Part shown: positions 1 to 64,000 of the stretch, piece after piece | How positions within the stretch are numbered: position 1 is the first letter of the stretch | Layout: every line of letters starts with the position of its first letter | Virus record (IMG/VR): IMGVR_UViG_3300005537_000001 | Location: 124,001 to 188,000 of that record | Direction: 5' to 3' (one strand) | DNA: 64,000 nucleotides | Translations under genes and position numbers: made by a program | Notes under the pieces: model-generated | Seen by the model: the letters and a program-made list of their open reading frames with translations, nothing else | What the model was told of the DNA's origin: nothing | The model's database searches: none

Positions 1-183
1 ACGCCGGATGAAGTTGGAAGCATCTTACGTGAACACTTTGGATTAGCTAACTCGCTCGGCGTTAAATCGGAAATCAACTTCATGCTTGAAGAGGGAGTAG
101 GCCGGTTTGTCGGAGTTGATATCAAACTGCCGGTCACGATAGTACGCGGCCAGGTAAAATCAGACGCAACGCTAGATAAATAG
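1..183 (+). CDS. 3' end of a hypothetical protein (partial, ends in TAG)
   Basis: Frame +1 is open from base 1 to TAG at 181-183 (TPDEVGSILREHFG...ATLDK*). Confidence 0.6.
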   Translation, partial: TPDEVGSILREHFGLANSLGVKSEINFMLEEGVGRFVGVDIKLPVTIVRGQVKSDATLDK

Positions 184-198
184 AACCTCATTTCTAAT

Positions 199-272
199 TC
201 GCCCGTAGCTGAGTGGTTTAGCGAGGAACTCTAAATTCCGGTACGTGGGTTCGATTCCCATCGGGCGATCCA
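199..272 (+). tRNA. Amber suppressor tRNA (anticodon CUA), probably Gln-type body
   Basis: Acceptor TCGCCCG/CGGGCGA, D arm GCT/AGC, anticodon loop CT-CTA-AA in GGAA/TTCC stem, GGTTCGATTCC T arm, T73 then CCA; U1-A72 and U73 as in this phage's tRNA-Gln(CTG). Confidence 0.9.
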
Positions 273-284
273 CAACATTGGGGA

Positions 285-557
285 GTGAACATGGCAGCAC
301 ATGTAAAGCGCCGCGATTACGAGGATAGGGTTGATTCGGAATACGGTCTACGAGCTCTCCGAGCCGACATAGATCATCATCTCGCTCACCGACCACTGAT
401 AAACAGCACCTATCACGATCGGCGACTTCCCGTTAATCTATGCGATGAGATCGTTTCAAAGTATTCGACGAGGGGATGGCTGGTTGACTACAACATCCTT
501 GACACCGCCACCGTTTTCTCATTCATGAAATCTTCTTTCCCACATTTGTCAGGTTGA
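285..557 (+). CDS. hypothetical protein
   Basis: ORF with GGGAG SD; no recognised motif. Confidence 0.6.
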   Translation: MNMAAHVKRRDYEDRVDSEYGLRALRADIDHHLAHRPLINSTYHDRRLPVNLCDEIVSKYSTRGWLVDYNILDTATVFSFMKSSFPHLSG

Positions 558-558
558 T

Positions 559-593
559 GTTTACTTTCTTGAAATAGCGTGATAGTATAAATA
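559..593 (+). promoter_or_regulatory. Overlapping T4-like early (GTTTAC...TAGTAT) and late (TATAAATA) promoters
   Basis: GTTTAC 559-564, TAGTAT 583-588, TATAAATA 586-593. Confidence 0.65.
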
Positions 594-697
594 CATTATG
601 AAGTAGATCGCACCTTGACTGGTGCAGCTGCACGGGGTTACAGAATAAGGTCATCAGCCAACCTTCCGTGAATTGGCTCAACGAACTGGAGATTATC

Positions 698-1036
698 ATG
701 AACGCCTAGGTTTCTTCCCACAAGACGTATCTGTACGCCGTTTCTCGTCGCGACATCCCTCTCGCGCAGCAGGCCGTACAAGCGGCACATGCTGGCATTG
801 AATATGCTTACGAGCATGGGCGCCCACTCGATCATCACCCCTCCTACATTCATCTAACCATCCGTGATAAGCCTCACCTCGAGGAGCTTAAATCACGCCT
901 CGCGTCTGAAGGTATTTCGACCACCGAGTTTCATGAACCATACCAGGAATGGGGAATGACCGCGCTTGCCTGTCTTCTTACCGAGGATCAGCGCCACCAT
1001 CTATCTGATTTACAACTATGGAGAGCACACGCGTGA
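698..1036 (+). CDS. Pth2-family peptidyl-tRNA hydrolase with in-frame amber codon at codon 4
   Basis: GGAG SD, ATG AAC GCC TAG, then open frame: KTYLYAVSRRDIPLAQQAVQAAHAGIE...EFHEPYQEWGMTALAC...LSDLQLW, matching the Pth2 pattern (YxxxRxD, Q-x-x-H-A, TALA, terminal LxL); absent from the ORF track. Confidence 0.8.
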
Positions 1037-1596
1037 AAATAAATTATACCCAAAACCCACTCGCGACAACTATTGAGCTTAACGAAGTCGAAAAGAAGGA
1101 ACTGTGGTACAAGGTAAAGGTAGAGGAGCTAAAGGAACGGCTTTTCATGGCGTATTTTCGATTGAGCGATGGTGATATTGACTCTGCTAAGTCGGAGCTG
1201 GATCCCAAATATTATTCTGAAGATGCAGGTGGAAAGACACCTATCGATGCGCGAGTTGACGAACTTTACGGTTGGTATCTTAGCGAGCTTTCCGAAGGTG
1301 TGCATGGCGGTGACTGCACGTGTTCTGCCTGCGCGTGTCCAAAGTGTCACGCTGAACAGTTAATCGGAATCGACACCATGCCCGGTCTTGGAAAGCACAG
1401 CGCGTCCAAAATTATTCACGCGTTCACCGATACCAGAACTACCGCTAAAGACGTTGTCGCGCATCTGAGAAATAACCCGATAAAGGTAACCGAAGATTGG
1501 CACCGTGCGCACATCAACCGCTGGACGACTGAGCAGGCAGCCGCGATAGATTGGCTCGAAAATTATCGTATCAACATTCTAGGAGAAACACCATGA
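1033..1596 (+). CDS. hypothetical protein with Cys cluster (HGGDCTCSACACPKC)
   Basis: ORF track 1018..1596; GTG start at 1033 overlaps the upstream TGA. Confidence 0.7.
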   Translation: MKINYTQNPLATTIELNEVEKKELWYKVKVEELKERLFMAYFRLSDGDIDSAKSELDPKYYSEDAGGKTPIDARVDELYGWYLSELSEGVHGGDCTCSACACPKCHAEQLIGIDTMPGLGKHSASKIIHAFTDTRTTAKDVVAHLRNNPIKVTEDWHRAHINRWTTEQAAAIDWLENYRINILGETP

Positions 1597-2249
1597 CGTA
1601 GAACCGGTCAATAACTCTCGATCACCTTCGCGAACAGATGCAAGCTTGTTTTCAGGCTCCGAATCTTAACATGTTGCAGCACGGAGAGATGGTTCATTCT
1701 CAATACGCACAGCTCATCGCAGCGCTCAACGCGAATGATACTCAGTACAAAGAACTTCGCGACGTTTATGCTCGGTATAGGGATAAGCTTCCCGCACCCG
1801 AAGTGCTAGAGCGCTATCATACATACCATGACTGCGGAAAACATCTCTGCGAGATTATCGATGGGTGCACCGGTAAGCGACAATTTCCCAACCACGCGGA
1901 AATTTCAGCCAAGCAGTATGCGACCATCTTTCCTGAAGATGGGTTTACGAAGCAGCTTATCGCCATGGACATGAACTTTCACATCCTGCGCGGTGATGAC
2001 CTGATTAGAACCTGTCGAAGCCCGTTCGCGCCAATTCTTTACTTCACGGCGTGGGCTGAGATAAACGCGAACGCGGAGATGTTTGGCGGAAGACAGTCGG
2101 AAAGTTACAAGATTAAAAGATCCAGATTAATTCAAGCTGGAAAGAAGCTACTAAACCATAAGGAGAACAACAATGTGGCCATTCTCAATGTTCAAGCGCA
2201 GCCCAGTGCAGGAGAAGAAAATTTATCGGTGCAAGGTGTGCAGCTATGA
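1593..2249 (+). CDS. HD-domain phosphohydrolase with in-frame amber codon at codon 3
   Basis: AGGAG SD, ATG ACG TAG (1599-1601) in frame with ORF 1638..2249; H...YHDCGK...FPNHAEIS motifs as in HD domains; ATGA overlap with the upstream stop. Confidence 0.75.
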
Positions 2250-2667
2250 AGCACCATCCTTAATGCAGATATCTTATCACTATTGCGAAGATGCTGATGT
2301 GAAATTTGCATTTACGACTCGGGATGAATACGCGACATATCGAGAAGATTGGAAGGCGCGCTACGCCGCTCAAATTCTCAATATTAGACAAGCTAAGGAG
2401 GCCTTTAAGCTAGCGCACCGTAAGTTCTCGATTGAATCCAAAGGTGAAAGATTCTGGCCGATTCTAGCATCTGATGAAGAGATGAGTCGATATAAGGCAC
2501 TGCGTCCGGTGCACGGTGAGATGGAGACTGCTCGATCATCTCTCAAGATGGCTAAGCAGGGAGCAACTGATCTTCTCGCTGAGAGAGGAGATTCAAAGGT
2601 TGAAGCTGGCCGACAGCGCGATCTTCGACTACAGCATAAACCTGTGTACGTTGTAGCAGCATCGTGA
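2173..2667 (+). CDS. hypothetical protein
   Basis: ORF with AGGAG SD. Confidence 0.65.
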   Translation: MWPFSMFKRSPVQEKKIYRCKVCSYEAPSLMQISYHYCEDADVKFAFTTRDEYATYREDWKARYAAQILNIRQAKEAFKLAHRKFSIESKGERFWPILASDEEMSRYKALRPVHGEMETARSSLKMAKQGATDLLAERGDSKVEAGRQRDLRLQHKPVYVVAAS

Positions 2668-2681
2668 TAAAATGATTGAGA

Positions 2682-2759
2682 GTCTCCGAGGCGAAGTCAG
2701 GTAAACGCAGCGACCTCTAAAATCGTTAAGAGTGGGTTCGAAGCCCACCGGAGACGCCA
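2682..2759 (+). tRNA. Second amber suppressor tRNA (anticodon CUA), amino-acid identity unclear
   Basis: Acceptor GTCTCCG/CGGAGAC, D arm GCG/CGC, loop CT-CTA-AA, T arm GTGGG-TTCGAAG-CCCAC, G73 then CCA. Confidence 0.85.
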
Positions 2760-2846
2760 TTCTGATTGTACTTCTCTGATTATACGATATAGAATTTCAT
2801 TCACTGAAAAAGTGATTTGAAATCTTTTGTAACTTAGGAGAACTCG

Positions 2847-3938
2847 ATGAAGACTACGTCAATTTTTGCTGCAGCAATCCTTGCGCTGATCAGCGCAACG
2901 GCGATTGCAAATGGTTACGTTTATCCGGATGGACACGGTGGTTACAAAGATGACCACGGTCAACCTTGTGACCAGTATGGAAATCCCAAGCCAAAACCCA
3001 CCCCAACTCCCCCACCTAAGCCGACCCCCACACCAACGTCAAGCAGCTCTTCATCGAGCTCTTCATCGAGCTCGTCCTCAAGCGCAGCTGGTGGAAATGC
3101 GTCAGCAACCGGTGGCTCTGCGAATCAACAGCAGTCTCAGCAGCTAAACAATAGCGGAAATTCTACCAACGTGAATAGCGTTACCGGTGGAAATTCTTCT
3201 GCTTCTATCGCGTCCGGCGCTGTGAAGGTCAACAACACCGCAAGCGGCGGAGCTGGTGGTTCAGCTACTGGCGGCAATGCAACCGGCGGTTCAGCCTCAA
3301 TCAGCGCTGGTGCAGTGCAGAACACAGTAGCTGGTGGTACAGCGTCGATCGCGGCCGGTGCCGTTCGAAACACCAACACGTTGTCGACTGGAGCATCTAC
3401 GTCGAGCGCAAACAACAATGGAAATCTTTCCAACGTTGGTAATGCTTCAGCTGTAACCGGTGCATCTACGTCTTCCGTTGGTAACATTACGGCGGGTGCT
3501 GGAGCTGGCGCGAACGCTGGTGACAACAATGGCAACGGTTCAAACAACACGGCGATCAACACTACGTACGCCGCGGCAAGAATTCCAGTGAGTACCGCCT
3601 ATTCAGCTGGCCTGACCAGTGGATTGGACACGTGTCTTGGTTCGGCTTCTGGTGGCTTGCAGCTACCATTGGTTGGCGCAACGTTTGGATCAACCAAGAC
3701 GGATGATAATTGCGTCAAGATCAAGCGGACGCACCTGGTAGCGGAATTCAGCATTCCGGCGGGATGCGCGTACATGCTGAAGAACATTCCGGGTGCCAAG
3801 GAAGCCTTTAACGAGGTCGGTGCCGTATGTCTTCCTCCGCCTGCTGTGACAACGGCGCCTCTGCCAACCGATGCGGTGACGCACGATGAGCTGCGTGAAG
3901 TCGAAACTCGCATCACAACCAAGATGGTTCAAAAGTAA
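2847..3938 (+). CDS. Exported low-complexity (Pro-Thr/Ser/Gly/Asn-rich) protein with Cys-rich C-terminal domain
   Basis: Signal peptide MKTTSIFAAAILALISATAIA; PT repeats; poly-Ser. Confidence 0.8.
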   Translation: MKTTSIFAAAILALISATAIANGYVYPDGHGGYKDDHGQPCDQYGNPKPKPTPTPPPKPTPTPTSSSSSSSSSSSSSSSAAGGNASATGGSANQQQSQQLNNSGNSTNVNSVTGGNSSASIASGAVKVNNTASGGAGGSATGGNATGGSASISAGAVQNTVAGGTASIAAGAVRNTNTLSTGASTSSANNNGNLSNVGNASAVTGASTSSVGNITAGAGAGANAGDNNGNGSNNTAINTTYAAARIPVSTAYSAGLTSGLDTCLGSASGGLQLPLVGATFGSTKTDDNCVKIKRTHLVAEFSIPAGCAYMLKNIPGAKEAFNEVGAVCLPPPAVTTAPLPTDAVTHDELREVETRITTKMVQK

Positions 3939-3983
3939 AGTGATCGGCTGGATGCCCTTGATCCAGCCAATCTCTTCAGGAGA

Positions 3984-4493
3984 GTGAACATGAAAACTTT
4001 AGCAATCATGATGCTGCTTATTTCATCCGCCGCCGTCGCCAAGGATCCAGCTATTGATGTGGATTGCAACAAGATGGCCACAAACGCTAAAAGCTTTGCC
4101 CAGCTGAAAGCGACCGGCGTAGCAAATACGCCAGAGCAATTTTCAAGTTTCATAGTTTCTCCAACCGTTCAAACGTACCCGATTCGGTCAATTCTCAGCT
4201 ACGTGTTTGAGTCAAGCGACAAGAGTCCAGAGCAGATATACGCGGCACTCTACGGGCGCTGCGTGCAGATGGGGTACAAGGATCTTCTTCAGTATTTTAC
4301 CGAACGCGAAGCTTACCTGGACATGAAGGTTACCAATGATGAACTGGTTAAAAAACTTGCGACATCTGAACACGATCGTGGAGTTCTACTGCAGCAAATT
4401 TCACAGCTGAAGCAGATTATCGCATCTCAGCCTGCAAAACACCGCGCAAATTATGTTGTTGATACGACACCGTTGGTAGTTAACGGTAAATAG
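3984..4493 (+). CDS. Exported hypothetical protein
   Basis: Signal peptide, C-terminal coiled coil. Confidence 0.7.
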   Translation: MNMKTLAIMMLLISSAAVAKDPAIDVDCNKMATNAKSFAQLKATGVANTPEQFSSFIVSPTVQTYPIRSILSYVFESSDKSPEQIYAALYGRCVQMGYKDLLQYFTEREAYLDMKVTNDELVKKLATSEHDRGVLLQQISQLKQIIASQPAKHRANYVVDTTPLVVNGK

Positions 4494-4590
4494 TATTCGT
4501 AACAACATTTTCAAGGCGGAGAATACCGTTAAAGAAAGTTACGACATTTGGGAGTCTAGGATGGACTCCCATTATTTTTGAGGAGAGAAA

Positions 4591-4875
4591 ATGAACATCA
4601 CTTTTGATTTTGACAAGATGATGAAGTTGTCTACAAATCCAGCTGCATTCGAAGCTGAGCGGACCAAGATCATCAATTCTTACATCGATTCTCTACCAGA
4701 GGAGAATAGACAGGCAGCGCACCGATTCCAAAATGATTTGGATTTAAAGCGAATTACGCTATCATCTTCCGATTTTATCGCTTACTGTTCAGCGCGCATC
4801 CAGCAGAATCTGGTAAAAGTTGATGCGCTATCCACATCAGCTAAATCAGCGCTGCTTAAGCTCTCCCAAGAATGA
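4591..4875 (+). CDS. DUF3135-like protein
   Basis: FDxMMxL...PAAFEAERxxII...LP...RFQxxLD pattern. Confidence 0.55.
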   Translation: MNITFDFDKMMKLSTNPAAFEAERTKIINSYIDSLPEENRQAAHRFQNDLDLKRITLSSSDFIAYCSARIQQNLVKVDALSTSAKSALLKLSQE

Positions 4876-4994
4876 TTTTCGATTCGCACGCATATACACG
4901 CGATAGCTGCCATGTTATAATTGCTTCACGATAGGATAGTTTGAACCGCCGGCAGGTAGATAAATAGTTCTGCGGAACCTACTAGGAGCAACAG

Positions 4995-5279
4995 ATGAAA
5001 GTTTTCGAAATTTTGAGAAATGATACACCTGCCGTAACTGAACAGCAAATCATAGATCGTTTGAAATCTTTCGATTGGAAGTATGAATTTTCCGAGGACG
5101 CGCGCCGCGTCGAAAAGGGTAACAGGGAGCTCGAGGTCCTTGAGAACATGGTTTACAGTCTTTGGAAAACTAGCCCTGAAAAAGCGGTCAAGATATGGAA
5201 TGAAAATGCTCCCGGGTTTAAAGGTCATACAACCGTAGTTCCATCATTTCTCTTTAGACTCCAGCAGCAGGAAAAGTAA
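4995..5279 (+). CDS. Probable virion internal protein (MKVFEIL N-terminus)
   Basis: Late-type ATAAATA upstream; capsid-targeting-like N-terminus. Confidence 0.6.
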   Translation: MKVFEILRNDTPAVTEQQIIDRLKSFDWKYEFSEDARRVEKGNRELEVLENMVYSLWKTSPEKAVKIWNENAPGFKGHTTVVPSFLFRLQQQEK

Positions 5280-5370
5280 TGTCGATATTACTACAGCCGG
5301 ATGTAATATTGCTGCTGGTTGTTGTGATGCTGGGCGCGGCAGCCATATCGCTAATGACCACGCGAAAGTA

Positions 5371-5964
5371 ATGTTCTTCTATCGCTACAAGCCGCGCAGC
5401 ACGCATCTTCACAAATTTGAAGCTGAGATGCACAAGCGCTATCTGTCAAAACGGTGTAAGCTGGTTAGATGCATCACGCCTACGCTACACGTTTTCAAAT
5501 TTTTCGATCGCAATGATCGAGATTGGATCTACTGTGCGATCAACCCAATCATCGCAAAAACATTCAAGCCAAAGCGTACCCTCAAGGCAAATCCAGCTAT
5601 CTACGGTTTTTGTTCACTTACAAAGATCCCAAGATGGGTAGCGCACGAAGTGTCAATGCTGTACGTAAATCCCGATGCACGCGGCAAAGGCATCAGTAGC
5701 TTTATCTACGACACGGTTCTCAAGGACAAGATCATTTTGGTTTCCGGAGAGCTGCAAAACATACGCGCCAGAGCCATCTGGATTAAGCTGGTTAAGAATG
5801 AAAGCTACACGGTGTGGGCACAGGATCTCATGGACCTCTCGCGCAAGGATATTGTCTACATCGAAAATGATGAACTGAGTTGTAGCTTGAAGCTCTACAA
5901 CGATCTCAAGATGAAGCGCCGCAAGAAGAAGGAAGACATTCGACTGATTGCGGTGATCAAGTGA
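5371..5964 (+). CDS. GNAT-fold acetyltransferase-like protein
   Basis: LYVNPDARGKGISS acetyl-CoA motif A. Confidence 0.7.
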   Translation: MFFYRYKPRSTHLHKFEAEMHKRYLSKRCKLVRCITPTLHVFKFFDRNDRDWIYCAINPIIAKTFKPKRTLKANPAIYGFCSLTKIPRWVAHEVSMLYVNPDARGKGISSFIYDTVLKDKIILVSGELQNIRARAIWIKLVKNESYTVWAQDLMDLSRKDIVYIENDELSCSLKLYNDLKMKRRKKKEDIRLIAVIK

Positions 5965-6254
5965 TCAGATGCCCACTGTGCCTTCGCGAGCTTGGAACGA
6001 TAAACGTTGACTCCCATCACCTTATCCCTAAAGCCTTTAAGGGAAAGGAACTGGTAGATCTTCACAAAATCTGTCACCGTAAGATTCACGCTACGTTTAG
6101 CGAAAGAGAGCTGCTTCACTACTATCACACGATAGATCGACTGCTTGAAAGCGAGCACATTCAGAAATTCGTTAAGTGGGTAGCAAAGAAGCATCCAAGC
6201 TTCTACGACAGCAGCGATGAAACTGCTTCCCGTAAGGGTAAGCGTCGCCGGTAG
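5961..6254 (+). CDS. Small HNH endonuclease
   Basis: CPLC...HHLIPK...LHKICHRKIH. Confidence 0.8.
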   Translation: MIRCPLCLRELGTINVDSHHLIPKAFKGKELVDLHKICHRKIHATFSERELLHYYHTIDRLLESEHIQKFVKWVAKKHPSFYDSSDETASRKGKRRR

Positions 6255-6266
6255 TATAAATACCAG

Positions 6267-7484
6267 GTGATCTCAAACCTGGGTAAAATAATGAAGATCG
6301 TTAAGGCGTACGCAGTTCTAGAACCAACACTTCACCAGTCAGTTACTGAAGCTGGATGGTTGGATTCTATCAAGCAGCGGGTTGGCTTGGGTCAGCCAGC
6401 TCCTAAGCAAGCTCAACCGGCGCAACCCGAACCACCGGATGTTGCAAGACCAACGGCTACGTCAGAAGCGGATGATCCACTCGGCCACGTGGTAGGATCT
6501 ATTCTAAAACCGGTTACATCTGGACAAACGCGCTTCGTTCTCAAGCTCGATCGCGGTGAGCTAACGTCTCTTTATCTCAAGAATGACGCGAACACCCACC
6601 TGCAGCTCGCTAAGCAGCTGCTCGGCGTTACCGAAAGCGCGAAATATTCCCTCATATCGCTGCTAGAAGATCCAGCTACCGGTGAACCAAATGATCCTAA
6701 TTCAGTTCAAGCTGCCCAGGCTGATCTAGCGAAGGCCGCTCCCGCAACAGCGGCAAAACCCGCTCAACCAAAGGCCGCTCCAAAAGCAAAACCTAAAGCT
6801 ACGGCAAAGCCAAAATCCACCGCTCCCGTTAAGGCGCTACCAGCTGGATACAAATTTTCTGACTTGATCAGCAACAACAATGGTAAGGACTACACGGTTC
6901 TGCTTGATGTACCTCAACAGCTGGCTAAAGCATACCAGGCAAATCCAACACCAGAAACTCTTGCGCAGATGATGAATCACAAGTACTATGCTGCTACCAT
7001 CAGCAATTCTCGCGCACAAAGAATAGCACAATATATGGACAAAGCAGCTGGGGATATTGATGCTGAAGCTGTTGCATTCAATCCAGATATCATCGTAAAT
7101 TACCCCGCTGCCCAAACCATCAAGCAAGCAAAGCTTGAGTGGAACAAAGCTCATGCTGATGTCCACAACAAGATGACTAATGGTGATTTCGATAAATCTG
7201 CAACTACTGTGGCGCCAACAGCTCAGCCAGCCGCAGATCAAAATCCAAGCGAGCCCGCCGCAACCAAGCAAGCCCCGACGACACCAGCGGAAACACCACC
7301 GACCGGTGAGACGGCTGGAGTAACCGCGGCTGCTGATTCGACACCTCCAAATACCGTTAACGCGGCTCACGATTCTCTTCTAGCTCTCTCTAGAAAATTC
7401 GCAAAAGATGATCCTAATCGAAAGATCTTGGACAAAGCTTTACAGGTTATCAAGCTGATGCAGAAGGCCACCACTATCAAGTAG
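6267..7484 (+). CDS. Ala/Pro/Lys-rich late protein, probable virion internal protein (likely start ATG 6291)
   Basis: TATAAATA at about 6255; VTE/LLE protease-like sites. Confidence 0.7.
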   Translation: MISNLGKIMKIVKAYAVLEPTLHQSVTEAGWLDSIKQRVGLGQPAPKQAQPAQPEPPDVARPTATSEADDPLGHVVGSILKPVTSGQTRFVLKLDRGELTSLYLKNDANTHLQLAKQLLGVTESAKYSLISLLEDPATGEPNDPNSVQAAQADLAKAAPATAAKPAQPKAAPKAKPKATAKPKSTAPVKALPAGYKFSDLISNNNGKDYTVLLDVPQQLAKAYQANPTPETLAQMMNHKYYAATISNSRAQRIAQYMDKAAGDIDAEAVAFNPDIIVNYPAAQTIKQAKLEWNKAHADVHNKMTNGDFDKSATTVAPTAQPAADQNPSEPAATKQAPTTPAETPPTGETAGVTAAADSTPPNTVNAAHDSLLALSRKFAKDDPNRKILDKALQVIKLMQKATTIK

Positions 7485-7709
7485 TGTATTCTTCACAGAC
7501 TTCATGATACAATACTTCATCAGTTCAAACAGGATGAATGTCATGACCGTCACCCAAGTCGCTACTGATCTTCGCAAGCTGATGGCTAAGCTTACCGATT
7601 CCGAGCTGGAGCTGTTCGCCGCCAAAATGGGTGTTGATACCGTCGGTCTTATCCGGACTGAAATTGAAGAAGAATGCGTCGCTGTCGAGCAGTATACGTT
7701 CACCCACTG

Positions 7710-8138
7710 ATGAGCGCCAACGATCCCCAGCTTAAAAACCTTTATCGATGGGAAGGGTCGAACGGTTGGGATGTGTCTAACGCAAGCTTCAAGAAAGCTA
7801 AAGATGCAATCATTTTCGCGTGCAGCTATTTTTCGGTGAGCGCGCCAGAAATCAAGCTGCACAAAAATAGAAATCTTCCGTTTTCGATTCCGGATAAAAT
7901 GGTCATTGGGCTGCAGCGCGACCGCTATTTAAACGTGCCTATCGCGCTGCATGAAGCTTCACATCACATAGCGTGGCACTTGTTTGGATCAAGAATACAA
8001 GATCACGGCCCTACGTTTTTAGGAATTTATCTCCACCTCCTTGAAACGGTGGAGGTTGACACCCGGGTTGCGCTGCGTACCAGCGCTCGAGCCCACAAGT
8101 TGAAATGGCGAACAATTATCCCAAGGAGTTTGATATGA
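7710..8138 (+). CDS. SprT-like zinc metalloprotease
   Basis: LHEASH...DHGPTF. Confidence 0.65.
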   Translation: MSANDPQLKNLYRWEGSNGWDVSNASFKKAKDAIIFACSYFSVSAPEIKLHKNRNLPFSIPDKMVIGLQRDRYLNVPIALHEASHHIAWHLFGSRIQDHGPTFLGIYLHLLETVEVDTRVALRTSARAHKLKWRTIIPRSLI

Positions 8139-8610
8139 GCAGTAGAGTACACACAACCCAAAATATGTCTGGTTGGGATTTGAGGGCTCTGCAAAATCGA
8201 GCAAGGGAGCTTAATGGCATCATTCAGGCCGAATCTTTGCGCCGCAGCGCCGCTCAAGAAGAGCTTCGTCAAATTGACATCCATATTCGTGAGCTGGATA
8301 GGGTCTCAAAGCAGACAGCTAAGGCGAGCATGCAAGAAAAGGTAGAAAAGATAAAAACCATCATCAAAGAGTGCCAAGCAATCGCGACTGAAGCGAACAT
8401 CGAGTTTTCACTGTCGGATATCGGCTACATGACCGAGGATGAAATGTTGGACAATGGCTGGCAATCAAGCAGCTGTTAAATCAGGTTGTACTTTTGATCT
8501 CCCATAGGGTATAAATATTGCGTACTCAGCAATTACCATGTTGAGGACAACATAAACTGACTTTAACCAAACCATTGGGTGCTAGTCAACACCGTTAAAT
8601 AGGAGATAAA

Positions 8611-9564
8611 ATGATGTACTCAGATAAGCTAGCCATAGCAGTCAAAGTAAATGGCAAGGTCCTTCGAGAATTCAAGGACACCGCATTCGTTCCATTCGGA
8701 TACGAATATTCCCTCTTAATTCGCAACCTCAACTCAGTACGCTGCCGCGTAAGCATTTCGATCGACGGCAAGGACATAGCTGATGGTGATTCATTCATCA
8801 TCAACGCAAATTCCTCGTTGGAGATTGAGCGCTTCCTCAAGAACGGTAATATGCGCGCCGGAAATCGCTTCAAATTTATCGAGCGTACCGCCGGCGTCGA
8901 AGCGCACCGTGGTGGAGCTCAAGTTGAAGACGGTATCATTCGCGTTGAGTTCGAATTCGAGAAGGAACTGGCGCCATACAAGCAGCACTATCCGGTTTGG
9001 GAACCGACACCATGGGTTAAGCCAGTTTGGCCAAAACCATACTGGTACGGTTCGCCAGGTGACATCACGTATGGATCAATCGGCGGTAGTTCAGCTGGTT
9101 TCACCAGCAACATGAACACGCTAAACGATGGGCACTCGGCATCTTGCAGCTTTACCGCTAATTCTGCTGGGGCAGCATCGATAAATTGCTCAGCTGCGGC
9201 AACATCCGATTCGATGTCATACGGAAAGGGCATTGATGGTGGAAGAAAACCGGATGCCTCGCTAACCAAGAGCACCGTTCGCGCCCGCGGGTTCGTGCCA
9301 TCAGCTGAAGAAAAGATAGTCAATGAAGCTGGAATCACAGCACCTGGATCTATCTCAAACCAGCAGTTCCACAACGTGTCAGACATCAACGGTGATGGCG
9401 TAAAGCACGCGATGGTTGTCCGCCTGGTAGGTGAAATTGGTCAGAACAAGATAACCCGTCCAGTGACGGTTTCTTCAAAACCAAAGTGCACCTCATGCGG
9501 GCGTACGAATAAATCAAGCAGCAAATTTTGTGTCGAGTGCGGCACAAGCTTGGTCATCGTCTAA
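8611..9564 (+). CDS. Phage protein with C-terminal zinc ribbon
   Basis: CTSCG...FCVECG; strong SD. Confidence 0.75.
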   Translation: MMYSDKLAIAVKVNGKVLREFKDTAFVPFGYEYSLLIRNLNSVRCRVSISIDGKDIADGDSFIINANSSLEIERFLKNGNMRAGNRFKFIERTAGVEAHRGGAQVEDGIIRVEFEFEKELAPYKQHYPVWEPTPWVKPVWPKPYWYGSPGDITYGSIGGSSAGFTSNMNTLNDGHSASCSFTANSAGAASINCSAAATSDSMSYGKGIDGGRKPDASLTKSTVRARGFVPSAEEKIVNEAGITAPGSISNQQFHNVSDINGDGVKHAMVVRLVGEIGQNKITRPVTVSSKPKCTSCGRTNKSSSKFCVECGTSLVIV

Positions 9565-9569
9565 AAACC

Positions 9570-9598
9570 AAGGCGGTAGGTAAAACTACCGCCTTTTT
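9570..9598 (+). terminator. Intrinsic terminator
   Basis: AAGGCGGTAG-gtaaaa-CTACCGCCTT then T run. Confidence 0.85.
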
Positions 9599-9631
9599 AG
9601 GCTCCGGAATTAGGTCGGTCCTAAATACCTG

Positions 9632-10072
9632 ATGGATGATGAAATCGAAAGCGCTATAATCCCTGATAAGGGTATCTGGAACAAAACTCGTGAGATAGTA
9701 TCGAGTCCGGTTTCCGCTATCTCGAAGATGACCAAGGAGAGTCCGGCTATGGTTCTCATCGCGATTCTACTGGTAGTGCAGCCGGTAGTTCAAACCGGCA
9801 TCGATCTCGTAAGAAGCTTCATCGAGTTTAAGCAAGATCTGGATCCAAACACCAGACCGGTAACAAAAGCGGAACTCGACGTCATCAACTCAAAGATCGA
9901 TTTTCTTGAAAAGCTAGTTTTGGCCGACACCGCAGATGATCGCAAGCTGCTTAACAGTCAGCTGAAGAGATCTACGGCTAAGTCGGTAGATTACGATTCT
10001 CTGAAAAAGAAACTCGATGATGTCGAGAAGAAGGCTGACGAAGATTACAAGGAACACAAGCCTAAGAAGTAA
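9632..10072 (+). CDS. Membrane-anchored hypothetical protein
   Basis: One hydrophobic segment, coiled-coil tail. Confidence 0.65.
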   Translation: MDDEIESAIIPDKGIWNKTREIVSSPVSAISKMTKESPAMVLIAILLVVQPVVQTGIDLVRSFIEFKQDLDPNTRPVTKAELDVINSKIDFLEKLVLADTADDRKLLNSQLKRSTAKSVDYDSLKKKLDDVEKKADEDYKEHKPKK

Positions 10073-10127
10073 AATTTACTTCTGAAATCAAGCATGATAT
10101 AATACCTTACAACCTGAGGTATTCCCA

Positions 10128-10424
10128 ATGCTTGCCGAATACACATCAATCGAGCGTAGATCACACATCCGCCACCGCGCCCGAACAGACGTTCGCATTC
10201 GAAAATTAAGCGGTCAATCCAAGATGTGCCGAGCTGTTAACCTATCAGCTCAGGGCGTTGGCATCCAAACAGATGACATGGGGCTTCTCAAGGGTGAGAT
10301 AGTCCAGCTTGTTTTCGCTATCAACCTCGGCTCCGTTAGCAAGCTTCACCGTCGAACTGCTCGAGTTGTTCACGTCCGCTCCGGTGTTACCGGATTTTTC
10401 ATGGACGCCTTCGCGGGTAAATGA
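10128..10424 (+). CDS. PilZ-domain (c-di-GMP-binding) protein
   Basis: ERRSHIR (RxxxR) and NLSAQG ([D/N]xSxxG) motifs; early promoter upstream. Confidence 0.8.
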   Translation: MLAEYTSIERRSHIRHRARTDVRIRKLSGQSKMCRAVNLSAQGVGIQTDDMGLLKGEIVQLVFAINLGSVSKLHRRTARVVHVRSGVTGFFMDAFAGK

Positions 10425-11449
10425 TGAAACCAAAGCTTCTAACCAGGGGAGAATTTCGCGACAGCGTCTTTCGCCGCGATGGATCCAAGTGCATCTTCTG
10501 CGAACAGCCCGCGGCAGATGCTCACCACATTCTTGAACGTCGCCTATGGCCAGACGGTGGATACTATCTGGAGAACGGTGCCAGCGTTTGCCCTCAACAC
10601 CACCTCGAGTGCGAGCGAACAACCATCAGCGTTGAAGAGGTTAGGCACGCGGCCAAAATCACTAAGATCTGGGTTCCTCCGCATCTGTACGATGATCACA
10701 TCTACGATAAGTGGGGTAACCCCATCTTGGAAGATGGTCGCCGAGGTCGGGGTGAGCTATTTTTTGACGAGTCGGTGCAAAAGGCTTTGAAAGAAGGAGG
10801 TGTTCTTGATCTCTTTACCCCCTATGTCAAGTATCCGCGCACACTCCATCTCCCTTGGTCTCCTGGATTTACTGATGACGACAAGGTTATGGAAGAACTT
10901 GATGCATTCAAGGACATGATAGTTGTCGTCACCGAGAAGATGGATGGTGAGAATACCACCATGTACCGCGATCACATCCACGCGCGCAGCATCGACAGCA
11001 GAGGTGGAGAAGATAGGGCATGGGTGAAGCAGTTTCACGCCCGCATCGCCCATGAGATACCAGAAGGTTGGCGCATCTGTGGTGAGAACCTTTGGGCAGA
11101 GCATTCCATCCACTATGACAATCTTAGATCGTATTTCTACGGCTTCAGCATCTGGAATGAAAAGAACGTTTGCCTTTCGTGGCATGATACGGTAGAATGG
11201 TTTTACCTTCTTGGTATCGAGCCCATGCCGGTGCTTTACAACGATTTTTGGGATACCGCAAACATCCGCAACCTTGAAAGATATCTGAAGTGGGAGAACA
11301 ACGAAGGTTACATCGTTCGAGTCGCTCACAGCTTTCCATATTCTCAATTCCGCAGAAGCGTTGCAAAGTTTGTCCGCAAGGGTCACGTCCAGACAACGAA
11401 GCACTGGCGAGCTGGGCGATCATTTATTCAAAATGGACTTGCACGATGA
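10421..11449 (+). CDS. HNH domain fused to ATP-dependent RNA ligase
   Basis: CIFC..DAHHI...NGASVCPQHH; KYPRT, EKMDGEN (motif I), EGYIVR, KFVR. Confidence 0.85.
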   Translation: MMKPKLLTRGEFRDSVFRRDGSKCIFCEQPAADAHHILERRLWPDGGYYLENGASVCPQHHLECERTTISVEEVRHAAKITKIWVPPHLYDDHIYDKWGNPILEDGRRGRGELFFDESVQKALKEGGVLDLFTPYVKYPRTLHLPWSPGFTDDDKVMEELDAFKDMIVVVTEKMDGENTTMYRDHIHARSIDSRGGEDRAWVKQFHARIAHEIPEGWRICGENLWAEHSIHYDNLRSYFYGFSIWNEKNVCLSWHDTVEWFYLLGIEPMPVLYNDFWDTANIRNLERYLKWENNEGYIVRVAHSFPYSQFRRSVAKFVRKGHVQTTKHWRAGRSFIQNGLAR

Positions 11450-12453
11450 ACTTTTGGTTTCTCATAACAATTCAGGGCGCCCTGACCATCCTCTGGATGT
11501 TCTATCCGATGTTGTTCGAAAAGTGGGAGCATCAGGGCCGCATGTATTATCCGCATGGAGAGTACATCGACGTAATATTGGATTATTCTGGCCCGCGACT
11601 TGGTGATCGCGAGGCGCAGCAGCTTGCCCTTACCCACTTCAAGGTGGTGATGAAGTGGAAAAAGATCTTAGGCGCTGGAATCATCGCGCTGTACTTTGTG
11701 TCTCAAATCATGGGTCACTATGGAGTTTTACGATGACTAACTGTGATGCGTGCGCGGCTGGCACCTGCGCTCAAAAGCTGTCGCTGTTTGACACCATCGT
11801 AGAGATGGCTCAAACGCCGCTGATACCAGATGGTGAGGAAAATACCTATGAAGCTGGATATCATGATGGTCACGTTACGTTTGCCCGTGAACTCTGCGAA
11901 ATGCTGGGTGTAGAAGTAATCGAGCGCGAAGTAGAACCAGAGGAAGAATCAGATGAGTGAAGTTGAGCACGACCAATTCTGGACACAAGTCGAAGATGAA
12001 TTTGGCGGCTGGAAATGGTATCCAATCGATCATTTCTTCTACGCCACGTACCACTGGAAAGATGGTGTCGGAATCATTAGGACGGATCCTATCGCGTGGT
12101 TAGAGTCATCAGGTAATTATCACCACGTCATAAGCGGTAAAGATCTCAACGGTATCTCCAAGCGAGAAAAATTCGATTCAATCGCTAAGGCGCTTCGACG
12201 CATGGCGGATATCATCGAAGATCATGAGCGCAAGCAGGTGGGAGATAGTAATGCTTAGCTGGAGAGTAATTTACCCATCCGGAAATCGTCGTAAGCTTTC
12301 CATAGCGCAGGTACGCGACTATGAAGCTGACGATTGGGATCTTGCCTCGCGTCGAGAATTTGACGATGAGGAAGAATGCCGGCAGTACATGATCGAGCTG
12401 GCAGAAGATCACGGCCTTGAGTATGAAGGTCAACACAAGTTCTTGGATTAAAC

Positions 12454-13221
12454 ATGCATTGGGTAATTCAAGAGGATCTCTTTCAGGAAAACGGACGTGA
12501 AGTTCTTCTTGACATCTTGGAAAAGATGGGCATCCCATTTCAGGTGGTCAAGATTGTTCCATTCTCGCACGAACTGATTCCAGAAGTTACCGCGACTAAT
12601 CCGATTATCACCAACGGTTCCGTTATGCTCTCCAAGATAGCGCGAGAGCGTGGTTGGGAACCTGGAGGATATCTCAATGACAACTTTGACTATCGCGTTT
12701 GGTTCCCACACCTCAAGCCGTACCTCCTAAACAGCGACGCTGTTTTCTGCACCGCAGCTCACGCCTTCCCAGATCCAAGATGGTCCGATGTATTCATTCG
12801 ACCACAGCTGGACAATAAGTCCTTCAATGGACAGGTGATGACGATGGAAGAATTTATCATCTGGAAGGCTGGTATTTTGGTTGGTGACAACGAGCAAGTT
12901 AAGCCAGATACAGAGATCATCTACACCACGCCCAAGAAGGTGGGCCAGGAACATCGACACTTTATCGTAGATGGAAAGGTGGTGACAAGCAGCCGCTACA
13001 AGCTGAATGGACGATCAAATCAGCAGGCGGGAGCTGATGACTACATCGTCGACTTCGCAAATCGAATGGCGGGCATCTTTTCGCCGGCAAGAGCGTTCGT
13101 GCTTGATACCTACGTTACTGGAGATGAGCTTGGAATTGTAGAGCTTGGATGCGCCGCCAACGCCGGTTTCTACAAGTGCGATGTTCAGAAATTGGTGATG
13201 GCATTGGAGGACGCTGTATGA
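12454..13221 (+). CDS. ATP-grasp (R2K/DUF4343-like) protein
   Basis: FIRP..DNKSFNGQV, EHRHFIVDGKVVTSSRY, FVLD..IVE...AGFY. Confidence 0.75.
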   Translation: MHWVIQEDLFQENGREVLLDILEKMGIPFQVVKIVPFSHELIPEVTATNPIITNGSVMLSKIARERGWEPGGYLNDNFDYRVWFPHLKPYLLNSDAVFCTAAHAFPDPRWSDVFIRPQLDNKSFNGQVMTMEEFIIWKAGILVGDNEQVKPDTEIIYTTPKKVGQEHRHFIVDGKVVTSSRYKLNGRSNQQAGADDYIVDFANRMAGIFSPARAFVLDTYVTGDELGIVELGCAANAGFYKCDVQKLVMALEDAV

Positions 13222-13646
13222 TAATCGACGCGATCAAGCGAGCGTATAAGACCGCCAGGGAGCGCGGATGGGATTCAGTGTATTGGGCGATCGATCTTCA
13301 CGGTGTCTGCTTTCCAAGCAACTATGCCCGCGGCAGCTACGAGTTCATCCATGACGGCGTCATCCATGGTTTGCGCGCCATCAGCCTTCGACCGGAATCA
13401 AAGATAATTCTTTGGTCATCCGCTCATCCCAACGAGCACGCCGACATCATTGACTTCTTCCAGCTTGAACATGGAATTAGAATCTGCTATTTCAACGAGA
13501 ATCCCGAGATTAAAAGCACGGCCACCGGCAACTTCGAGAAGAAATTCTATTTTAGCGTTCTTCTCGATGATAAGGCGGGATTTGATCCGCATACCGACTG
13601 GCAGCTGATTACGGATTATTTGAGAAATAATCCGGAACGCTTATGA
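13218..13646 (+). CDS. HAD-like hydrolase
   Basis: AIDLHGV, ILWSS, LLDDKAGF. Confidence 0.7.
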   Translation: MIIDAIKRAYKTARERGWDSVYWAIDLHGVCFPSNYARGSYEFIHDGVIHGLRAISLRPESKIILWSSAHPNEHADIIDFFQLEHGIRICYFNENPEIKSTATGNFEKKFYFSVLLDDKAGFDPHTDWQLITDYLRNNPERL

Positions 13647-13960
13647 CGTACGAAACAAACATCCTGCTTCAAACTATCCGGCTCGCTCGTAAGGAGCGAA
13701 AACCACTTGCTAACATCAGCTTGAAGCTTGTTGAAGAGGTCGGTGAGCTGGCCGAGGCCGTTAACCACCTTGAGGGATACCTCCCGCACAAAACGATGAA
13801 GGAAGAACTTATCGGCGAGGTTGCGGATGTAATCCAGTGCGCGATAACCATACTGGTAAAGACAAAACCAGAGATTTTTGATGAAGAGATCGTGCTTCAG
13901 CTGGCGCGAAGCTTGGATCACAAGAATTCGAAGTGGGAGAGATTATTAGCTGACCGATGA
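13643..13960 (+). CDS. MazG-like nucleotide pyrophosphohydrolase
   Basis: KLVEEVGELAEA...EVADV. Confidence 0.85.
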   Translation: MTYETNILLQTIRLARKERKPLANISLKLVEEVGELAEAVNHLEGYLPHKTMKEELIGEVADVIQCAITILVKTKPEIFDEEIVLQLARSLDHKNSKWERLLADR

Positions 13961-14243
13961 TAAATACTCGTTTACGAGGAAGACGAGATGATCAACTGTA
14001 AGCCGTACAACAAGACGATCACCGATGATTTGAACACGGCTTACCGTGCCCAGGATATTCACTGGTTTCACCGTGAGATCCGCCGTCTCTGTAAGATAGT
14101 TGCTAGCCGTCCAAACAACTTTGACAATACTGTCGACTACGATCACGTTACGAGCCGCCTTCAGGTATGCCTTGCCTTCGCCGATTCCTTCGTTAGGCAT
14201 GGTGAAACAACCCAACTAATTTGCGACATGGTGAACTTCTAAA

Positions 14244-15344
14244 ATGAAACTACACGAGATACATAAGGCTAAAACAGAGGTTTCAGCTGAGCAGCGCAAG
14301 CTGTACAATGCTATCGTCAAAGCGATAGCCAAGACGGTTAAGATGGCAAATTCAAACGCTCTCGGTCAAGCTGGTCCAACCGACATAAATCCAGAATACC
14401 TAACCCGAATTGGCAATGGTCTAAAGGCGGCAGCTCTCGGTGGTAAGGATGATTTCGAGAAGGATTGGTCGAAGCTTGCTAGTAGGCACACAGATTTATT
14501 TGCTCATCTCGCTGATGAAATTTTCTCAGAATTAGGTGTAGACACATACGATGAGATGATGACTAAGCTTAAGCAGCTTAAAGAGGCAGATGAGACCGAC
14601 GTTGACGCACCAGAAGCTAAGGATGATGAGCTTGAGGCTGATAAGAACGCAGCCGAAGCAACCCCCTCCCCACAGGAGGACGTCGGTTCTGTCTCTCAAG
14701 CCGAAGGTTTCAAGAAATCCAAGAAGGAGATGTTTGCTTTTGGAGCAACTCGACCAGTAACACTTCTTACCAAAGACGAGAAAATCGGCGGCATGGACAT
14801 TACGCTTCAATACGTTATCAACCCAAAGACCGGAGCGTGGAGCTTGCGAGCCGCGCTGCAGGGACAGAGCGCCGAAGATATGGTTGAGTTTGAAACTGGA
14901 GAGGATCCAACCTCACTCATCAAGAATCTTAAGAAAAAGAAAAAGATTACTCCTCACCAGCTTGTAGACAACCTTAATCCACCTGCCGATAAAATCGGTG
15001 CCAAGAAGCCACCAGCTCCAGTTCCAACATCAACTCCAGAAAAACCAGAAGATGACGAGGAAGAATCAATTGATGAGGCTGTCAAGTCCAAGTTGTCCAA
15101 GGATATGATTTCGAAGGAGCTTCGTCGTGGTATCATGATGGCATGGAACGCTATTGGTCATGATCTCCTCGACGCGCTTGGTGAAGATGCAGACAATGAA
15201 TTGATTATGGATTCGGTTGCGACCACTGACATGATGCATTCCTATGGATCACCAGAAGCGTCAAAGGAACTTCGTAAACTATTTGACGATTACGGAGTGG
15301 CGGCCGTTCATAAGCTTCTTTCTAAAGAAATTCACCTCAACTAA
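14244..15344 (+). CDS. Probable virion internal (poly)protein
   Basis: MKLHEI N-terminus; internal LKE/IDE sites; acidic linkers. Confidence 0.7.
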   Translation: MKLHEIHKAKTEVSAEQRKLYNAIVKAIAKTVKMANSNALGQAGPTDINPEYLTRIGNGLKAAALGGKDDFEKDWSKLASRHTDLFAHLADEIFSELGVDTYDEMMTKLKQLKEADETDVDAPEAKDDELEADKNAAEATPSPQEDVGSVSQAEGFKKSKKEMFAFGATRPVTLLTKDEKIGGMDITLQYVINPKTGAWSLRAALQGQSAEDMVEFETGEDPTSLIKNLKKKKKITPHQLVDNLNPPADKIGAKKPPAPVPTSTPEKPEDDEEESIDEAVKSKLSKDMISKELRRGIMMAWNAIGHDLLDALGEDADNELIMDSVATTDMMHSYGSPEASKELRKLFDDYGVAAVHKLLSKEIHLN

Positions 15345-15360
15345 CCTGTGAAAAATAACT

Positions 15361-15450
15361 GTTTACTTTTGATTTGCTTTGTGGTATTATTTTCTTTCTC
15401 GATTAGAACTGTTAGTTCTGATTCCAAAGTTTTTTGTTTCCGTATAAATA
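15361..15450 (+). promoter_or_regulatory. Early (GTTTAC...TATTAT) and late (TATAAATA) promoters of the tRNA operon
   Basis: GTTTAC at 15361, TGG-TATTAT ending 15390; TATAAATA 15443-15450. Confidence 0.7.
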
Positions 15451-15497
15451 GTTTCGCGCTGAGCAGTCAGCGATAACCTAACTGAGGATTATTTTTA

Positions 15498-15629
15498 ATG
15501 TTCACCTCTTCATTCAAACACATTATGGTCAAGACCTGGCAAAATTGCCAGCGTACCATCGTGCGCTTTGAAAGAAAGCAACATGATAATACGCAAATTG
15601 CCCTCAGTGACGAGTACGAAGGTTTGTAA
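15498..15629 (+). CDS. Leader peptide (43 aa) of a putative attenuator upstream of the tRNA array
   Basis: GAGG SD; MFTSSFKHIMVKTWQNCQRTIVRFERKQHDNTQIALSDEYEGL*; 3' end overlaps the antiterminator. Confidence 0.75.
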   Translation: MFTSSFKHIMVKTWQNCQRTIVRFERKQHDNTQIALSDEYEGL

Positions 15630-15688
15630 AAGTACAAACAAAAGTTTCGAAAACTGAGGGAGCCAAAAAGCTCCCTCAGTTCGTTTTT
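15601..15688 (+). terminator. Terminator (15652-15688) with competing antiterminator (15601-15660)
   Basis: AACTGAGGGAGC-caaaaa-GCTCCCTCAGTT-CGTTTTT; alternative CCCTCAGT(15601)/ACTGAGGG(15653) enclosing CGAAG/TTTCG and GTTTGTA/TACAAAC. Confidence 0.8.
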
Positions 15689-15897
15689 GGAGACGGCTCC
15701 AACCCAGCTTCAAGGCTTGCTGGGTGATCAACCAAGTCGGACCGCGATGATACTGGCGAGTAGTCTTTAGCCAGCGGAGTGCGATAAAGGCAAGAATTTG
15801 GTAAAAGAGATTCCCATCGGGAATCTCAAAACTGAACGCGGCGCAACCCTTTCTGGGCTCTACGCCGCCGTTCTTCTGATTATGAGAATCCATAGGA

Positions 15898-15968
15898 GTG
15901 GCTGTAGCATAAAGGTAATGCCTCACGCTGTGACCGTGACCAAGCCGGGTCAGTACCGGTCAGTCACC
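15898..15968 (+). tRNA. tRNA-His(GTG), atypical T loop, no encoded CCA
   Basis: TCACG-CT GTG AC-CGTGA. Confidence 0.7.
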
Positions 15969-15984
15969 CCTCTGGATTTTCTAT

Positions 15985-16061
15985 GGTGTTTATGGTGTAG
16001 TGGTCTTGCATCCAAGGTTGTGATCCTTGTGGTGAGGGTTCGATCCCCTCTAAACACCCCA
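15985..16061 (+). tRNA. tRNA-His(GTG) with G-1
   Basis: CAAGG-TT GTG AT-CCTTG; CCA. Confidence 0.9.
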
Positions 16062-16067
16062 ATTTTA

Positions 16068-16141
16068 GCCCGCTTAGGATAGTGGTAGTCTGACTGTTTC
16101 GTAAGCAGTAGGCCGGTGTTCGATTCACCGCGTGGGCACCA
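16068..16141 (+). tRNA. tRNA-Thr(CGT)
   Basis: ACTGT-TT CGT AA-GCAGT; CCA. Confidence 0.85.
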
Positions 16142-16144
16142 AGT

Positions 16145-16240
16145 TTGAGTGTAATGGCGACTTATCTTGGTTCGATTCCAAGTTTAGAATGGTTCTGTGA
16201 CGACGGTCAAGTCGAAGGGTTCGATTCCCTCTCCACTCAA
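16145..16240 (+). ncRNA. tRNA-like RNA with two T-loop hairpins
   Basis: TTGAGTG/CACTCAA closing stem; CTTGG-TTCGATT-CCAAG and AGGG-TTCGATT-CCCT; CGACTT/AAGTCG. Confidence 0.5.
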
Positions 16241-16249
16241 TTCACGTTT

Positions 16250-16324
16250 GAACCGTTCGATTTCTGGTGAGATCACCAGCCTTTCAAGCTGGCCAGATGG
16301 GATCGTTCCCCATACGGTTCGCCA
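16250..16324 (+). tRNA. tRNA-Glu(TTC)
   Basis: CCAGC-CT TTC AA-GCTGG; CCA. Confidence 0.9.
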
Positions 16325-16328
16325 ATTT

Positions 16329-16416
16329 CAGGAATTAGCTCATTGGAGATACGAGAGAGCACTCGGTTGCCGAAAGCACCGAGAGGTTGTTGGTTCGATT
16401 CCAACATTCCTGACCA
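16329..16416 (+). ncRNA. tRNA-Pro-like body with anticodon loop replaced by an extended CGAAA-capped hairpin
   Basis: CAGGAAT/ATTCCTG-A-CCA; CTCGG-T-TGC-CGAAA-GCA-CCGAG. Confidence 0.65.
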
Positions 16417-16422
16417 AATTAC

Positions 16423-16497
16423 GGGTTGTTAGCTCAGAGGCAGAGCATCCGGTTCTTACCCGGACGGTCGAGATTTCAAAATTCTCACAACCCACCA
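16423..16497 (+). tRNA. tRNA-Lys(CTT)
   Basis: TCCGG-TT CTT AC-CCGGA; CCA. Confidence 0.9.
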
Positions 16498-16501
16498 ATA
16501 T

Positions 16502-16572
16502 TCCCTTGTAGCTTAAACAAAGCCCGGCATTTACGGCCGGAGATGGAGGTGAAAGACCTTCCCAGGGAGCCA
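16502..16572 (+). ncRNA. tRNA-like RNA with loop ATTTACG (nominal UUA anticodon, non-canonical)
   Basis: TCCCTTG/CCAGGGA-G-CCA; CCGGC-ATTTACG-GCCGG; T arm GGAGG-TGAAAGA-CCTTC. Confidence 0.6.
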
Positions 16573-16577
16573 AATAT

Positions 16578-16648
16578 TCCCTGGTAGTTTAACTACTAGA
16601 ATAGCGCGTATACGCGTGGTGGAGGTGAAAGACCTTCCCAGGGAGCCA
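16578..16648 (+). ncRNA. tRNA-like RNA with 4-nt anticodon loop; 3' half identical to 16502-16572
   Basis: TCCCTGG/CCAGGGA-G-CCA; GCGCG-TATA-CGCGT. Confidence 0.6.
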
Positions 16649-16654
16649 AATTTT

Positions 16655-16730
16655 GGGATCGTAGCTCAGAGGCGAGAGCAGGGCCCTTTTAAGGCCAAGG
16701 TCGAGATTTCGAAATTCTCCGGTCCTACCA
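16655..16730 (+). tRNA. tRNA-Lys(TTT)
   Basis: GGCC-CT TTT AA-GGCC; CCA. Confidence 0.9.
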
Positions 16731-16737
16731 AACAAAT

Positions 16738-16863
16738 GGTGATGTAGTGTAATGGCAGCACGCGAAAACATCGATCGCAAATTTTGTTGTGACCCAACCG
16801 TCAGTGATTGGTTATCCACTCATAAAGGCGAAGATTACGTTCGAATCGTAACAATCACCACCA
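16738..16863 (+). ncRNA. tRNA/Y-RNA hybrid (circularly permuted YrlA-like) ending in CCA
   Basis: GGTGAT/ATCACC-A-CCA, D arm, TTACG-TTCGAAT-CGTAA T arm; anticodon arm replaced by ATCGATCGC-AAAT-TTTGTTG...CAACCGTCA-GTGATTGGT-TATC. Confidence 0.65.
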
Positions 16864-16870
16864 AACAAAT

Positions 16871-16946
16871 GCCGCTTAAGCTAATCTAGTGAAAGCGTGG
16901 GCCTGAAGAGCCCGATAGCTCGGAGCGTAACCGAGAGGCGGCACCA
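16871..16946 (+). tRNA. tRNA-Phe(GAA)
   Basis: TGGGC-CT GAA GA-GCCCG; CCA. Confidence 0.85.
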
Positions 16947-16954
16947 AATTTTAT

Positions 16955-17030
16955 TCCGGGTTAGCTCAGCGGTAGTAGCCCCTCGCTGTTAACGAGGTTG
17001 TCGGGAGTTCGATCCTCTCACCCGGAGCCA
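16955..17030 (+). tRNA. tRNA-Asn(GTT)
   Basis: CCTCG-CT GTT AA-CGAGG; CCA. Confidence 0.9.
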
Positions 17031-17037
17031 ATTCAAC

Positions 17038-17111
17038 GGTCCCTTGGTATATGGGTATTACACTGCGCTGTCTACGCGGTAAAGCGAGTCCGAGTCTCGC
17101 AGGGATCGCCA
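17038..17111 (+). tRNA. tRNA-Asp(GTC)
   Basis: CTGCG-CT GTC TA-CGCGG; CCA. Confidence 0.9.
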
Positions 17112-17269
17112 CTATTAACGGATCTTACGTTGACCGCCAAACAGCGCGCATAACCAGCAATACGCTCGTCCAACCGCAAGCTGCTTCTTGCAGCCGGGGT
17201 TTTGACAATTAACACGTGGCTTCGGTTTATCCAACCCAAGGGCGCGACGGTTTGCTGCCCAATAAGCCA

Positions 17270-17935
17270 TTACGAAACAACAGTCGCGTAAAATGCAAGC
17301 GCCGCTTCTAGCGTAGCAAATACCATCGTTGAATCTACTTGAGCGGCAGTTCTTGCTGGATTCAAGTAAGAAATCAAATATGATACGGTGGTTACGGTTG
17401 GAGACGCTTGAGCCATTGACACCGACGTTACGACTCCCTTACCGACGCCAAACGTGGCAGCTTGTACAACGAATACGTTGGCGGTAGGAAGGAACGTGTA
17501 GAGAACGGTATTGGATTCTGTGAATACGATTGGATCAGTTCCAATGATAATGGCTCCACCGCTACCAGTTCCAGCCATCGTCACTAGCCAGCTTGAGTTA
17601 CCATTAACGGTGCCGTTGACTACGAAGATAAAGATGCCAAGCTTAACTTGAGCTGCAACATGGTTGTCAAAGTCAACCGCGCGGGTAAGAACCCAGCTAG
17701 CTGAAACTGAACCAGGATTGGTGACAACGTAGACACCATTTTGAGTAGGATCAAGCTGGTTGGTTAGGAGAATGCGATCATTCGCGCTTGCCGCGAATCC
17801 ATCAACAACCAGCGCCGTTTGCGTGGATGAGGTTAGGGTAGCTCCAACACCAAGAGTGCCGTTAGCGTATGTACCTGCAAGGTTGACTGGTGATGCCGCG
17901 TGAGCAGAATCTAGAGTGCCGGTTACTGTCAACAT
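17270..17935 (-). CDS. Tail-fibre-associated structural protein, antisense within the tRNA array
   Basis: RILLTNQLDPTQNGVY..WVLTRA domain shared with 43610-48169; AGGAG SD and ATAAATA late promoter on minus strand. Confidence 0.8.
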   Translation of the reverse strand: MLTVTGTLDSAHAASPVNLAGTYANGTLGVGATLTSSTQTALVVDGFAASANDRILLTNQLDPTQNGVYVVTNPGSVSASWVLTRAVDFDNHVAAQVKLGIFIFVVNGTVNGNSSWLVTMAGTGSGGAIIIGTDPIVFTESNTVLYTFLPTANVFVVQAATFGVGKGVVTSVSMAQASPTVTTVSYLISYLNPARTAAQVDSTMVFATLEAALAFYATVVS

Positions 17936-17975
17936 TTTATTCTCCTAAATTCGTTTAAAGACAATTCTTATTTAT

Positions 17976-18050
17976 GCTCCATTAGACTTCTGGTGAGGTT
18001 ACCGCTCTCTCAAAGCGGATAGGTGGGATCGTAACCCACATGGAGCGCCA
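17976..18050 (+). tRNA. tRNA-Glu(CTC)
   Basis: CCGCT-CT CTC AA-AGCGG; CCA. Confidence 0.9.
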
Positions 18051-18056
18051 CCAAAT

Positions 18057-18137
18057 TTGACAACCGACTCGCGACCGAGGGTTATCCATCCAAGATAAAC
18101 ATCCTCAACCGCAATGCCGCAAGGCCTTTGTTGTCAA
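18057..18137 (+). ncRNA. Y-RNA-like small RNA
   Basis: TTGACAAC-C-GA / TT-GTTGTCAA bulged-C terminal helix; GGTTATCC motif. Confidence 0.55.
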
Positions 18138-18146
18138 TTAGATTAT

Positions 18147-18220
18147 ACCACCATAGTTCAATGGTAGAACGTCTGGCCGATTACCGGAATACGCGGGTCC
18201 GATTCCTGCTGGTGGTACCA
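18147..18220 (+). tRNA. tRNA-Ile(GAT), C33
   Basis: TCTGG-CC GAT TA-CCGGA; CCA. Confidence 0.8.
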
Positions 18221-18225
18221 AATTT

Positions 18226-18310
18226 TAGGATATTGCGTGAGACTGCCACGGTATGCTGCAACCTCGTAAGAGGCATCGCTCGCTAGGTTCGACTCCTAGG
18301 TATCCTATCA
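18226..18310 (+). ncRNA. tRNA-Cys-like RNA with a hairpin inserted in the anticodon arm
   Basis: TAGGATA/TATCCTA; CT GCA AC followed by CCTC-GTAA-GAGG; CTAGG-TTCGACT-CCTAG. Confidence 0.5.
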
Positions 18311-18314
18311 AATT

Positions 18315-18386
18315 CGTGGCGTGGCAGAACGGTCATGCACCGGTTTCATAAGCCGTCCCAAGCAGGTTCAACTCCTGCCGCCACGA
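18315..18386 (+). tRNA. tRNA with CAT anticodon (Met or Ile2)
   Basis: CGTGGCG/CGCCACG; TT CAT AA loop. Confidence 0.8.
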
Positions 18387-18426
18387 CACAAAGTGGATTT
18401 TCTATAAGTAGAGATAAGGAGGACAA

Positions 18427-19218
18427 ATGTTCTATTATCTCTACAAAATCACGAATAACGTGAATGGAAAAATCTACGTCGGGTATCATAAAACCTCTAA
18501 CATAGATGATGGTTACATGGGATCCGGGAAGATTATCAAGCACGCAATTAAAAAGCACGGCTTAGATAACTTTACAAAAGTCATACTTGAGTATTTTGAG
18601 AATGCAGAAGCTATGTATGCGCGAGAGAAAGAAATTGTAGATGATGATTTTCTAGCTCGACCCGATGTCTATAACCTAAGACGCGGAGGAAACGGTGGGT
18701 TTGATCATATCAATAAAAATCGAACCGCCGAGGAATGGTCTCGATTAGGAAAATTGAGACGAGCAAAATCTAAAGGAAACACAGGTAAAATATTTAGTGT
18801 TGAATGGAAAGCTAATATTAGCAAATCGTTAAAAGGTAGTGATAATTCAGCAGCAGTTGAAGCGGCCAGATCCAAAAAATCTAACCATAAACGAAAACTT
18901 ACGATGAGAAAACGTAAGCATCAACAAGGTGAAAATAATTCCAATTTTGGAAAAATTTGGATAACTGATGGAATAAAAGCTGTCAAAATTAGAAAAGATC
19001 AGATACATGAATATCTTGAACGTGGATATATGTTGGGTAGAACAATTAAAATTCCAAAAATAAAACACATTACTAAAGCTGAACTCTACAATGATATTCA
19101 ACCTAAATGCAGAAATCCAAAATGTAATAACAGCTTGTCGCTTATGCAATTTGTCAAAAATATCAAATCGTGTTGTAAAGCATGCGCTAATTCAACACGT
19201 TATTCGGGGATCGTCTAA
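18427..19218 (+). mobile_element. GIY-YIG homing endonuclease (Seg-like) inserted in the tRNA array
   Basis: YLYKITNNVNGKIYVG..GYMGSG..YNL; AT-rich; stop overlaps tRNA-Gln. Confidence 0.9.
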
Positions 19219-19278
19219 CTGGCAGGACATTGAGCTTTGAACTCAGAAATCTTGGATCGTACCCAAGTCCCCGAACCA
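19204..19278 (+). tRNA. tRNA-Gln(TTG)
   Basis: TTGAG-CT TTG AA-CTCAG; CCA. Confidence 0.9.
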
Positions 19279-19285
19279 AATTATC

Positions 19286-19379
19286 GCCGAGGTAGCTCAG
19301 AGCTGGTCAAAACCCAGCGCCGGTAGAGCGGGTGCCCAACAGCACCGCGTCGTTGGTTCGAATCCAACCCGAGGCGCCA
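19286..19379 (+). ncRNA. tRNA-like RNA: D-loop hairpin insert, 6-nt anticodon loop, GA/GA mismatches in acceptor stem
   Basis: GCCGAGG/CCGAGGC-G-CCA; GCTGG..CCAGC insert; GGTGC-CCAACA-GCACC. Confidence 0.65.
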
Positions 19380-19386
19380 AGTTTAT

Positions 19387-19462
19387 TCACCGATAGTTTA
19401 ACTGGCAAAACCTTCGTCTCTGAAACGAAAGAGTCCTGGTTCGATCCCAGGTCGGTGATCCA
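19387..19462 (+). tRNA. tRNA-Gln(CTG)
   Basis: TTCGT-CT CTG AA-ACGAA; CCA. Confidence 0.9.
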
Positions 19463-19468
19463 AATTAT

Positions 19469-19544
19469 GCCCTCGTAGCCTAAAGGATAGGTGCTACGCT
19501 TCGAACGTAGAAAGATGCGGGTTCGAGTCCTGCCGAGGGTACCA
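19469..19544 (+). tRNA. tRNA-Arg(TCG)
   Basis: CTACG-CT TCG AA-CGTAG; CCA. Confidence 0.9.
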
Positions 19545-19551
19545 CCAAAAT

Positions 19552-19651
19552 GCCGAAGTAGCTTAGAGTGGTGCGCAAAATAAATCCACGTCGGTAGAGC
19601 GTCCACCCGGAAACGTGGAAGACGATGGTTCGAATCCATTCTGAGGCACCA
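19552..19651 (+). ncRNA. tRNA-like RNA paralogous to 19286-19379 (D-loop insert, 8-nt anticodon loop)
   Basis: GCCGAAG/CTGAGGC-A-CCA; GTGG..CCAC insert; TCCAC-CCGGAAAC-GTGGA. Confidence 0.65.
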
Positions 19652-19655
19652 ATTT

Positions 19656-19731
19656 CTCCCTATAGTGAAGCTGGATATCACGAGGTCGTGCGAAGGCCTA
19701 AGCAGAGGTTCGACTCCTCTTAGGGAGGCCA
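19656..19731 (+). tRNA. tRNA-Arg(GCG)
   Basis: AGGTC-GT GCG AA-GGCCT; CCA. Confidence 0.85.
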
Positions 19732-19750
19732 CATTCAAGTAAATAGCTGC

Positions 19751-20263
19751 ATGAAAGCATACGAACTATTCGAGGATACAAGAATATACTGGCACGCCAG
19801 CCAAAGCGATCTGCCCCTTGGTAAGGTGATAGCGTGGAAGGCTAAGCAGAAGCACCACTTTGGTGATTATGAGAAACTTCTGGAATACTTCCGTCCAGCT
19901 GGAGCTTTAAGCAGATTGACATCTTTCTTTCTTGCAAATACGCGCCAAGGTGCTGAGCAATTTGGTAGAGGGAATACCTATAAGGTTCAAGCCGTTGGTA
20001 AAACAAGCTCCCACTACATTGGCTGGATAGGTCTTCTTACTGGATTGCCCATGATGGTTGGGTATAAATCCGGGCACGGATACACGGTGAAAGTTTCTAG
20101 GGAGCTTTCAAATCCAGATGTCAAATACATCTGTGAGCAATATTGGTCTGGCAAGAAGCCATCGACAAAAGATTTCAAGCGATTTGATGAAGAGCCAGAT
20201 GGTGAGAGCTTCATTCAAGAAACTCTTGCGCCAAAGATAATCTGTCTCAAACATTTTGAATAA
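19751..20263 (+). CDS. Probable virion protein with ADP-ribosyltransferase-like (Arr/DUF2441-like) fold
   Basis: MKAYELFE start; YWHAS..L..G, LEYFRP...SRLTSFF, YW, distal E. Confidence 0.5.
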   Translation: MKAYELFEDTRIYWHASQSDLPLGKVIAWKAKQKHHFGDYEKLLEYFRPAGALSRLTSFFLANTRQGAEQFGRGNTYKVQAVGKTSSHYIGWIGLLTGLPMMVGYKSGHGYTVKVSRELSNPDVKYICEQYWSGKKPSTKDFKRFDEEPDGESFIQETLAPKIICLKHFE

Positions 20264-20264
20264 C

Positions 20265-20338
20265 GTCCCGTTCGTCCAATGATAAGACGACAAGTTGCAA
20301 CCTTGTAGACGCTGGTTTGATTCCGGCACGGGACTCCA
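20265..20338 (+). tRNA. tRNA-Cys(GCA)
   Basis: ACAAG-TT GCA AC-CTTGT; T73-CCA. Confidence 0.9.
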
Positions 20339-20344
20339 AATTAT

Positions 20345-20422
20345 TGGCACTTAGCGTTCAGGGTGAGTGCGCCGCACTGTTAATGCGGAACGAGACTGGT
20401 TCGATCCCAGTAGTGCCAGCCA
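20345..20422 (+). tRNA. tRNA-Asn(GTT), second copy
   Basis: CCGCA-CT GTT AA-TGCGG; CCA. Confidence 0.9.
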
Positions 20423-20429
20423 AATTAAT

Positions 20430-20506
20430 ATGGGTGTGTCAGGTAATTGGCTAACCGGCTGCGCTCCAAACGCTTCGATGGGGTTCGAATCCCTCCACCC
20501 ATGCCA
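20430..20506 (+). tRNA. tRNA-Trp(CCA) with only 3 canonical anticodon-stem pairs
   Basis: ATGGGTG/CACCCAT-G-CCA; CTGCG-CT CCA AA-CGCTT. Confidence 0.75.
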
Positions 20507-20542
20507 AATATCTCTAAATAACTCATCGACCTGGAGTACGCT

Positions 20543-21205
20543 ATGAAGATTTACGAGTTACTAGAAGCAAGTGATCCTAATTCACCGTCTAATCAGCTGC
20601 GCAAGTTGAAAGGTAACAAGGATGAACTCATCAAGCACATTCTTACTAAAGTTAAGGATGGTCGCTACGATTATGCTAAAAAGGTTGTAGCGCTCGCTAG
20701 AGACAAAGGAATAGATTATCCCGAATTTGATTCTGTTGAGAAGAGCATAGGTAGAGGCGTAGCAGGAAATGCAACCCATGAACCAAGCTACAATGAAAAG
20801 AGCAGATCACTTCAGGGTAGAGTAAAAGATTGGCACAAGCTTATGGGCGTCAGCGATAAAGATGTCGCCACCGCGCACCGTGAAATCAGCAGTTCGAAGC
20901 AGTATTTGGATCTCATACACGCGGGAATGACGGATATATCCACCCCACAGCAAAAGAAGAATGGCACCTTCAACTTTAGCGTTAAAGACGAACCGGGTTC
21001 ATATCAAGTGTATGGCAACGGTCAGCTCCGTCACATGAAGCCGTTAATGGGGTATGGTGGATATGGTCGACTAAAACATCAGCTGGTAGCTTCGCTTAGA
21101 CCAACTATTATCGCGGGTGATCCGGTAAAATCGCTGCTCAAAACATACGAGGCGGCGATGGAAAAGATGCTCGCCTACTTCAAGCGCGCAAGATCGCCAA
21201 AATAA
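20543..21205 (+). CDS. Probable virion internal protein (paralog of 28564-29238)
   Basis: MKIYELLEA; shared GDPVKS..KTY and GxDxPEF..I/VxKS motifs. Confidence 0.75.
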   Translation: MKIYELLEASDPNSPSNQLRKLKGNKDELIKHILTKVKDGRYDYAKKVVALARDKGIDYPEFDSVEKSIGRGVAGNATHEPSYNEKSRSLQGRVKDWHKLMGVSDKDVATAHREISSSKQYLDLIHAGMTDISTPQQKKNGTFNFSVKDEPGSYQVYGNGQLRHMKPLMGYGGYGRLKHQLVASLRPTIIAGDPVKSLLKTYEAAMEKMLAYFKRARSPK

Positions 21206-21209
21206 TTTT

Positions 21210-21282
21210 GCCCTCGCCGGTGGATACGGCCACAGGTCTTCTAAACCAGTAGGTGGAGGTTCGATTCCTCTCGAGGGCGCCA
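21210..21282 (+). tRNA. tRNA-Arg(TCT), reduced D arm
   Basis: GCCCTCG/CGAGGGC; CT TCT AA; CCA. Confidence 0.8.
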
Positions 21283-21287
21283 TTTAA

Positions 21288-21362
21288 GCCGTTGTCGTAT
21301 ATTGGTAATACAGATCCTTGGTAAGGATCAAAACGAGTGTTCGATTCACTCCTGCGGCACCA
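21288..21362 (+). tRNA. tRNA-Thr(GGT)
   Basis: GATCC-TT GGT AA-GGATC; CCA. Confidence 0.9.
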
Positions 21363-21381
21363 ACAAGTAAATAAAAGTACT

Positions 21382-21804
21382 ATGAAAATACTTCTACATC
21401 CAGATCCAACTCTTAGCAAGATAAGCCATCCAATCGAAGAGATTAATGACGGCACTATCGAGCTAATCAACAACATGTTCATTACCATGAACGAAGCTGG
21501 TGGTATCGGTCTGTCGGCAATTCAGGTAGGTGTTGACAAGCAGCTGTTCATCATGAGCATCAACGGTGCCAGCTACATCTTCATCAATCCGGTTATCACG
21601 TGGAGATCTCCAGAAACTCAAACGATCAACGAAGGCTGTCTCAGTCTTCCAGGTACGTTCGTCGACATGACCCGCAGCGCTAAGATTATAGTGAACGCGT
21701 TTGGGGTTGACGGTAAGATATTTGAGGTTGAAGCAACCGGTCTCCACGCCGCGTGCATTCAGCATGAAATGGATCATCTAAGCGGAAAGACGCTGCTCTC
21801 CTAA
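21382..21804 (+). CDS. def: Peptide deformylase
   Basis: GIGLSAIQVG, EGCLS, QHEMDH. Confidence 0.95.
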   Translation: MKILLHPDPTLSKISHPIEEINDGTIELINNMFITMNEAGGIGLSAIQVGVDKQLFIMSINGASYIFINPVITWRSPETQTINEGCLSLPGTFVDMTRSAKIIVNAFGVDGKIFEVEATGLHAACIQHEMDHLSGKTLLS

Positions 21805-21869
21805 TTCAGTGGTAGAATGCCTGCATGACACGCAGGATGTGGTAGGTCCGATTCCTACGGAGAGCACCA
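21795..21869 (+). tRNA. tRNA-Val(GAC), overlapping the def stop codon
   Basis: CCTGC-AT GAC AC-GCAGG; CCA. Confidence 0.85.
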
Positions 21870-21926
21870 ACATCGTGGTCTAGCGATAAATACTATCCTA
21901 GACCATTTTCATTGCGTGGGATTTGA

Positions 21927-22118
21927 ATGAAAGTAGCAGAATTACTTGAACGCGATTATGTTTCGGATGTGTGGAGCGCCAAACCACTTAAGCTCCTTAA
22001 CAGGTACAGCAAGAAGGATTTGAGCAAGGCGCTCAGTAGAAAGCCGTCAGCGCAGACGGTAGTGATAAGAAACACCGCCACCGGTGACATCGTTGGCAAG
22101 CGAACTATCATACAATGA
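21927..22118 (+). CDS. Small probable virion internal protein
   Basis: MKVAELLE; late-type ATAAATA upstream. Confidence 0.6.
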   Translation: MKVAELLERDYVSDVWSAKPLKLLNRYSKKDLSKALSRKPSAQTVVIRNTATGDIVGKRTIIQ

Positions 22119-22456
22119 AACTTCAAGATTTATTCGAGTCAAAATACGCATCGGTTCCTCTATCACAGATACAACCGACAGAAGATTGGCAGGTACCTAT
22201 TGATGATAGGCTTTTAGCATATGTCGATGGTGAAAAGAATACCGTGCCGCGAATTTATGATGACATCAAAAATGGTATTGGAATAAAGCATGCTCTGGAA
22301 GTTTCTAGGATAGCAGATACTTCTAAGAGCTGGAAAAAGACATTTCCACCGAAGCCTGGAAAGGTATATTATTTGCATAATGGCCACCACAGATATGCGG
22401 CGGCTGTTTTAGCAAAATTGAAAAATGTTAGGGTTAGAATAGGAAAAGGAGCATAA
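22115..22456 (+). CDS. ParB/Srx-like domain protein with capsid-targeting-like N-terminus
   Basis: MKLQDLFE; YLHNGHHRYAAA. Confidence 0.7.
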   Translation: MKLQDLFESKYASVPLSQIQPTEDWQVPIDDRLLAYVDGEKNTVPRIYDDIKNGIGIKHALEVSRIADTSKSWKKTFPPKPGKVYYLHNGHHRYAAAVLAKLKNVRVRIGKGA

Positions 22457-22457
22457 G

Positions 22458-23120
22458 ATGAAGCGCATTATAGAAATTAAATCTGCCGAAGGCGGCACAG
22501 ATAGCAAGCTCTTCGCGCAAGATCTTGCCAACGCATACGTAAAGTATCTCACCCGAGTCGGCTGACTCCACCGCCGCATCGATTCGCTGACAATCGAGGT
22601 TGATGGACAGGATCTCTCAGCGCTTCACCAAGAAGCTGGTGGTCATCGAATCCAGCGGGTTCCACCAACCGAACGTTCTGGTCGCACCCACACCTCTACC
22701 GTTACCGTCGCCATCATCAACCCGCAAGAAGCTAAGCTGATTGAGTTCAACGAACGTGACTTCAGGATAGAGTGGTACTCTGGTACCGGTTCTGGTGGAC
22801 AACACCGTAACAAGCACCAAAATTCTTGCCGAATATTTCATACCCCAACTGGGACGGTTGCCACCGCACAATGTAGGAGCCGAGAAAATTCCTTGAAGGA
22901 AGCGAAGGTAAATATCCTTGAACGTCTAAACGCTCAGCTCTCCGGAGCAGCCCATCAAGCACTATCAATGGATAGGAAAACTCAGATGGGTTCCGGAGAG
23001 CGGGGTGACAAGATCCGCACCTACCGCTTCCAAGACAATATCGTCAAGGATCACAACACCGGAAAGCAGGCGCAAACCGACAAGGTGATGGCTGGAAACT
23101 TTCAACTGCTTTGGAGATAA
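22458..23120 (+). CDS. RF1-type peptide chain release factor (lacking domain 1) with in-frame TGA at codon 36
   Basis: MKRIIEIKSAEGGTDSKLFAQDL..Y..RVG*LH...EAGGHRIQRVPPTE.SGRTHTS...GSGGQHRNK...GSGERGDKIRTY; PxT and GGQ motifs; TGA 22563-22565. Confidence 0.9.
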
Positions 23121-23550
23121 CATGCAATACGAACCATTTTGGATATCTGGAGTCACAAACCTGCTGCGGTGGAATGGTGTCGAGATAGTTGAGATACCAA
23201 ACACCGAAGGGCTATCGCCGTCCAAATTCCTTGATCAATTCATGGATGCATTTTGACCAGATTGAAATGATCGAGGATAAGCTGCTGGAGATTGGAGACA
23301 GCTTAAGCCAAGCGCTGCGGGAAGCTGCAGAGCTAAGGAAGAACAAGCTGGAACCGTCTCCAGGACTGAAGGAGCAGATAGCGCACCTCCGCAAAAGACA
23401 GGAAACCTTTCTAGAAAGCCTGGAAACGTGGAAGACCGTTCTTCGAGAATATCCAAACTACGATCGTTAACCTGAAATTGTACTGGTAACCCTATGCATG
23501 TTAGAATATGGAATAAATAGGGTACAGGTCCATCCACTAAAGGTATCTCC

Positions 23551-25092
23551 ATGAACATTTTGAAAACCGTTGTCGCCCTCAACGAGGATGCTCCACCATC
23601 CGGTCCTAAAGAAGTTATCGATCGCTTGAGCAAAGCGCTGGTCGGTAAAAAGATTACCGCTTTTGGACCTAACGGCAGAGGACTTTGGGGTGATCACCAT
23701 GAGGTTCAATCCTACCGCATCAAGCGCGTTGTTGGCCACCTTGGTCCAATGGATGATGGTGAACCGGAATGGGGTAACATTGACATTCACCTAGATGGTT
23801 ACCACGCCGGCGGTGTCAAGGGTAAGGATGAGAAAGGAAATCCAACCATCCTCGGCGGAATGATCTACACCGATAGAACATTCGAGAAGCACCTGAAGGC
23901 GCTGCTTCACTCAGTTCCAGCTATGAAGTATGTTAAGAGCATTGGTTATTCAGAGCAAGGAATGCAGGGTAAGAATTTTGTAAACCTCGACATCGTATTC
24001 AACAAGAAAGAACTTAACAACGCGATGGCTGACAGCCTTATCCGCAAGGGTGGGAAGCTTAAGGAAGATGCCGCCGAACAAATGCCCGCCGCTCCGAAGA
24101 AGCATGAGCCACTCCCAAAAATAGGTCAAAACATAGTCGAGCACCTGCAAGCTCTGCAGGCGACCTTGGACATGCTCTGCATCAAGACCCGCGGCTTTTC
24201 ATTCAACGTTGTTGAAGAAAGCTTCTACGAATTTCACTCATTCTTGAATCTCACCATCGACTATCTCCACAAGGAATCATACGAGGTTGCCGAGCGGGTT
24301 CGGTCGATCGACGCGATGGCCAACTACGCGCTAGCCGACGTTTCTAGCAAGTCAAGAATTAAGGACGCTGAGAAGCTGGTAACATCGTTCCCAGAAATGG
24401 TGAAGGAGCTTCTAGCTGACTATGAGATAGTTAGTGATTTGGCGCGCCGCATATTTCACATGGCCACCGAAGTGGTTGATGCTGGAACCATCGCGCTCGC
24501 TACCAGCCTAGCGCTGAAGATTGAGCATTTCATGTGGGAAATCCGGGTGATGGTTGGTAAGGATCCAGCTGACAAGGTTAAAGAATCTGTTTCAGAAGCC
24601 AAGAAGAATGATGGTGACTACGACATCCACGTCAAGAAGGTACCAAGCGGTACATACTACGGTAAGAATCTTACCCACACCATCATCGACACCAAGCACC
24701 CCGTCCTAAAGAAGCGCTACGGTGAAACTGGCGATGGATTATCCGCCGCCGCCCTAGCAACGATCAAGAAGGCGTACAAGGTTAAGGAAGCTGAAGAGAG
24801 CTTATGCTGTGAGTTCAATCTCGTTGAAGCTAAGAAAGCTGAAAAGAAAGATCCTTCAAGCGTAATCCTGGACATTGCGGTTCAGGGTGGTGGGCACAAG
24901 ATGGGAACCGATGAGGACACCATCAAGTGGGCCAAAAAATTTAACTGCACGGCTAAGAAGCTTAACACCGGCGGCCGCGGAGGCTGGCCAGAGTGGAAGT
25001 TTACCGGAGATCCAAAGGACATCCGCCGCCTAGTTACAAACTACACCGGTAAAGGCAACGACGTGGAATATCTTTTGGGACACGAGGATTAA
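23551..25092 (+). CDS. Multidomain probable virion polyprotein containing a Dps/ferritin-like domain
   Basis: Late-type promoter; LNE/LKE/VKE/VSE/LVE linkers; KTRGFSFNV..FYEFH...EVAERVR aligns with Dps. Confidence 0.75.
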   Translation: MNILKTVVALNEDAPPSGPKEVIDRLSKALVGKKITAFGPNGRGLWGDHHEVQSYRIKRVVGHLGPMDDGEPEWGNIDIHLDGYHAGGVKGKDEKGNPTILGGMIYTDRTFEKHLKALLHSVPAMKYVKSIGYSEQGMQGKNFVNLDIVFNKKELNNAMADSLIRKGGKLKEDAAEQMPAAPKKHEPLPKIGQNIVEHLQALQATLDMLCIKTRGFSFNVVEESFYEFHSFLNLTIDYLHKESYEVAERVRSIDAMANYALADVSSKSRIKDAEKLVTSFPEMVKELLADYEIVSDLARRIFHMATEVVDAGTIALATSLALKIEHFMWEIRVMVGKDPADKVKESVSEAKKNDGDYDIHVKKVPSGTYYGKNLTHTIIDTKHPVLKKRYGETGDGLSAAALATIKKAYKVKEAEESLCCEFNLVEAKKAEKKDPSSVILDIAVQGGGHKMGTDEDTIKWAKKFNCTAKKLNTGGRGGWPEWKFTGDPKDIRRLVTNYTGKGNDVEYLLGHED

Positions 25093-25100
25093 TATCGCAT

Positions 25101-25203
25101 AGAGATGTCGTATAATGGTATTACCCCGGTCTCCTAAGCACTTTCCTAAAGAGAGTTTTTAGGAAAACCGATGACGGGAGTTCGATTCTCTCCATCTCTG
25201 CCA
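25101..25203 (+). tRNA. tRNA-Trp-like gene with a 29-nt insertion in the anticodon loop
   Basis: AGAGATG/CATCTCT-G-CCA; removing 25135-25163 gives CCGGT-CT CCA AA-ACCGA. Confidence 0.7.
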
Positions 25204-25219
25204 CGTATAGGAAATAAAC

Positions 25220-25540
25220 ATGATAGAAAAACCTATAAGCATTGTGCCACTTGACAACATTGACGAGATAGTTGCTGACATCACAACAAAGCTATCTGCA
25301 GAAGATAAGGTTTACATTGCCAATGGTACATTGCGTGAAGCAAGATCTCTCCACCACTCTCTTGGTCAATGGATCCGAAATACGTATTCTCTCTGGCACC
25401 TCAGCCCGCTAACACTCCGTTGGCGCTCACAACCAGAAACGCACGACATTCGCGATGGTGTAGATTACAGTCAAGATCACCCAGATCAAGTTTCCGATAA
25501 AATCATCGAAGCGCTGTGGTACAAGCTTCAGGACTGCTGA
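25220..25540 (+). CDS. hypothetical protein
   Basis: LHHSLGQWIRNTYSLW..HPDQVS. Confidence 0.65.
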   Translation: MIEKPISIVPLDNIDEIVADITTKLSAEDKVYIANGTLREARSLHHSLGQWIRNTYSLWHLSPLTLRWRSQPETHDIRDGVDYSQDHPDQVSDKIIEALWYKLQDC

Positions 25541-26109
25541 TGAAACTTTCTGATCTCTATGAGATGCCATTACGCGCTGGCAACCTTGAAAAATCAGCCC
25601 AAGATTTTGCAGATAAAAACCGAGAGCAATGGCTAAAAGCTGAACACGTAGGCGATATCGGTCAGTTAATAGTTAGAAAGGATAAGCTTGTTTACTCTGT
25701 TTGGGATGGTGACAAGCTGGTTGCATGTGCGTCGTTGGAAGATGGAAAATATGGATCTATTGTCGACAACGTATGGGTGAATAAGGATTATCGCCGGCAA
25801 AAAATATTCTCCAAGCTTCTTTGGTTCTTTAAATCTCGGGAAGGTCGCGATAAGCTGCTGCTTGGAAAGGTTCATTCGGACGATACCTATCAGCTGATAA
25901 ATGGCGTTGGGCTATCAAGATTTCAAAAATACTGGATTAAGGATGGAAAAACCGAGCCATTCTCACCCGCCACAGTAGATAAATTTTATGGTAGTGAATA
26001 TGGATGGCAGCTTGTTTTGGAAAATGGTGATGATTTTTTTAACGATTTTCCTAGATTTTCCGGCTGTCATAACTGGATACAAGAAGATTATGAGTGGCAA
26101 ATAGCATGA
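25540..26109 (+). CDS. GNAT-like protein with capsid-targeting-like N-terminus
   Basis: MKLSDLYEM; VWVNKDYRRQKIFS. Confidence 0.65.
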   Translation: MKLSDLYEMPLRAGNLEKSAQDFADKNREQWLKAEHVGDIGQLIVRKDKLVYSVWDGDKLVACASLEDGKYGSIVDNVWVNKDYRRQKIFSKLLWFFKSREGRDKLLLGKVHSDDTYQLINGVGLSRFQKYWIKDGKTEPFSPATVDKFYGSEYGWQLVLENGDDFFNDFPRFSGCHNWIQEDYEWQIA

Positions 26110-26423
26110 AGATTACAGAAGCAGCAGCTAAGAAAATAAACGAGCACGTTAGCGCGAACCCCGACATAGCTGATGGATTTAGAATCGCGGTAGTTGGTGG
26201 TGGATGCTCTGGTTTCCAATATGATTTTACTCTCTCGCTTGAAGAAGAGGATGATGTGGTAATCGTAAAGGACGGCACGCGGATCTACATAGATCCAATC
26301 TCCATGACGTATCTCGATAACGCTGAATTCGATTACATCGAAGAAAATTTCAGCTCACGATTTGTTTTCAGAAACCCAGCCGCAAAATCAACGTGCGGAT
26401 GTGGTTCATCTTTTTCGGCCTGA
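26106..26423 (+). CDS. IscA/ErpA/HesB-family Fe-S carrier
   Basis: GGGCSGFQY, NP.AKSTCGCGSSF. Confidence 0.95.
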   Translation: MKITEAAAKKINEHVSANPDIADGFRIAVVGGGCSGFQYDFTLSLEEEDDVVIVKDGTRIYIDPISMTYLDNAEFDYIEENFSSRFVFRNPAAKSTCGCGSSFSA

Positions 26424-26424
26424 T

Positions 26425-26871
26425 ATGAAGCTATTGGAAATCGCAATGCCACTAGAAAAAGCCGGATTTATCCCCTACATATACGAAGATGATAAGCCGC
26501 TTTTCTATTTCATGGTTCCATCAGATTCTAAATTTGGTGGTCCACAGCCAGCCATCGCTAAGGGTCACGTTGATCCCGGTGAGAGCGTAAAGGCGGCAGC
26601 GATTAGGGAAGCATCAGAAGAATTGGGATTGAAATCTTCAAACATAATTCCAGGTACAGTCAAGCTGGCGTGGAAAGGTAAGATTGAAGGCAATAAGTCG
26701 GCCTATGTCATGACGGTCTACATCGGTGAAATTCGCAAGAAGAAAGATTTTTCAGAACCGTGTAGTGAAACCGGTTCTACGCATTGGATGACCGCGCGGC
26801 AGTTTGAAGCTGAAGGACGAAAATCACAGGTTAAAATCGTTCAGGCGGCGCGTCGTTTACTTTCGCATTGA
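26425..26871 (+). CDS. NUDIX hydrolase
   Basis: KGHVDPGESVKAAAIREASEELG. Confidence 0.9.
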   Translation: MKLLEIAMPLEKAGFIPYIYEDDKPLFYFMVPSDSKFGGPQPAIAKGHVDPGESVKAAAIREASEELGLKSSNIIPGTVKLAWKGKIEGNKSAYVMTVYIGEIRKKKDFSEPCSETGSTHWMTARQFEAEGRKSQVKIVQAARRLLSH

Positions 26872-27220
26872 AGCAGGATATAATACTCAATCACATAGAG
26901 GAAAACTAAGATGGGAGAAGCTAAGCGTAGGGGAACTTTCGAACACCGCCGGCAAGAAGCCGTAGTTCGGGATGAGCGCGTTAGGGCGGAAGCTGATCGC
27001 CTTTTCAAGCAGTGGAAGGCCAAGCAGGAACCGAAGTCAGTTACCCCGCAGGGTGAAACCCTAGTTGTCGGATAATGAATCCAGTTCAGAAGAAAAAGCG
27101 AGATGGACTTCTCGCAACTCAAGTAATCTCTTCATCTAAAGCGAAGAAACACGCAGCGCGCCCCACCCAGCAGACCAAGCGCGTTAACATCAGCCATCTA
27201 CTTATACCGCGGACTAAGCA

Positions 27221-27766
27221 ATGAGAAGAACGTTCGATCCAGCTGTAAACACGATCTACGTAGATTTGGACGGCGTGCTCGCAGATTTCGATAAGTTTGT
27301 TCTCGAAAACGTTGGTAGAACATTCCAACACCAGGTTAAAAACCTCGCGCAGGAAGATGCTGAAATGTGGAATTTCCTCAAGGGAGTGCCACAGCTGTAC
27401 CTCAACCTAGAACCCACCGCGTACGCCCACCAGCTTTGGAATCACATAATGTCATTCGGCGCCAACGTAGAAATCCTCACTGCGATTCCGCGCCGCACGT
27501 TTATCACCGAGGCTGAACAGAATAAGCGAGATTGGGTTGCCCGTCACATTGATCCGAGAGTGAAGGTCAACATCGGTCCATTCTCCGCCGACAAGTGGAA
27601 GTTTGCAAAGCCAGCTGACATTCTGATTGATGATCGATCTGACAACATTCAGCAGTGGATAAATGATGGGTTTGGCATCGGTCTACTTCACTACTACACC
27701 AATCATGAAAATACGATCACTAAGCTCACCGACATAGTGACCGAGCGAAACCGACTTCACGGTTAA
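27221..27766 (+). CDS. 5'(3')-deoxyribonucleotidase (HAD)
   Basis: YVDLDGVLADF, ILTA, LIDDR. Confidence 0.85.
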   Translation: MRRTFDPAVNTIYVDLDGVLADFDKFVLENVGRTFQHQVKNLAQEDAEMWNFLKGVPQLYLNLEPTAYAHQLWNHIMSFGANVEILTAIPRRTFITEAEQNKRDWVARHIDPRVKVNIGPFSADKWKFAKPADILIDDRSDNIQQWINDGFGIGLLHYYTNHENTITKLTDIVTERNRLHG

Positions 27767-27834
27767 ACTCAACCTCCATCGGCGATCTGATAAATAGATC
27801 AATCAGTCGTACTCTCAAGTTTGGAGATTATCAA

Positions 27835-28560
27835 ATGAAGCTTAACGAACTTATGGACCTGGATTCCATGAAGGGACAAGTAGACCCAGCTGAAATGCGC
27901 CGCCGCATCGTCAAGGGTGGAAATGATCCATTTGGTAAGATAGCTAAGTCATCCAAGAAGGATGACAAGAACAAGAAAGCTGACATCAAAAATGAGAGCT
28001 ATGAGGACGACCTCGTAGAAGGTAAATCAGATCCTCAAGCAAGGGCATATGCCGCTCTTGAACGAAAGGTTCGCCCTTTCGTAACTGCGATGCTCAAGAA
28101 AAATGAACGCATGAGCGATGCCGCGCTTAACCGCAAGATTAAGGCGTGGTTGACCGAAAAGGGAATTGATAAAAAGGATCACAGTGAAGCCCACGGCATC
28201 ATCATCGACATGCTTGGTGACGCCCGCGAGATGGGCCAAACTACGATTAAGGAAGGTAGTCAGATAAATGGCAAGGTGCGGGGCAACGTTGCGGTGCTTT
28301 GGAATATATCTGCTGGCGAGTATCCACACAGTCAAATAGGTATGGAAGAGGAAGAAGTTTCGAAGTACAAGAAGGATCTTCCAGCCGACGTTTGGAAAAA
28401 ATATGAGCATGCTTGTTCAGGTAGCACGTGTGAACCTCTTACCGTGTATCATCGCCACGGCACCGACAAGCAAGAAATCGTTGATCATCTAGTGCAGCTT
28501 GCTAAAAAGTTTAAGGGTGGAGAAAATGATCGGCCACCGCACGATGTAACTTTTGGATAG
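27835..28560 (+). CDS. Probable virion internal protein (ends TAG, in frame with next gene)
   Basis: MKLNEL; LVE/IKE sites; late-type promoter. Confidence 0.7.
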   Translation: MKLNELMDLDSMKGQVDPAEMRRRIVKGGNDPFGKIAKSSKKDDKNKKADIKNESYEDDLVEGKSDPQARAYAALERKVRPFVTAMLKKNERMSDAALNRKIKAWLTEKGIDKKDHSEAHGIIIDMLGDAREMGQTTIKEGSQINGKVRGNVAVLWNISAGEYPHSQIGMEEEEVSKYKKDLPADVWKKYEHACSGSTCEPLTVYHRHGTDKQEIVDHLVQLAKKFKGGENDRPPHDVTFG

Positions 28561-28563
28561 CCC

Positions 28564-29238
28564 ATGAAGGTTAACGAGCTTCTCGAAGCAAAGATCGATA
28601 AGCCATTCGGTAACGCAAACAGCAAGCCGATTTATCATCCAGAGACAGGCCATCTCCGCGGGTCAACGCGTGATTGGTTGACGCTCGGTGATGCAACTCT
28701 TGCCGACGTTCAAAAGGCGATACCAATCATCAAGCAATCTGATATTTTCAAGCAAGCTGAAAACATCGGGTTGAAATACGAGGGTAAGCCAACGCGCGAG
28801 CGCAATGGCTCACTGTACTTTGCTCGGCAGATGCCGCTCAAAAAGCTAAACATTAGCAAGGATAAGGACTCAATCATAAAGGCAGCTTTGAAGGCCTTGA
28901 AGGCTGGAGATCAATCTAAAGCTAGACAGATAGTAGATGCTGCCAGAATCGATGGTTTAGATTTCCCAGAATTTAAATCCATCGACAAAAGCCTCGGCGA
29001 CACCCCAGCTTCAAATTCATACTACATAGTTTATCCAAATGGTCAGGTTCGAGTATCATCAGATGGAGCGCATTATTACGCGCTTATCAAATCGCCAAAA
29101 CCAAGAATGGTTGTTGGTGATCCGGTAAAATCAATAGTGAAAACTTACGCGCAGGCGATCGAAAGAATGATCGACGTGTGGAAGAAATCAAGAGAGCGAA
29201 AAGAACCATACTATATGCGCGGTGCGCCTCGACCCTAA
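28564..29238 (+). CDS. Probable virion internal protein (paralog of 20543-21205)
   Basis: MKVNELLEA. Confidence 0.75.
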   Translation: MKVNELLEAKIDKPFGNANSKPIYHPETGHLRGSTRDWLTLGDATLADVQKAIPIIKQSDIFKQAENIGLKYEGKPTRERNGSLYFARQMPLKKLNISKDKDSIIKAALKALKAGDQSKARQIVDAARIDGLDFPEFKSIDKSLGDTPASNSYYIVYPNGQVRVSSDGAHYYALIKSPKPRMVVGDPVKSIVKTYAQAIERMIDVWKKSRERKEPYYMRGAPRP

Positions 29239-29279
29239 TCACGGGTTCAATAAATAAGTAATTCTTCAAGGAGATTAAC

Positions 29280-29576
29280 ATGTTCAACTTCGTTACACCA
29301 GTTCTTTCATTTATGTTTGACAGCCTATTCAACGCACACACCTACGCCGGTATATTTCTCGGCGCCGTCTTTTCCCCACTCTGGGTAAAGATTTGGGCAT
29401 TCGTCTCAGCAAAAGTTGTTAAGATGTTCCCAAAGGCAGCTCCAGTTATAGCTGAAGTAGACAACGTAGCGTCAGATGTCGTTAAGGTAATTACTCCAGT
29501 AGCCAATCAAGTTGACGCTGTAGTAACACCGGCCAAGGTAATTCCAGCTGGTCCAGTTACAAAGGCATCTAAGTAA
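29280..29576 (+). CDS. Small membrane protein
   Basis: Hydrophobic N-half; AGGAG SD. Confidence 0.65.
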   Translation: MFNFVTPVLSFMFDSLFNAHTYAGIFLGAVFSPLWVKIWAFVSAKVVKMFPKAAPVIAEVDNVASDVVKVITPVANQVDAVVTPAKVIPAGPVTKASK

Positions 29577-29598
29577 GGAGTCCCTTACAAATCAAATC

Positions 29599-29628
29599 AA
29601 GGGACTCCAACGTTGGAGTCCCTTTTTA
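29599..29628 (+). terminator. Intrinsic terminator with an upstream competing strand
   Basis: AAGGGACTCCAA-CG-TTGGAGTCCCTT-TTT. Confidence 0.8.
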
Positions 29629-29902
29629 GTTTCTTGAAGATGAACGACGCAATCGTAAATAGCTAGTGACCTGATTGGTTTACTTATGCAGGTCCGCATG
29701 ATATAATCACACCAGATCCAGGATCTGGCGAGGAGACGAAAATGTCGGTCACACTGGATCTGATTAATGGAATAAGCGTGGGTTTGGAATATCTTTCCGC
29801 TAATGAAGAACACGAGAATACCATCATCGTGGATCTCTTGGTAATAAGACTACTGATACAGTGGTAAGATGATTAGAATGGTATGACATAAGGAATAATG
29901 GC

Positions 29903-30475
29903 ATGGCACTAATATTGCAGCTTGACAACACCGGTCAACCTAACAAGTGGATAACGTGGCAAACGGCCGTAACCTATCACGCGAAGAATCTGGTAGCTTG
30001 GGAACTCGGTGAGGTAGAAACGGTGGTGCGCGGTGGAACCAGCGCGCAAACTGGCGAACGCACCGTAGTCGTTACATCCTCAATCATGGCCGTCAAGGGC
30101 AGCGTTGGCAAGCGAAAGCACCGTCCGCCAGCTCTAAACAACCGTGAGCTATTCCGGCGCGATCGCCATCTCTGCGGATACTGTGGCAACCAGTTCAGCG
30201 ACTCCAAGCTGACGCGCGACCACATCATTCCGAAGGCCCAAGATGGTAAGGACACGTGGATGAATGTTGTGTCGTGCTGCGCGCGCTGTAACCAGCGCAA
30301 GGACAACAAAACTCCGCAAGAAGCCGGCATGCAACTGCTCTTCACGCCGTACGTTCCATCACGCGCGGAGCATTTGATTCTCGCGAATCGAAACATCCTC
30401 GCTGATCAAATGGAATTTTTGCTATCCTTCGTTGATGAAAAGTCACGTCTTCGAGCGCAGCTAACCAAGCAATGA
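29903..30475 (+). CDS. HNH endonuclease (McrA-like)
   Basis: RDRHLCGYCG..TRDHIIP..WMNVVSCCARCNQRK. Confidence 0.9.
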   Translation: MALILQLDNTGQPNKWITWQTAVTYHAKNLVAWELGEVETVVRGGTSAQTGERTVVVTSSIMAVKGSVGKRKHRPPALNNRELFRRDRHLCGYCGNQFSDSKLTRDHIIPKAQDGKDTWMNVVSCCARCNQRKDNKTPQEAGMQLLFTPYVPSRAEHLILANRNILADQMEFLLSFVDEKSRLRAQLTKQ

Positions 30476-30622
30476 TCTGTCCGGATTGTAAGGTGGAGAT
30501 GCGGTTGAGTCAATCTTACCGTGAGCCAGCTCCAGTAACCTTTTATTGGGTCTGCGAGAATGGTAATTGCTCAAATGAAATCCTCTACCACCTAGACGGC
30601 AGTCCATCAACATCCGCTCTTT

Positions 30623-31186
30623 TTGGAGAAAATTGTGAGCGATAAAAAACTAGAACCTAAGCTTGAACGAATGTTGATGTTTCAAACGGTCGGTAAGCTA
30701 GTAATAGGTGCTGTCGCATCAGCTTCATCGGTCTATCTATGCGGTAGCACGCTCGGGTGGACCATTATGTCAATGGTTGCAGCTGGAATTTTAACTTGGT
30801 TTCTGATGAAGCTCGGAATTATCATGGTCACCATATTTTTCCAGCTTGTATTTTACCGCGGCGACTACGCTGCCCTTCTTGCCGACGCGAACAAGGCGCA
30901 AGAAATTCTCAACAGGCGCTCTGACGTAATCATCAAGCGCGTTGGTGGGTCAATACCGACCGCGGAAATTATCAAAACCGATGAAAAATCGATTGGCTCA
31001 TTCGATGGAACAGCATTTTACGAGTGGGTTGAGCTACTCGGTAAGGATGGTAAAAACTATCGCTTCAACTACTATGGCACCGACGCTTCTCGCGCGCCCA
31101 AGAGGAGACCAATCCCAGAAGATTGCATCTACATCGCGCCTGGAATACTTTATCAGGTTGCTCCTGAGATAAATACCTCCGCATAA
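30623..31186 (+). CDS. Membrane protein
   Basis: Two hydrophobic segments. Confidence 0.65.
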   Translation: MEKIVSDKKLEPKLERMLMFQTVGKLVIGAVASASSVYLCGSTLGWTIMSMVAAGILTWFLMKLGIIMVTIFFQLVFYRGDYAALLADANKAQEILNRRSDVIIKRVGGSIPTAEIIKTDEKSIGSFDGTAFYEWVELLGKDGKNYRFNYYGTDASRAPKRRPIPEDCIYIAPGILYQVAPEINTSA

Positions 31187-31241
31187 TTTCGGAAAATAAA
31201 TTGTACTTTTGCCCTACGGCATGTTACAATTTCCGAGTTAA

Positions 31242-31321
31242 AGAGTTCAACGGAACCGGAGTTAATTGGTTATCTTGCATTACCCGATTAACAATCATTT
31301 GTTTCACTCCATTTGAATTCT
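31242..31321 (+). ncRNA. Mini Y-RNA-like RNA upstream of Ro60
   Basis: GAGTTCAA/TTGAATTC; GGAAC-C-GG/TT-GTTTC bulged helix; GTTAATTGG/CCGATTAAC; early promoter 31201-31230. Confidence 0.65.
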
Positions 31322-31328
31322 CGCAGTT

Positions 31329-31718
31329 AAAATTTCTTTGCTCAACGTGATCACCAAAGTTCCTCCACCGGAGCAGCTTGGTTAACAATCATGTACGTTA
31401 GTGGATGGGTGTTGTTACCCCTGCAGGGTTCAGCACGCGCAAACGGTGTCAAGGCTGTTCCACCAAATTCTTGAATGGTTGCTGGTTAGAGAAAATCAGA
31501 TAGTGCTGACTGACCGTCAGATAGTTGCTGGTTAGAATGACCAGATAGATTACCGCATAGTCGAATCAAGCGGTGTAGGTAGGCACAATGGGAATAGTCC
31601 CATCGTGTAATTTGTTCGAAACCTTCGGGTTAGACTCATGATTTTCGGATCATGTAAACTATCGAAGTTCCCAACTGCAACATTTGTTGGGGAATTTTGT
31701 TGATCACGTTGAAATTTT
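31329..31718 (+). ncRNA. Giant (~390 nt) Y-RNA-like structured RNA immediately upstream of Ro60
   Basis: TCAACGTGATCA.CAAAGTTCCTC / GGGGAATTTTG.TGATCACGTTGA long-range stem; CAC-C-GGA/TTTGTT helix; GCAG(C)TTGG/CCAACTGC; internal UUCG hairpins. Confidence 0.65.
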
Positions 31719-31758
31719 GCCGTCGCTAGCAACGATAGCCGCTATAGGAGATCATATC

Positions 31759-33393
31759 ATGGCTAAGAAGAACTCAATCTACATCAACACGATGTCTACT
31801 AATCCACGTACGACCGTTACACCACAGACTCAGGCATTGCCTGGTCGTGAAGCCGAAATGGTTGCAAACTCCGCGGGTGGAGTTACGTTCCAACTTGACG
31901 TTTGGGGACAGCTCGATCGCTTCCTAATCCTCGGATCAGATACACCAACGTATTACGCTTCAGCGAAGACGCTCACGAAGCAAAACGGTGCGAACGTTCT
32001 CAAGGCTATCAAGCTTGATGGTACAAAGACCGTTAACCGCATCACCGAAATCTCTCTTGGCGGTCGCGCTCCGAAGAATGATCCTGCCGTGTTCGCCTTG
32101 GCGCTCTGCGCCATTCATGGTGATGAAAACACCGTTAAGGCCGCCTACGCGGCTCTACCGAAGGTTTGCCGAATCGGCACTCACCTGTTTCAGTTCGTCG
32201 CGGCGCTCGATGAAATTGGCAAGTGGAACGCAGCCGCAAAGCGCGGTGTTGCAGCGTGGTACACCGGCCGAGGTGTCGACAAGCTGGCAGTTCAGCTCTT
32301 GAAGTACCAGTCTCGCGATGGCTGGGCGCACCGCGACGTCCTACGGCTCGCGCACGTCAAGCCGGCTAATGATGTTCAGTCTGCCCTGTTCCGCTACGCG
32401 GTTAAGGGCGCCGAGGGACTTGAACCGAACACTGAGGTTCCTCAGCTGCTCGTTGACTTCGAGAAGCTCAAGACCGCCGACGCGAAAACAACGATCAAGT
32501 TGATCGAGTCTAACGACGACATCACTTGGGAAATGATCTCGACCGAGCATCTCAAGGATCCAAAGGTCATGGCCGCGATGATCCCAAACATGGGGCTGAC
32601 CGCTCTTATTCGCAAGCTTGGTCAGCTGACCAGCATCGGCGTCATCAAGCCGTTGTCTTCGGACATGTCGGTCGTTCTCAATAAGCTTACCGACACTGAG
32701 GCCCTAAAGGGTGGTCGCGTTCACCCACTTCAGCTCCTAATCGCGCTGAAGCAATATTCTGTTGGACATGGCTTGAAGGGTAGCTTGGTGTGGAAGCCGG
32801 TGGCGCAGGTTGTTGACGCGTTGAATGATTCGTTCTACGAGGCGTTCAACTTCATCCCAACGACCAATGAGGGTTACCTGTTTGGTCTTGACATCTCCGG
32901 TTCAATGTTCGGTGGTGAGGTATCCGGCGCGCCGGGTATGTATCCAGCCGAAGTATCAGCGGTTATGGCTCTTGCCGTCGCGAAGCGTGAGAACAACTAT
33001 GAGATGTTCGGATTCGACAAGACTCCGAAGCCTTTGAAGATTTCTCCGTCGATGCGCCTGGATACTGTTATTGAGGCGATGAAGAATCTCCGCTGGTCAG
33101 GTGGTGGTACTGACTGCTCGCTGCCGATGCTGTACGCGCTTGATCGTGGATACAGTGGCATATCTGCCTTCGTTACTTTCACCGATAATGAAACATGGGC
33201 CGGCAAAATGCAGCCAGTAGAAGCATTGGCTCGTTACCGTAACAAATACAACCCAGCTGCAAAAATGATTGTCTGCGGTATGACTGGAACCCCATTCACT
33301 ATCGCTGATCCAAAAGATCCGGGGTCACTTGATCTTGTTGGATTTGACAGCTCTTGCCCTCAGTTGATACAGAGCTTTGCCAGCGGGAAATAA
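31759..33393 (+). CDS. rsr: Ro60/TROVE-domain RNA-binding protein (Rsr)
   Basis: NSAGG..F, LDRFLILG, KYQSRDGWAHRDVLRLAH, vWA DISGSM, GGTDC, TDNETW, LDLVGFD. Confidence 0.95.
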   Translation: MAKKNSIYINTMSTNPRTTVTPQTQALPGREAEMVANSAGGVTFQLDVWGQLDRFLILGSDTPTYYASAKTLTKQNGANVLKAIKLDGTKTVNRITEISLGGRAPKNDPAVFALALCAIHGDENTVKAAYAALPKVCRIGTHLFQFVAALDEIGKWNAAAKRGVAAWYTGRGVDKLAVQLLKYQSRDGWAHRDVLRLAHVKPANDVQSALFRYAVKGAEGLEPNTEVPQLLVDFEKLKTADAKTTIKLIESNDDITWEMISTEHLKDPKVMAAMIPNMGLTALIRKLGQLTSIGVIKPLSSDMSVVLNKLTDTEALKGGRVHPLQLLIALKQYSVGHGLKGSLVWKPVAQVVDALNDSFYEAFNFIPTTNEGYLFGLDISGSMFGGEVSGAPGMYPAEVSAVMALAVAKRENNYEMFGFDKTPKPLKISPSMRLDTVIEAMKNLRWSGGGTDCSLPMLYALDRGYSGISAFVTFTDNETWAGKMQPVEALARYRNKYNPAAKMIVCGMTGTPFTIADPKDPGSLDLVGFDSSCPQLIQSFASGK

Positions 33394-33456
33394 GTTCCTC
33401 TAACGTAATGCTGCAGCTCGAGCCTTTAGAATTATTGGCTCGAGCTGGCAGCATCT

Positions 33457-34122
33457 TTAGATTGCATATATATGCCCGACTATGTAAGGTGGGACACTAT
33501 TTAGGAATCCGTAAACTACGGAATATTGATGATCGATCTGATAAGGATCATTTGAATATCCGTATCCTCCTCTCTTTTCAAAATTTTCTAGTAGGTGTAG
33601 TGGTTGTCGATTAGTAACTTTGTCTACTTGATATTGATATTTTTGAAAATCGCTCTTGCCCTCTAAACCAGCGTAAACCCCAAAACGCGTAATGGCAGTG
33701 TTGATAGCGGCGCGAACGAATAGATCATTGCCATTTTCATCAATCGTGTTTCTCTTTGTTTCAACTGTTTTTGCTATCCCTTTGTAAGAGCCATCTGGTA
33801 ATCGTCGTGATGAAGCAACGGCCAACATATTCTTCTGAAACCCGGTTAACCCATTTTCATCTTTAACACTCATAGTGGCTCTTCGTTTATCCATAAGCAG
33901 TTGTCTTCGTGTTTTACCATCAACAGCTTCATTCATGGTTATATTCGCCTTTGCTGCGCCTAGTTTTCCAGTACCGCGTAATATTTTTGTTTTTCCAGCT
34001 TTACGAGCTGCGATAATAGACTTTCTTAATCCTGTAACTGGATCTATTTCTTGCGCTCTTCTGAGCGCAGCCAATGAATAATTTCTTCGTTTGATTTCTG
34101 GATCAACGGGAATGTATGCCAT
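33457..34122 (-). pseudogene. HNH homing endonuclease frameshifted at an (AT)n run
   Basis: YQIDH...GHI; deleting one AT at about 33466-33473 restores CNLKMLPARANNSKG..CSITLEEL. Confidence 0.65.
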
Positions 34123-34486
34123 TTGGTCATTTTCTCCTGTGCGATATCCTGTTATTTATTGGAAAATCATGGTTATGACAGATATTGAGTTAGCTTATAA
34201 ATAGATAATCTCAAAATGGGAGGTTTCATGTTTAAGATGCTATCTAACCTAGCAAAGGCGGCAGTGTCTGTAGCTGTAACGCCAGTGATGCTAGTTGCGG
34301 ATGTAGTGACTATTCCGGATTCTGCCATGAACAACACGGCACCATTCAAGCGCACGGCAGACATGCTCCAAAATGCAGGTGAGTGCATCGATAGAGCCGT
34401 AACACCGGAATAATCTGATTCGATTGTACTTCTAGGTGGGGGTGAGTTAAGATAACTCATCCCTCTTGCCTTGATAAGAAAATAAC

Positions 34487-35236
34487 ATGATCAATCACCC
34501 GTATTATCCCAATGGAAATGTTTACCTCTCCGGGGGTATGCAATTTGCCGCAGATCTTGGAGCTGGTTGGAGAGAAGTTTGCTCAAAGCGACTTCGAATT
34601 CTCGGGTTTAATCCAATCGACATCGCCGCCCTTGACATCGCGTATTCTGACGCTCATGGGCACCTCTACCGAAATCTGGTGTCTAGCGAGGAACTTCTAC
34701 TTCGCAAGTCAAACATTCGAAAGCACTTCATCGACGCGGACATCAAGCTTGTTCGAAATGATTCCGACGCGGTAATCATTCTGTACGACGAAAGCGTTCG
34801 TAAGGGAGCTGGAACAACCAGTGAAGTGCATGAAGCGTTTATGCAGGACATTCCTGTCTATCTCATCAACACGTACAAGGACATCGCCGAAGTCCCTGGC
34901 TGGATGCAAGCTGAAACTACGATCATCTTCAATGAATTTGAAGAGCTATATTCATATCTTGGTGGTTTGCCAAAGGGCATCCTCAAGCGCGATGAGTATG
35001 GAAACCGCCGCTCCGGCAACTATTACCTTTGTTCGCTCTGCGGTAATGTAGAGGAAAAGAAGAAGACTCACTACGTGTCCTTGGTTCGCCCATCGTACTG
35101 CAAGAAGTGCGTGGAAACGGTAAAGTATACCCACGAAGCTAACTTTGATCGCTATATGTTCTTCAAAGCTTCTCTCGAACGCGCTGAGCCACATCACGCG
35201 GTCGATTACATGATCCCACAAAACCAGAGCAAATAA
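34487..35236 (+). CDS. Nucleoside 2-deoxyribosyltransferase-like protein with Zn finger
   Basis: VYLSGGM..WRE, D..V..SD.VI, GAGTTSE; CxxC..CxxC. Confidence 0.7.
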   Translation: MINHPYYPNGNVYLSGGMQFAADLGAGWREVCSKRLRILGFNPIDIAALDIAYSDAHGHLYRNLVSSEELLLRKSNIRKHFIDADIKLVRNDSDAVIILYDESVRKGAGTTSEVHEAFMQDIPVYLINTYKDIAEVPGWMQAETTIIFNEFEELYSYLGGLPKGILKRDEYGNRRSGNYYLCSLCGNVEEKKKTHYVSLVRPSYCKKCVETVKYTHEANFDRYMFFKASLERAEPHHAVDYMIPQNQSK

Positions 35237-35548
35237 ATGCCATACATAACCCAAGAACAGCGCAGGGAGTTAGACGCTGAAATTCTCTCCCTAGCTGAGA
35301 AGATTAAGAACAATCACAACCATACTCATGCTCGCAATGGTGAGATGAATTACACCATCTCCCGCTTGATTCGTGAAGTTTACGGCCCAAAGCGTATTCC
35401 AGATCCAGGTGCTCAAGGTACGTGGCGCTATGCCGACATCAACGACGTTGTTGGTATGCTGGCGTGCGCCAACATGGAATTCTACCGCAAGGTTGCTGCA
35501 CCATACGAGGACATCAAGGAAGAGCAGAATGGTATCGTCTATGACTGA
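35237..35548 (+). CDS. Conserved phage protein often found near nucleotide-metabolism genes
   Basis: MPYI...GEMNY...EFYRK..APYED.K..NG. Confidence 0.65.
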   Translation: MPYITQEQRRELDAEILSLAEKIKNNHNHTHARNGEMNYTISRLIREVYGPKRIPDPGAQGTWRYADINDVVGMLACANMEFYRKVAAPYEDIKEEQNGIVYD

Positions 35549-36086
35549 AACTCACGATCACGTATGGGTTGAAATGAGTTGGCAGGAAGCTTATCCAGCT
35601 ATACACGGTATCAAGTGTTCAGTTCCGGGTTGCAACGTTGAGCGCTTAGGTTGGTTTGCCAGGGCTGATCGCACCGTAAGTTCAGACGCTTCCGAATTCG
35701 CAGGAGATACCGGCTGATGGATGAATTCACCTATACGGATGATAACGCGTATTTTCTACCAACTGGTGATATAGTTCCAAAGGTGTGCCCGTATTGCAAG
35801 TGTGAAGTAGCAAAGCCAAAATCTGCTGAAGATTTTCTAGACACCCACAGTGATTGTTTTCCATGCTAGACGAATTTGTAAAGCGGGTTAGAATTTGTGA
35901 CGCGTTAGAGCGGGCACGTAGGAATATTACCATCACGCATTTTGCCGATACATCTTTTGATGGTGAGTATGGTGATTCCTTTATTCCAATTTGCACCGGG
36001 CGGCCGCTGAAGTTTCAGAACGCCAGTTACATTAGAAGCAAGGTAAATTGCAAGCGCTGTCTCGCAAAAATAAGATGTGGATTTTG

Positions 36087-36614
36087 ATGACCGACATCTA
36101 CATAGTTGCAGCCGTAGCCCTTAACGGCGTCATCGGCAGCTCGAGCACCAACAAGATGCCATGGCATCTTCCGCAAGATCTAGAAAACTTCAAGGCCGTT
36201 ACCATGGGTAAAACCGTAGTGATGGGCCGGAAAACATTTGAGAGCATCGGTGGAGCTCTTCCTGGTCGGCGCAATGTGGTCATTACCAGCAGCCAGCGCT
36301 TTCGTTGGGCAAACAAGGTAACAACCTACGAGAGCGTATCAGAAGCTTTCAAGAAAGAAAAGCACGATTTATACGTTATCGGTGGCCAGAAAATTTTTGA
36401 AGAAGCTATGACGCTTATCCCCAAGAAATTTTTCATAACAGTTGTACTTGCTAAGCCAGAAGGTGATATAATTTTTCCTAGCGACGGTTATAGCTTTCTC
36501 AGCCGCTTCTACATGCCGAAAAACAGCTTCATTCTCTATCACCAGCTTAACGAACCCAAGTGGATAGAAGAAAATGGATTCAAATACCAAATCAACGAAT
36601 ATGAACGAAATTAG
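36087..36614 (+). CDS. folA: Dihydrofolate reductase
   Basis: NGVIG..MPWHLPQDLENFK, MGRKTFESIG..LPGRRNVV, VIGG. Confidence 0.92.
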   Translation: MTDIYIVAAVALNGVIGSSSTNKMPWHLPQDLENFKAVTMGKTVVMGRKTFESIGGALPGRRNVVITSSQRFRWANKVTTYESVSEAFKKEKHDLYVIGGQKIFEEAMTLIPKKFFITVVLAKPEGDIIFPSDGYSFLSRFYMPKNSFILYHQLNEPKWIEENGFKYQINEYERN

Positions 36615-36727
36615 GCTCTTGTTACTCTAACCCCTTTATAAAATGAATCAAACTTGCAAATTGCACGATTGTAAAGTGTTGAGTACTTATAACCATTTTT
36701 CTCATGATTAATTCTGATAACATTACA

Positions 36728-37282
36728 ATGCGAATATTTATAGATTCTGAGTTTTCCGATTTTATCAACACTGATCCGATTTCAATCGGACTTGTAGCTT
36801 CCAACGGTGCCGAGTTCTACGCTGAAAATCTTGACGCGGATAAGAGCTTAGCATCAGATTTCGTGCGGGCTAATATCTGGCCATTGCTCACCCCGAACAC
36901 GCACGGTATGAAGGAAACCGAGCTCTCTGCTCGACTTTGGTGCTGGTTAGATGAGCTACCGTGCAAGCACTTCATAGTGATGGTCGACTATCATACCGAC
37001 TGGCAGATCATGCACTACTTCTTGGATGGTCAAGCCCATCCCAAATTTCACTCCATTCAAAACGTGTTTCACGAGATGCTAGCTTGGTCAAACAAGCAAA
37101 TTATGAACGGCTCACCGCATGATTGGCAGCAGATGTATAACCGGCTGCAGAATAACTTCGCGTATGGTGTTCAAGAGTACTTCGCGCGCACGAAAGAAAT
37201 TCCACATCACGCGCTTTCGGATGCTAAGGCGAATAAAGAAGGATATGACCGGCTAGTCCGAGAATTTGGGATGCCGCCGTAA
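36728..37282 (+). CDS. DEDDh 3'-5' exonuclease
   Basis: FIDSEF..ISIGLV, HHALSDA. Confidence 0.8.
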   Translation: MRIFIDSEFSDFINTDPISIGLVASNGAEFYAENLDADKSLASDFVRANIWPLLTPNTHGMKETELSARLWCWLDELPCKHFIVMVDYHTDWQIMHYFLDGQAHPKFHSIQNVFHEMLAWSNKQIMNGSPHDWQQMYNRLQNNFAYGVQEYFARTKEIPHHALSDAKANKEGYDRLVREFGMPP

Positions 37283-37420
37283 GTTCACTTTCAAATTTTA
37301 ATTTATACTTCTGCCGCAAAATTGTGCTCTGCTAGTCCTTCCTTTTGATCTGATCGTACCGCGTTACGGTACATGAGCATAAATACAGCTGATACCGTTC
37401 AACAGATAGGAGAGATCTGA

Positions 37421-39379
37421 ATGAAATTGAGTTCAACCTTCACTTCATCTTTCGCAAGAAAGTTTGCATCCAACGCCGAGATGCCCATTCTGGATTATCT
37501 CGATCTCTGTAAAACCGATAAGATGGTGTATGCCAACGCGGCAGAACGAATTTTAGCTTCCATCGGTGAACCAACGGTAGTCGACACTTCAAGCGACCCT
37601 CGCCTATCACGCATTTTCAGCAACAAGAAAATACGTACCTACGAGGCGTTCAAGGAGTTTTACGGAGCTGAAGAAGCCATTGAGCGCATCGTCGCCTACT
37701 TTACGGCCTTCGCTCAGGGGCTAGAAGAATCAAAGCAGATCCTTTATCTCAAGGGACCGGTTGGTGGTGGTAAAAGTTCTTTGGTCGAGCGGCTTAAAGA
37801 ACTAATGCAGACATATCCGATTTATGTTTTGAAGGATCCTTCAGAGAAAAATGCGGAACTGCAGCTCTCTCCTCTGTTCGAAAGTCCGCTCGGCCTTTTT
37901 AACAAGCTTGAGCATGGTGAAGAGCTGGAAAAAGAGTATGGCATTTCTCCACGCTATCTCAACACGGTTTCTTCAGGCTGGGCGCAGCAGAAGCTCCAGG
38001 AATTCGGTGGTGATTGGACTAAATTCAGCGTTGTCAAGATTTATCCAAACAAGGATTCCCAGATTGGCATCATGAAGGTTGAGCCAGGCGACGAGAATAA
38101 TCAAGACGTTTCAGTTCTTATCGGCAAGACCGATATTCGCAAGCTGAAAACTTATCAGCAAAATCACTCATACAGCTACAGCTACTCCGGTGGTTTAAAC
38201 CGCACGACCCAGGGTTTCATGGATTTTGCCGAAATGTTCAAGGCGAACATTAAGACGCTAAATCCGCTCTTGATGGCGACGCAAGAACACAACTACAACG
38301 GTACCGAAAATATCCCAGCGATGCCGTACATCGGCATCATCTGCGCCCACTCAAACGAGGCAGAATGGTTCAAGTTCCGAAACGATAAGTCAAATGAGGC
38401 CTTCCTAGACCGCGTTTACATCGTCAACGTTCCATACTGTCTACGAGTTAGCGAGGAGCAGAAAATTTACGAGAAGATGCTCCGAGGTTCAAGCTTGAAG
38501 AATGAGGCGTGCGCCCCTGAAACCCTGAAGGCGCTGGCCGAGTTCATGGTCCTCACGCGCCTGCGTGAACCAGAAAACAGCACTATCTACGCCAAGATGA
38601 AGGTGTATGACGGTCAGAACGTGAAGGATACCATGCCGATGGCTAAGCCTTACGAGGAGTACCGCGAGGCTGGTGGTATCGATGAAGGTATGACCGGCTT
38701 GTCTACCCGCTTTGGCTTCAAGATTCTTTCAGCGACTTACAACCTACGTCCGGAAGAAATTCAGGCCAACCCAATCGACCTCATGTACGTTCTGGAACAA
38801 GCGCTAAAGCGCGAGCACCTGCCAAGCGAAGCTCAGGAACAGTACCTTGACTTCATCAAGTCGTGGGTGCAGCCGCGCTACTTCGAGTTTATCGACAAGG
38901 AACTTCGCATGGCGTACCTCGAGTCCTACAGCGAGTTTGGTCAGACGATGTTCGAGCGCTACTGCTTGTTTGCCGAATCATGGTGCGATGACGTTACCTG
39001 CCGCGACCCAGAAACTCACACGCTTTTGAACCGCGAGCACCTCAACACTAAGCTTGAAGAAGTAGAAAAGGCAGCTGGCATTCCAAACGCGAAGGATTTT
39101 CGCAACGACATCGTGCACTACGTTCTTCGCTACCGCTCGCGCAATGAAGGCAAGATGCCAAAATGGAATGAGTACGAAAAGATCAAGGTCGTCATCGAGA
39201 AGAAGATGTTCTCAGCTACTACCGAAATCATGCCAATCGTTTCATTCACACCAAAAGGTTCAGCTGAAGAGCAGAAGAAGCATAACGACTTTGTCGCTCG
39301 CATGAGAAGCAAAGGATATACTGACAGACAGATTCGCACGCTAGTAGATTGGTGGTGTAACAACCGGAAAGCCTCGTAG
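37421..39379 (+). CDS. yeaG: PrkA/YeaG AAA+ serine kinase family protein
   Basis: QILYLKGPVGGGKSS, EPGDENNQD, EMFKA, HSNE.EW, NEAFLDR. Confidence 0.95.
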   Translation: MKLSSTFTSSFARKFASNAEMPILDYLDLCKTDKMVYANAAERILASIGEPTVVDTSSDPRLSRIFSNKKIRTYEAFKEFYGAEEAIERIVAYFTAFAQGLEESKQILYLKGPVGGGKSSLVERLKELMQTYPIYVLKDPSEKNAELQLSPLFESPLGLFNKLEHGEELEKEYGISPRYLNTVSSGWAQQKLQEFGGDWTKFSVVKIYPNKDSQIGIMKVEPGDENNQDVSVLIGKTDIRKLKTYQQNHSYSYSYSGGLNRTTQGFMDFAEMFKANIKTLNPLLMATQEHNYNGTENIPAMPYIGIICAHSNEAEWFKFRNDKSNEAFLDRVYIVNVPYCLRVSEEQKIYEKMLRGSSLKNEACAPETLKALAEFMVLTRLREPENSTIYAKMKVYDGQNVKDTMPMAKPYEEYREAGGIDEGMTGLSTRFGFKILSATYNLRPEEIQANPIDLMYVLEQALKREHLPSEAQEQYLDFIKSWVQPRYFEFIDKELRMAYLESYSEFGQTMFERYCLFAESWCDDVTCRDPETHTLLNREHLNTKLEEVEKAAGIPNAKDFRNDIVHYVLRYRSRNEGKMPKWNEYEKIKVVIEKKMFSATTEIMPIVSFTPKGSAEEQKKHNDFVARMRSKGYTDRQIRTLVDWWCNNRKAS

Positions 39380-39392
39380 CCCAGGTTGACAG

Positions 39393-39947
39393 ATGTTAGG
39401 GCAATATTACTGCTACATATTTCGTGATCCCAAAACCGAGATTCCTAGATACGTTGGCAAGGGAGTGAATGATAGAGTTTGGACTCACATAGATTATCCA
39501 TCTAACACTCGCACTGATAGGATGCTAGTGAAGAGACATAGGGAAGGATACTCTTGTGTACCCGAAATTATCTACTGCAAGAATGAGGAACAGGCTTTCA
39601 GTTTAGAGATGTGGTTCATTTGGAAATATGGGCGTGAAGATCAAGGTCGAGGTACACTTTTCAATCTCACAGATGGTGGAGAAGGTTTGACAGGTATCTC
39701 AGAAGAAACTCGCCAGAAGATGTCAATAGCTAAAACTAGATATCTCACTGGTAGAAAACACGATGAAGCAAGACGCAAGAGACAAGGGCAGAGGATGAAG
39801 GGTATTCCGAATGTCGCAGCGAGCAAGAAGCTTCAAAAGCGTTGCACTGTAGATGGTGAGAATATCTATCCATCTGTTAGAGATTTAGTGGCAGCACTAG
39901 GTCATGGTAAAAATGGAGCACGATCTCCAAGTTTGAGGTTCATATGA
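39393..39947 (+). mobile_element. GIY-YIG homing endonuclease with NUMOD3-like motif
   Basis: YCYIFRDP..RYVGKG..R..H; NLTDGGEG..SEETRQKMS. Confidence 0.85.
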
Positions 39948-40104
39948 ATAATGAAGTAACTAAAACAGCGATTGCGGGTCTGGCCGCATCCATCAACCGC
40001 GTAGCGGAACAACTAGCCGTACAAAATAATCAGCAGGTTTTGCAGAACAATCTTCTAAGACGAATCGCTGACGCTCTTGATCAACAGAATTCAACGGTGC
40101 GCTG

Positions 40105-40428
40105 ATGGGCTACTCACATGAAGAATTAAGTGAAATTTGGTGGGCCTCTACAAAGCCCGCGCTGGCGCCATATGCGGATCATTACAAATTTGGAATCGAT
40201 GCGTGCGGGGCTTTGATAGAATGGGCAGCATATGGTAAGGCTGATTCAGATAATCCCGGCAACACAGCATGGGAAGTAGCGCACAAGATCGCCATTGCAG
40301 AGGGTGGAACAGACAATAAAAACAATCTTATAGCCCTTCAGTGGACGAATAATCGCAGACAGGGCACTCGCCCACTTCGAGTTTTCCTTGAAGCCGTGAG
40401 CGAGCATATGACTTGGAAACGCAAGTAG
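40105..40428 (+). CDS. HNH-like endonuclease
   Basis: WEVAH...GGTDNKNNLIALQWTNNR. Confidence 0.7.
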   Translation: MGYSHEELSEIWWASTKPALAPYADHYKFGIDACGALIEWAAYGKADSDNPGNTAWEVAHKIAIAEGGTDNKNNLIALQWTNNRRQGTRPLRVFLEAVSEHMTWKRK

Positions 40429-40686
40429 TGCGAATCAATATAAACCAACTTAACACAAACCCACAGGAAATTGAACCAAACGATTTGACAATTTCCGAAA
40501 CAGGGCCGTGGAGCGTGAGCGTTGGAAAGTCTGAGGCAGGTACCTTGAAGGTATGCCTTCAGTCGGATGATTTTCACCACGACGTCGCTTTGTACATCAC
40601 TGGAGATTTCTGCGATAATGACCAGCGAATCGAATATGCTCGACTTCTTGCCGATCGAATGAATCGTATGCCGAAGGAGTAAAGAC

Positions 40687-42105
40687 ATGTCTTTCATCCT
40701 CATCGATAGAAGAAAGGCGGGTAGGGGAAAATCATCTTCAAACCGTCAAAAGCTCATTAAGCGAATAAAGGGCTTCATCAAGGCATCTTCCCCGCAAAAT
40801 ATTGGCAAATTCGGGGTTTCTGGTCAGAACAACCCAGCCCCTGGGGCTGGTGGATCCAGCCCTGTTAAGGTTGCCGGCGCGGCTCTTGAGGAACCGCACT
40901 TTCACTATTCTAGGGATGGCAATCATACAGCAATTATCATTGGCAATCAAGAGTATGATCGCGGTGATGAAATAGAAATACCATCCGATGAAGGTAGCTC
41001 AAGTCGGGGTGGTCCCGGAGATGCCGGTGAAGACGATTTCATAGTCTCTGTCGCGCGCGACGAATTTTTGGATCTTTTCTTTGAGGATTGCGAGCTACCG
41101 AATCTAGTCAATGAGAAGTGGACTGAGAGGCTTGATAATAAAACCCAACAAGCTGGGTTTTCTACTATTGGTTCTCCGGCTCAGCTAAGCGTAATCCGCA
41201 CCTACAAGCAAGCTCTCGGACGCTCAAGCGCGATGGCAGCTTTGGTGGAGGATGAAAAGGAAGAGCTGCTAGAAGAGCTTGCGGCAATATTTGAAAATTT
41301 AACCGGCGCTAAGCATGGCACTCCTGAAGAACTACTCCGGGTGCTCAACATCCACATGACGATTAACCTAATGCAGGATGAAGTCGGTAAACGAATAGCT
41401 TCGATCCTATCCCGTCTCAAGGAGCTAGATGACGAGATTGATTTCCTGGATGGGTTCGATTCTTCCGATCTTCGCTACCGCAAGAAGGAAGCTAAACCTC
41501 TCAAGACGGTAGACGCCGTTCTCTTCATGCTCATGGACATTTCCGGCTCCATGGATGAAACAAAGAAGACGATAGCCCGTCGTTGGTTCGCGCTGTTCTA
41601 CGCGTTCATTCGCCGGCGCTATCCAAACACCGAGCTTGTGTTCATCGCTCACACCGATGAAGCGTTTGAAATGTCCGAAAATGATTTCTTCTCCACGCGG
41701 GTCAACGGTGGAACTACCGTATCTCCAGCGCTGAAGATGATTAATACCATAATCAAAGAGCGCTACGATCCGAATGAAGTCAACATCTACATATCCCACG
41801 CGTCAGATGGTGATAATTGGGATGAGGACAACAGCGTCGTCATCGATGAAATGATCGGTGAGGGCAACCTCATGAAGAAGATCCAACTGTTCAGCTACGT
41901 TGAAGTTGGTAAACCGATGGGAACCGGCTGGTTTAACGTTGGAGCTGGAATATCAGGAACTACTACGAGAGAAGATACCGGGTTGTGGGTAGCCTACGAT
42001 AAGGTTCGCGATGGGGTAGTTGATAAGAAGATGACCCTGTCGATAATCGAATCGGCGGATGAATGCTACCCAGTGTTTCAGAAAATTTTCAAGAAGAAAA
42101 AATAA
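40687..42105 (+). CDS. yeaH: YeaH/YhbH (vWA) protein
   Basis: LIDRR..KSSSNRQK, DLRYR, LMDISGSM, GGT.VS, HASDGDNW. Confidence 0.92.
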   Translation: MSFILIDRRKAGRGKSSSNRQKLIKRIKGFIKASSPQNIGKFGVSGQNNPAPGAGGSSPVKVAGAALEEPHFHYSRDGNHTAIIIGNQEYDRGDEIEIPSDEGSSSRGGPGDAGEDDFIVSVARDEFLDLFFEDCELPNLVNEKWTERLDNKTQQAGFSTIGSPAQLSVIRTYKQALGRSSAMAALVEDEKEELLEELAAIFENLTGAKHGTPEELLRVLNIHMTINLMQDEVGKRIASILSRLKELDDEIDFLDGFDSSDLRYRKKEAKPLKTVDAVLFMLMDISGSMDETKKTIARRWFALFYAFIRRRYPNTELVFIAHTDEAFEMSENDFFSTRVNGGTTVSPALKMINTIIKERYDPNEVNIYISHASDGDNWDEDNSVVIDEMIGEGNLMKKIQLFSYVEVGKPMGTGWFNVGAGISGTTTREDTGLWVAYDKVRDGVVDKKMTLSIIESADECYPVFQKIFKKKK

Positions 42106-43613
42106 TGACGCAACCACTTATTACCTCGCGCACCGATTGGAACGAAGGACTAATCAATAACATCACCAAGATTATTGAGGAAGTAGCTCATGAGGAGCTT
42201 GACATCGATCCAAGCAAGGATATATACCCCAACCAGATCGAAATAATTCCAGCTGAAATGATGATCGACGCGTACGCGTCTGTTGGTATGCCGGTAAACT
42301 ACAGTCACTGGTCATTCGGCAAAGAGTTTCTCAAGAATTGGACAAAGTACCAGAAGGGTCGAATGGGACTCGCGTATGAAATCGTCATCAATTCTAACCC
42401 GTGCATCTCATATCTCATGGAGGAAAACCCAGCCATAACGCAGGCGCTGGTTATAGCGCACGCCGCGATTGGCCACAATTTCGTCTTCAAGAATAACTTC
42501 ATGTTCAGGGAATGGACAACTCCAAGCTCCATCATTGATTACATGATCTTCGCCAAGAACTACATCAAGGAGTGCGAGGAAAAATATGGTGAGGACGAGG
42601 TTGAGCAGCTGCTCGATGCCGCTCACGCCTTATCGACGCACGCTGTTGATAAGCAAAAGCGAAAGCACAAGAAGAAAAAGACAGAAGAGGACAAGCTGAA
42701 GGAAGAAGCCAAGAAGGCCGATGATAAGCACAAGGACATGGACATCATCATCCAAACCACGTCGGTTGTAGCCCCTGAAAAGGAAAAGACCGATCAAGAC
42801 TTGGACCGGGTTAACGACGAGGAAAATATTCTCTACTTCATCTACAAGCACGCCCCAAACATGCCCCAGTGGAAGAAGGAAATCCTGCGCATCGTGTACA
42901 AGATTCAGCAGTACTTCTACCCGCAGGGACAAGACAAGACGCTAAATGAAGGCATGGCGACCTTCACCCACTTCCACATCATGGACACTCTGGAGCAGCG
43001 CGGAATAATTTCACCGGATGCTCAGCTTGCTTGGCTGCACCTTCACTCCAACGTAGTGTATCAACCAAATATGCGCTCGAAGCACTATGACGGTAGCTTC
43101 AACCCGTACGCCTTAGGCTTGGATATACTTCGAGAGATAAAGAGAATTTGTGAGTATCCAACTAAGGAGGATCAAGAATGGTTTCCTCACCTAGCTGGAG
43201 AGGATTGGAGAAAGCAAATCAAGCTCGCGGTTACTGACTATCGAGATGAAAGCTTCATCGAACAATTCTTGACGCCTAATCTTATGCGAAAGTACAACAT
43301 GATGAGCGTCAATTATACGGGATCCAAGGGAATCGTTACCGAAATTTCTGACGATATCGGCTATCGCAACATGCGCCGCTCCCTTGCCGCGCAGTACAAT
43401 CCGATCAATTTTATTCCAGACATCGTGGTTAGCGGTGCGCGGATGAGAGCGGATAGAATGCTGACTCTCGAATATAGACCGTATCTTGGCAGATCACTGC
43501 ATGAAGCTACTGCTAAGAAAACGCTGGCACACGTTAAGGCGCTATGGGGATATGACGTTGAAATAGTAGAAAATGCCGGTGACGACGTCTACAGAGTTCT
43601 CTACAGAACTTAA
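42105..43613 (+). CDS. ycgB: SpoVR/YcgB family protein
   Basis: YPNQIE, GMP..Y.HWSFGK, GLAYEIVINS.PC, YFYPQ...NEG.ATF, NPYALG. Confidence 0.93.
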   Translation: MTQPLITSRTDWNEGLINNITKIIEEVAHEELDIDPSKDIYPNQIEIIPAEMMIDAYASVGMPVNYSHWSFGKEFLKNWTKYQKGRMGLAYEIVINSNPCISYLMEENPAITQALVIAHAAIGHNFVFKNNFMFREWTTPSSIIDYMIFAKNYIKECEEKYGEDEVEQLLDAAHALSTHAVDKQKRKHKKKKTEEDKLKEEAKKADDKHKDMDIIIQTTSVVAPEKEKTDQDLDRVNDEENILYFIYKHAPNMPQWKKEILRIVYKIQQYFYPQGQDKTLNEGMATFTHFHIMDTLEQRGIISPDAQLAWLHLHSNVVYQPNMRSKHYDGSFNPYALGLDILREIKRICEYPTKEDQEWFPHLAGEDWRKQIKLAVTDYRDESFIEQFLTPNLMRKYNMMSVNYTGSKGIVTEISDDIGYRNMRRSLAAQYNPINFIPDIVVSGARMRADRMLTLEYRPYLGRSLHEATAKKTLAHVKALWGYDVEIVENAGDDVYRVLYRT

Positions 43614-46600
43614 ACTACCTCTGTAATCTTCAGATAGCTGCCAATCAGCACCAAAAATCCATTTGTGTTTGATGAATTTTCAGCGAACGAAAGGGCAAAT
43701 GTCCCGCCCGTCGTTACGCGCGCGATACCGGTAGCGCGAATGACGTTGTCAGCACCTTGTCCGGTGGTTGAAATAGTTGTATATGTTACCGACGCACCAG
43801 TTACCGACGTTTGAAGGGCTGCTAACTGCTGCGTTTGAACGGTTCCATTTACTATTCCATCTACCAGCGCCGAGCCGTAGATAAATGCACCACCGCCGGT
43901 AAGGCTTGCATTAAACTTTAAGCCACCTGCCGCTCCGCCCGCGTCAGCGGCCTGTACAAAAAGCAATATTTCGTATTGAAATGATCCAACTCCAATCGAT
44001 GCCGTGAGGTGAGTGCTGGAAGTTAGAGTTGTTGAATTATACGTTTCATTTGCAGACACGCCCTTAATTATCGGGAGGCCCGCAACAGTAACGGTAGTCC
44101 ACTGTGGAGGTGCACCGGATCCCTGTGAGGTTAGAACTTGACCGGATGTTCCAAGCGGCGTAGTAGAAGCTGGTAAGCTCCAATCTCCAGCTGGTCCGAT
44201 TGTCAAGCGCGTTGTTGAGGCGGTAGTTCCCGTTTGGAGTATCAGCGATCCAGCTGTTCCAGTTGGAGACGTACCTGTTTGAATAGTTACGCTACCTCCC
44301 GCACCAGATGTTACGCCGTTGCCGCCCATCACCGTGACGGCGCCGCCGGCATTTCCTGAACCGACGGCATTGTTTCCAGCTACCGTTGCCGTACCACCAG
44401 CACCGTTGGTTGGAAAGCCACCGATCAATCGCGCGTTACCGCCGGGTCCCGACGTCGTGCCACCAGACCCACCAAGCACCGTAGTTTGGCCACCAGTTGC
44501 AGTTGATCCACCTGTACCACCCTGAACAACTACAGAACCTCCAGTATTCGCGCCCGTTCCGCTGCTACCGATAAATGATGTAGTAACACCGGTAGTTGTT
44601 CCAGTTACTGCCTGAAGCGTAAGTCCGGTTGCAGCTGTGCCAACGTTGAGAGTTGTACCAATACTTGTTGTTCCAGAAACGGTAAGAGATGCTAACGTTC
44701 CTACCGAGGTAAGCGATGATGTAACAACGTTAGCCGCAAGCGTTGTTCCAGTGAGCGTACCGGCAGCGGCGGCGGGTGCGCCGGCCCATGTTGGAGGACC
44801 ACCAGCAGTTACGGTGGTCAACACCTGTCCAGCTGTTGCTGCTACCGCTCCAGCTCCCATGAGCCACTGTCCTGAACCATCTATCTGAAGGCGTTGAACA
44901 AGCGCGGAACCAATAGGGGCAGTCTTGAAGATGAGAGTACCGGGGGTACCTGATGGTGATGGTGAGGTGCCACCTTGAATAGTTACGCTACCTCCCGTAC
45001 CAGCGGTGGAACCATTTCCATTACCGGCAGAAATTGATATGTTTCCCGCCGTAAGTCCGCTACCAGCAGTTAAGCTTACTGAACCACCACTACCTATGTT
45101 GTTGCCACCGTTATTGCCTCCGGATCCAGCCGTTAGCGTTATACTACCACCGTCACTTTCTGTAGTTCCACCAACCGTATTACCACTACCGGCATTAACT
45201 ATGAAGCTAGAACCAACACCACCGGATCCACCAGCACCTTTGCCACCGTTAAACGTAAAATTAGCATTTGAAGTGGGTGTTGTAATTTGATTTGAAGCAT
45301 TAGGAATGGTAAATGTTATTGATCCTGCTGCCGCGTTAGCTGCGGTGTTTCCAGTATTGGGCGTACCTGATGTAAATTGCAGAGCGCCGCCGCCAACCTG
45401 CGTGCTGTTAGCTCCCAAAATGGTTATAGTTGGTGGTGTCGTGGTTACGGATGATGGCGCGGTAATGGTTGGAGAGACTGCTGTCGTTCCAAACGTCAGC
45501 GTTGCTGTACCAGCCGTCCAAACCAATCCGGTATCTGACGTAAACGCGCCGCCCGTGTTGTACTGAATTGCTCCAGTACCACCAGTCGTGCTAGCTGAGG
45601 TGCCGTTGGTCCAAGTTGGAGGATTGCCCGAGCCCTGAGATGTTAAAACTTGATTTGTTGACCCAGCTGACCCAGCAAGCAACCATGACCCATTTCGATC
45701 GATCGTTAGGCGTGAAACTGATGATGTTGTTCCTGTTTGGAGATCTATGATTCCTTGATTGGCACTTCCGGTACCAGTTGGAACCAAACCACCCTTTAGG
45801 ACTATATTTCCAGGTAGCCCGGTTGCTGGAGCTGCGCCACCGGTAAGAATTACGTTTCCGGCCGCGCTCGCAGTCGCGGTTGTGCTACCACCAGTTAGAG
45901 TTACCGCTCCACCAGCCGCACCGGTACCTGTTGAAACACCGCCGGTAATAGATACTTGACCGGCTATCGCTGAATTGGTAGCAGCACCGCCGGCTATCGT
46001 GACTGCTCCAGACGTGCCGGCACCGGTAGCGGTACCCGCGGTTATGCTTATCGCGCCACCAGCTCCAGATGTCGCGTTGCTACCAACTATTGCAAGCGTT
46101 GTTCCACTGGTTGTACCGGCATTCGCTGAAATAGTTGGTCCAAGAGTTCCGGTACCCATCGCGTGAGTTTGGGTTGTATCATTCCACGTGAAGTCGCTGG
46201 TACCAGTCAACACGCCGCCAGCGCTTCCATATCCAATCTGCGTAGCAGTTAGAGGCGTAGTTGTTACGGTATTTGCGATAGTTACCGTACCATTGTTGGA
46301 CTGGGTTATGGAGATACCAGTTCCAGCTACAAGAACCGGATCAACGGTGTAGTACTGATTGGTTGCAATAATGTCTACGGTTATCCATGAATTTGCCGGC
46401 ACGCTGGTAGGCGCACCGGTTGCTGAGCCATCGATCGCGCCACCATTTGCCGGATAAACGTTTATCGCAGTTCCAGTTCTGTTGATGACGGTTATCTCAC
46501 GCCCAATGTTTGCGACTGACGTAGTTGGAAGAGAGACTCCTCCGCTGCCGGTAGTAACAACGTTTGTATCCGCGGTAAGAACGGTTGCCGTTGCTAAAGT

Positions 46601-48169
46601 TGTTCCGGCGGCCGCTACCGTAGGTAGCGTGTTAAAGCTTAAACCACCTCCCATCGTTAGCGACGTTAGGGTACTTACCGACGTTAGCGAGGATGCGGTT
46701 ACTCCTGAGTTAAGGGTGCTACCAGTTAAGTTGGCGGCGGGTACCGATCCAGCTGAACCTCCAATGCTCAGCGCGGCGGCGGTGCCGCTAAAATTAGTAC
46801 CGGTTAGCGTTGGAGTTGTTGTCCAAGTTGGCGTACCAGCTATTTCTTGCAGCACACCGGTGCCCTGCGCTAGAAACGTTGTAGTTCCAGCTCCACTTTG
46901 AAATGGAATGCTGTTAGCAGCCCCACCAGCGATGTTGGTAGCGGTTGTAGCGGTAGAAGCCGACGCAACAGTTCCGGTGACGCTTACCGTTACGGCACCA
47001 GCCGCACCAGACACGGAGATGTTGGTACCAGCGGTTATCGACGTAACGCCGGTATTGTTTATCGTATTTCCGGTTATGGAGATACCCGTTCCGGCTACGA
47101 ACGTACCCGACCCGCTAAACTGGACGTAGGTAATGCTGGTTGTACCAACCGTGATGGTCGTGGTATTGTTGTTTACCCAACCGGTTGTTGACTGCGTTGT
47201 TCCACCGTTGACGTATACAGCTTCACCTTCTATCTGCGTCCCCGTTGTAGAATCAGTAGATCTCGTCCACGCGCCGGAAGACGATATGTAGATGCCATTC
47301 TGCGTTTGATTGGTTTGGTTCTTAACTAGAACGCGCGACGATGATGTTGTAACTCCATCGATAGTCTGCTCACCTGATAGCGTGATGTTGACGATGGTCG
47401 CGCAGACGACTTCCTGCTTCCAGGAAAATCCAGCTATCACCGCGTCAACGTAATTCTTGGTGGCGGCACCCAAGCCAGTCGTTGGATCTGCCGCGAGAAT
47501 AAGTGGGCCGGTAAGAGTTCCACCGGTGAGAGGTAGGTTTCCAGATGCTGTTCCGGTAAGCGCTCCAACAAACGTCGTGGACGTAACCGAGGTAAGTCCA
47601 GCTATGGTGGTTGCTGTAGTTCCAAGTGAGATGGTGGTCGAACCTACCGTAACGCTGCTGTTTGACAGCGCGCCGTTGGGAATGCTCGTAAAGTTAGTGC
47701 CGGCAAACGTTGGTGCTGCACCAGAATTTATGTCTTGCGGTAGCGATAGAGTTACGGCACCGGTTGAAGCTGACGCGATGATTTGATTTGCGGTACCGGT
47801 TATGCTGGTTACCGAGCCACCAGCACCAGCCGCTGCCCATGCAGGCAGTCCGCCAACCATAGTTAGCACAAAACCGTTAGTTCCAGCCGCTATAAATCCG
47901 GTAGTGCTTACGCCAGTTTGAAATGGAATGCTTCCCGCCGCTCCACCAGCGATTGACGTTGAAATTATTGATGGATCGCTATCTTGAACTGATCTATTCC
48001 AGGTGCTCGTCGATGTTGCAAAAACGTACAATCCCGACTGAAATGAACCGCCAGGAATTATGTAGAAAAGTTGACCATCGTCCGGTGATTGTGGGAAGGT
48101 AAGCCCGGTGTCAACGACACAATTTCTAATGTTAGAACCTTCAAATAATGAAATACCATCAATGTGCAT
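43610..48169 (-). CDS. Long Gly/Thr-rich tail fibre-like protein (1519 aa)
   Basis: AATKNYVD, RVLVKNQT..QNGIY, repeated GQVLTSQGSG.PP.W and GG.V.I.GG repeats. Confidence 0.85.
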   Translation of the reverse strand: MHIDGISLFEGSNIRNCVVDTGLTFPQSPDDGQLFYIIPGGSFQSGLYVFATSTSTWNRSVQDSDPSIISTSIAGGAAGSIPFQTGVSTTGFIAAGTNGFVLTMVGGLPAWAAAGAGGSVTSITGTANQIIASASTGAVTLSLPQDINSGAAPTFAGTNFTSIPNGALSNSSVTVGSTTISLGTTATTIAGLTSVTSTTFVGALTGTASGNLPLTGGTLTGPLILAADPTTGLGAATKNYVDAVIAGFSWKQEVVCATIVNITLSGEQTIDGVTTSSSRVLVKNQTNQTQNGIYISSSGAWTRSTDSTTGTQIEGEAVYVNGGTTQSTTGWVNNNTTTITVGTTSITYVQFSGSGTFVAGTGISITGNTINNTGVTSITAGTNISVSGAAGAVTVSVTGTVASASTATTATNIAGGAANSIPFQSGAGTTTFLAQGTGVLQEIAGTPTWTTTPTLTGTNFSGTAAALSIGGSAGSVPAANLTGSTLNSGVTASSLTSVSTLTSLTMGGGLSFNTLPTVAAAGTTLATATVLTADTNVVTTGSGGVSLPTTSVANIGREITVINRTGTAINVYPANGGAIDGSATGAPTSVPANSWITVDIIATNQYYTVDPVLVAGTGISITQSNNGTVTIANTVTTTPLTATQIGYGSAGGVLTGTSDFTWNDTTQTHAMGTGTLGPTISANAGTTSGTTLAIVGSNATSGAGGAISITAGTATGAGTSGAVTIAGGAATNSAIAGQVSITGGVSTGTGAAGGAVTLTGGSTTATASAAGNVILTGGAAPATGLPGNIVLKGGLVPTGTGSANQGIIDLQTGTTSSVSRLTIDRNGSWLLAGSAGSTNQVLTSQGSGNPPTWTNGTSASTTGGTGAIQYNTGGAFTSDTGLVWTAGTATLTFGTTAVSPTITAPSSVTTTPPTITILGANSTQVGGGALQFTSGTPNTGNTAANAAAGSITFTIPNASNQITTPTSNANFTFNGGKGAGGSGGVGSSFIVNAGSGNTVGGTTESDGGSITLTAGSGGNNGGNNIGSGGSVSLTAGSGLTAGNISISAGNGNGSTAGTGGSVTIQGGTSPSPSGTPGTLIFKTAPIGSALVQRLQIDGSGQWLMGAGAVAATAGQVLTTVTAGGPPTWAGAPAAAAGTLTGTTLAANVVTSSLTSVGTLASLTVSGTTSIGTTLNVGTAATGLTLQAVTGTTTGVTTSFIGSSGTGANTGGSVVVQGGTGGSTATGGQTTVLGGSGGTTSGPGGNARLIGGFPTNGAGGTATVAGNNAVGSGNAGGAVTVMGGNGVTSGAGGSVTIQTGTSPTGTAGSLILQTGTTASTTRLTIGPAGDWSLPASTTPLGTSGQVLTSQGSGAPPQWTTVTVAGLPIIKGVSANETYNSTTLTSSTHLTASIGVGSFQYEILLFVQAADAGGAAGGLKFNASLTGGGAFIYGSALVDGIVNGTVQTQQLAALQTSVTGASVTYTTISTTGQGADNVIRATGIARVTTGGTFALSFAENSSNTNGFLVLIGSYLKITEVV

Positions 48170-48196
48170 TAGAAATCTCCGACATGTTTAGCATAT

Positions 48197-48574
48197 TTAG
48201 CGTAATGTGGGCTTTGGATTGTCGTAATCGTCTATCTTGTAGAACAGGCTTGTTTCTACCTCGGTGCTTGCAACCATGTCTTCCCATCTGTCAGGAAGAC
48301 CGTTGATAAACATGTTGATGATTTTGGTGTTATCTTCCAAGGCGCAAATTTCATGCTCCTTGGTAGAATCAAAATCATCAAACAGCTCTCCTGCCCGCGC
48401 TATTTTTTGCCAGTCGCGGCCATAGACGCATACCGAACCCTTGAGCACGACAATGTTGTGAAAGTGCTGCTCAATCTTGTGGGCATGCATTCTAATTCCA
48501 GAACCCTTTTGCATGAAGGTGTAGATGGGTCCACAGATGATACCCGATTTGTAGAAATCTATCTTGATGCGCAT
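48197..48574 (-). CDS. Cupin-fold protein in the tail-fibre operon
   Basis: MHAH...H..VVLKGSV...HEICALEDNT. Confidence 0.7.
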   Translation of the reverse strand: MRIKIDFYKSGIICGPIYTFMQKGSGIRMHAHKIEQHFHNIVVLKGSVCVYGRDWQKIARAGELFDDFDSTKEHEICALEDNTKIINMFINGLPDRWEDMVASTEVETSLFYKIDDYDNPKPTLR

Positions 48575-49983
48575 TATGTGTATCTGATAACGATGTGTCC
48601 AACCGTACCATCAGCTGGGTCGGTAGACAGAGATCTGCCATCTCCACCTGGATTGCCGGTACCATTGGTTCCTACGATAGCTGCTCCACCAGCTCCAGGA
48701 ATGCAGATAGATCCGGCGGTGCCTGAATTACCAACTAAGTTTGCGAGGGTGCCACCAGTTCCAACCGCGCCCGCCGCGCCCGCCGTTCCACCATGACCAG
48801 CTCCTGGTGAATTACCGCCAGCACCGCCAGGAGGTCCAGTCATCGTTGTAAATCCTGTAAAAGTTCCAGCTGTAACGCTTGACTGCAATCCAGCTCCACC
48901 CACCGTGCACGATAGCGTGTGGCCGTTCTGCGCTGAAACAGAGTAGGATGATCGCGAGTACCCACCAGAACCTCCACCTCCACCAGCATCAGAGGTGCAT
49001 ATGTTGGTAGAACTGCCGCTACCGCCGGTAGCGCCACCTCCCCACACCTCGATGACCATAGTTGTCGCACCGCTTGGGATAGTTTGGGTTGTGGTTCCAG
49101 CCGCGCTAAGGGTAACGGTTGATGGCGTGAACGGTACGGTTGTGTTTGTTACGCTCCACGTAACCGTGTTTGACGTCGCGCTGGTGTGACCATCAGATAC
49201 AACGCAGTGCATCGTGCCGGAAGTAACGCCACCGTTATCTGCTGCCGTCGCTGTTACGGCTGTAGCTGCTGAGCTTGGCGCGGTTAGGGTACCAGAACCA
49301 GATAAAATTGACCATGAGAATGAATAGGTTCCAGTTCCATTAGCTCCAGCTACCGTAGTTGAAGATGTTGTTCCAGAACCAGATGGCGCGCCTAGCGCGC
49401 CAGAAACCGACACGTTACCAGGCTGGGTACCAATAGTTGTCGCAATGTACGTGTTTGTAATCGTCCAGCTTGCTGAATTTGTGTTGGTCGTACTATTTCC
49501 ATCCGACACGGCACACGTGATGGTTCCGCTCAATGATGAGTTTGCACCAGGTGCCGCCGAAACGCTGGCGACGGTAGACGTTGTGGATCCATTCGTCGTG
49601 TTGGTATTCAGCGTTCCACCAGCCCCGGTTATTGACCAGGTGTAGGTGTAGCCGCTTTGCTTACCCTTTGATCCGACGGTGCTGGTGGTATTAGTTGTTT
49701 GCGACGCGCTTGCTGGCTGTGAGCTTGAAACCGAAATGTTTGAAATACCGGCGGCAACAACGTTAGTCGAACCTATAGTTGCAAATCTTGAGGCAATGTC
49801 GGAGCCACCCTGATCAAATCCAATTCCGCCTGCAGCTGAACCAGAACCGGCCGCGGCGAAGATTGCATTTAGATCGCTGTTTCCAGCCGTAAATCCAGTT
49901 GCGGCGGCTTGAGGCCACCCGGCGATGAGCGGCGCTAGAAGCGAAGCTAAATCTGTACCTGCATGGCGAAAATTGCTTGTCAT
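48574..49983 (-). CDS. Gly-rich tail/receptor-binding accessory protein
   Basis: Ig-like YTWS repeats; IEVWGGGA..GGGGGSGGY glycine-rich domain. Confidence 0.75.
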   Translation of the reverse strand: MTSNFRHAGTDLASLLAPLIAGWPQAAATGFTAGNSDLNAIFAAAGSGSAAGGIGFDQGGSDIASRFATIGSTNVVAAGISNISVSSSQPASASQTTNTTSTVGSKGKQSGYTYTWSITGAGGTLNTNTTNGSTTSTVASVSAAPGANSSLSGTITCAVSDGNSTTNTNSASWTITNTYIATTIGTQPGNVSVSGALGAPSGSGTTSSTTVAGANGTGTYSFSWSILSGSGTLTAPSSAATAVTATAADNGGVTSGTMHCVVSDGHTSATSNTVTWSVTNTTVPFTPSTVTLSAAGTTTQTIPSGATTMVIEVWGGGATGGSGSSTNICTSDAGGGGGSGGYSRSSYSVSAQNGHTLSCTVGGAGLQSSVTAGTFTGFTTMTGPPGGAGGNSPGAGHGGTAGAAGAVGTGGTLANLVGNSGTAGSICIPGAGGAAIVGTNGTGNPGGDGRSLSTDPADGTVGHIVIRYT

Positions 49984-50059
49984 CAGCTGTTACCCATATA
50001 AAGATGAAATATTTATCACAGATTGAATGATTTGGACGCTTAGCTGCATAAATAGGTTC

Positions 50060-50935
50060 ATGATATCATTCAAGCAATTTTTGACAGAAGGTGCGCCTAA
50101 AGCGCACAGGTACAGCAGCCGACGCGCTACGGCGGAAGATATCATCAGAGCCCTCGAATTTGTGTCCAAAGCTGTTAGCGTTCCGGTAACCACCCTTAAA
50201 GGCGATCTGATCGGATCCGCACGACTAGCTCTGGTCGGCAAGAAACAAGATGCTGGTGATATTGACATCGCCTTTAAACCAGCTGATTCGGCTGATGCTG
50301 AGATGGTCAACGGCAAGATGCTTAAGGCCGTTAAAGGAAGAGGCGCGTTTAACGCTGGTACGAAGGTAGGATCCTATTCGGTACCAATCAAGGGCGGATT
50401 CATTCAAGTTGACTTGATGTTCGTCAGCAACAAAAAGTGGGCGAAGTGGATGTACCACTCATCCCACGAATCCAAATATCCTGGAGCCGTTCGCAACATC
50501 ATTCTATTCACGGCGCTGGCGCACTCACAGGAAAAAGATAAGGATTTCGTCATTCGAGACAATGGTAAGCCAATCATCCGAGCGTCGAAGTCAGTTAAGA
50601 TGGATTCTGGCATGGAACGTCTCTTCAAGATGGCAAAGTTCAACAAGAAAGCTGGAACGTATAACAAGAGCCTTGAGAAGGTTGATCCTAAGGCGATTGA
50701 AGCGCATCTTCGCGACATCGGTCAGGAAATTAAATTCTCCCACGAATCAGATTTAACCGACAACCCCGATCACGTTGCCGCCCACATCTTCGGTCACGGA
50801 GTTACGGCAAAAGATCTGATGACGGCAGAAGATGTCATCAACCGAATACATCAGCTACCAAACGCTAAAGAGATCATTCAGGCCTCAAGATCAGAACTTA
50901 AACGACTTAAGCTACCAATACCTGCTGAGCTTTAA
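50060..50935 (+). CDS. Pol-beta-like nucleotidyltransferase with capsid-targeting sequence
   Basis: MISFKQFLTEG; IGSA...GDIDIA, IQVDLMF. Confidence 0.7.
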   Translation: MISFKQFLTEGAPKAHRYSSRRATAEDIIRALEFVSKAVSVPVTTLKGDLIGSARLALVGKKQDAGDIDIAFKPADSADAEMVNGKMLKAVKGRGAFNAGTKVGSYSVPIKGGFIQVDLMFVSNKKWAKWMYHSSHESKYPGAVRNIILFTALAHSQEKDKDFVIRDNGKPIIRASKSVKMDSGMERLFKMAKFNKKAGTYNKSLEKVDPKAIEAHLRDIGQEIKFSHESDLTDNPDHVAAHIFGHGVTAKDLMTAEDVINRIHQLPNAKEIIQASRSELKRLKLPIPAEL

Positions 50936-51076
50936 CTGTTTACTTTTCCAGATCAGCGTGATAAGATTTAATCTCTTACATGGTAGTCTCCTTTGCACAC
51001 CATGATTCAGGGCTCCATTGGAGCCCTGCTTTTTGATTCTCACCCGCCTAAATACAAAAACAATCCAGGGGTGCTC

Positions 51077-51865
51077 ATGCAATATCTACGTACGACCGAC
51101 ATTCGTCAACAATTCAAAGATCTACTCGCCACCAGAAAATTCACGGCCGTCAACCGTGAAGGATCGATGACGAACTTAGTTGGTAAAACGACAATTGAGA
51201 TAGTTGGAGCTTCATTTATCGCCGACGAAGAGTCAATCTTTGGAAGCGTCAATTGGGATTACGTGAAGCGAGAAGAGGAATGGTACAATTCAATGTCGCT
51301 CAACGTGAACGACATCCCTGGTGGACCGCCCAAAATTTGGAGTTCCGTTGCTGATAAAGACGGATTTATTTGTAGCAACTATGGCTGGTGCATATATTCC
51401 CCAGACAATGGATTTCAACCAATGGACTTGGAACGTAGAGCAACAGGTGCCGCCCCGCAAAAAGTATGGAACATGTATGGTCGCGGCAACAGCATACCAT
51501 GCAATCAATATACCTCGGTAATCGAAGAGCTTAAGAAGAATCCAGAATCGCGCCGCGCCATGATGATCTACACTCGACCATCAATGTGGTTGGATTACAA
51601 CAAAAATGGGCGCTCTGATTTTATGTGCACCAACACTGTGCAGTATCTCATTCGCGATGGTGCCCTTCACGCCGTTGTCCAAATGCGAAGCAATGACGCA
51701 ATCTTCGGCTACAAGAATGACCGCGCGTGGCAGCAGCACGTCCTCGAGAAGGTATCTAAGGATGTTGGCGTTCCAGCTGGAAACCTATACTGGCAGGTTG
51801 GCAGTCTCCACGTTTACGCTCGCCACTATGGCCTGGTTGATCCAACCTGGATACCAATTGAGTGA
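51077..51865 (+). CDS. dCMP hydroxymethylase (T4 gp42-like)
   Basis: SNYGW, DFMCTNTVQYLIRD, MRSNDAIFGYKND, SLHVY; Asp in ND as in gp42 rather than the Asn of thymidylate synthase. Confidence 0.9.
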   Translation: MQYLRTTDIRQQFKDLLATRKFTAVNREGSMTNLVGKTTIEIVGASFIADEESIFGSVNWDYVKREEEWYNSMSLNVNDIPGGPPKIWSSVADKDGFICSNYGWCIYSPDNGFQPMDLERRATGAAPQKVWNMYGRGNSIPCNQYTSVIEELKKNPESRRAMMIYTRPSMWLDYNKNGRSDFMCTNTVQYLIRDGALHAVVQMRSNDAIFGYKNDRAWQQHVLEKVSKDVGVPAGNLYWQVGSLHVYARHYGLVDPTWIPIE

Positions 51866-52245
51866 AGCAGCTATTTCTAGCCGCCTTGATGATGCCAGCT
51901 ATTTCAGCCGCCGGGATCCCGGACATCATTGGAACGGCGGCAGCGAACGGTAGAATAGTTTTTGATGTTGCCATTCATGATACGTCAATCGCTGCGATGG
52001 CGAGCGGTGGTGAAGTGTACCGCAAGATGGGTGAGCGCTCTGAAATTTTCGTCGCCTTCAAGCACAGCAGCAATTCTACCGATTCGACCGAAAACATCAC
52101 GATATTAACCGAAGACCGCTACGCCGCCGGATTTCTCTATCGATTCTCTCCACGAAATTCAGCAAAGATCGGATACATCAGCTTAAGAATCAACGGCTAC
52201 AACTATTCAGCATCTGGCATCGAGCTGATTCACTGCTTTCGCTGA
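51862..52245 (+). CDS. Exported hypothetical protein
   Basis: Signal peptide. Confidence 0.6.
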   Translation: MKQLFLAALMMPAISAAGIPDIIGTAAANGRIVFDVAIHDTSIAAMASGGEVYRKMGERSEIFVAFKHSSNSTDSTENITILTEDRYAAGFLYRFSPRNSAKIGYISLRINGYNYSASGIELIHCFR

Positions 52246-52381
52246 CCAGATTTTTCAACATCCTGAAGAGGATAAATACTACGTCTGATTCAAATGTACA
52301 ACCACCATCACGCGTGGTATAATGGTCATTCATCTTGAATAAGAATCAGATTTTCCCTTTCATAACTTGGAGTATTTTTAA

Positions 52382-53008
52382 ATGAAGAAGATTCTTCTAG
52401 CCCTCGCTTTGACTCTCGGAATGGGTGTTGCAGCTGCGGCGGATCTATCATCTGTCGGATCTACCGGCGTTGAAGCAACCGTTGATTATAGCTACGCTCG
52501 TTCAATTGGCACACCATCATATCTCGCAGAACACCAAGCTCTTGCTGGCGTTCAGGTAAATGCTGGAGCTCTCGGTTCTTTTGGACTTGAGGCTGGTGAC
52601 ACGCAGCTAGTTACCAACTATCGCCTGAACTTCACAACCTTCGCCCTTGGCTACGCTAACGGCTTCAAGGTTGGTTCGCTCAGCGTTGTTGGAAACGTCA
52701 ACTACCTGGTTGCAACGCAGGATAAGTGGTTTTTCAGCGGTCGTAACGGTTCTGCCTCGATCGACGAGGTAATTGGAACCGTAGAAGTGAACGCGCCCAT
52801 TACGTCGAGCGTAAAGTTGTTCGCCGATTACAGCCACGCGTACGCATGGGTTCCTGCCTTAAGCGCTGGTGGTCTTACAAGCAACGGTGCTTCCCTTGGC
52901 GCGTACGTCAACCTTTCCAAGAGCGTGGTAGCTAAAGCTGGCTATACCCGCGATTGGACAGCTGGTAACGCGCAGGGCCTCCTTGCATCTCTGTCGTACA
53001 AGTTTTAA
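52382..53008 (+). CDS. Outer-membrane beta-barrel protein
   Basis: Signal peptide, alternating strands, C-terminal LSYKF beta-signal. Confidence 0.8.
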   Translation: MKKILLALALTLGMGVAAAADLSSVGSTGVEATVDYSYARSIGTPSYLAEHQALAGVQVNAGALGSFGLEAGDTQLVTNYRLNFTTFALGYANGFKVGSLSVVGNVNYLVATQDKWFFSGRNGSASIDEVIGTVEVNAPITSSVKLFADYSHAYAWVPALSAGGLTSNGASLGAYVNLSKSVVAKAGYTRDWTAGNAQGLLASLSYKF

Positions 53009-53021
53009 GCTGACTTGAGTT

Positions 53022-53050
53022 AAAAGCCGAGATTGAATCTCGGCTTTTTT
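53022..53050 (+). terminator. Intrinsic (bidirectional) terminator
   Basis: AAAAGCCGAGA-TTGAA-TCTCGGCTTTTTT. Confidence 0.85.
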
Positions 53051-53099
53051 CTGATCCGGATCCGTGTATATCTGATTGTAATCGTGTTAAAATAAGCGC

Positions 53100-53594
53100 A
53101 TGTATCTAGACGCGGTAATCGAATCAAGAAAAGCCGGAAAACCTACCAGCGAGCTTATTGAGCTATGGCAAAAGGACATTCGTCACACGCTAAACCTAAC
53201 TCGCTTCAAAGGTATCGATCATGAACTCTACAGGGATTTAGCTTCATTCGCGATGCTAACCGTTCTCCGTCATTGGAAATCATTTGACCCGACTAAATCA
53301 GATAATCCACTCGCATGGTTTAGACAGTGCATTCTTGGAGCTATAATTCAAGAGCTGGCACACGAGAAGCGCAACAAGTCAATTACGCGAGATAATAGCC
53401 TAAGAGGTCAACTTGGAATCAATTCTTTGGATAAAGGGGCTATCATCAAGTCAATTCTCAAGCGCATGCGGGATGGATATGATTCGAAGACTCTCCTAGA
53501 CACGATCAATTATGTTCAAAAAGCTGGGTTAAATTTTACCGAATTCGAAGTTATCAAAAAGAGCCTAAAGAATGAAATACGAACAACAAATTGA
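53100..53594 (+). CDS. gp55-like sigma factor domain plus C-terminal shared module
   Basis: SFDPTKSDNPLAWFRQC..AIIQ...EKR resembles T4-like gp55. Confidence 0.65.
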   Translation: MYLDAVIESRKAGKPTSELIELWQKDIRHTLNLTRFKGIDHELYRDLASFAMLTVLRHWKSFDPTKSDNPLAWFRQCILGAIIQELAHEKRNKSITRDNSLRGQLGINSLDKGAIIKSILKRMRDGYDSKTLLDTINYVQKAGLNFTEFEVIKKSLKNEIRTTN

Positions 53595-55302
53595 CGCGGC
53601 ATTCGTTAGACTAGGCTTCTCTCCTCGTGATGGTCAGAGGGAAGCGGTAGATAAGATTCTAACAGCATTCATCGACGAGAAGGCAAAGAACGTCATTCTC
53701 AACGCGTCAACCGGCACCGGCAAGTCAATCATCGCCGCGGCGACAGCTGAAGCTCTGACGGCGGCAAAGGGTGGTAAGGATAATCAGGTGCGTTCGTCCA
53801 TCTCACTCACCGCTACCAACGTTCTTTCGAAACAATACGATGCCACCTTTCACGGGTTGGGAGATGCTGGCAAGTACATCATGATCAAAGGCGCGAACAA
53901 CTACGGTTGTTCAGCTCTATCGACCGCCGGTGAACAAGCAAACGCCGAGCAGTGCGCTTGGTTCACGATGCTGCAAAACCGGGATGAGTTCAGCGGCGTT
54001 ATGCGGGATCACTGCGACAAGTGTGAATATCTCTTGATCAAGAAGCAGAAAAACCTTGTCCGACACCTCACCACAAACTATTCATACTACTTTGTGGATC
54101 GCATGTACACTGGCAAATTTGAGAATAGAGATCTTTTGATTTGGGATGAGGCGCACCTCGTCAACGATCTGTTTAGCGAGCACAACGCTATCTACTTTTC
54201 ACAGAAGCGCATGCATGGCTTCCAAGAGGAAATCGCAGAGACCGTCGGTCTAACCAACGTGCAGATCGCAAAAACTATCTCATCAATCGCGAAGGATCTT
54301 GGTATCAAGGGCAAGATTTGCGAAAGCAACTACATGACGTATCTTACCGCGCTGCAGACAGTCTACAGCTACGCTCGAGATCAAGGTGCCGAGAAAGCCG
54401 AATACGCCCTGCACGGCAATCGAATGAAGGAGTATTCAAAGTACAATCGCTTCATGAACAAATACCGCGGACTGTGCTGCAAGATCAGCGATCTGTTTGA
54501 GCATAACTTTGATCATATCTTTGAGTATAAGGAAGAAGATAAATCGGTTTCGATAAAGCCAATTTTCGTTGGCACCATGATTGATTCGCTGCAAAGCGCT
54601 GAGCACAATCTATTCATGTCGGCCACCATTTCAGAGGAATTTGCGGTCAAAACGCTTAACTTGGATCCAACCGTTACCCGCTTCATCAAGCTTCCTCCAA
54701 GCTTTCCAAAGGAGAATAAGGAAGTCGTGTTCTTCGATACGCTCTCGCTGAGCTACACGTCGCTGCAGGATGCTAAGGTGGTAAAGCAGCTTAGAAGAAA
54801 CGTAGCCAAGATCGTAAAGAAGCACGTTGAAGAGGGAGATCGAGGAATCATTCTCACTCCAAGCTTCAAGCTGCAGGGTGAAATCGTAGACGAGATTAGC
54901 TCCATCAAAGGCTACAAGCTGTTCGAACAGAGACAAGGTGAGAAGCTTGAAAACGTGCTAGTAGCGTTCAAGAGCTACAAAGGTGGACCGGCAGTTTTGA
55001 TTTCTCCATCGCTTTTTGAGGGTGTTGACTTACCCGGTGATCTATCGCGATTTCAGATAATTGTTAAGGCACCATATCCGTCTCTTGGTGACAAGCGCAT
55101 GAAATTTATCCTTGATAAACACCCGTCACTTTACAACATCATCACGATCATGAAGCTGACGCAGGGAGCAGGTCGCTCTGTGCGATCAAAGGATGATTTC
55201 GCGGTCACCTACATGTTGGATAAAAATGCTGAACGACTGTTTACTTCCAGTGCCAACATCTGGCGAGACGAATTTCAACTTCGCTTTACAAAGTTCCTCT
55301 AG
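53572..55302 (+). CDS. DinG/XPD-family helicase
   Basis: PRDGQ, ASTGTGKS, DEAH, EGVDLPGD, QGAGRSVRS; Cys cluster. Confidence 0.9.
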   Translation: MKYEQQIDAAFVRLGFSPRDGQREAVDKILTAFIDEKAKNVILNASTGTGKSIIAAATAEALTAAKGGKDNQVRSSISLTATNVLSKQYDATFHGLGDAGKYIMIKGANNYGCSALSTAGEQANAEQCAWFTMLQNRDEFSGVMRDHCDKCEYLLIKKQKNLVRHLTTNYSYYFVDRMYTGKFENRDLLIWDEAHLVNDLFSEHNAIYFSQKRMHGFQEEIAETVGLTNVQIAKTISSIAKDLGIKGKICESNYMTYLTALQTVYSYARDQGAEKAEYALHGNRMKEYSKYNRFMNKYRGLCCKISDLFEHNFDHIFEYKEEDKSVSIKPIFVGTMIDSLQSAEHNLFMSATISEEFAVKTLNLDPTVTRFIKLPPSFPKENKEVVFFDTLSLSYTSLQDAKVVKQLRRNVAKIVKKHVEEGDRGIILTPSFKLQGEIVDEISSIKGYKLFEQRQGEKLENVLVAFKSYKGGPAVLISPSLFEGVDLPGDLSRFQIIVKAPYPSLGDKRMKFILDKHPSLYNIITIMKLTQGAGRSVRSKDDFAVTYMLDKNAERLFTSSANIWRDEFQLRFTKFL

Positions 55303-55335
55303 TGTGATATAATTGGTCATCCACCGGAGAATTAA

Positions 55336-55920
55336 ATGACACCAAAACAAGTGTATGCTGTAGAGGGCTTGGACCGCCTGGGCAAGTCGACCCTCATTCA
55401 GGGCATCCTCGACAAGCTTGGATATTATCAAGTTATTCACTTTGCAAAACCTCAGCGCCTAAAAATATACGAGGATGCTGCAAAGGTAGATGGCGTCCCG
55501 CATGGTGGTCAAGCAGCTTGGCACTATCAAGCTGAGAGCTTCCGAAATTCCATGCTGATAGCAAGTTCAGGCGCTCGGATTATCTTTGATCGTTGGCACA
55601 TTGGCGAGGCCGTTTATTCCCCACTTTACAGAAACTATTCTGGAGATTACGTGTTTAACCAAGAGCGACACTCCAATCTTGACCAGCATCCAAGCCTTCG
55701 ATTGATCCTTCTGACTGAGAATTTCAAATTCTCTCAACATTTTGTAGATGATGGTAAGTCCCTTGGATCAGGATCGTTGCGTGATCGATGGGATGAGCAG
55801 GGCCGTTTCACCGGCGCGTTTGACAGATCAAGCATCAAGGATAAGCGCGTCGTGTGCGTTACGGCACCAGACGGCAATTTTCGTCCAAAGGAAGATATTT
55901 TAGAGGAGGCCCTATCATGA
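55336..55920 (+). CDS. dNMP (thymidylate-like) kinase
   Basis: EGLDRLGKST, IIFDRWH.GE.VY. Confidence 0.8.
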   Translation: MTPKQVYAVEGLDRLGKSTLIQGILDKLGYYQVIHFAKPQRLKIYEDAAKVDGVPHGGQAAWHYQAESFRNSMLIASSGARIIFDRWHIGEAVYSPLYRNYSGDYVFNQERHSNLDQHPSLRLILLTENFKFSQHFVDDGKSLGSGSLRDRWDEQGRFTGAFDRSSIKDKRVVCVTAPDGNFRPKEDILEEALS

Positions 55921-56412
55921 GCTCACTTCCGTACGTTTTAGTTTACATTCTTCTAAGCAGCACAACCGGAGAGCGAGTTGGTAATCCGGTGTTAGTGAGC
56001 GGCCCGTATGAAAGCGGAGCTGCATGCGTAAAGCATCAGGCTAAACTGCCAACCCAGCGTCCAGACAAAAACGGCAACATCAAGTTTTTCGAGTGCAATC
56101 CAACTAATCAATACATAGCTCCGGCGGAATCATCAACATGAGCATCACGGCAGGGGATGGACCCATTCATTTGGCAGAGTTTAGTATCTGCAAAAAGCAA
56201 CCACACTCCGAATCTAGCGTTACGGTTCCTGTGTGGATAACTCAATCAAGCTTGGATGGACTTCAGGCGCTCATTCGCTTTACCTATGGTTTGAGAGCCT
56301 CGGGTAAAGGATCGATTCCGGGTGAGTTTGAGTTGATAATGTTCTACCGCCAGCTTGCGTCAGCTATTCGAAGTGCCGACAACAAGGCTAATGGAATTGG
56401 AGAAGAATCGGC

Positions 56413-57600
56413 ATGAGAAGCAATCCTAACGCACACATGAAGGTCGGCGTAATCAAGTTGGGCGCGCGGATAGCCTTCAACGCTAACGATACGTCTGGCG
56501 CGAATGGTGAGGCGCGTAGCATCATCAACATGCTTGACTTAGGAGGAGCGGATGTTCATATCTTCACGAAGATACTTGCTAAAGATACTCTTAACAAGAT
56601 GTTTGTATGGCATGATCTTGGAAAAGAGGACTACGACACAAAAGGTCTAGATGTACTCCTAGTCATCAACGGTAACGTGAACTTTTTTGGTGGCGCTGAG
56701 GATGTTTCCCAGCTCCTAAACTACAAGATAATCAACGAATTCGACGGTCCAGTTTTCTACGCGTACTGTGATCCAGAGCTGACTCTCAAGCAGGTATGGC
56801 CGTCGGTGGCGAAGAAGCCATGGGCAAAGAATTGGGAGCGTGAGGAGCTTGAAATCGTTCGAAACGATATCATCTATCTCAGCCAGCCATACGACGTGTT
56901 AGCGGTGGCAAAGAACTTCAGCAAGAGCGAAGTCAAGCCAATGAGCGTGAAGCACTTTCCATTCGAACAGTTTCCATGCTTGACCGCGTGCTCTTACCTT
57001 GCTGAATTTGCAGATGACAATGGACCGCTGAAATTCAATCCAAATCCAGAGGTTGATCTCTCCTACGGTGGCACGATGCGCGGTGGTAAGCGCATCGAGA
57101 AAATGCTCAAATTCTACTTTGGTCATCCCGATATTTCAGTTGAAATGTTCGGGAAGATTGACGCATCAGATTTTGTTCCATGTAAGCTCGGAACAGTTCC
57201 TATACCGTACCCCCACTTTTCTGGTCCGGTCAAATATGACCAGATGATTCCCAAGATGAACAAGGCCTTGGCGCACTGCGTTATCGGTGATCCATACTAC
57301 GAAGAGATCAACGACATGCCGCAGCGCACCTACGAGAGCATCATGGCTAACGTGGTGACGTTTATCGATCATGACATGGATAAGCTCCGACGCGTGTATG
57401 GCCGCGACAAAGTTCTAGCTGATTTTCTATACGTTAAGGATCGACAGGAGCTTAGCGAGAAGATCCTGCTCCTGAAGACAGACACCAACCTTCGACGTCA
57501 AATCTTGGACGATCAAGCTAAAGCTGTCAACTTCAACGCTTACGAGTACAGCGCAAACTTCGTAAAGGAATTGAATTCAGCGTGGTGGCGTGCAAAATGA
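56413..57600 (+). CDS. DNA beta-glucosyltransferase homolog (T4 BGT-like)
   Basis: VINGNVNFFGG, QVWPSVAKKPWA, YGGTMRGGKRIEKM, IGD..Y, RTYES mirror T4 BGT. Confidence 0.88.
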   Translation: MRSNPNAHMKVGVIKLGARIAFNANDTSGANGEARSIINMLDLGGADVHIFTKILAKDTLNKMFVWHDLGKEDYDTKGLDVLLVINGNVNFFGGAEDVSQLLNYKIINEFDGPVFYAYCDPELTLKQVWPSVAKKPWAKNWEREELEIVRNDIIYLSQPYDVLAVAKNFSKSEVKPMSVKHFPFEQFPCLTACSYLAEFADDNGPLKFNPNPEVDLSYGGTMRGGKRIEKMLKFYFGHPDISVEMFGKIDASDFVPCKLGTVPIPYPHFSGPVKYDQMIPKMNKALAHCVIGDPYYEEINDMPQRTYESIMANVVTFIDHDMDKLRRVYGRDKVLADFLYVKDRQELSEKILLLKTDTNLRRQILDDQAKAVNFNAYEYSANFVKELNSAWWRAK

Positions 57601-57817
57601 AGCTTAACATCACAACACCAGTCAAACCAATACCCCACCGCCTCACCAGCTGCTTTGAAGTTGTTTCAATTCAGTCAGAGCGGGAATCTACGATGGAAAT
57701 TCGTGGAGGATTTGATGATGTGCGCCCAATAATTGATCTGTTAATGTCAAAAGGAAAGAAATTGTCCATCTTTTGGTATGATATCTTCGGCGACAAGTAC
57801 AACGTAGAGGTTCAAGA

Positions 57818-58561
57818 ATGAATACTGGTAGTCATCACGGTGATCCATCACTTACGCTATACGAACTGGAAACATGCGTAGAGCTTGTTAAGTGGATAAA
57901 GAATGGTCTGCCCCGCTGGCTTCCAAGCGCTGACGCCATCAAAGAGTGGAGCAAGAATCAAAATGCATCTACGATGGCGGTCCGTGGACTAATTTCAGAC
58001 AGACAAATTAAAACGTGCAACGACATGGTTCGGTGGATCCGAATTGCCCGAGCTGAACGCTATGATAAGCTCGGGGATTCACCGAACTGGTTGCCACAGA
58101 TTTCAGACTTGTTGAAATCAAGGTTGTTCTGGCGCTTGCGCGACGGAAAGGATCCTCTACCGCATCCACCTCCCACAGCATATTCATGCCCTTGGTATGA
58201 ACTGATTGAAGATGGTCGAGCTCATTGGGCATACGATTGCTTCGTGCACAAGCCGGGTGAAGCTGGATTATGGGGTCGATATGAAGTGCCAATTGCAAAC
58301 ATAGGTCAATGCCCATACGAAGTGCTGACGTGGTCTGACAAAGAAGAAACCATTCCATTTTCTGTAAGCTATGGTCCATACCTCTTTAGGACGTTCTACG
58401 GTCCGTTTGAAACGCATCAGTTTGACAGTGAAACCAAAACAGTTTCGCGCATTACCATCAATGGTTGGTGGATCAAGTACGTTTCGGACCCTACGGCGGA
58501 GGGTGCGTTCGATATGAAGGATGAAGAACTGCCGTATAAAATCGGTCAAAGCAGGGACTGA
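57818..58561 (+). CDS. hypothetical protein
   Basis: ORF in operon. Confidence 0.65.
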   Translation: MNTGSHHGDPSLTLYELETCVELVKWIKNGLPRWLPSADAIKEWSKNQNASTMAVRGLISDRQIKTCNDMVRWIRIARAERYDKLGDSPNWLPQISDLLKSRLFWRLRDGKDPLPHPPPTAYSCPWYELIEDGRAHWAYDCFVHKPGEAGLWGRYEVPIANIGQCPYEVLTWSDKEETIPFSVSYGPYLFRTFYGPFETHQFDSETKTVSRITINGWWIKYVSDPTAEGAFDMKDEELPYKIGQSRD

Positions 58562-59058
58562 TGCGCTTCACGAAGCAATATACGTTAAGTGATTGCGGTC
58601 CAGTAGCTGTCCTCAATATTCTCAAGTGGGCAGGGATGAAGGTAAGCTACAAGGATCACATCAAGCACCTCAAGAAAGAATGCAAGTTCGTTAATGACGC
58701 GTCCTTTATCGGTGTTAGATGGTGGAATATTCGAGCTGCCCTGAAAAAGATTGGTAGTGGAGCGTTGAGTGTTAGGACGTATCATGTCAGAGATATCGAA
58801 GTGCTACAGCGACATGTATCACGAGGCGGTGCTTTTATACTACGGTATCGATCAGCCCCAAGAACAGAGGAGAACCCTCCGGGGCATTTTCATTACAGCG
58901 CTGTCGTACCTCATGCTGACGGCGAAAGCTTTTTATGGCTGAATCACAACCCGGAACGTATGAAGATGGTTGTGACGGCTAGAATTTTGGAATCACATGT
59001 GCTGAGTCAATCACAATTCGGGGATGTACCCGTCGCGCTGCTGATCAGAAAAATCTGA
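58561..59058 (+). CDS. C39-like cysteine peptidase
   Basis: Q...DCGP, HYSAV. Confidence 0.65.
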   Translation: MRFTKQYTLSDCGPVAVLNILKWAGMKVSYKDHIKHLKKECKFVNDASFIGVRWWNIRAALKKIGSGALSVRTYHVRDIEVLQRHVSRGGAFILRYRSAPRTEENPPGHFHYSAVVPHADGESFLWLNHNPERMKMVVTARILESHVLSQSQFGDVPVALLIRKI

Positions 59059-59115
59059 TCGGACTTTCCCGTAAATAAAGCCGAGCCCGGACTTCGGGTC
59101 AAGCGGAGAAATAAA

Positions 59116-61005
59116 ATGAACATCGTAATTTTGGCTGGTGGAACCGGTTCTATCGCCCTTCAAACTGGCCTCTATGAGCTGCTAGATAAGCAGATCGGCG
59201 ATATTGACACCAAGATAATCGTCAACTGCTACGATAATGGTTTAAGTACGGGAAGTGTCCGCAAGGTAATGGATGGAAAAATCCTTGGGCCTTCTGATCT
59301 TCGAAAGAATCAAACTACGCGTCTCCAGCTTGAAAATCCAAAATCTCCGTGGCTAAATTTTCTAAACATTCGCTTTACCGTAGAGTCATCAAAGGCTAGA
59401 AGCTTCTGTCACGATAAGATTACTCAGCTTGCGGTAACCGGTGGTATTTCCGATAGTCTGACTGATCTTCGTCTCGCTGTAGATGCATACTTCAGCATAG
59501 CGGTAGCTGAGAAGATAGATTATAACGACTTCTCACTAGCCAACATCATCTACGCTGGTTTGGCCAAGCTGAATGGGTACTCGCTGCGAAAGGCAGCAAC
59601 GATAATGGCCGGATTGATGGGCATCAAGGATAACGTCCTTCTCAATGATGATCGCTCTTTGTTTCTTGGAGCCATCACCAAATCCGGTAAGAGAATCGCC
59701 GATGAGGGTGACATCGTTTCGTGGGGCGACAAGGAAGATCCATTCGTGGACATCTTCTTTACGGATGCAGATGGATATGACACAGATGAAGTTGGCACCA
59801 TGCCGCATCTTTGTGAAGAAGCTGAGCAGGCAATTCTCAGCGCCGACCTTGTAATTCTTTCATCTGGAACGCTTTGGTCATCCTTGATACCGACCTACGC
59901 GTCGATCGGATTTGATCGAGCGATCAACAACACTAAAGCCAAAATTTTGATGATCTTGAACCGTCAGCCGGATAAGGATTCACCCGGTCAGACTGCATCC
60001 GAAATCATTGACATTTTAATTCCTAAGTATTTTCCAACCAAGCTTATTCACGTTGTTGGTGATTCGAGCGGAAGTGAGCAGATGAATACGCTTGATGATA
60101 ATTCTCTCGATAAGATCGCATCATTCGCCACGTTTAACATGGGCCCGCCGGTGGATGTTGCAAAGGACACGCGCCACCAGCACATGCAGCTTGGCCGCGC
60201 CGTCGCGCAAACATATTTCAAAGACTATCTAAACAGCGATTACTACATGTTTGACTATGACGACACTTTGGTTGGACGTGGAAATAGGTGGCCGCTCGCC
60301 TCACGCGAAAATACAGCTGGCATCTCCAGGCTCAACAGCATGGAATTCAATCGCGCCGGTAAGCACGCGATCCAGATAGGTATCTGCACCGGAAATACCG
60401 TAAAATCGGTCAACTTGCGTGGAGCGCCGGGATCAATGTTTACGACGCTCGAAGTTTTCGCTGATGGTGGTGCCAATAAGTATTCTTACGACACATCACC
60501 ATCAGGAAATGACGATGACGGCGTCGCCTCCAAGCTGATGATCTGCGTTAACCAAAATCTGATCATTCCACCGGAAACCATCAACACCATCGTAACAAAT
60601 CTGAGAGATGCCGGAATACCTCTGTCTAAGATTGACAATCGTGGCAACGTTCTCATCGCCATCAAGCCAATCGACCCCGAATATCGACAGCTTGTTTTGC
60701 AAGTAGCAAAATCGATCGTTGAACGATTCGGGCTTAACGTTCGAATCGCCGGCAGAACTACGGTCGAAATCTGCAAACCAAATCTGTCAAAGATAGATGC
60801 CATCAAATATGTCTTCAAGGCAAAAAACGCAAAGTCAATTACCTACATCGGAGATGAGCTCGACTCAGGAAACGACGCGGTCGTTGAAAAGCTATCACAT
60901 GAACTTCCAACCCTCAAGTGCCTACACGTTAAGAACCCGGTTCAGACGGCGTTCTTCATCAAGACGCTCATCCACCACATTGAAAGGAAAATGTGTGTCA
61001 GCTGA
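59116..61005 (+). CDS. CofD/YvcK-like domain fused to HAD phosphatase/phosphomutase
   Basis: LAGGTG, DNGLSTG..R, GPSDLR, ADLVILSSGTLWSSLIP; FDYDDTL, K..AI, YIGD...GND. Confidence 0.8.
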   Translation: MNIVILAGGTGSIALQTGLYELLDKQIGDIDTKIIVNCYDNGLSTGSVRKVMDGKILGPSDLRKNQTTRLQLENPKSPWLNFLNIRFTVESSKARSFCHDKITQLAVTGGISDSLTDLRLAVDAYFSIAVAEKIDYNDFSLANIIYAGLAKLNGYSLRKAATIMAGLMGIKDNVLLNDDRSLFLGAITKSGKRIADEGDIVSWGDKEDPFVDIFFTDADGYDTDEVGTMPHLCEEAEQAILSADLVILSSGTLWSSLIPTYASIGFDRAINNTKAKILMILNRQPDKDSPGQTASEIIDILIPKYFPTKLIHVVGDSSGSEQMNTLDDNSLDKIASFATFNMGPPVDVAKDTRHQHMQLGRAVAQTYFKDYLNSDYYMFDYDDTLVGRGNRWPLASRENTAGISRLNSMEFNRAGKHAIQIGICTGNTVKSVNLRGAPGSMFTTLEVFADGGANKYSYDTSPSGNDDDGVASKLMICVNQNLIIPPETINTIVTNLRDAGIPLSKIDNRGNVLIAIKPIDPEYRQLVLQVAKSIVERFGLNVRIAGRTTVEICKPNLSKIDAIKYVFKAKNAKSITYIGDELDSGNDAVVEKLSHELPTLKCLHVKNPVQTAFFIKTLIHHIERKMCVS

Positions 61006-61810
61006 TCTATACATAATCGCGGCTGGGAAGGGTTCACGGATGGCCGTGAACATACCAAAGGCGCTGGTGCCCATCGTAGAGGAACCCTGTCTGACCACCA
61101 CGCTGCAGCAGATCGGGCACAAGTTCAACAACGTCTTCGTAGTAACCAATGAGGATGTTCAGGATCAATGGGAAGCGTATTTCAACAAGCTGGATAACGC
61201 ATATCCAGAGCTTGCGAAAAATGTCGTCAACATTCCCATCAGATCGGGACTGGGTGATGGTCACGCCGTGCTGTGGGGGTTGAAGGGCGCGATGGATCTC
61301 CAACCAAAGAATGTTGGATCGCGGTGGGAAGCTGCCGATGATATCGTTATCGCGTGGGGCGACGTATTTTTTCCTCAAGCTGAAATCATTGATGAGCTGC
61401 TGTCCAAGCGGCGGCTGAATGGTGTCATTCCAGCCGTTCGCGAGAATACACCATACGTTTCTCTGCTGACCGATGAGCGCATGCTGTGCAAGTCAGCCGA
61501 CTTTTCAAAGTATGGCGAAAATCACCCAACCGGATTTCACGATCAATCCGTGTTTAAATTTGTTAGACCACAGTTGAATCAAGCTTTAACAACCCTGCAT
61601 TCTGCATTCTGGAAGAATGGTCGCTACATAACTCCAGGTGGTGAGCTGTCGCTGCTTCACGTCTTTCACTACATGTACAACATCCAACAGGCGTGTAGCG
61701 TGTACGAAACTGATTATCCCACCCTATCATTCAACACGCTTGATGAAGTTGCCGGCATTCAGCGAGAAATCGATTTAAAGTGGAAAGAAAAATTTAGGAA
61801 AAATTCATGA
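60995..61810 (+). CDS. Sugar-phosphate nucleotidyltransferase (GT-A/GlmU-N-like)
   Basis: IIAAGKGSRM...PKALVPI, GDGHAV, WGD, FNT..E. Confidence 0.85.
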   Translation: MSADLYIIAAGKGSRMAVNIPKALVPIVEEPCLTTTLQQIGHKFNNVFVVTNEDVQDQWEAYFNKLDNAYPELAKNVVNIPIRSGLGDGHAVLWGLKGAMDLQPKNVGSRWEAADDIVIAWGDVFFPQAEIIDELLSKRRLNGVIPAVRENTPYVSLLTDERMLCKSADFSKYGENHPTGFHDQSVFKFVRPQLNQALTTLHSAFWKNGRYITPGGELSLLHVFHYMYNIQQACSVYETDYPTLSFNTLDEVAGIQREIDLKWKEKFRKNS

Positions 61811-62466
61811 CCCGCCCCCTCCTCGTAACGCTAACAGCTCCAACGTGCTCTGGCAAAAGCTACCTTCTCACATACATCAGGGACACCGCAAAGCGTCCAT
61901 GCCTAACCTCAACAACTACTCGTCCTCCTCGAGAAGGAGAAGTTGAAGGACTGGATTATCACTTTATCTCCGTCGAAGAATCAAAAAGCATCGAAGCTGC
62001 TGGTGGTTTCGCTGAGCTAGCGATCTTTCGCGGGCACCGCTACGGTGTTACAAAGCAGGAGTTTAAAAAGAAGCTGGAGATGGGTCCAGCGTTTCTGATC
62101 GTTGAGCCAAGCGGTATCGATCACTACGTGCAGCCAGCTCTCGATATGGGTGCTGTCTGGTTGAAGTATTTCGTTTACACCAAACCAGCTGAACTCGTTG
62201 AACGTTTCAAGAAGCGGTTTGAAGCTGACGTTGCTAAGGTGCTCACCCCCATTGTGAGTCGCGAGGGCTATATTTCGCTTACACCAAATTCCAAAGTGAT
62301 TGACACTGTCAAATCCTACACTGATCGTCTTATCCATCTGCTCGGACCTGAAGCGACGTGGTTTGAAGCCAAGCAGTGGGACGGCATCCTGTATGGTGAC
62401 AAGCACCCAACCGAAAACTTGAAGATCATCGACGCCGATATCAGATATAAGCTGGATAACAACTGA
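61807..62466 (+). CDS. gmk: Guanylate kinase-like protein
   Basis: APTCSGKS, TTTRPPREGEVEGLDYHF, YG. Confidence 0.85.
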   Translation: MTRPLLVTLTAPTCSGKSYLLTYIRDTAKRPCLTSTTTRPPREGEVEGLDYHFISVEESKSIEAAGGFAELAIFRGHRYGVTKQEFKKKLEMGPAFLIVEPSGIDHYVQPALDMGAVWLKYFVYTKPAELVERFKKRFEADVAKVLTPIVSREGYISLTPNSKVIDTVKSYTDRLIHLLGPEATWFEAKQWDGILYGDKHPTENLKIIDADIRYKLDNN

Positions 62467-62500
62467 ACGAAGCAAGATTCTAACGAGAGTAAATAACAAC

Positions 62501-63097
62501 ATGAAATTCACTGACGAAGAAGCCCTTCAACTTATGCGCGAGGGTGCCAAACTACCTAAGCCAGGGTTTGGAGCTTTGTCTCCAAGAGCGAACATGGTAT
62601 CAGATCCAAAGAACGCTATAACTCCTGCTGAAGCGTTGAACAAAATTGAAAAATGGCGTGAAGGTCTACCAACTGACTGGGTTCAAGATATTGCCGATAT
62701 GCATACGAAATTTGGTTTCAATGAAAAAACCAAAAAAATGGATACTAATACATTGAAGGCTCTTCTTAACTTTAGAATTGCATTTCTCAATGAAGAGTTA
62801 ACTGAATTGCAAGAAGCAAAAAGCGCCGACGATGTTGTAGACGCATGTATCGATTTAATCGTTATCGCGATAGGAACTCTCAATCTATTTGAGGTAGATG
62901 CTAATCTAGCATGGAATCGCGTTCACGGTGCCAACATGTCAAAACAAGCCGGAATTAAACCTGGTCGTAAATTTGCATCTGTTGGTCTTGATCTCATGAA
63001 GCCTGATGGTTGGACAGCTCCGACTCACGTAGACAACGTAGGACTGCTGCAATACTGCTTCGGTGTTCAACCATCACAACCATGGTCGGGAAAATAA
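62501..63097 (+). CDS. MazG/PRA-PH-like dNTP pyrophosphatase
   Basis: EELTEL...VDACID, VHGANMSK, KPDGW..P. Confidence 0.8.
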   Translation: MKFTDEEALQLMREGAKLPKPGFGALSPRANMVSDPKNAITPAEALNKIEKWREGLPTDWVQDIADMHTKFGFNEKTKKMDTNTLKALLNFRIAFLNEELTELQEAKSADDVVDACIDLIVIAIGTLNLFEVDANLAWNRVHGANMSKQAGIKPGRKFASVGLDLMKPDGWTAPTHVDNVGLLQYCFGVQPSQPWSGK

Positions 63098-64000
63098 TCA
63101 TGCGAAAAATTGAACTAAAACCTAGGGATGATGGGTCATCTGATATTCTCATAGATGGTGAAAACCATCAGATCGCATGGACTAAAGAACTCACCTATGA
63201 CTTTAAGCATAACCATTATGAAAATCTTGAAGATGAAGTGCTCAACGCGCTTATGGGACATAATTTAACACTCGAAGAAGCTCAAGAAGTTATCAGGCTA
63301 GGGAAAACTAAATGACCAAACAAATCAAATCGGTTGACTATATTCTCAACGACAGGGGTGACACTAGCCACGCTATCGTTATCTATCTTGATGGTACTCG
63401 TGAAACTATCTCCTCGAAGGAGCGCATTCTCGAAGTCACCAACCAAATCAAGTTTCAATCTAAGCAAATTTTGATGGAAGGTACATGAAAACTACCGTAG
63501 ATCAATTAATGCTGCTCCTGATGGACGAAGCACAGGATCTTCTCGATAAGCAAGATCCAGGCTATGAGATAGCGGTTGCTTATTCTGGAACGTCGGTTAT
63601 TCTCGACCCAACCGGAAAAGTTGTACTAATCATTAAACCGCCGAAGTGTATATTTGACGAGGTAGCATGAGCATTTGGGCGCACGAACACGACCCGTCTC
63701 ACGCGATCAAAATCGTCTACCCGAATGAGATTGGGCTCAATAACATAGTCGAGCTGCACTATAGCATCGATCCAGTTACCCAGCTTGCTAAGTTTATTGT
63801 GTCGCTAGAGGCTTTACAAGACCTAGTGGCTTTAGCGAAGACCAAAGGTGTGAATATTGATCTCATAATGCTTGATCGCTAACGAATTGAAGCGTTGTGC
63901 TTCAAACCGAGTTGAGTACTCAACTCGAATTTTTTGATGTATAAGAAATATTTAGGAGTCTCCAAATGTCAGTATCTAAGTCAGTAGCTTCAGCTCAAAA

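What the first reader, a model, noticed from the sequence alone, without database searches (positions are those of the whole stretch)
4995..50935. Dispersed family of late genes with T4-like capsid-targeting N-termini carrying enzymatic cargo
MKVFEIL, MKLHEI, MKAYELFE, MKIYELLE, MKVAELLE, MKLQDLFE, MKLSDLYE, MKLLEI, MKLNEL, MKVNELLE and MISFKQFLTE start many genes, several behind (T)ATAAATA-type late promoters. Established: T4 internal proteins carry a ~10-aa CTS cleaved after Glu by the prohead protease and are injected with the DNA. Inference: this phage packages an arsenal (ART-like 19751, ParB-like 22115, GNAT 25540, NUDIX 26425, nucleotidyltransferase 50060) that acts at the moment of infection, e.g. 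as anti-defence factors.
Basis: partly seen in the sequence, partly recalled or inferred. Interest (0 to 1): 0.6.

Follow-up and report, generated by a model that had tools for sequence, protein, structure and literature searches.

The report
Capsid-targeting leader family in jumbo phage
An uncultured 368 kb T4-related jumbo phage puts the same short N-terminal tag (MKxxELxE) on about 20 otherwise unrelated proteins, several of them enzymes; the tag closely resembles the T4 signal that loads proteins into the capsid for injection, but packaging and cleavage have not been shown.

Summary
Window genes 4995, 19751, 20543, 21927, 22115, 25540, 27835 and 28564 start with M-K-x-x-(E/D)-(L/I)-x-E.

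- **Statistics:** genome-wide the full motif occurs 8 times against 0.21 expected. A PSSM finds 18 of 550 gene starts against 2 of 1,919 internal Met.
- **T4-type machinery:** the genome is a complete 368 kb phage with a T4 gp21-type prohead protease, a gp23-type capsid protein and a gp55-like late sigma factor.
- **Head module:** a variant of the same leader (MLV(C/R)ELLE) heads genes that flank the protease and capsid genes.
- **T4 comparison:** real T4 sequences are similar (IPII/III MKTYQEFIAE, gp24 MAKINELLRE).
- **Modularity:** the leader is absent from the only homolog of the ParB-like cargo. It persists where the adjacent domain was swapped. In a GNAT family from 10 other metagenomes it always ends at an invariant Glu.
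- **Virion evidence:** one cluster member has a homolog that is an MS-confirmed PA5oct virion protein.

The CTS reading is therefore well supported but indirect. Cargo calls are mixed: GNAT, the NTase signature and ParB-like hold up (the last weakly), the NUDIX domain is solid but its leader is at background, and ART-like is unsupported. The anti-defence role is untested. The genes are clustered in a tRNA island rather than dispersed.

The parts
4995..5279 (+). 94-aa gene starting MKVFEILRND. Leader core present, but no Glu at position 8.
   Evidence: LOO-PSSM 11.0. ATAAATA at 4960-4966, 28 nt upstream, followed by an AGGAG Shine-Dalgarno. Weak phrog_16661 hit, E 1.6e-4.
14244..15344 (+). 366-aa acidic protein starting MKLHEIHK. 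Doubtful member.
   Evidence: LOO-PSSM 1.4, at the background level seen for about 1% of internal Met. No promoter box within 100 nt. No Pfam or PHROG hit.
15898..25200 (+). tRNA island in which leader genes 19751, 20543, 21927 and 22115 are embedded. It also holds a GIY-YIG homing endonuclease at 18427-19218.
   Evidence: ARAGORN finds 20 tRNAs here. Rfam adds tRNA-like hits at 16871-16943, 19286-19376, 19552-19648 and 25101-25200. GIY-YIG by Pfam.
19751..20263 (+). 170-aa ORFan, MKAYELFE|D, predicted mature pI 9.2.
   Evidence: LOO-PSSM 15.1. GTAAATA 5 nt upstream. No homologs. No Pfam or PDB sequence hit. Atlas structure neighbours are unknown viral, TA-system and DUF2441 families at TM 0.63-0.71 and Arr at only 0.44. 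AF2 single-sequence model pLDDT 36.
20543..21205 (+). 220-aa protein, MKIYELLE|A, with one copy of the 45-aa repeat at 20615-20749. Predicted mature pI 9.7.
   Evidence: LOO-PSSM 15.4 and CTAAATA 22 nt upstream. Repeat defined by HMM. Ortholog P0113 is 57% identical and starts MKVYELLES.
21927..22118 (+). 63-aa basic protein, MKVAELLE|R, predicted mature pI 10.5.
   Evidence: LOO-PSSM 15.9. ATAAATA at 21886-21892, 34 nt upstream.
22115..22456 (+). 113-aa ParB/Srx-like protein, MKLQDLFE|S. Its start overlaps the upstream stop (ATGA).
   Evidence: PHROG ParB-like E 6e-4. DUF1015 E 0.012. An NGHHRYAAA motif is visible in the sequence. Its only homolog, P0172 (61% identity), begins directly at the conserved body, and its frame opens only 5 codons upstream, so the leader is an add-on.
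25540..26109 (+). 189-aa GNAT-family acetyltransferase, MKLSDLYE|M.
   Evidence: Own Pfam hits are sub-threshold (21.5 and 19.1 bits), but 8 of 11 family members hit PF00583, best E 1.8e-6. All 10 homologs carry a leader ending at an invariant Glu before a conserved M-A/P-x-R-G-G.
26425..26871 (+). 148-aa NUDIX hydrolase starting MKLLEIAMPLE. Domain solid, leader doubtful.
   Evidence: PF00293 42.5 bits and phrog_1185 E 2.7e-15. LOO-PSSM 1.4 and no hydrophobic-x-Glu at position 8.
27835..28560 (+). 241-aa protein starting MKLNELMD. Intermediate leader, with Asp instead of Glu at position 8.
   Evidence: LOO-PSSM 7.4. ATAAATA at 27790-27796, 38 nt upstream. No family hit.
28564..29238 (+). 224-aa protein, MKVNELLE|A, with the 45-aa repeat at 28861-28995. 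Paralog of 20543.
   Evidence: LOO-PSSM 15.9. Repeat and paralogy shown.
50060..50935 (+). 291-aa protein starting MISFKQFLTE|G with a Pol-beta nucleotidyltransferase signature (G-S...D-x-D).
   Evidence: Sequence. Atlas feature hits at 0.96-0.98 to viral clusters, one with NTP_transf_2 in 33% of members. No Pfam or PHROG hit. ATAAATA at 50048-50054, 5 nt upstream. The N-terminus resembles T4 IPIII MKTYQEFIAE.
53100..53594 (+). 164-aa protein with the 45-aa repeat at 53430-53567 and an atypical N-terminus, MYLDAVIE|S.
   Evidence: Repeat HMM hit E 1.3e-18. It does not match the leader PSSM.

Best explanation
The 8-10-residue leader M-(K/L)-x-x-(E/D)-(L/I)-(L/F/Y)-E is a T4-type capsid targeting sequence (propeptide).

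Proposed mechanism:
1. Late in infection, a gp55-type sigma factor drives transcription from ATAAATA boxes.
2. The tagged proteins associate through the leader with the scaffolding core of the prohead.
3. The gp21-family prohead protease removes the leader after the Glu of the hydrophobic-x-Glu motif.
4. The mostly basic mature proteins stay in the DNA-filled head and enter the host with the DNA.

The tag is portable. In this phage and in related uncultured jumbo phages it is fused to unrelated bodies. These include GNAT acetyltransferases, a ParB/Srx-like protein, a Pol-beta-type nucleotidyltransferase, a P-loop NTPase with a zinc finger, and a large family built from a new 45-aa repeat.

Shown: the motif and its statistics, the T4-type head machinery, the modularity of the tag, and its conservation across genomes. 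Inferred: core binding, cleavage, packaging, injection, and any role early in infection.
For: 1. T4-type head machinery is present. Peptidase_S77 scores 83 bits, Gp23 314 bits, and the gp55 homolog has E 1.7e-7.
2. The leader is strongly over-represented and is selected at the peptide level.
3. The same leader heads genes in the head module, in the order portal, MLVCELLE protein, protease, MLIQDLL protein..., MLVRELLE protein..., capsid protein..., MLVRELLQE GNAT, MLTRELLSE protein. This parallels T4 genes 20-67-68-21-22-23.
4. Real T4 propeptides are alike in length, composition and the terminal hydrophobic-x-Glu: IPII/III MKTYQEFIAE, IPI MKTFKEF..., gp24 MAKINELLRE, gp22 MLKEQLIAE.
5. The capsid protein has ...HLQE before TAAAG at the position expected for gp23-type cleavage.
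6. The leader is modular. The ParB-like homolog lacks it and has no room for it upstream. g188357 and its ortholog share 71% identity in the C-terminal 367 aa and have unalignable N-domains, yet both keep the leader.
7. In the GNAT family, leaders of varying length always end at an invariant Glu before the conserved body.
8. Among 144 database proteins with the 45-aa repeat, 23 start with the strict leader against 24 of 2,705 internal Met (p = 1.5e-18). With the broad pattern the counts are 50 against 65 (p = 2e-37).
9. ATAAATA occurs 66 times against 14 expected on the coding strand. It precedes 7 of 28 leader genes against 50 of 522 others (p = 0.018). Only 1 of 28 leader genes has TATAAT.
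10. PA5oct gp205, a homolog of cluster member g191713, is an ESI-MS/MS virion protein and starts MKLFEVF (PMC7318152).
11. Predicted mature proteins are mostly basic, pI 9-10.5.
12. The T4 CTS concept and the diversity of T-even internal proteins are established (PMC5694885, PMC3012670).
Against: - There are no proteomic, N-terminal or structural data for this uncultured phage.
- The nearest isolates, XacN1 and RsoM2USA, have 0 and 2 pattern hits and lack the leader in their head modules. PA5oct has 1 hit. The tag is therefore not a conserved feature of the wider clade.
- Several members lack Glu at position 8 (4995, 27835).
- The residue after the Glu is Ala or Ser in only 6 of 10 strong cases, whereas in T4 it is nearly always Ala or Ser.
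- Only a quarter of leader genes have an exact ATAAATA box within 70 nt.
- Twenty or more packaged species is far above T4's handful.
- The complex prediction of protease with a leader protein could not be run.
Confidence: 0.62

Rival explanations
1. The leader is an uncleaved N-terminal amphipathic helix that gives these proteins a common partner or location other than the capsid interior. Examples would be oligomerisation, a host or phage hub protein, or the membrane. Its resemblance to the T4 CTS would then be convergent.
For: AF2 models residues 3-10 of g331615 as a helix. The leader is absent from the head modules of the nearest isolates. Some members lack the terminal Glu.
Against: The same leader heads genes inside the head module, next to the protease. 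The invariant Glu boundary and variable leader length in the GNAT family fit a processing site better than a folded element. A homolog of one member is a virion protein.
Confidence: 0.15
2. The pattern reflects selection on the mRNA or on early codons. A-rich second codons and an unstructured 5' coding region would boost translation of late messages that have weak Shine-Dalgarno sites. It would not be a peptide signal.
For: Many leader genes lack an obvious SD. Lys is the commonest second residue genome-wide. Some ATAAATA boxes lie only 4-5 nt from the ATG, which suggests near-leaderless mRNAs.
Against: Positions 5-8 are conserved as amino acids with free synonymous and Leu-family codon variation. 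The hydrophobic positions and the terminal Glu are kept across orthologs at 35-57% identity. The ML variant has no AAA/AAG second codon.
Confidence: 0.07
3. The shared N-terminus is only a trace of common ancestry. The genes would have arisen by duplication and recombination at a shared 5' end, as in hypervariable loci, with no present function for the leader.
For: Several members are paralogs that share the 45-aa repeat. The genes are clustered.
Against: Nucleotide sequences of the leaders have diverged while the peptide pattern is kept. The leader sits on bodies with unrelated folds: GNAT, ParB-like, NTase, P-loop NTPase. It is conserved in distant metagenomic phages.
Confidence: 0.08

Closest known systems
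T4 capsid targeting sequence on internal proteins IPI, IPII, IPIII, Alt and gp24 (Mullaney and Black 1996; reviewed in PMC5694885 and PMC3012670)
   Same: A short N-terminal tag of about 8-10 residues shared by otherwise unrelated proteins. It has the composition M-K-x-aromatic/aliphatic-x-E-hydrophobic-hydrophobic-x-E and ends in hydrophobic-x-Glu. The phage has a gp21-family protease and a gp23-family shell, and uses late-type promoters. The genes lie beside a tRNA cluster with a GIY-YIG endonuclease, a NUDIX gene and an RNA ligase, as do ipI-III in T4.
   Different: There are about 18-28 tagged genes instead of about 5. Two leader flavours exist: MK... in the accessory clusters and MLV... 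in the head module. Cargo includes GNAT, ParB-like, NTase and NTPase domains and a new repeat family. No experimental proof of packaging or cleavage exists. The host phage is a 368 kb jumbo phage whose capsid protein is 61% identical to that of RsoM2USA.
Ejection and inner-body proteins of phiKZ-like giant phages (SPN3US, phiKZ) processed by a gp21-like prohead protease (PMC5694885, PMC10052503)
   Same: Many head-internal proteins, some of them enzymes, are cleaved after Glu by a T4-like protease and ejected into the cell.
   Different: Their propeptides are mostly longer than 100 residues and are not a common short tag (PMC5694885). There is no sequence relationship to the proteins here.
PA5oct virion proteome (93 virion-associated gene products including enzymes; PMC7318152)
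   Same: PA5oct is a related gp23-type jumbo phage (capsid protein 42.6% identical). Its gp205 is homologous to cluster member g191713, is found in virions and starts MKLFEVF.
   Different: PA5oct does not show the 8-residue leader genome-wide: 1 pattern hit against 1 in the control. N-terminal processing was not analysed in the passages read.

Membership tests
T4-type CTS-tagged internal head proteins | A short (10-20 aa) N-terminal sequence shared by otherwise unrelated proteins | tested here: met
   8 full-motif starts against 0.21 expected. PSSM gives 18 of 550 starts against 2 of 1,919 internal Met. The bodies are GNAT, ParB-like, NTase, NTPase, repeat proteins and ORFans.
T4-type CTS-tagged internal head proteins | The tag ends in the (L/I)-x-Glu site recognised by the gp21-type protease | tested here: met
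   The ten strongest leaders end L/I/F-x-E at residue 8. Glu is invariant at this boundary in the GNAT family. It is not met for 4995, 27835, 14244 and 26425. This is sequence evidence only; cleavage itself was not tested.
T4-type CTS-tagged internal head proteins | The genome encodes a gp21-family prohead protease and a gp23-family shell | tested here: met
   PF03420 83.2 bits at genome 353361-353777. PF07068 314 bits at 359023-360120.
T4-type CTS-tagged internal head proteins | Late expression from TATAAATA-type promoters read by a gp55 sigma factor | tested here: inconclusive
   A gp55 homolog is present, E 1.7e-7. ATAAATA is 4.7-fold over-represented on the coding strand and enriched before leader genes, p = 0.018. 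Only 7 of 28 have an exact box. No transcript data exist.
T4-type CTS-tagged internal head proteins | The protein is physically present in the mature head with the tag removed, and is injected with the DNA | not testable with these tools
   The phage is uncultured. The only proxy is PA5oct gp205, a virion protein by ESI-MS/MS (PMC7318152).
GNAT acetyltransferase (PF00583), window 25540 | Match to the GNAT profile, including the acetyl-CoA-binding motif A region | tested here: met
   Own score is 19.1 bits, below the 20.7 cut-off, but 8 of 11 family members match PF00583, best E 1.8e-6. The head-module paralog-by-function g362293 scores 24.1 bits, above the cut-off.
NUDIX hydrolase (PF00293), window 26425 | Match to the NUDIX profile above the gathering score | tested here: met
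   42.5 bits against a cut-off of 21.1. phrog_1185 E 2.7e-15. Its membership of the leader family is not supported (PSSM 1.4).
ParB/Srx-like domain, window 22115 | Profile match to the ParB N-terminal or sulfiredoxin-type domain with the GxxR/HHR motif | tested here: inconclusive
   PHROG ParB-like E 6e-4 to 7e-3. Pfam gives only DUF1015 at E 0.012. No PDB sequence hit. A GHHR motif is present.
ADP-ribosyltransferase, window 19751 | ART fold with an H-Y-E or R-S-E catalytic triad | tested here: not met
   No Pfam, PHROG or PDB sequence match. The Atlas structural match to Arr has TM of only 0.44, and better matches are to unannotated families. The AF2 model is unusable at pLDDT 36. The catalytic residues could not be placed.
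Pol-beta-type nucleotidyltransferase, window 50060 | The hG[GS]x9-13Dh[DE]h signature and a profile match | tested here: inconclusive
   The signature G-S...D-I-D is present. The Atlas neighbours include a cluster with NTP_transf_2 in 33% of members. There is no Pfam, PHROG or PDB hit.

The most novel reading that the evidence does not exclude
A whole group of uncultured T4-superfamily jumbo phages uses a portable 8-residue address tag to load dozens of different proteins into the capsid for co-injection. The load would include enzymes and a new, widespread 45-aa-repeat protein family with members up to 2,000 aa. tRNA islands would serve as the hot spots where such cargo genes are gained and exchanged behind late promoters.
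Probability: 0.4. Interest if true: 0.75.

Novelty: new variant of a known kind. Interest (0 to 1): 0.6.

Why it matters
If the tag works as in T4, it gives a sequence-only way to read out the injected proteome of uncultured jumbo phages. That is the set of proteins that act before any phage gene is expressed, and so it is a prime source of counter-defence and host-takeover factors. It would also show that the T4 CTS mechanism is much older and more widely used than the T-even internal proteins suggest. It defines a large uncharacterised repeat family (385 representative clusters) as probable head-internal proteins. It may also offer a compact packaging tag for engineering large-capsid phages.

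Tried and rejected
- **Close relatives:** megablast of 11 kb against phages found nothing. tblastn of 20543 and of the three-repeat protein against phages found nothing. IMG/VR scans with 28564 and 25540 returned only an identical 48.8 kb fragment.
- **19751:** the homolog search returned only itself. The AF2 single-sequence model was unusable at pLDDT 36. The PDB sequence search gave only chance antibody hits.
- **50060 and 22115:** the PDB sequence search found nothing useful.
- **Three-repeat model:** Foldseek against the PDB and BFVD gave no match at E ≤ 0.001.
- **45-aa repeat:** the profile is absent from XacN1 and RsoM2USA. Pfam has no model for the multi-repeat proteins.
- **Whole-record scans:** the metagenome contigs behind L017 and L019 are not held.
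- **PA5oct enrichment test:** planned but dropped, because PA5oct lacks the 8-residue pattern.
- **Ruled out:** chance occurrence and TAG recoding (TAG ends 91 of 550 genes).
- **Not used:** the read-mapping tools.

Full report
**What the window is.** The window is bases 124001-188000 of a complete 368,054 bp virus record with direct terminal repeats. The genome has a T4 gp21-family prohead protease (PF03420, 83 bits, genome 353361-353777). It has a gp23-family major capsid protein (PF07068, 314 bits) and a gp55-like late sigma factor (E 1.7e-7, 35% identity). By capsid protein, the nearest described phages are Ralstonia RsoM2USA (61%), Xanthomonas XacN1 (55%), Stenotrophomonas jumbo phages (50%) and PA5oct (43%). 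No close relative exists in the phage or IMG/VR collections apart from an identical 48.8 kb fragment. The window is an accessory region. It holds a tRNA island of 22-26 tRNAs and homing endonucleases. It also encodes an RNA ligase, an ATP-grasp protein, a ferritin-like protein, a 5'-nucleotidase, Ro60/TROVE and a PrkA-DUF444-SpoVR operon.

With a simple gene call of 550 genes, MKxx[ED][ILFM]xE starts 8 genes against 0.21 expected from positional residue frequencies. It occurs at none of 1,982 internal Met. A PSSM from the ten unambiguous leaders scores 6 bits or more at 18 of 550 starts against 2 of 1,919 internal Met. The back-translated pattern hits this genome 7 times, XacN1 0, RsoM2USA 2, PA5oct 1, and the reversed-pattern control 0-1. 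Codons vary freely among GAA/GAG and the six Leu codons, so the constraint is on the peptide.

- Eight are strong: 4995, 19751, 20543, 21927, 22115, 25540, 27835 and 28564.
- Two are at background: 14244 and the NUDIX gene 26425, both 1.4 bits.
- One, 50060 (MISFKQFLTE), is in a different register.

The genes are clustered rather than dispersed. 12 of 19 core hits lie between genome 129 and 192 kb (p = 8e-6).

**The leader also marks the head module.** The head module runs in this order:
- portal-like gene (350868)
- a 224-aa protein starting MLVCELLE (352539)
- protease (353295)
- a 258-aa charged protein starting MLIQDLLNISE (353914)
- MLVRELLE (356635)
- a scaffold-like protein (357960)
- capsid protein (358873)
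- MLVRELLQE (362293), a GNAT at 24.1 bits, above the cut-off
- MLTRELLSE (363805)

The order matches T4 genes 20-67-68-21-22-23. Real T4 sequences from the annotated record are IPII/IPIII MKTYQEFIAE, IPI MKTFKEFTS..., gp24 MAKINELLRE, gp22 MLKEQLIAE and gp68 MLLIPETHELVLE. These are the propeptides that the literature calls capsid targeting sequences. They are 10-20 residues long, bind the scaffolding core and are removed by gp21 (PMC5694885). T-even internal proteins are described as a diverse set of defence-countering proteins that share only the CTS (PMC3012670). The leader here has the same length and chemistry and the same terminal hydrophobic-x-Glu. The capsid protein has ...HLQE followed by TAAAG about 40 residues before the conserved GVQPM block, a plausible gp23-type maturation site. 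That last point is an inference.

**The leader is a module.**
- The ParB-like protein 22115 reads MKLQDLFE then SKYASVPLSQIQPTE. Its only homolog (61% identity) begins MRYKTVPLSQIQPTE, and its frame opens only five codons upstream. The eight residues are therefore an addition.
- The NTPase g188357 (MKLFDIFEAE) and its ortholog on a syntenic 316 kb wastewater contig (MKLQQLYEAK) are 71% identical over 367 C-terminal residues. Their N-terminal domains cannot be aligned, yet both keep the leader.
- The GNAT 25540 has ten homologs at 41-52% identity. Each has a leader of variable sequence and length, one with a 15-residue insertion. Every leader ends at an invariant Glu followed by a conserved M-A/P-x-R-G-G. 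This is the pattern expected of a propeptide boundary.

**A new repeat travels with the leader.** Ten proteins of this genome share a 45-aa unit with consensus ...DYPEFKxIEKS. They include window genes 20543, 28564 and 53100. A profile search of 1.84 billion representatives finds 385 proteins, some up to 2,070 aa with up to 13 repeats. Pfam has no model for it. Among these proteins, 23 of 144 start with the strict leader against 24 of 2,705 internal Met (p = 1.5e-18). With a broader pattern the counts are 50 of 144 against 65 of 2,705 (p = 2e-37). AF2 with 15 homologs gives pLDDT 81 for the three-repeat protein. Each unit is a beta-hairpin plus three helices, and the leader is a low-confidence N-terminal helix. 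Foldseek finds no significant match in the PDB or BFVD.

**Conserved genomic setting.** A third, independent 62 kb contig shows leader genes scattered through a tRNA array, several of them behind ATAAATA boxes. They are MKINELLNE, MRLFELKMTEE, the GNAT with MKLAELKE|M, and MLLNELHMSEE. In T4 the ip genes likewise flank the tRNA cluster with its GIY-YIG gene, nudE and an RNA-ligase-like gene.

**Promoters.** ATAAATA occurs 66 times on the + strand against 14.1 expected. Its reverse complement occurs 16 times against 12.8 expected. The box lies within 70 nt upstream of 7 of 28 leader genes against 50 of 522 others (p = 0.018). Near-matches (GTAAATA, CTAAATA) precede several more, and other leader genes overlap or abut an upstream leader gene. 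Only 1 of 28 leader genes has TATAAT. With the gp55 homolog, late expression is plausible but not shown.

**Nearest thing to experimental evidence.** The cluster member g191713 has homologs in PA5oct-type phages. PA5oct gp205 is annotated as a structural protein by ESI-MS/MS and starts MKLFEVF. The PA5oct study reports 93 virion-associated products, including enzymes unrelated to virion structure (PMC7318152). XacN1 virions also contain enzymes encoded near the capsid gene (PMC5852040). Neither study analysed N-terminal processing in the passages I read.

**Cargo.**
- GNAT is supported for the family.
- NUDIX is a solid domain, but its leader is at background.
- ParB-like rests on weak profile hits plus a GHHR motif.
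- The NTase call rests on a clear G-S...D-x-D signature and an Atlas lead.
- ART-like is not supported.
- Further tagged bodies lie outside the window. One is a P-loop NTPase with a phage zinc finger (g188357). Another is a weak amidoligase-like protein starting MRFTEFLIE (g4722).

**Verdict.** The CTS interpretation is the best explanation (about 0.6) but remains indirect. The early-infection or anti-defence role is an analogy only. The main points against are that the nearest isolates lack the leader, that some members have imperfect cleavage motifs, and that the implied number of packaged species is large. The kind of system is known from T4. What is new is its scale, its spread among uncultured jumbo phages, the enzymatic and repeat-protein cargo, and the tRNA-island setting.

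Noticed in passing
window 199-272 and 2682-2759: Two tRNA genes with a CUA (amber-suppressor) anticodon, confirmed as tRNA by Rfam at 56.5 and 49.2 bits. TAG is nevertheless an ordinary stop codon here, ending 91 of 550 genes, so there is no sign of recoding.
   Followed up: partly
genome 355023, 356905 and 364098 (L013); RsoM2USA L006:10420; PA5oct L031:5732: A second N-terminal motif, L-(R/K)-x-L-A-G-(I/L/M/V), heads three head-module genes: MENQRLKELAGL, MDISKLRKLAGM and MSNFNELRKLAGI. It recurs in RsoM2USA (MDITRLKHLAGV) and in the MS-confirmed PA5oct virion protein gp203 (MFNINDILRLAGV). It may be another head-assembly signal.
   Followed up: partly
window 20615-20749, 28861-28995, 53430-53567; genome 331 kb, 366 kb, 191-195 kb, 239 kb: An uncharacterised 45-aa repeat (beta-hairpin plus three helices, consensus ...DYPEFKxIEKS). 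It has 385 representative proteins in the 1.84-billion-protein library, no Pfam model and no structural match.
   Followed up: yes
window 19739-19745 and 50048-50054; genome starts 51718, 81222, 106309, 109783, 205340, 279838, 326470, 342631: In a subset of genes the (A/G)TAAATA box lies only 4-5 nt upstream of the ATG, against the usual 20-40 nt. If these are late promoters, the transcripts would be nearly leaderless.
   Followed up: no
window 31684-33393: A phage-encoded Ro60 ortholog (TROVE 112 bits plus Ro60 vWA 170 bits). No Y-RNA-like family reached the Rfam gathering score in the window.
   Followed up: partly
window 37421-43613: A complete PrkA (AAA plus kinase) - DUF444 (YeaH-like) - SpoVR (YcgB-like) operon on a phage genome, with very strong Pfam scores of 511, 349 and 447 bits.
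   Followed up: no
window 43610-48169 (-) and 48574-49983 (-): A 1,519-aa minus-strand ORF with no Pfam hit lies in the window's most GC-rich stretch (0.53). Next to it is a 469-aa glycine-rich-domain protein behind an ATAAATA-like box. They may be fibre or other structural genes.
   Followed up: no
window 16871-16943, 19286-19376, 19552-19648, 25101-25200: Four tRNA-like Rfam hits that ARAGORN did not call. Three are 91-100 nt long, which could mean introns or long variable arms.
   Followed up: no
window 10421-29238 compared with T4 65.4-74.4 kb (L027): The neighbourhood resembles T4's ip region. It has an RNA ligase, a tRNA cluster with an embedded GIY-YIG endonuclease, a NUDIX hydrolase and the leader-tagged genes.
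   Followed up: partly

What the first reader, a model, noticed from the sequence alone, without database searches (positions are those of the whole stretch)
15498..15688. Pan-tRNA-sensing attenuator controlling the phage tRNA array
Seen directly: a 43-codon leader whose stop lies inside an antiterminator hairpin (15601-15660) that is mutually exclusive with a terminator (15652-15688). Codons 6-34 encode only F,K,H,I,M,V,T,W,Q,N,C,R,E,D, exactly the 14 amino acids of the canonical tRNAs in the array. Isoacceptors match too (ACC/ACG for Thr GGT/CGT; AAA/AAG; CAA/CAG; CGC,CGT/AGA; GTC). Ala, Leu, Tyr, Gly (no tRNA in the array) appear only within the antiterminator, Pro never, and Ser (codons 4, 5, 37) is the one exception. 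Established logic (trp/his attenuation): stalling upstream lets the antiterminator form, while a ribosome reaching the stop melts it and transcription terminates. Inference: the phage transcribes its tRNAs only when any of those host tRNAs is depleted or cleaved, a generalised tRNA-damage sensor I do not know to have been described.
Basis: partly seen in the sequence, partly recalled or inferred. Interest (0 to 1): 0.93.

Follow-up and report, generated by a model that had tools for sequence, protein, structure and literature searches.

The report
Leader-peptide attenuator gating a phage tRNA array
A giant phage places a short translated "test message", written almost only in the amino acids whose tRNAs it encodes, in front of a stop/go RNA switch upstream of its tRNA genes; this looks like a previously undescribed way for a virus to match tRNA production to tRNA supply or damage.

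Summary
Window 15498-15629 is a 43-codon ORF (ATG to TAA). Its stop codon lies inside a hairpin (15601-15608 pairs with 15653-15660) that shares eight bases with a strong intrinsic terminator (15652-15688). The tRNA array (15898-21869) starts 210 nt downstream.

I found the same module directly upstream of tRNA arrays in 14 distinct related jumbo-phage contigs. A profile search found 44 diverged leader peptides.
- The ORF is always open, ends in TAA, and its indels are in frame.
- The three RNA segments (2, 3, 4) co-vary: compensatory changes occur at 6 of 11 antiterminator positions and 8 of 12 terminator positions.
- In a 26-codon zone around an invariant Trp, only 2% of residues fall outside the 14 amino acids served by the array. 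Phage proteins have 38%.
- That zone ends about four codons (one ribosome half-footprint) before segment 2.
- Most leaders contain every one of the 14.
- Leader content partly follows array content: Ala appears in both in one phage, and Cys is absent from both in several. Arg, Asn and Ser are counter-examples.

Best reading: a ribosome-mediated transcription attenuator that reads the supply of the tRNAs the array encodes. This is a new variant of a known mechanism, not found in the literature searched, and untested experimentally.

The parts
15362..15390 (+). sigma-70-like promoter (TTTACT, 17 nt, TATTAT, with TG before the second hexamer)
   Evidence: The class TTTAC-N18-TATAAT is enriched in the window, 8 found against 1.0 expected, all on the + strand. 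The same promoter type sits upstream of the leader in L012, L023 and L037.
15440..15450 (+). conserved CCGTATAAATA box, about 50 nt before the ATG; a candidate second promoter (same octamer as the T4 late promoter, from my own knowledge)
   Evidence: Identical in window, L003, L004, L020, L037 and L054; near-identical in L012, L023 and L045. TATAAATA occurs 6 times against 1.3 expected.
15457..15472 (+). 5' hairpin of the leader transcript (CGCTGA gcag TCAGCG)
   Evidence: A hairpin at this position, with a different sequence, is present in L012 and L023.
15481..15488 (+). segment 1 (ACTGAGG) overlapping the Shine-Dalgarno GAGGA; it can pair with segment 2 (candidate anti-antiterminator)
   Evidence: Pairs with 15601-15608 in the long fold. 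CACTGAG is present before the ATG in L003, L004, L017 and L045, and a co-varying AGGATCAG is present in L054. It is not seen in L012, L020, L022, L037, L050 or L052.
15498..15629 (+). leader ORF, 43 codons plus TAA
   Evidence: Open in every homologue, always ending in TAA. Frame 0 has 0 stops; frame +2 has 2-6. All indels are multiples of 3. 44 homologous peptides were found.
15513..15590 (+). sensing zone, codons 6-31: only the 14 amino acids served by the array, and all 14 are present
15536..15551 (+). conserved hairpin inside the ORF (CTGGCA aaat TGCCAG), followed by the near-invariant block TCGTGCGCTTTGA (to 15571); candidate RNA polymerase pause hairpin
   Evidence: Present in all homologues, with loop length changing by 3 nt. 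The closing pair changes C-G to U-A in L023, L047, L050 and L054.
15601..15608 (+). segment 2, the 5' arm of the antiterminator (codons 35-38)
15622..15639 (+). inner hairpin of the antiterminator, with the TAA stop (15627-15629) at its top
   Evidence: Every homologue has an inner hairpin with the stop in its upper part, each with a different sequence.
15653..15660 (+). segment 3, shared by the antiterminator (with segment 2) and the terminator (with segment 4)
15652..15688 (+). intrinsic terminator: 12-bp stem, 6-nt loop, T-run
   Evidence: Conserved, with compensatory changes at 8 of 12 positions.
15739..15806 (+). core of a conserved structured RNA lying between the terminator and the first tRNA (whole element 15690-15897); function unknown
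   Evidence: No Rfam match at E up to 10.
15898..21869 (+). tRNA array: about 22 canonical tRNAs for 14 amino acids plus several non-canonical ones, interspersed with ORFs

Best explanation
This is a ribosome-mediated transcription attenuator of the trp/his/thr kind, placed in front of a jumbo phage's tRNA gene array.

How it works (inferred):
- Host-type RNA polymerase starts at the promoter or promoters upstream, and a ribosome translates the 40-43-codon leader.
- If the ribosome runs through to the TAA, it sits between segments 2 and 3. They cannot pair, so segment 3 pairs with segment 4 and transcription stops before the tRNA genes.
- If the ribosome stalls anywhere in the roughly 26-codon sensing zone because a charged tRNA is missing, segment 2 stays free. 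It pairs with segment 3 as soon as that is made, the terminator cannot form, and polymerase reads into the array.
- The sensing zone is written almost only in the amino acids whose tRNAs the array encodes, and contains nearly all of them. The switch therefore reports the total usable pool (host plus phage) of exactly those tRNAs. It gives induction when any one is depleted or cleaved, and negative feedback once the phage's own tRNAs suffice.
- Codons for other amino acids are confined to positions where a stall would not induce: the first few codons, and the last four or so codons before and inside segment 2.

Shown here: the anatomy, its conservation and covariation, the preserved ORF, the composition rule and where it applies. 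Inferred: translation of the leader, coupling to transcription, stalling, and the physiological trigger.
For: 1. Anatomy in the window.

2. Location. The module lies directly upstream of a tRNA array in all 14 distinct homologous loci, plus L046, whose nhmmer match also precedes an array. These are the window, L003, L004, L012, L017, L020, L022, L023, L037, L045, L047, L050, L052 and L054.

3. RNA switch. The 2:3 helix is paired at offsets 0-7 in 14 of 14 sequences, with both-sided changes at 6 of 11 positions. The 3:4 helix has 93% of cells paired, with both-sided changes at 8 of 12 positions. Changes in the shared segment 3 are matched in both partners, for example CCCTCAGT/ACTGAGGG, CCCTGGTCTT/AAGACCAGGG, CCCTTAGT/ACTAAGGG and CCCTGGAC/GTCCAGGG.

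4. Geometry. In the ten loci measured, the stop codon lies 14-19 nt after segment 2 and 18-32 nt before segment 3.

5. Translation.
- ATG and TAA are conserved, there is no frame-0 stop, and indels are in frame.
- Changes are spread evenly over codon positions (31/34/39), with many non-synonymous differences. The peptide sequence is therefore free, while the ORF and its alphabet are kept.
- A GAGGA sits 9 nt before the ATG, and many of the phage's genes show AGGAG-type sites.

6. Alphabet.
- 9 of 293 residues fall outside the set in ten leaders, against 38% in phage proteins.
- No comparable 30-residue window exists among 23,370.
- Of 103 column-residue states in 29 variable columns, only 7 are outside the set, where mutational and BLOSUM nulls expect 40%.
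- In 44 diverged family members, 26 of 1138 residues (2.3%) lie outside the set in the zone from Trp-8 to Trp+17.
- The outside fraction is 18% before the zone, 2% inside it, 32% in the next four codons and 50% afterwards. The zone's 3' edge is about one ribosome half-footprint from segment 2.

7. Completeness. 30 of 44 leaders contain all 14 amino acids, 13 lack only Cys and 1 lacks only Ile. The chance of having all 14 in 33 draws from the set is 0.085.

8. Tracking.
- The only Ala-rich leader (P0044: three GCA and one GCT) precedes the only array with a canonical tRNA-Ala(UGC), which has G3:U70, A73 and an encoded CCA.
- Leaders without Cys go with arrays without tRNA-Cys (L022 and L052 complete; L037, L050 and L054 partial). 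Leaders with Cys go with arrays that have it.

9. Codon level. The phage's own array can read 31/31 leader codons in L022, 33/33 in L003, 31/32 in L004 and 31/34 in the window. In phage genes the figure is 49-66%.

10. Context. Sigma-70-like promoters are present, so host core polymerase and intrinsic termination are plausible. RNA ligase, Ro60, peptide deformylase and a release-factor-like gene lie nearby.
Against: There is no experimental evidence of any kind; all of these phages are uncultured.

Counter-examples to tracking:
- The L052 leader has 4 Arg codons, but no tRNA-Arg was called in its apparently complete array.
- The L012 leader has 4 Asn codons, but no canonical tRNA-Asn was found; there is only an odd 100-nt tRNA.
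- GTG in the window has no cognate tRNA in the array.
- Ser accounts for 15 of the 26 exceptions, and no array has a tRNA-Ser.
- L023 has a tRNA-Gly(CCC) but no Gly codon in its sensing zone.

Other weaknesses:
- The Ala and Cys associations may each rest on a single evolutionary event.
- Most amino acids are represented by one or two codons, not runs. Only severe depletion would stall the ribosome long enough.
- The partner that would sequester segment 2 when there is no translation (segment 1) is visible in only about half of the loci.
- T-tracts are weak in L003, L004 and L023.
- Internal promoters in the array cannot be excluded.
- I could not check whether tRNAs for Ala, Gly, Leu, Pro, Ser and Tyr lie elsewhere in the 368-kb genome.
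Confidence: 0.7

Rival explanations
1. The element is a generic gauge of translation capacity. It is a real attenuator, but it reads only whether ribosomes translate promptly at all (ribosome availability, host shut-off, initiation), not which tRNAs are available. The restricted alphabet would then be a by-product.
For: Any attenuator of this geometry responds to global slowing of translation. Each amino acid is represented by only one to a few codons. Arg, Asn and Ser are mismatched with array content.
Against: This does not explain several findings:
- The zone excludes Leu but not Ile, Val or Met; Ser but not Thr; and Tyr but not Phe or Trp. No chemical logic separates these groups; only the tRNA set does.
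- The exclusion is position-specific.
- Nearly all 14 amino acids are kept in each leader.
- Ala and Cys follow array content.
Confidence: 0.12
2. The ORF encodes a small functional protein, or a regulatory arrest peptide of the TnaC/SecM kind. On this view the peptide sequence matters, not its codons.
For: A few residues are near-invariant (Trp-Gln, Val-Arg-Phe-Glu). Gene callers did predict it as a gene in several assemblies.
Against: - The conserved residues coincide with nucleotide-level conservation that includes third codon positions, and with a hairpin.
- The rest of the peptide changes freely, with 447 non-synonymous against 93 synonymous pairwise codon differences.
- The C-terminal third is dictated by the RNA stems.
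- There is no Pfam-like fold in a peptide of 40 aa.
- An arrest peptide would not need a 14-letter alphabet.
Confidence: 0.06
3. The element is an RNA-only switch. The alternative hairpins are set by a protein, a small molecule or a tRNA binding the leader RNA (T-box- or riboswitch-like), and the ORF is incidental.
For: The leader folds into a long conserved hairpin, with strong nucleotide conservation in its centre.
Against: - Frame 0 is open in every homologue, while the other frames carry stops.
- Indels are in frame, the stop is always TAA and at a fixed structural position.
- The alphabet rule is defined in the reading frame.
- No Rfam family, T-box included, matches at E up to 10.
Confidence: 0.05
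4. This is an ordinary terminator ending the upstream transcription unit, plus a chance ORF. The array would be driven by its own promoters.
For: The terminator follows the 366-aa gene by about 300 nt, and promoter-like sites exist inside the array.
Against: In L003, L004 and L017 the upstream gene is different (PilZ-like), yet the module is the same. Segment 2 co-varies with segment 3. A conserved promoter box lies between the upstream gene and the leader.
Confidence: 0.03

Closest known systems
Leader-peptide attenuators of enterobacterial amino-acid operons (trpL, hisL, pheL; multivalent thrL, ilvL, ivbL)
   Same: A short translated leader, an antiterminator and an intrinsic terminator that share a strand, a stop codon placed so that a terminating ribosome blocks the antiterminator, and regulatory codons upstream. 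thr and ilv already sense two or three amino acids.
   Different: - The regulated genes are tRNAs, not biosynthetic enzymes.
- The leader is longer (40-43 codons) and has no codon runs; instead it carries one to a few codons for each of 13-15 amino acids.
- It excludes the remaining amino acids from a defined zone.
- It is phage-encoded.
- The 1:2 element lies at the Shine-Dalgarno site rather than inside the ORF, and is not universal.
pheST (phenylalanyl-tRNA synthetase) attenuator
   Same: A leader-peptide attenuator that controls a component of the translation apparatus according to tRNA charging (from my own knowledge).
   Different: It senses a single amino acid, is a host gene, and regulates a protein-coding target.
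T-box riboswitches
   Same: Transcription antitermination that responds to the state of a tRNA and controls translation-related genes.
   Different: A T-box binds one specific uncharged tRNA directly and needs no ribosome. No T-box match was found here, and the reading frame matters here.
RtcR-controlled rtcBA RNA repair operon (induced by damaged tRNAs; PMC7790460, PMC10159003)
   Same: A regulatory device that responds to tRNA damage and switches on a remedy. The window also encodes an RNA ligase and Ro60.
   Different: There the sensor is a protein (the CARF domain of RtcR) binding tRNA fragments at a sigma-54 promoter. Here the proposed sensor is the translating ribosome.
Phage tRNAs as counter-defence to tRNA-cleaving immunity (PMC10264068; PARIS AriB, PMC12409363)
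   Same: It supplies a rationale for why a phage would need tRNAs on demand.
   Different: Those studies concern the tRNAs themselves. They describe no regulatory leader.

Membership tests
Ribosome-mediated (leader-peptide) transcription attenuator | Short ORF with a start codon and ribosome-binding site between the promoter and the regulated genes | tested here: met
   ORF 15498-15629 with GAGGA 9 nt upstream. It is open, in frame and ends in TAA in all homologues.
Ribosome-mediated (leader-peptide) transcription attenuator | Intrinsic terminator between the leader and the regulated genes | tested here: met
   Terminator at 15652-15688. It is conserved, with compensatory changes at 8 of 12 positions. 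T-tracts are weaker in L003, L004 and L023.
Ribosome-mediated (leader-peptide) transcription attenuator | Antiterminator mutually exclusive with the terminator, whose 5' arm is covered or blocked by a ribosome at the end of the leader | tested here: met
   The 2:3 helix is paired in 14 of 14 sequences at offsets 0-7, with compensatory changes at 6 positions, and shares 4-11 nt with the terminator. In the ten loci measured, the stop lies 14-19 nt after segment 2.
Ribosome-mediated (leader-peptide) transcription attenuator | Regulatory codons in the leader that correspond to the product of the regulated genes | tested here: met
   The sensing zone uses the array's 14 amino acids at 98% and contains nearly all of them. 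This takes a new form: an alphabet instead of codon runs.
Ribosome-mediated (leader-peptide) transcription attenuator | Pause or anti-antiterminator structure (1:2) that synchronises ribosome and polymerase and gives termination without translation | tested here: inconclusive
   The conserved ORF hairpin (15536-15551) could be a pause hairpin. The segment complementary to segment 2 at the Shine-Dalgarno site is seen in about half of the loci.
Ribosome-mediated (leader-peptide) transcription attenuator | Read-through depends on leader translation and on the supply of the cognate charged tRNA | not testable with these tools
   This needs a reporter, Term-seq or an in-vitro coupled assay.
T-box riboswitch | Stem I specifier loop and the T-box sequence that pairs with the tRNA acceptor end | tested here: not met
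   No Rfam match in 15350-15990 at E up to 10.
Nascent-peptide arrest regulators (TnaC, SecM, Erm leaders) | A conserved arrest motif in the peptide; regulation through Rho or through translation of the next gene | tested here: not met
   The peptide is poorly conserved outside the stretches constrained at the RNA level. The downstream element is an intrinsic terminator, and the regulated genes are RNAs.

The most novel reading that the evidence does not exclude
A 'pangram' leader: the first attenuator known to control tRNA genes. A single short ORF carries at least one codon for each amino acid served by the downstream array and excludes all others from the zone where a stalled ribosome induces read-through. 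This would let a jumbo phage raise transcription of its whole tRNA array when any one of about 14 tRNA species is depleted or cleaved (for example by anticodon nucleases), and shut it down once supply is restored. Leader alphabet and array content would co-evolve.
Probability: 0.6. Interest if true: 0.92.

Novelty: new variant of a known kind. Interest (0 to 1): 0.88.

Why it matters
How phages regulate their tRNA genes is largely unknown, and why they carry them is still debated (codon compensation or escape from tRNA-targeting defence).

A conserved switch whose sensor is written in the array's own amino-acid alphabet would show that tRNA supply is actively monitored during infection. It would extend classical attenuation from one to three amino acids to about fourteen, and from enzyme operons to RNA genes.

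It would also give a compact, portable genetic sensor for tRNA depletion or damage. The positional rule found here (exclusion ending about four codons before the antiterminator) is a direct, testable prediction from ribosome footprint geometry.

Tried and rejected
- blastn of the region and of 12 kb around it against GenBank phages: no match.
- Word-based protein search with the leader alone: no candidates.
- Metagenome scan with the leader alignment, and four viral-contig pattern scans: only the three known contig types. A relaxed pattern then added L019 to L022.
- GTDB scan: 19 of 20 hits were chance matches in unrelated genes. One real hit, L037, sits in a 'Pirellula' MAG.
- Rfam: nothing but tRNAs.
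- MAFFT plus RNAalifold on the antiterminator put one clade out of register by one column and saw only 5 pairs. I therefore counted pairs in a register anchored on the invariant CCCU/AGGG.
- L021, a leader followed by only five tRNAs, looked like a counter-example. That contig maps circularly onto L012 and is probably a mis-assembly or rearrangement.
- The 138-codon ORF on the minus strand (15510-15926) was rejected, because relatives differ there by indels that are not multiples of 3.
- P0020, a 1054-aa repeat protein, is a spurious profile hit.
- The element at window 18237-18307 is not the Val-CAC tRNA found at that position in relatives.
- Nucleotide composition as the cause of the alphabet: mono-nucleotide and position-specific models give P between 2e-7 and 3e-3 per leader.
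- A second copy of the module: none in the window or in any locus held.
Full report
**1. What is in the window**

On the + strand, after the 366-aa gene that ends at 15344, the features run in this order:
- A sigma-70-like promoter at 15362-15390.
- A conserved box, CCGTATAAATA, at 15440-15450.
- A small 5' hairpin at 15457-15472.
- ACTGAGG at 15481-15487, overlapping a GAGGA Shine-Dalgarno site.
- An ORF of 43 codons, from ATG 15498 to TAA 15627-15629.
- CCCTCAGT at 15601-15608, which is codons 35-38.
- ACTGAGGG at 15653-15660.
- A 12-bp terminator hairpin at 15652-15681, followed by CGTTTTTGG.

Truncated before the 3' arm of the terminator, the RNA folds so that 15601-15608 pairs with 15653-15660. 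That helix encloses a structured insert, and the stop codon sits at the top of an inner hairpin (-25.5 kcal/mol, z = -5.2). With the 3' arm present, the terminator wins. CCCTCAGT occurs four times in 64 kb, and three of those are in this element.

The tRNA array follows at 15898-21869.

**2. The tRNA set**

ARAGORN at its default setting gives 20 tRNAs in the array, for 12 amino acids.
- tRNA-Phe(GAA) at 16871-16946 is found by Rfam (40 bits) and by relaxed ARAGORN.
- tRNA-Trp(CCA) at 20430-20506 is found by relaxed ARAGORN. It is syntenic and alignable with canonical Trp tRNAs of relatives.

Several further tRNA-like genes are non-canonical (19286-19376, 19552-19648 and others).

At codon level, 31 of the first 34 leader codons can be read by the array. 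The exceptions are TCT, TCA and GTG; the window has only Val-GAC.

**3. Relatives**

GenBank phages hold nothing similar. I reached relatives through:
- the neighbouring 366-aa protein,
- degenerate DNA patterns,
- a profile search with the leader alignment, followed by look-ups.

This gave the same module in 14 distinct sequence types: the window (a 368-kb IMG/VR contig), L003, L004, L012, L017, L020, L022, L023, L037, L045, L047, L050, L052 and L054. A further match in L046 was not dissected. In every case the module lies directly upstream of a tRNA array, although the gene upstream of it differs. In L003, L004 and L017 that gene is PilZ-like.

The profile search returned 44 peptides of 33-62 aa from clusters at 50% identity or less, so this is a family and not a one-off. 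Contig sizes of 331-368 kb and the gene content indicate jumbo phages.

**4. The RNA switch is under selection**

I anchored the register on the invariant CCCU of segment 2 and AGGG of segment 3.
- The 2:3 helix is paired at offsets 0-7 in all 14 sequences. Both-sided compensatory changes occur at 6 of 11 positions.
- The 3:4 terminator has 93% of cells paired, with compensatory changes at 8 of 12 positions.

Segment 3 is shared, so a change in it has to be matched in both partners, and it is. Examples of segment 2 with segment 3 are CCCTCAGT/ACTGAGGG, CCCTGGTCTT/AAGACCAGGG, CCCTGGTTCT/AGAACCAGGG, CCCTTAGT/ACTAAGGG, CCCTGGAC/GTCCAGGG and CCCCTGGTCCT/AGGACCAGGGG.

In the ten loci measured, the stop codon always lies 14-19 nt after segment 2 and 18-32 nt before segment 3, in the upper part of an inner hairpin whose sequence differs between clades. 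A terminating ribosome would therefore sit between the two arms and prevent them from pairing. That step is an inference from established footprint sizes.

**5. The ORF is real**

In each of the nine leaders analysed:
- Frame 0 has no stop, while frame +2 has 2-6.
- The stop is always TAA.
- All indels inside the ORF are multiples of three, including one in the loop of the internal hairpin.
- Substitutions are spread evenly over codon positions (31/34/39), and non-synonymous differences are abundant (447 against 93).

So the peptide sequence is not conserved as such, but the frame, the length and the alphabet are. Many of the phage's genes carry AGGAG-type ribosome-binding sites.

The invariant Trp-Gln and (Cys/Arg)-Gln codons form a conserved hairpin, CUGGCA-loop-UGCCAG. 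Its closing pair changes C-G to U-A in four loci. Together with the near-invariant block that follows, this is a candidate pause element. That is inference only.

**6. The alphabet**

Phage proteins in the window and its relatives are 62% 'set-14' residues. Among 23,370 thirty-residue windows, none has fewer than two residues outside the set, and the longest pure run is 23.

In the first ten leaders, 9 of 293 residues before segment 2 are outside the set. Composition-matched nulls give P between 2e-7 and 3e-3 per leader.

During divergence, 103 column-residue states arose in 29 variable columns, and only 7 are outside the set. A single-nucleotide mutational null and a BLOSUM62 null both predict 40%.

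In the 44 family members, the zone from Trp-8 to Trp+17 holds 26 outside residues out of 1138 (2.3%). These are 15 Ser, 5 Ala, 3 Leu, 2 Gly, 1 Pro and 0 Tyr. 28 peptides have none.

The profile along the peptide is sharp:
- 18% outside the set in the first few codons,
- 2% inside the zone,
- 32% in the next four codons,
- 50% thereafter.

The 3' edge of the zone lies about four codons before segment 2. That is the distance at which a stalled ribosome would begin to cover segment 2 and could no longer induce read-through. This match in geometry is the strongest mechanistic argument I can make without an experiment.

No physico-chemical rule separates the two groups. Ile, Val and Met are in but Leu is out; Thr is in but Ser is out; Phe and Trp are in but Tyr is out. 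No simple nucleotide rule does either: ACN codons are common, while GCN, CCN and TCN are excluded.

**7. Completeness and tracking**

30 of 44 leaders contain all 14 amino acids, 13 lack only Cys and one lacks only Ile. The chance of having all 14 in 33 draws from the set is 0.085.

Leader content follows array content in two cases.

Ala:
- P0044 is the only Ala-rich leader, with three GCA codons and one GCT.
- Its array (L047) has a canonical tRNA-Ala(UGC) with G3:U70, A73 and an encoded CCA.
- No such tRNA is present in the dozen other arrays examined.

Cys:
- Leaders without Cys precede arrays without tRNA-Cys. L022 and L052 are complete arrays; L037, L050 and L054 are partial.
- Leaders with Cys precede arrays that have it: the window, L003, L004, L012 and L023.

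Counter-examples:
- Arg codons in the L052 leader, with no tRNA-Arg called.
- Asn codons in the L012 leader, with no canonical tRNA-Asn.
- Ser is never matched by a tRNA-Ser.
- GTG in the window has no cognate tRNA.
- L023 has a tRNA-Gly(CCC) with no Gly codon in its zone.

Many array members are non-canonical and hard to assign, and each association may reflect a single evolutionary event. Tracking is therefore suggestive, not proven.

**8. Mechanism and rivals**

The best explanation is a classical ribosome-mediated attenuator whose regulatory codons form the alphabet of the regulated tRNA array. It would act both as a depletion or damage sensor and as feedback from the phage's own tRNAs. 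My confidence is about 0.7.

Open points:
- What happens with no translation at all. A segment at the Shine-Dalgarno site that is complementary to segment 2 is clear in about half of the loci.
- Whether single codons stall a ribosome for long enough.
- Whether internal promoters bypass the switch.

Four rivals each fail on specific evidence, set out in the Rival explanations section: a generic translation gauge, a functional or arrest peptide, an RNA-only switch, and an ordinary terminator with a chance ORF.

**9. Comparison with what is known, and novelty**

All sequence-level defining features of leader-peptide attenuators are met. The pause or 1:2 element is inconclusive, and functional dependence on translation cannot be tested here. 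T-box membership is excluded.

Seven full-text searches found no description of a leader peptide or attenuator upstream of phage tRNA genes or of any tRNA gene cluster. A jumbo-phage comparative review does not mention one.

I rate it a new variant of a known kind: the known mechanism, with a new target class (tRNA genes), a new sensor design (a near-complete exclusive alphabet) and a viral owner.

**10. Context**

Nearby genes all relate to translation or RNA maintenance:
- an RNA ligase (10421-11449),
- Ro60/TROVE (31684-33393),
- peptide deformylase (21337-21804),
- a release-factor-like gene with an in-frame TGA (22458-23120),
- two CTA-anticodon tRNAs (199, 2682).

This fits a phage that maintains translation under attack, but it does not bear directly on the mechanism.

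Noticed in passing
window 15690-15897 (core 15739-15806); also L003 14155-14355, L012 13485-13746, L022, L037, L047, L054: A conserved structured RNA lies between the terminator and the first tRNA. It has the motif GACCGC, then a stem-loop whose stem co-varies around a conserved loop (GAGTAGTCTT or a variant), then GAGTGCGA and AGG. It has no Rfam match and its function is unknown. It belongs to the attenuator-controlled transcript. A Ro60 gene in the same window makes a Y-RNA-like role worth testing.
   Followed up: partly
window 199-272 and 2682-2759; L018 478 and 2013; L021 2912 and 4963; start of L023: Two tRNAs with anticodon CTA (amber-suppressor type, labelled Pyl by ARAGORN) are conserved across the clade. 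TAG ends only 6 of 50 long ORFs in the window. Every leader analysed ends in TAA.
   Followed up: no
window 22458-23120: A release-factor-like gene of about 220 codons, with a GGQ motif and no domain 1. It is interrupted by a single in-frame TGA at 22563-22565 and continues in the same frame. This could be read-through, recoding or autoregulation.
   Followed up: partly
window 31684-33393, 10421-11449, 37421-43613: A Ro60/TROVE-vWA protein, an RNA ligase (PF09414, also next to the array in relatives) and a PrkA-DUF444-SpoVR trio are encoded in a phage genome.
   Followed up: partly
window 19286-19376, 19552-19648, 25101-25200; L012 16885-16984; 84-95-nt Lys and Asn tRNAs in L003, L004, L012, L037: Many tRNA genes carry insertions of 10-30 nt in the D arm, the anticodon arm or the variable region, or have 6- or 8-nt anticodon loops. 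Their identities could not be assigned. They may be decoys or nuclease-resistant variants.
   Followed up: partly
window 18427-19218 and 21337-21804: A GIY-YIG (SegE-like) homing endonuclease and a peptide deformylase are embedded in or next to the tRNA array.
   Followed up: partly
window 19751-20263, 20543-21205, 21927-22118, 22115-22456, 14244-15344: Several ORFs in and around the array begin with similar N-termini (MK.YEL.E / MKL.E). They look like a paralogous family, and Pfam gives no match for the three I scanned (14244-15344, 19751-20263, 20543-21205).
   Followed up: no
window, + strand: 10075, 15362, 26856, 29679, 55285 and others; TATAAATA at 586, 6255, 8510, 15443, 34196: Two promoter-like motif classes are enriched on the coding strand: TTTAC-N18-TATAAT (8 found against 1.0 expected) and TATAAATA (6 against 1.3). 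The second is identical to the T4 late-promoter octamer (from my own knowledge).
   Followed up: partly
L021 (IMGVR_UViG_3300025387_000169, 12.5 kb): The contig maps onto L012 as a circle that jumps from the fifth tRNA of the array to the CTA-tRNA region. It is likely a mis-assembly across tRNA repeats, or a rearranged or defective genome.
   Followed up: partly
L037 (JAUMAI010000012.1, binned as Pirellula sp., coverage about 1): A phage-like contig carrying the leader and at least 18 tRNAs sits inside a planctomycete MAG. This is either a hint to the host or a binning error.
   Followed up: no

What the first reader, a model, noticed from the sequence alone, without database searches (positions are those of the whole stretch)
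16738..16863. Circularly permuted Y RNA: a tRNA whose anticodon arm is a Ro60-binding stem
Established: bacterial YrlA RNAs have D, T and closed acceptor arms with the Ro-binding stem at the anticodon position. Here the acceptor has real ends and CCA, and the anticodon arm holds the same module as the RNAs beside rsr but in swapped order (3' strand stem-AA..TTTGTT first, then CAACCG..stem-GGTTATC). It could be processed by RNase P and possibly charged, tethering Ro60 to a tRNA-like body (inference).
Basis: partly seen in the sequence, partly recalled or inferred. Interest (0 to 1): 0.8.

Follow-up and report, generated by a model that had tools for sequence, protein, structure and literature searches.

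The report
tRNA carrying a Y-RNA stem insert
In a giant phage's tRNA gene cluster, one complete tRNA (with anticodon and CCA end) carries, as a side arm on its anticodon stem, the same RNA stem that sits next to the phage's Ro60 gene; it is a previously undescribed tRNA-shaped form of the Y RNAs that partner Ro60.

Summary
Window 16738-16863 (+) encodes a 126-nt RNA with acceptor stem, D arm, T arm, discriminator and encoded CCA, lying between ordinary tRNAs. It carries the two-helix module found just upstream of rsr (31252-31305), with the strand order swapped.

One correction: the module does not replace the anticodon arm. It is a 51-nt insert (16765-16815) in the 5' strand of the anticodon stem. 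A 5-bp stem with the 7-nt loop CUCAUAA (anticodon CAU) is still there.

A covariance model finds 19 distinct members in 11 phage or metagenome contigs, with 89% of cells paired and strong covariation. Removing the insert in silico gives ARAGORN tRNA calls in 18 of 19 (Met, Tyr with long variable arm, Asn, Val, Pro, Ala and others).

The module has a 4-6 bp lower helix, an invariant bulged C, usually a G.U pair, a 9-bp upper helix and UUAUC. It matches the Y RNA consensus layout (CCG, about 9 nt, GGUUAUC). Its 5' strand lies upstream of rsr in 17 of 80 phage rsr loci (0.1 expected).

The same module also occurs as a free hairpin and in YrlA order, so the circular-permutation idea is supported. 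Ro60 binding, processing and charging remain inferred. I rate it a new variant of the Y RNA / YrlA kind.

The parts
16738..16863 (+). Whole 126-nt tRNA / Y-RNA chimera, from the first acceptor base to the encoded CCA
   Evidence: Sequence. Model R1 scores 122 bits over 16738-16862. ARAGORN boundaries after excision give the same ends.
16738..16744 (+). Acceptor stem, 5' strand (GGUGAUG)
   Evidence: Pairs with 16852-16859. Acceptor columns are 93.9% paired, and 5 of 6 pairs show changes on both sides across 19 members.
16747..16761 (+). D arm (stem GUGU/GCAC, loop AAUGGCA with the GG dinucleotide)
   Evidence: The helix is 93.4% paired.
16763..16764 (+). Proximal two pairs of the anticodon stem, 5' side (tRNA positions 27-28); pair with 16829-16830
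   Evidence: Both pairs show changes on both sides and are 91.4% paired (helix 3).
16765..16815 (+). 51-nt inserted Y-RNA module: AAAAC linker, upper-helix Y strand, internal loop, lower helix closed by loop UGACC, bulged C, upper-helix X strand, UAU
   Evidence: On its own it folds (MFE = centroid) into the two-helix structure. Only deletions of this segment turn the RNA into an ARAGORN tRNA-Met call.
16770..16778 (+). Upper helix (helix 2), Y strand AUCGAUCGC; pairs with 16804-16812 (GUGAUUGGU), 9 bp
   Evidence: 95.9% paired; 5 of 9 pairs change on both sides (helix 4).
16785..16800 (+). Lower helix (helix 1): UGUUG / CAAC, loop UGACC, bulged C at 16799, then G16800.U16785. This is the Ro60-site look-alike.
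   Evidence: 4-6 bp in all 19 members, bulged C invariant, then U.G in 15, C-G in 1 and A.G in 3; 15 distinct helix sequences. Layout compared with the Rfam Y_RNA consensus.
16804..16815 (+). Upper-helix X strand plus conserved UAU; with C16816 this reads GGUUAUC
   Evidence: AUUGGUUAUC is invariant in the pattern-found members and AUGGUUAU in the CM-found ones, with a compensating change in the partner strand.
16816..16828 (+). Distal anticodon stem (CCA/AGG with an A.A mismatch) and 7-nt loop CUCAUAA; anticodon CAU at 16821-16823
   Evidence: ARAGORN calls tRNA-Met(CAU) after excision. Loop position 33 is U in 17 of 18 members and position 37 is A in 16 of 18.
16835..16851 (+). T arm (UUACG, loop UUCGAAU, CGUAA)
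   Evidence: GGUUCGA.UCC is nearly invariant and the stem covaries.
16852..16863 (+). Acceptor 3' strand with one bulged nucleotide (CAAUCACC), discriminator A, CCA
   Evidence: The same one-nt bulge occurs in the closest homologues from L007, L288 and L231.
31252..31305 (+). Free-standing Y-RNA hairpin 380 nt upstream of rsr: the same module with open lower helix (GGAAC[C]GG / UUGUUUC) and closed upper helix (GUUAAUUGG / CCGAUUAAC)
   Evidence: The MFE fold shows both helices.
31684..33393 (+). rsr (Ro60 orthologue, 569 aa)
   Evidence: Pfam TROVE plus vWA_Ro60. PDB matches: 2NVO at 4e-105 and 1YVP at 1e-102.

Best explanation
16738-16863 encodes a Y RNA built on a complete, unpermuted tRNA.

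Shown:
- The RNA has every tRNA element: acceptor stem, D arm, T arm, a 5-bp anticodon stem with loop CUCAUAA, discriminator and CCA.
- A 51-nt hairpin is inserted in the 5' strand of the anticodon stem between positions 28 and 29, giving a three-way junction.
- The hairpin is the Y-RNA stem module of this phage clade. It has a lower helix with an invariant bulged C followed by G.U, an internal loop, a 9-bp upper helix ending in GG, and UUAUC.
- The same module lies upstream of rsr in this and many related phages.
- In relatives it occurs in YrlA order, so the candidate and those YrlA-type RNAs are circular permutations of one architecture.

Inferred:
- The RNA is cut out of the tRNA-array transcript by the normal tRNA end-processing enzymes.
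- Its lower helix binds the phage Ro60 (Rsr).
- The tRNA body acts as the stabilising or effector-recruiting domain, as proposed for YrlA (for example tethering Rsr to host PNPase or to a tRNA-binding protein).
- Retention of anticodon-loop features and of a Tyr-type long variable arm suggests that a tRNA-recognising partner still reads the body. That partner could be a synthetase, a modification enzyme or an anticodon nuclease.
For: - Structure: 19 distinct members are 89% paired against 31-47% for slid partners, with a covariation score of 0.555 against at most 0.135.
- Lower helix: statistics.
- tRNA identity: the unmodified RNA gets no ARAGORN call. After one contiguous excision, 18 of 19 are called, and the window RNA is called tRNA-Met(CAU) only for 51-nt deletions starting at nt 27-29 out of 1208 constructs.
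- The Tyr-type members have the module, a GUA hairpin and a long variable arm together.
- Y-RNA identity: Rfam consensus lines for Y_RNA and the nematode sbRNA show GGUCCG, about 9 nt, then GGGUUAU(C), with the same helix/bulge layout.
- rsr linkage: the X-strand motif lies upstream of rsr on the same strand in 17 of 80 rsr loci, against 0.1 expected, including the window and L018/L228 in YrlA order.
- Weak Rfam YrlA hits next to rsr in L005 and L011 carry GGUUAYC at the same junction.
- Six contigs with embedded chimeras also encode Rsr.
- Rsr is full length.
- Precedent: M. smegmatis YrlA is cut by RNase P and receives CCA (PMC4201824).
Against: - There are no expression, end-mapping or binding data.
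- Rfam YrlA and Y_RNA models do not hit the candidate.
- The module has AACCG, not the published GNCGAA / GGUCCGA motif.
- Its lower helix is only 4 bp and is closed by a 5-nt loop, not open-ended as in all Y RNAs with mapped Ro60 binding.
- The whole-RNA MFE (-30 kcal/mol) differs from the proposed fold (-15.9 kcal/mol), so the structure rests on comparative evidence.
- Co-occurrence with rsr is confounded by shared ancestry (one clade of roughly 340-370 kb phages).
- Well-kept anticodon loops are also what an intron-bearing functional tRNA would show.
Confidence: 0.6

Rival explanations
1. Intron-like insert. The module is excised from the precursor and the halves are rejoined, giving an ordinary 75-nt tRNA-Met(CAU) for translation. 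It could also release a Y-RNA hairpin.
For: - In-silico removal of exactly one contiguous segment restores a callable tRNA in 18 of 19 members, with mostly canonical anticodon loops and varied anticodons.
- The proximal plus distal stem pairs sum to 5 in nearly all members although the insertion point slides from 27/28 to 31/32 (read from the alignment).
Against: - At 51 nt it is too short for a group I or II intron, and no intron or ribozyme family hit overlaps the insert (16765-16815).
- The junction is a three-way junction, not a bulge-helix-bulge (both single-stranded linkers lie at the same end of helix 2).
- No RtcB or other RNA ligase was found among the 30 window ORFs scanned.
- What is conserved is the Y-RNA stem, which splicing would not need.
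- YrlA-order relatives with closed acceptors keep the same anticodon-like hairpin although they cannot decode.
- Ordinary copies of tRNA-Met and tRNA-Tyr exist in the same arrays.
Confidence: 0.15
2. The module is the anticodon arm, and the small hairpin after UUAUC is a variable arm (the 'V' stem-loop of Chen et al. 2014), so there is no anticodon.
For: - Chen et al. describe a fourth stem-loop upstream of the T arm in many YrlAs and call it V.
- Five deletion constructs are called by ARAGORN with the hairpin as a long variable arm.
Against: - The two pairs that enclose both the module and the hairpin covary (helix 3).
- The enclosed stem totals 5 bp with a 7-nt loop, U33 and A37 in most members.
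- Three members have this hairpin plus a separate 14-15-nt variable arm of tRNA-Tyr type.
- Helix 2 starts 5-7 nt after position 26, unlike an anticodon stem.
Confidence: 0.1
3. Selfish or decaying element. A mobile hairpin landed in tRNA genes and the carriers are pseudogenes or neutral passengers without function.
For: - The module occurs in several tRNA bodies and several contexts.
- A few members have degenerate anticodon loops: 8-nt loops, C33, and one with no ARAGORN call.
Against: - Compensatory changes keep all tRNA helices and both module helices across 19 diverged members.
- CCA is encoded in nearly all.
- No target-site duplications or terminal repeats were seen in the sequences read.
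- The module is tightly linked to rsr.
Confidence: 0.05
4. An active decoding tRNA that keeps the side arm while being charged and used on the ribosome.
For: - Identity elements are kept: CAU; GUA plus a long variable arm; discriminator A; CCA.
Against: - From general knowledge of ribosome structure, a 51-nt arm projecting from pairs 28/29 of the anticodon stem should clash in the A, P and E sites.
- There are A31.A39 or U.C mismatches and an acceptor bulge in the CAU subgroup.
Confidence: 0.05

Closest known systems
YrlA (Rfam RF02553), the bacterial and phage tRNA-like Y RNAs of Chen et al. 2014 and Wang et al. 2018
   Same: - tRNA-like D and T arms joined to a Ro60-binding stem that leaves the body at the anticodon-stem position.
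- Linked to rsr.
- The GGUUAYC junction and UAAAC linker are shared with weak Rfam YrlA hits beside rsr in L005 and L011.
- M. smegmatis YrlA even gains an open acceptor with CCA after RNase P cleavage.
   Different: - YrlA has its ends in the Ro stem and a closed acceptor. Salmonella YrlA has no CCA and no anticodon loop.
- The candidate has a genomically open acceptor with encoded CCA, a closed Ro-type helix and a full anticodon stem-loop.
- It lies in a tRNA array 15 kb from rsr and gets no Rfam YrlA hit.
Metazoan Y RNA (RF00019) and nematode sbRNA (RF01656)
   Same: - Lower helix with a bulged C after ..CC, then G paired to U.
- Internal loop, then an upper helix ending in GG followed by unpaired UUAU(C).
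- The CCG to GGUUAUC spacing is about the same.
   Different: - The lower helix is 4-6 bp and loop-closed instead of 8 bp with free ends and an oligo-U tail.
- The motif is AACCG, not GGUCCGA.
- The module is embedded in a tRNA.
D. radiodurans Yrn1
   Same: It is a Y RNA with tRNA-like parts in a different order from YrlA, showing that this RNA class tolerates permutation. A Yrn1-like order of the same module lies just upstream of the window in the same contig.
   Different: Yrn1 has no complete tRNA, no CCA end and a 6-nt 'anticodon' loop.
Intron-containing tRNA genes (bacterial group I; archaeal bulge-helix-bulge)
   Same: A single contiguous insert in the anticodon arm whose removal restores a tRNA.
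   Different: The insert sits in the stem's 5' strand, is 51 nt, has no group I core and no bulge-helix-bulge, and its conserved features are those of a Y-RNA stem.
tmRNA and viral tRNA-like structures
   Same: tRNA mimics with an open CCA acceptor end joined to a non-tRNA functional domain.
   Different: Those lack a true anticodon arm and have no link to Ro60. Only a 12-bit tmRNA alignment was seen, on a homologue.

Membership tests
tRNA (RF00005) | Cloverleaf with 7-bp acceptor, D arm with GG, T arm with GUUCRANYC, discriminator plus CCA | tested here: met
   The acceptor has a one-nt bulge in the 3' strand.
tRNA (RF00005) | 5-bp anticodon stem with a 7-nt loop, U33 and purine 37 | tested here: met
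   The stem is split 2 + 3 by the insert. Loop CUCAUAA, with an A31.A39 mismatch.
tRNA (RF00005) | Recognised by tRNA detectors at normal length (about 73-93 nt) | tested here: not met
   No ARAGORN or Rfam tRNA call on the 126-nt sequence. It is called only after in-silico excision.
tRNA (RF00005) | Aminoacylation and decoding | not testable with these tools
   Needs biochemistry.
YrlA (RF02553) | Scores at or above the Rfam gathering threshold (69 bits) | tested here: not met
   No YrlA hit on 16738-16863 at E up to 5. No hit in 29000-36500 either.
YrlA (RF02553) | tRNA-like T and D arms attached to a Ro-binding stem at the anticodon-stem position | tested here: met
YrlA (RF02553) | Acceptor closed by a loop, no free CCA; RNA ends lie in the Ro stem | tested here: not met
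   Open acceptor with encoded CCA; the Ro-type helix is closed by loop UGACC.
YrlA (RF02553) | Encoded within about 4 kb of rsr on the same strand | tested here: not met
   It is on the same strand but 14.8 kb upstream of rsr, inside the tRNA array. A free copy of the module is 380 nt upstream of rsr.
YrlA (RF02553) | 5'-strand motif GNCGAAN0-1G | tested here: inconclusive
   The module has (C/G)AAC-C-G-N. This shares the C-G and the bulged-C geometry but not the GAA.
Y RNA in general | Bulged-C lower helix plus upper helix, as in RF00019 | tested here: met
Y RNA in general | Bound by Ro60/Rsr | not testable with these tools
   Only genomic linkage is available: 17 of 80 rsr loci carry the motif upstream, and six contigs carry both the chimera and rsr.
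Group I / bulge-helix-bulge tRNA introns | Catalytic core, or a bulge-helix-bulge motif at the exon-intron junctions | tested here: not met
   The only intron-family match was a chance-level group-II-D1D4-4 hit (19.3 bits vs 49 gathering, E 0.86) at 16543-16669, outside the candidate. The junction geometry read from the sequence is a three-way junction.

The most novel reading that the evidence does not exclude
The chimeras may be living intermediates in the origin of YrlA and may also be functionally dual. In this reading they are genuine, chargeable tRNAs (Met, Tyr, Asn and others) that carry Ro60 on a side arm. That would couple the Ro60/PNPase RNA-surveillance machine to synthetases, EF-Tu, the ribosome or anticodon nucleases. 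Tandem copies, or cleavage in the lower-helix loop, would yield YrlA-order RNAs directly, which is the dimeric-tRNA origin model proposed by Sim and Wolin as cited in bioRxiv 312249.
Probability: 0.15. Interest if true: 0.9.

Novelty: new variant of a known kind. Interest (0 to 1): 0.72.

Why it matters
Y RNAs and Ro60 are conserved from bacteria to humans, where Ro60 is a lupus and Sjogren autoantigen. How tRNA-like Y RNAs arose, and what their tRNA domain is for, are open questions.

A family of complete tRNAs carrying the Y-RNA stem sits beside permuted YrlA-order and hairpin-only versions in the same phages. This gives a concrete evolutionary series and a natural experiment. The same Ro-type module is presented with or without a free CCA end and with different anticodon identities.

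It also shows that standard tRNA and Rfam scans miss these genes. Phage tRNA arrays may therefore hide regulatory RNAs.

The literature searches I could run found no description of such chimeras.

Tried and rejected
- Rfam at gathering and E-value thresholds gave no YrlA or Y_RNA hit on the candidate or beside the window's rsr, and no YrlA hit on the YrlA-order homologue in L008.
- Whole-RNA MFE folding does not recover the module and is not better than shuffles (z = -1.0). The isolated module does fold as proposed.
- Megablast against deposited phages found nothing. Distant blastn found only ordinary tRNA similarity.
The three-part pattern was specific in IMG/VR. That gave three new members from metagenomes and none from the genome subset returned, so absence from cellular genomes is not shown.
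- ARAGORN intron mode did not find the correct anticodon.
- Rotating YrlA-order RNAs and excising the module gave the predicted anticodon as the top call only for L005. It was messy for the others, because thousands of constructs were tried.
- Group I, bulge-helix-bulge and known small-ribozyme explanations were rejected (no Rfam hits, wrong geometry).
- The 513-aa ORF next to the odd tRNA at 25101 is ferritin-like, not Ro60.
- No RNA ligase was found among the 30 ORFs scanned.

Full report
**Context.** The window is part of a 368-kb IMG/VR phage contig. Positions about 15.9-21.9 kb hold an array of more than 20 tRNA genes on the + strand, most with encoded CCA. A full-length Ro60 orthologue (rsr) lies at 31684-33393. 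It has TROVE and vWA_Ro60 domains and matches 2NVO at 4e-105 and 1YVP at 1e-102. About 500 nt of non-coding sequence precede it.

**Observation.** 16738-16863 reads as a tRNA frame. It has acceptor GGUGAU(G), a D arm, a T arm with loop UUCGAAU, discriminator A and CCA. The flanking spacers are of the same AAACAAAU type as those of its neighbours.

- Neither ARAGORN nor Rfam (tRNA, YrlA, Y_RNA) calls it.
- Between the D and T arms it carries UUUGUUG, then CAACCG...AUUGGUUAUC.
- The RNA 380 nt upstream of rsr carries GAACCG...AUUGGUUAUC, then UUUGUUUC.

**Relatives.** An exact 23-mer, then structured patterns, then a covariance model (R1) recovered 19 distinct full-length members in 11 viral or metagenome contigs. 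Several of these contigs are 340-376 kb. The window RNA scores 122 bits and is the only strong hit in the window.

On the model-fitted alignment:

- 89% of cells pair, against 31-47% when partners are slid by 1-3 columns.
- The covariation score is 0.555, against at most 0.135 for the slid controls.
- 23 of 34 pairs show changes on both sides.
- The alignment is fitted to the model, so these numbers lean towards the structure. However, the acceptor and T stems of the closest homologue (L007/L008) are entirely different in sequence yet still paired.

**Corrected anatomy.** After the module the RNA continues CCA-CUCAUAA-AGG-CG.

- The CG pairs with the CG that follows position 26.
- The anticodon stem is therefore C27-G43, G28-C42, then the insert, then C29-G41, C30-G40 and A31.A39. 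The loop is a canonical 7 nt (U33, A37, anticodon CAU).
- The insert is RNA nt 28-78, which is window 16765-16815.

*In-silico test.* Of 1208 constructs deleting 44-59 nt anywhere, only 8 give an ARAGORN call, and all 8 start at nt 25-29. The three 51-nt deletions give a 75-nt tRNA-Met(CAU).

*Across the family.* One contiguous excision gives a tRNA call in 18 of 19 members. The calls are CAU six times, GUA three times, and GUU, UAC, UGG, GCU, UGC and GUC, plus a few with odd loops. U33 is present in 17 of 18 and A37 in 16 of 18.

*Anticodon arm, not variable arm.*

- The three GUA members also have a 14-15-nt variable arm, as bacterial tRNA-Tyr does. The small hairpin therefore cannot be the variable arm there.
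- The insertion point slides between 27/28 and 31/32, while the proximal plus distal pairs still total 5 in nearly all members (read).
- The two enclosing pairs covary (helix 3).

**The module.** It has the following parts:

- Lower helix: 4-6 bp ending in a G-C pair, an invariant bulged C, then G.U (15 of 19), G-C (1) or G.A (3). There are 15 different helix sequences, including a GUC/GAC double change.
- An asymmetric internal loop.
- Upper helix: 9 bp, 95.9% paired, with 5 pairs changed on both sides, including AUUGG/CGAU to AAUGG/CGUU.
- An unpaired UAU.

Isolated, the 51-nt insert folds into exactly this structure (MFE = centroid). The rsr-adjacent RNA and a free copy in L008 do the same in the permuted order.

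*Comparison with known Y RNAs.*

- The Rfam consensus lines for metazoan Y_RNA and nematode sbRNA show the same plan: GGUC-C-G, about 9 nt, then an upper-helix strand ending in GGG, then UUAU(C).
- Chen et al. 2014 identify GGUCCGA / GNCGAA as the Ro60-contacted 5' strand.
- The phage version (AAC-C-G) matches the geometry and the C-G, but not the whole motif.

**Link to rsr.** Among the 80 best IMG/VR rsr loci, 17 carry RACCG-N5-10-WUGGUUAYC. In every case it is upstream of rsr and on its strand, and 0.1 matches are expected from shuffles.

- In L018/L228 the module sits in YrlA order immediately 5' of rsr.
- Weak Rfam YrlA hits beside rsr in L005 (40.8 bits) and a mycobacteriophage (36.1 bits) have GGUUAYC at the same junction, followed by an anticodon-like hairpin.
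- Six contigs with embedded chimeras also encode Rsr.
- These genomes are related, so this is linkage and not independent replication.

**Topology.** One L008 tRNA array holds five copies of the module: two embedded, two in YrlA order and one plain hairpin, with one embedded and one YrlA-order copy only a few bases apart. Just upstream of the window, the same contig has the module with a D-like arm, an anticodon-like hairpin and a T arm between its strands, which is a Yrn1-like order. Published YrlAs have a closed acceptor, and Salmonella YrlA lacks both a CCA end and an anticodon loop. M. smegmatis YrlA acquires an open CCA acceptor only by RNase P cleavage.

**Mechanism.**

- Shown: the architecture, its conservation and the rsr linkage.
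- Inferred: maturation by tRNA-processing enzymes, Rsr binding through the lower helix, and a tether, stabiliser or decoy role for the tRNA body.

*Main rival.* The insert might be removed to give a working tRNA. I rate this lower for four reasons:

- There is no intron core and no bulge-helix-bulge.
- No RNA ligase was seen among the 30 ORFs scanned.
- The conserved features are those of a Y-RNA stem.
- Closed-acceptor relatives keep the same hairpin.

It cannot be excluded without RNA data.

**Novelty.** Full-text searches found YrlA, Yrn1 and phage Yrl RNAs but no tRNA with a Y-RNA stem in its anticodon stem. Two key reviews were not held. I classify the finding as a new variant of the Y RNA / YrlA kind.

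Noticed in passing
window 25101-25200 (+): A tRNA (Rfam 45 bits, missed by ARAGORN) with a 29-nt hairpin inserted at the 3' edge of its anticodon loop (CUCCUAA, then the insert, then ACCG). This is a different kind of insert from the Y module.
   Followed up: partly
window 19286-19376 and 19552-19648 (+): Two tRNAs with 17-20-nt hairpins inserted in the D loop. Both anticodon loops lack U33.
   Followed up: no
window 16329-16415, 16503-16575, 16580-16650 (+): More odd tRNA-like units in the array: one with a 12-nt anticodon loop, and two near-repeat units ending in the same 28-nt 3' part with CCA but without a normal T arm.
   Followed up: no
window 199-272 and 2682-2759 (+): Two tRNAs with anticodon CUA (amber-suppressor type; ARAGORN labels them Pyl).
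   Followed up: no
window 22458-23120 (+): A class-I release-factor-like ORF (GGQ and GGHRIQRVPPTERSGRTHTS motifs) interrupted by a single in-frame TGA at codon 36. This could be recoding or autoregulation.
   Followed up: partly
window 37421-43613 (+): A PrkA / DUF444 (YeaH-like) / SpoVR (YcgB-like) gene trio in a phage genome.
   Followed up: no
window ~31365-31460 (+): A second, degenerate module beside rsr (CCACCG...CUUGGUUAAC). Its upper-helix strand pairs with 31451-31460, but I found no clear lower helix.
   Followed up: partly
L173:4513-4640 (same contig, 4-14 kb upstream of the window): The same module with a D-like arm, an anticodon-like hairpin (loop CUUAGAC) and a T arm between its two strands. 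The module is in the acceptor position, a Yrn1-like order.
   Followed up: partly
L004:2883-2961: An RNA immediately upstream of another viral rsr matches the metazoan Y_RNA model (24.7 bits) and the nematode sbRNA model (27.8 bits), with GUCCGA and GGAUUAUC.
   Followed up: partly
window 18427-19218 (+): A GIY-YIG / NUMOD3 homing-endonuclease-like gene sits inside the tRNA array. An HNH endonuclease lies at 29903-30475.
   Followed up: no
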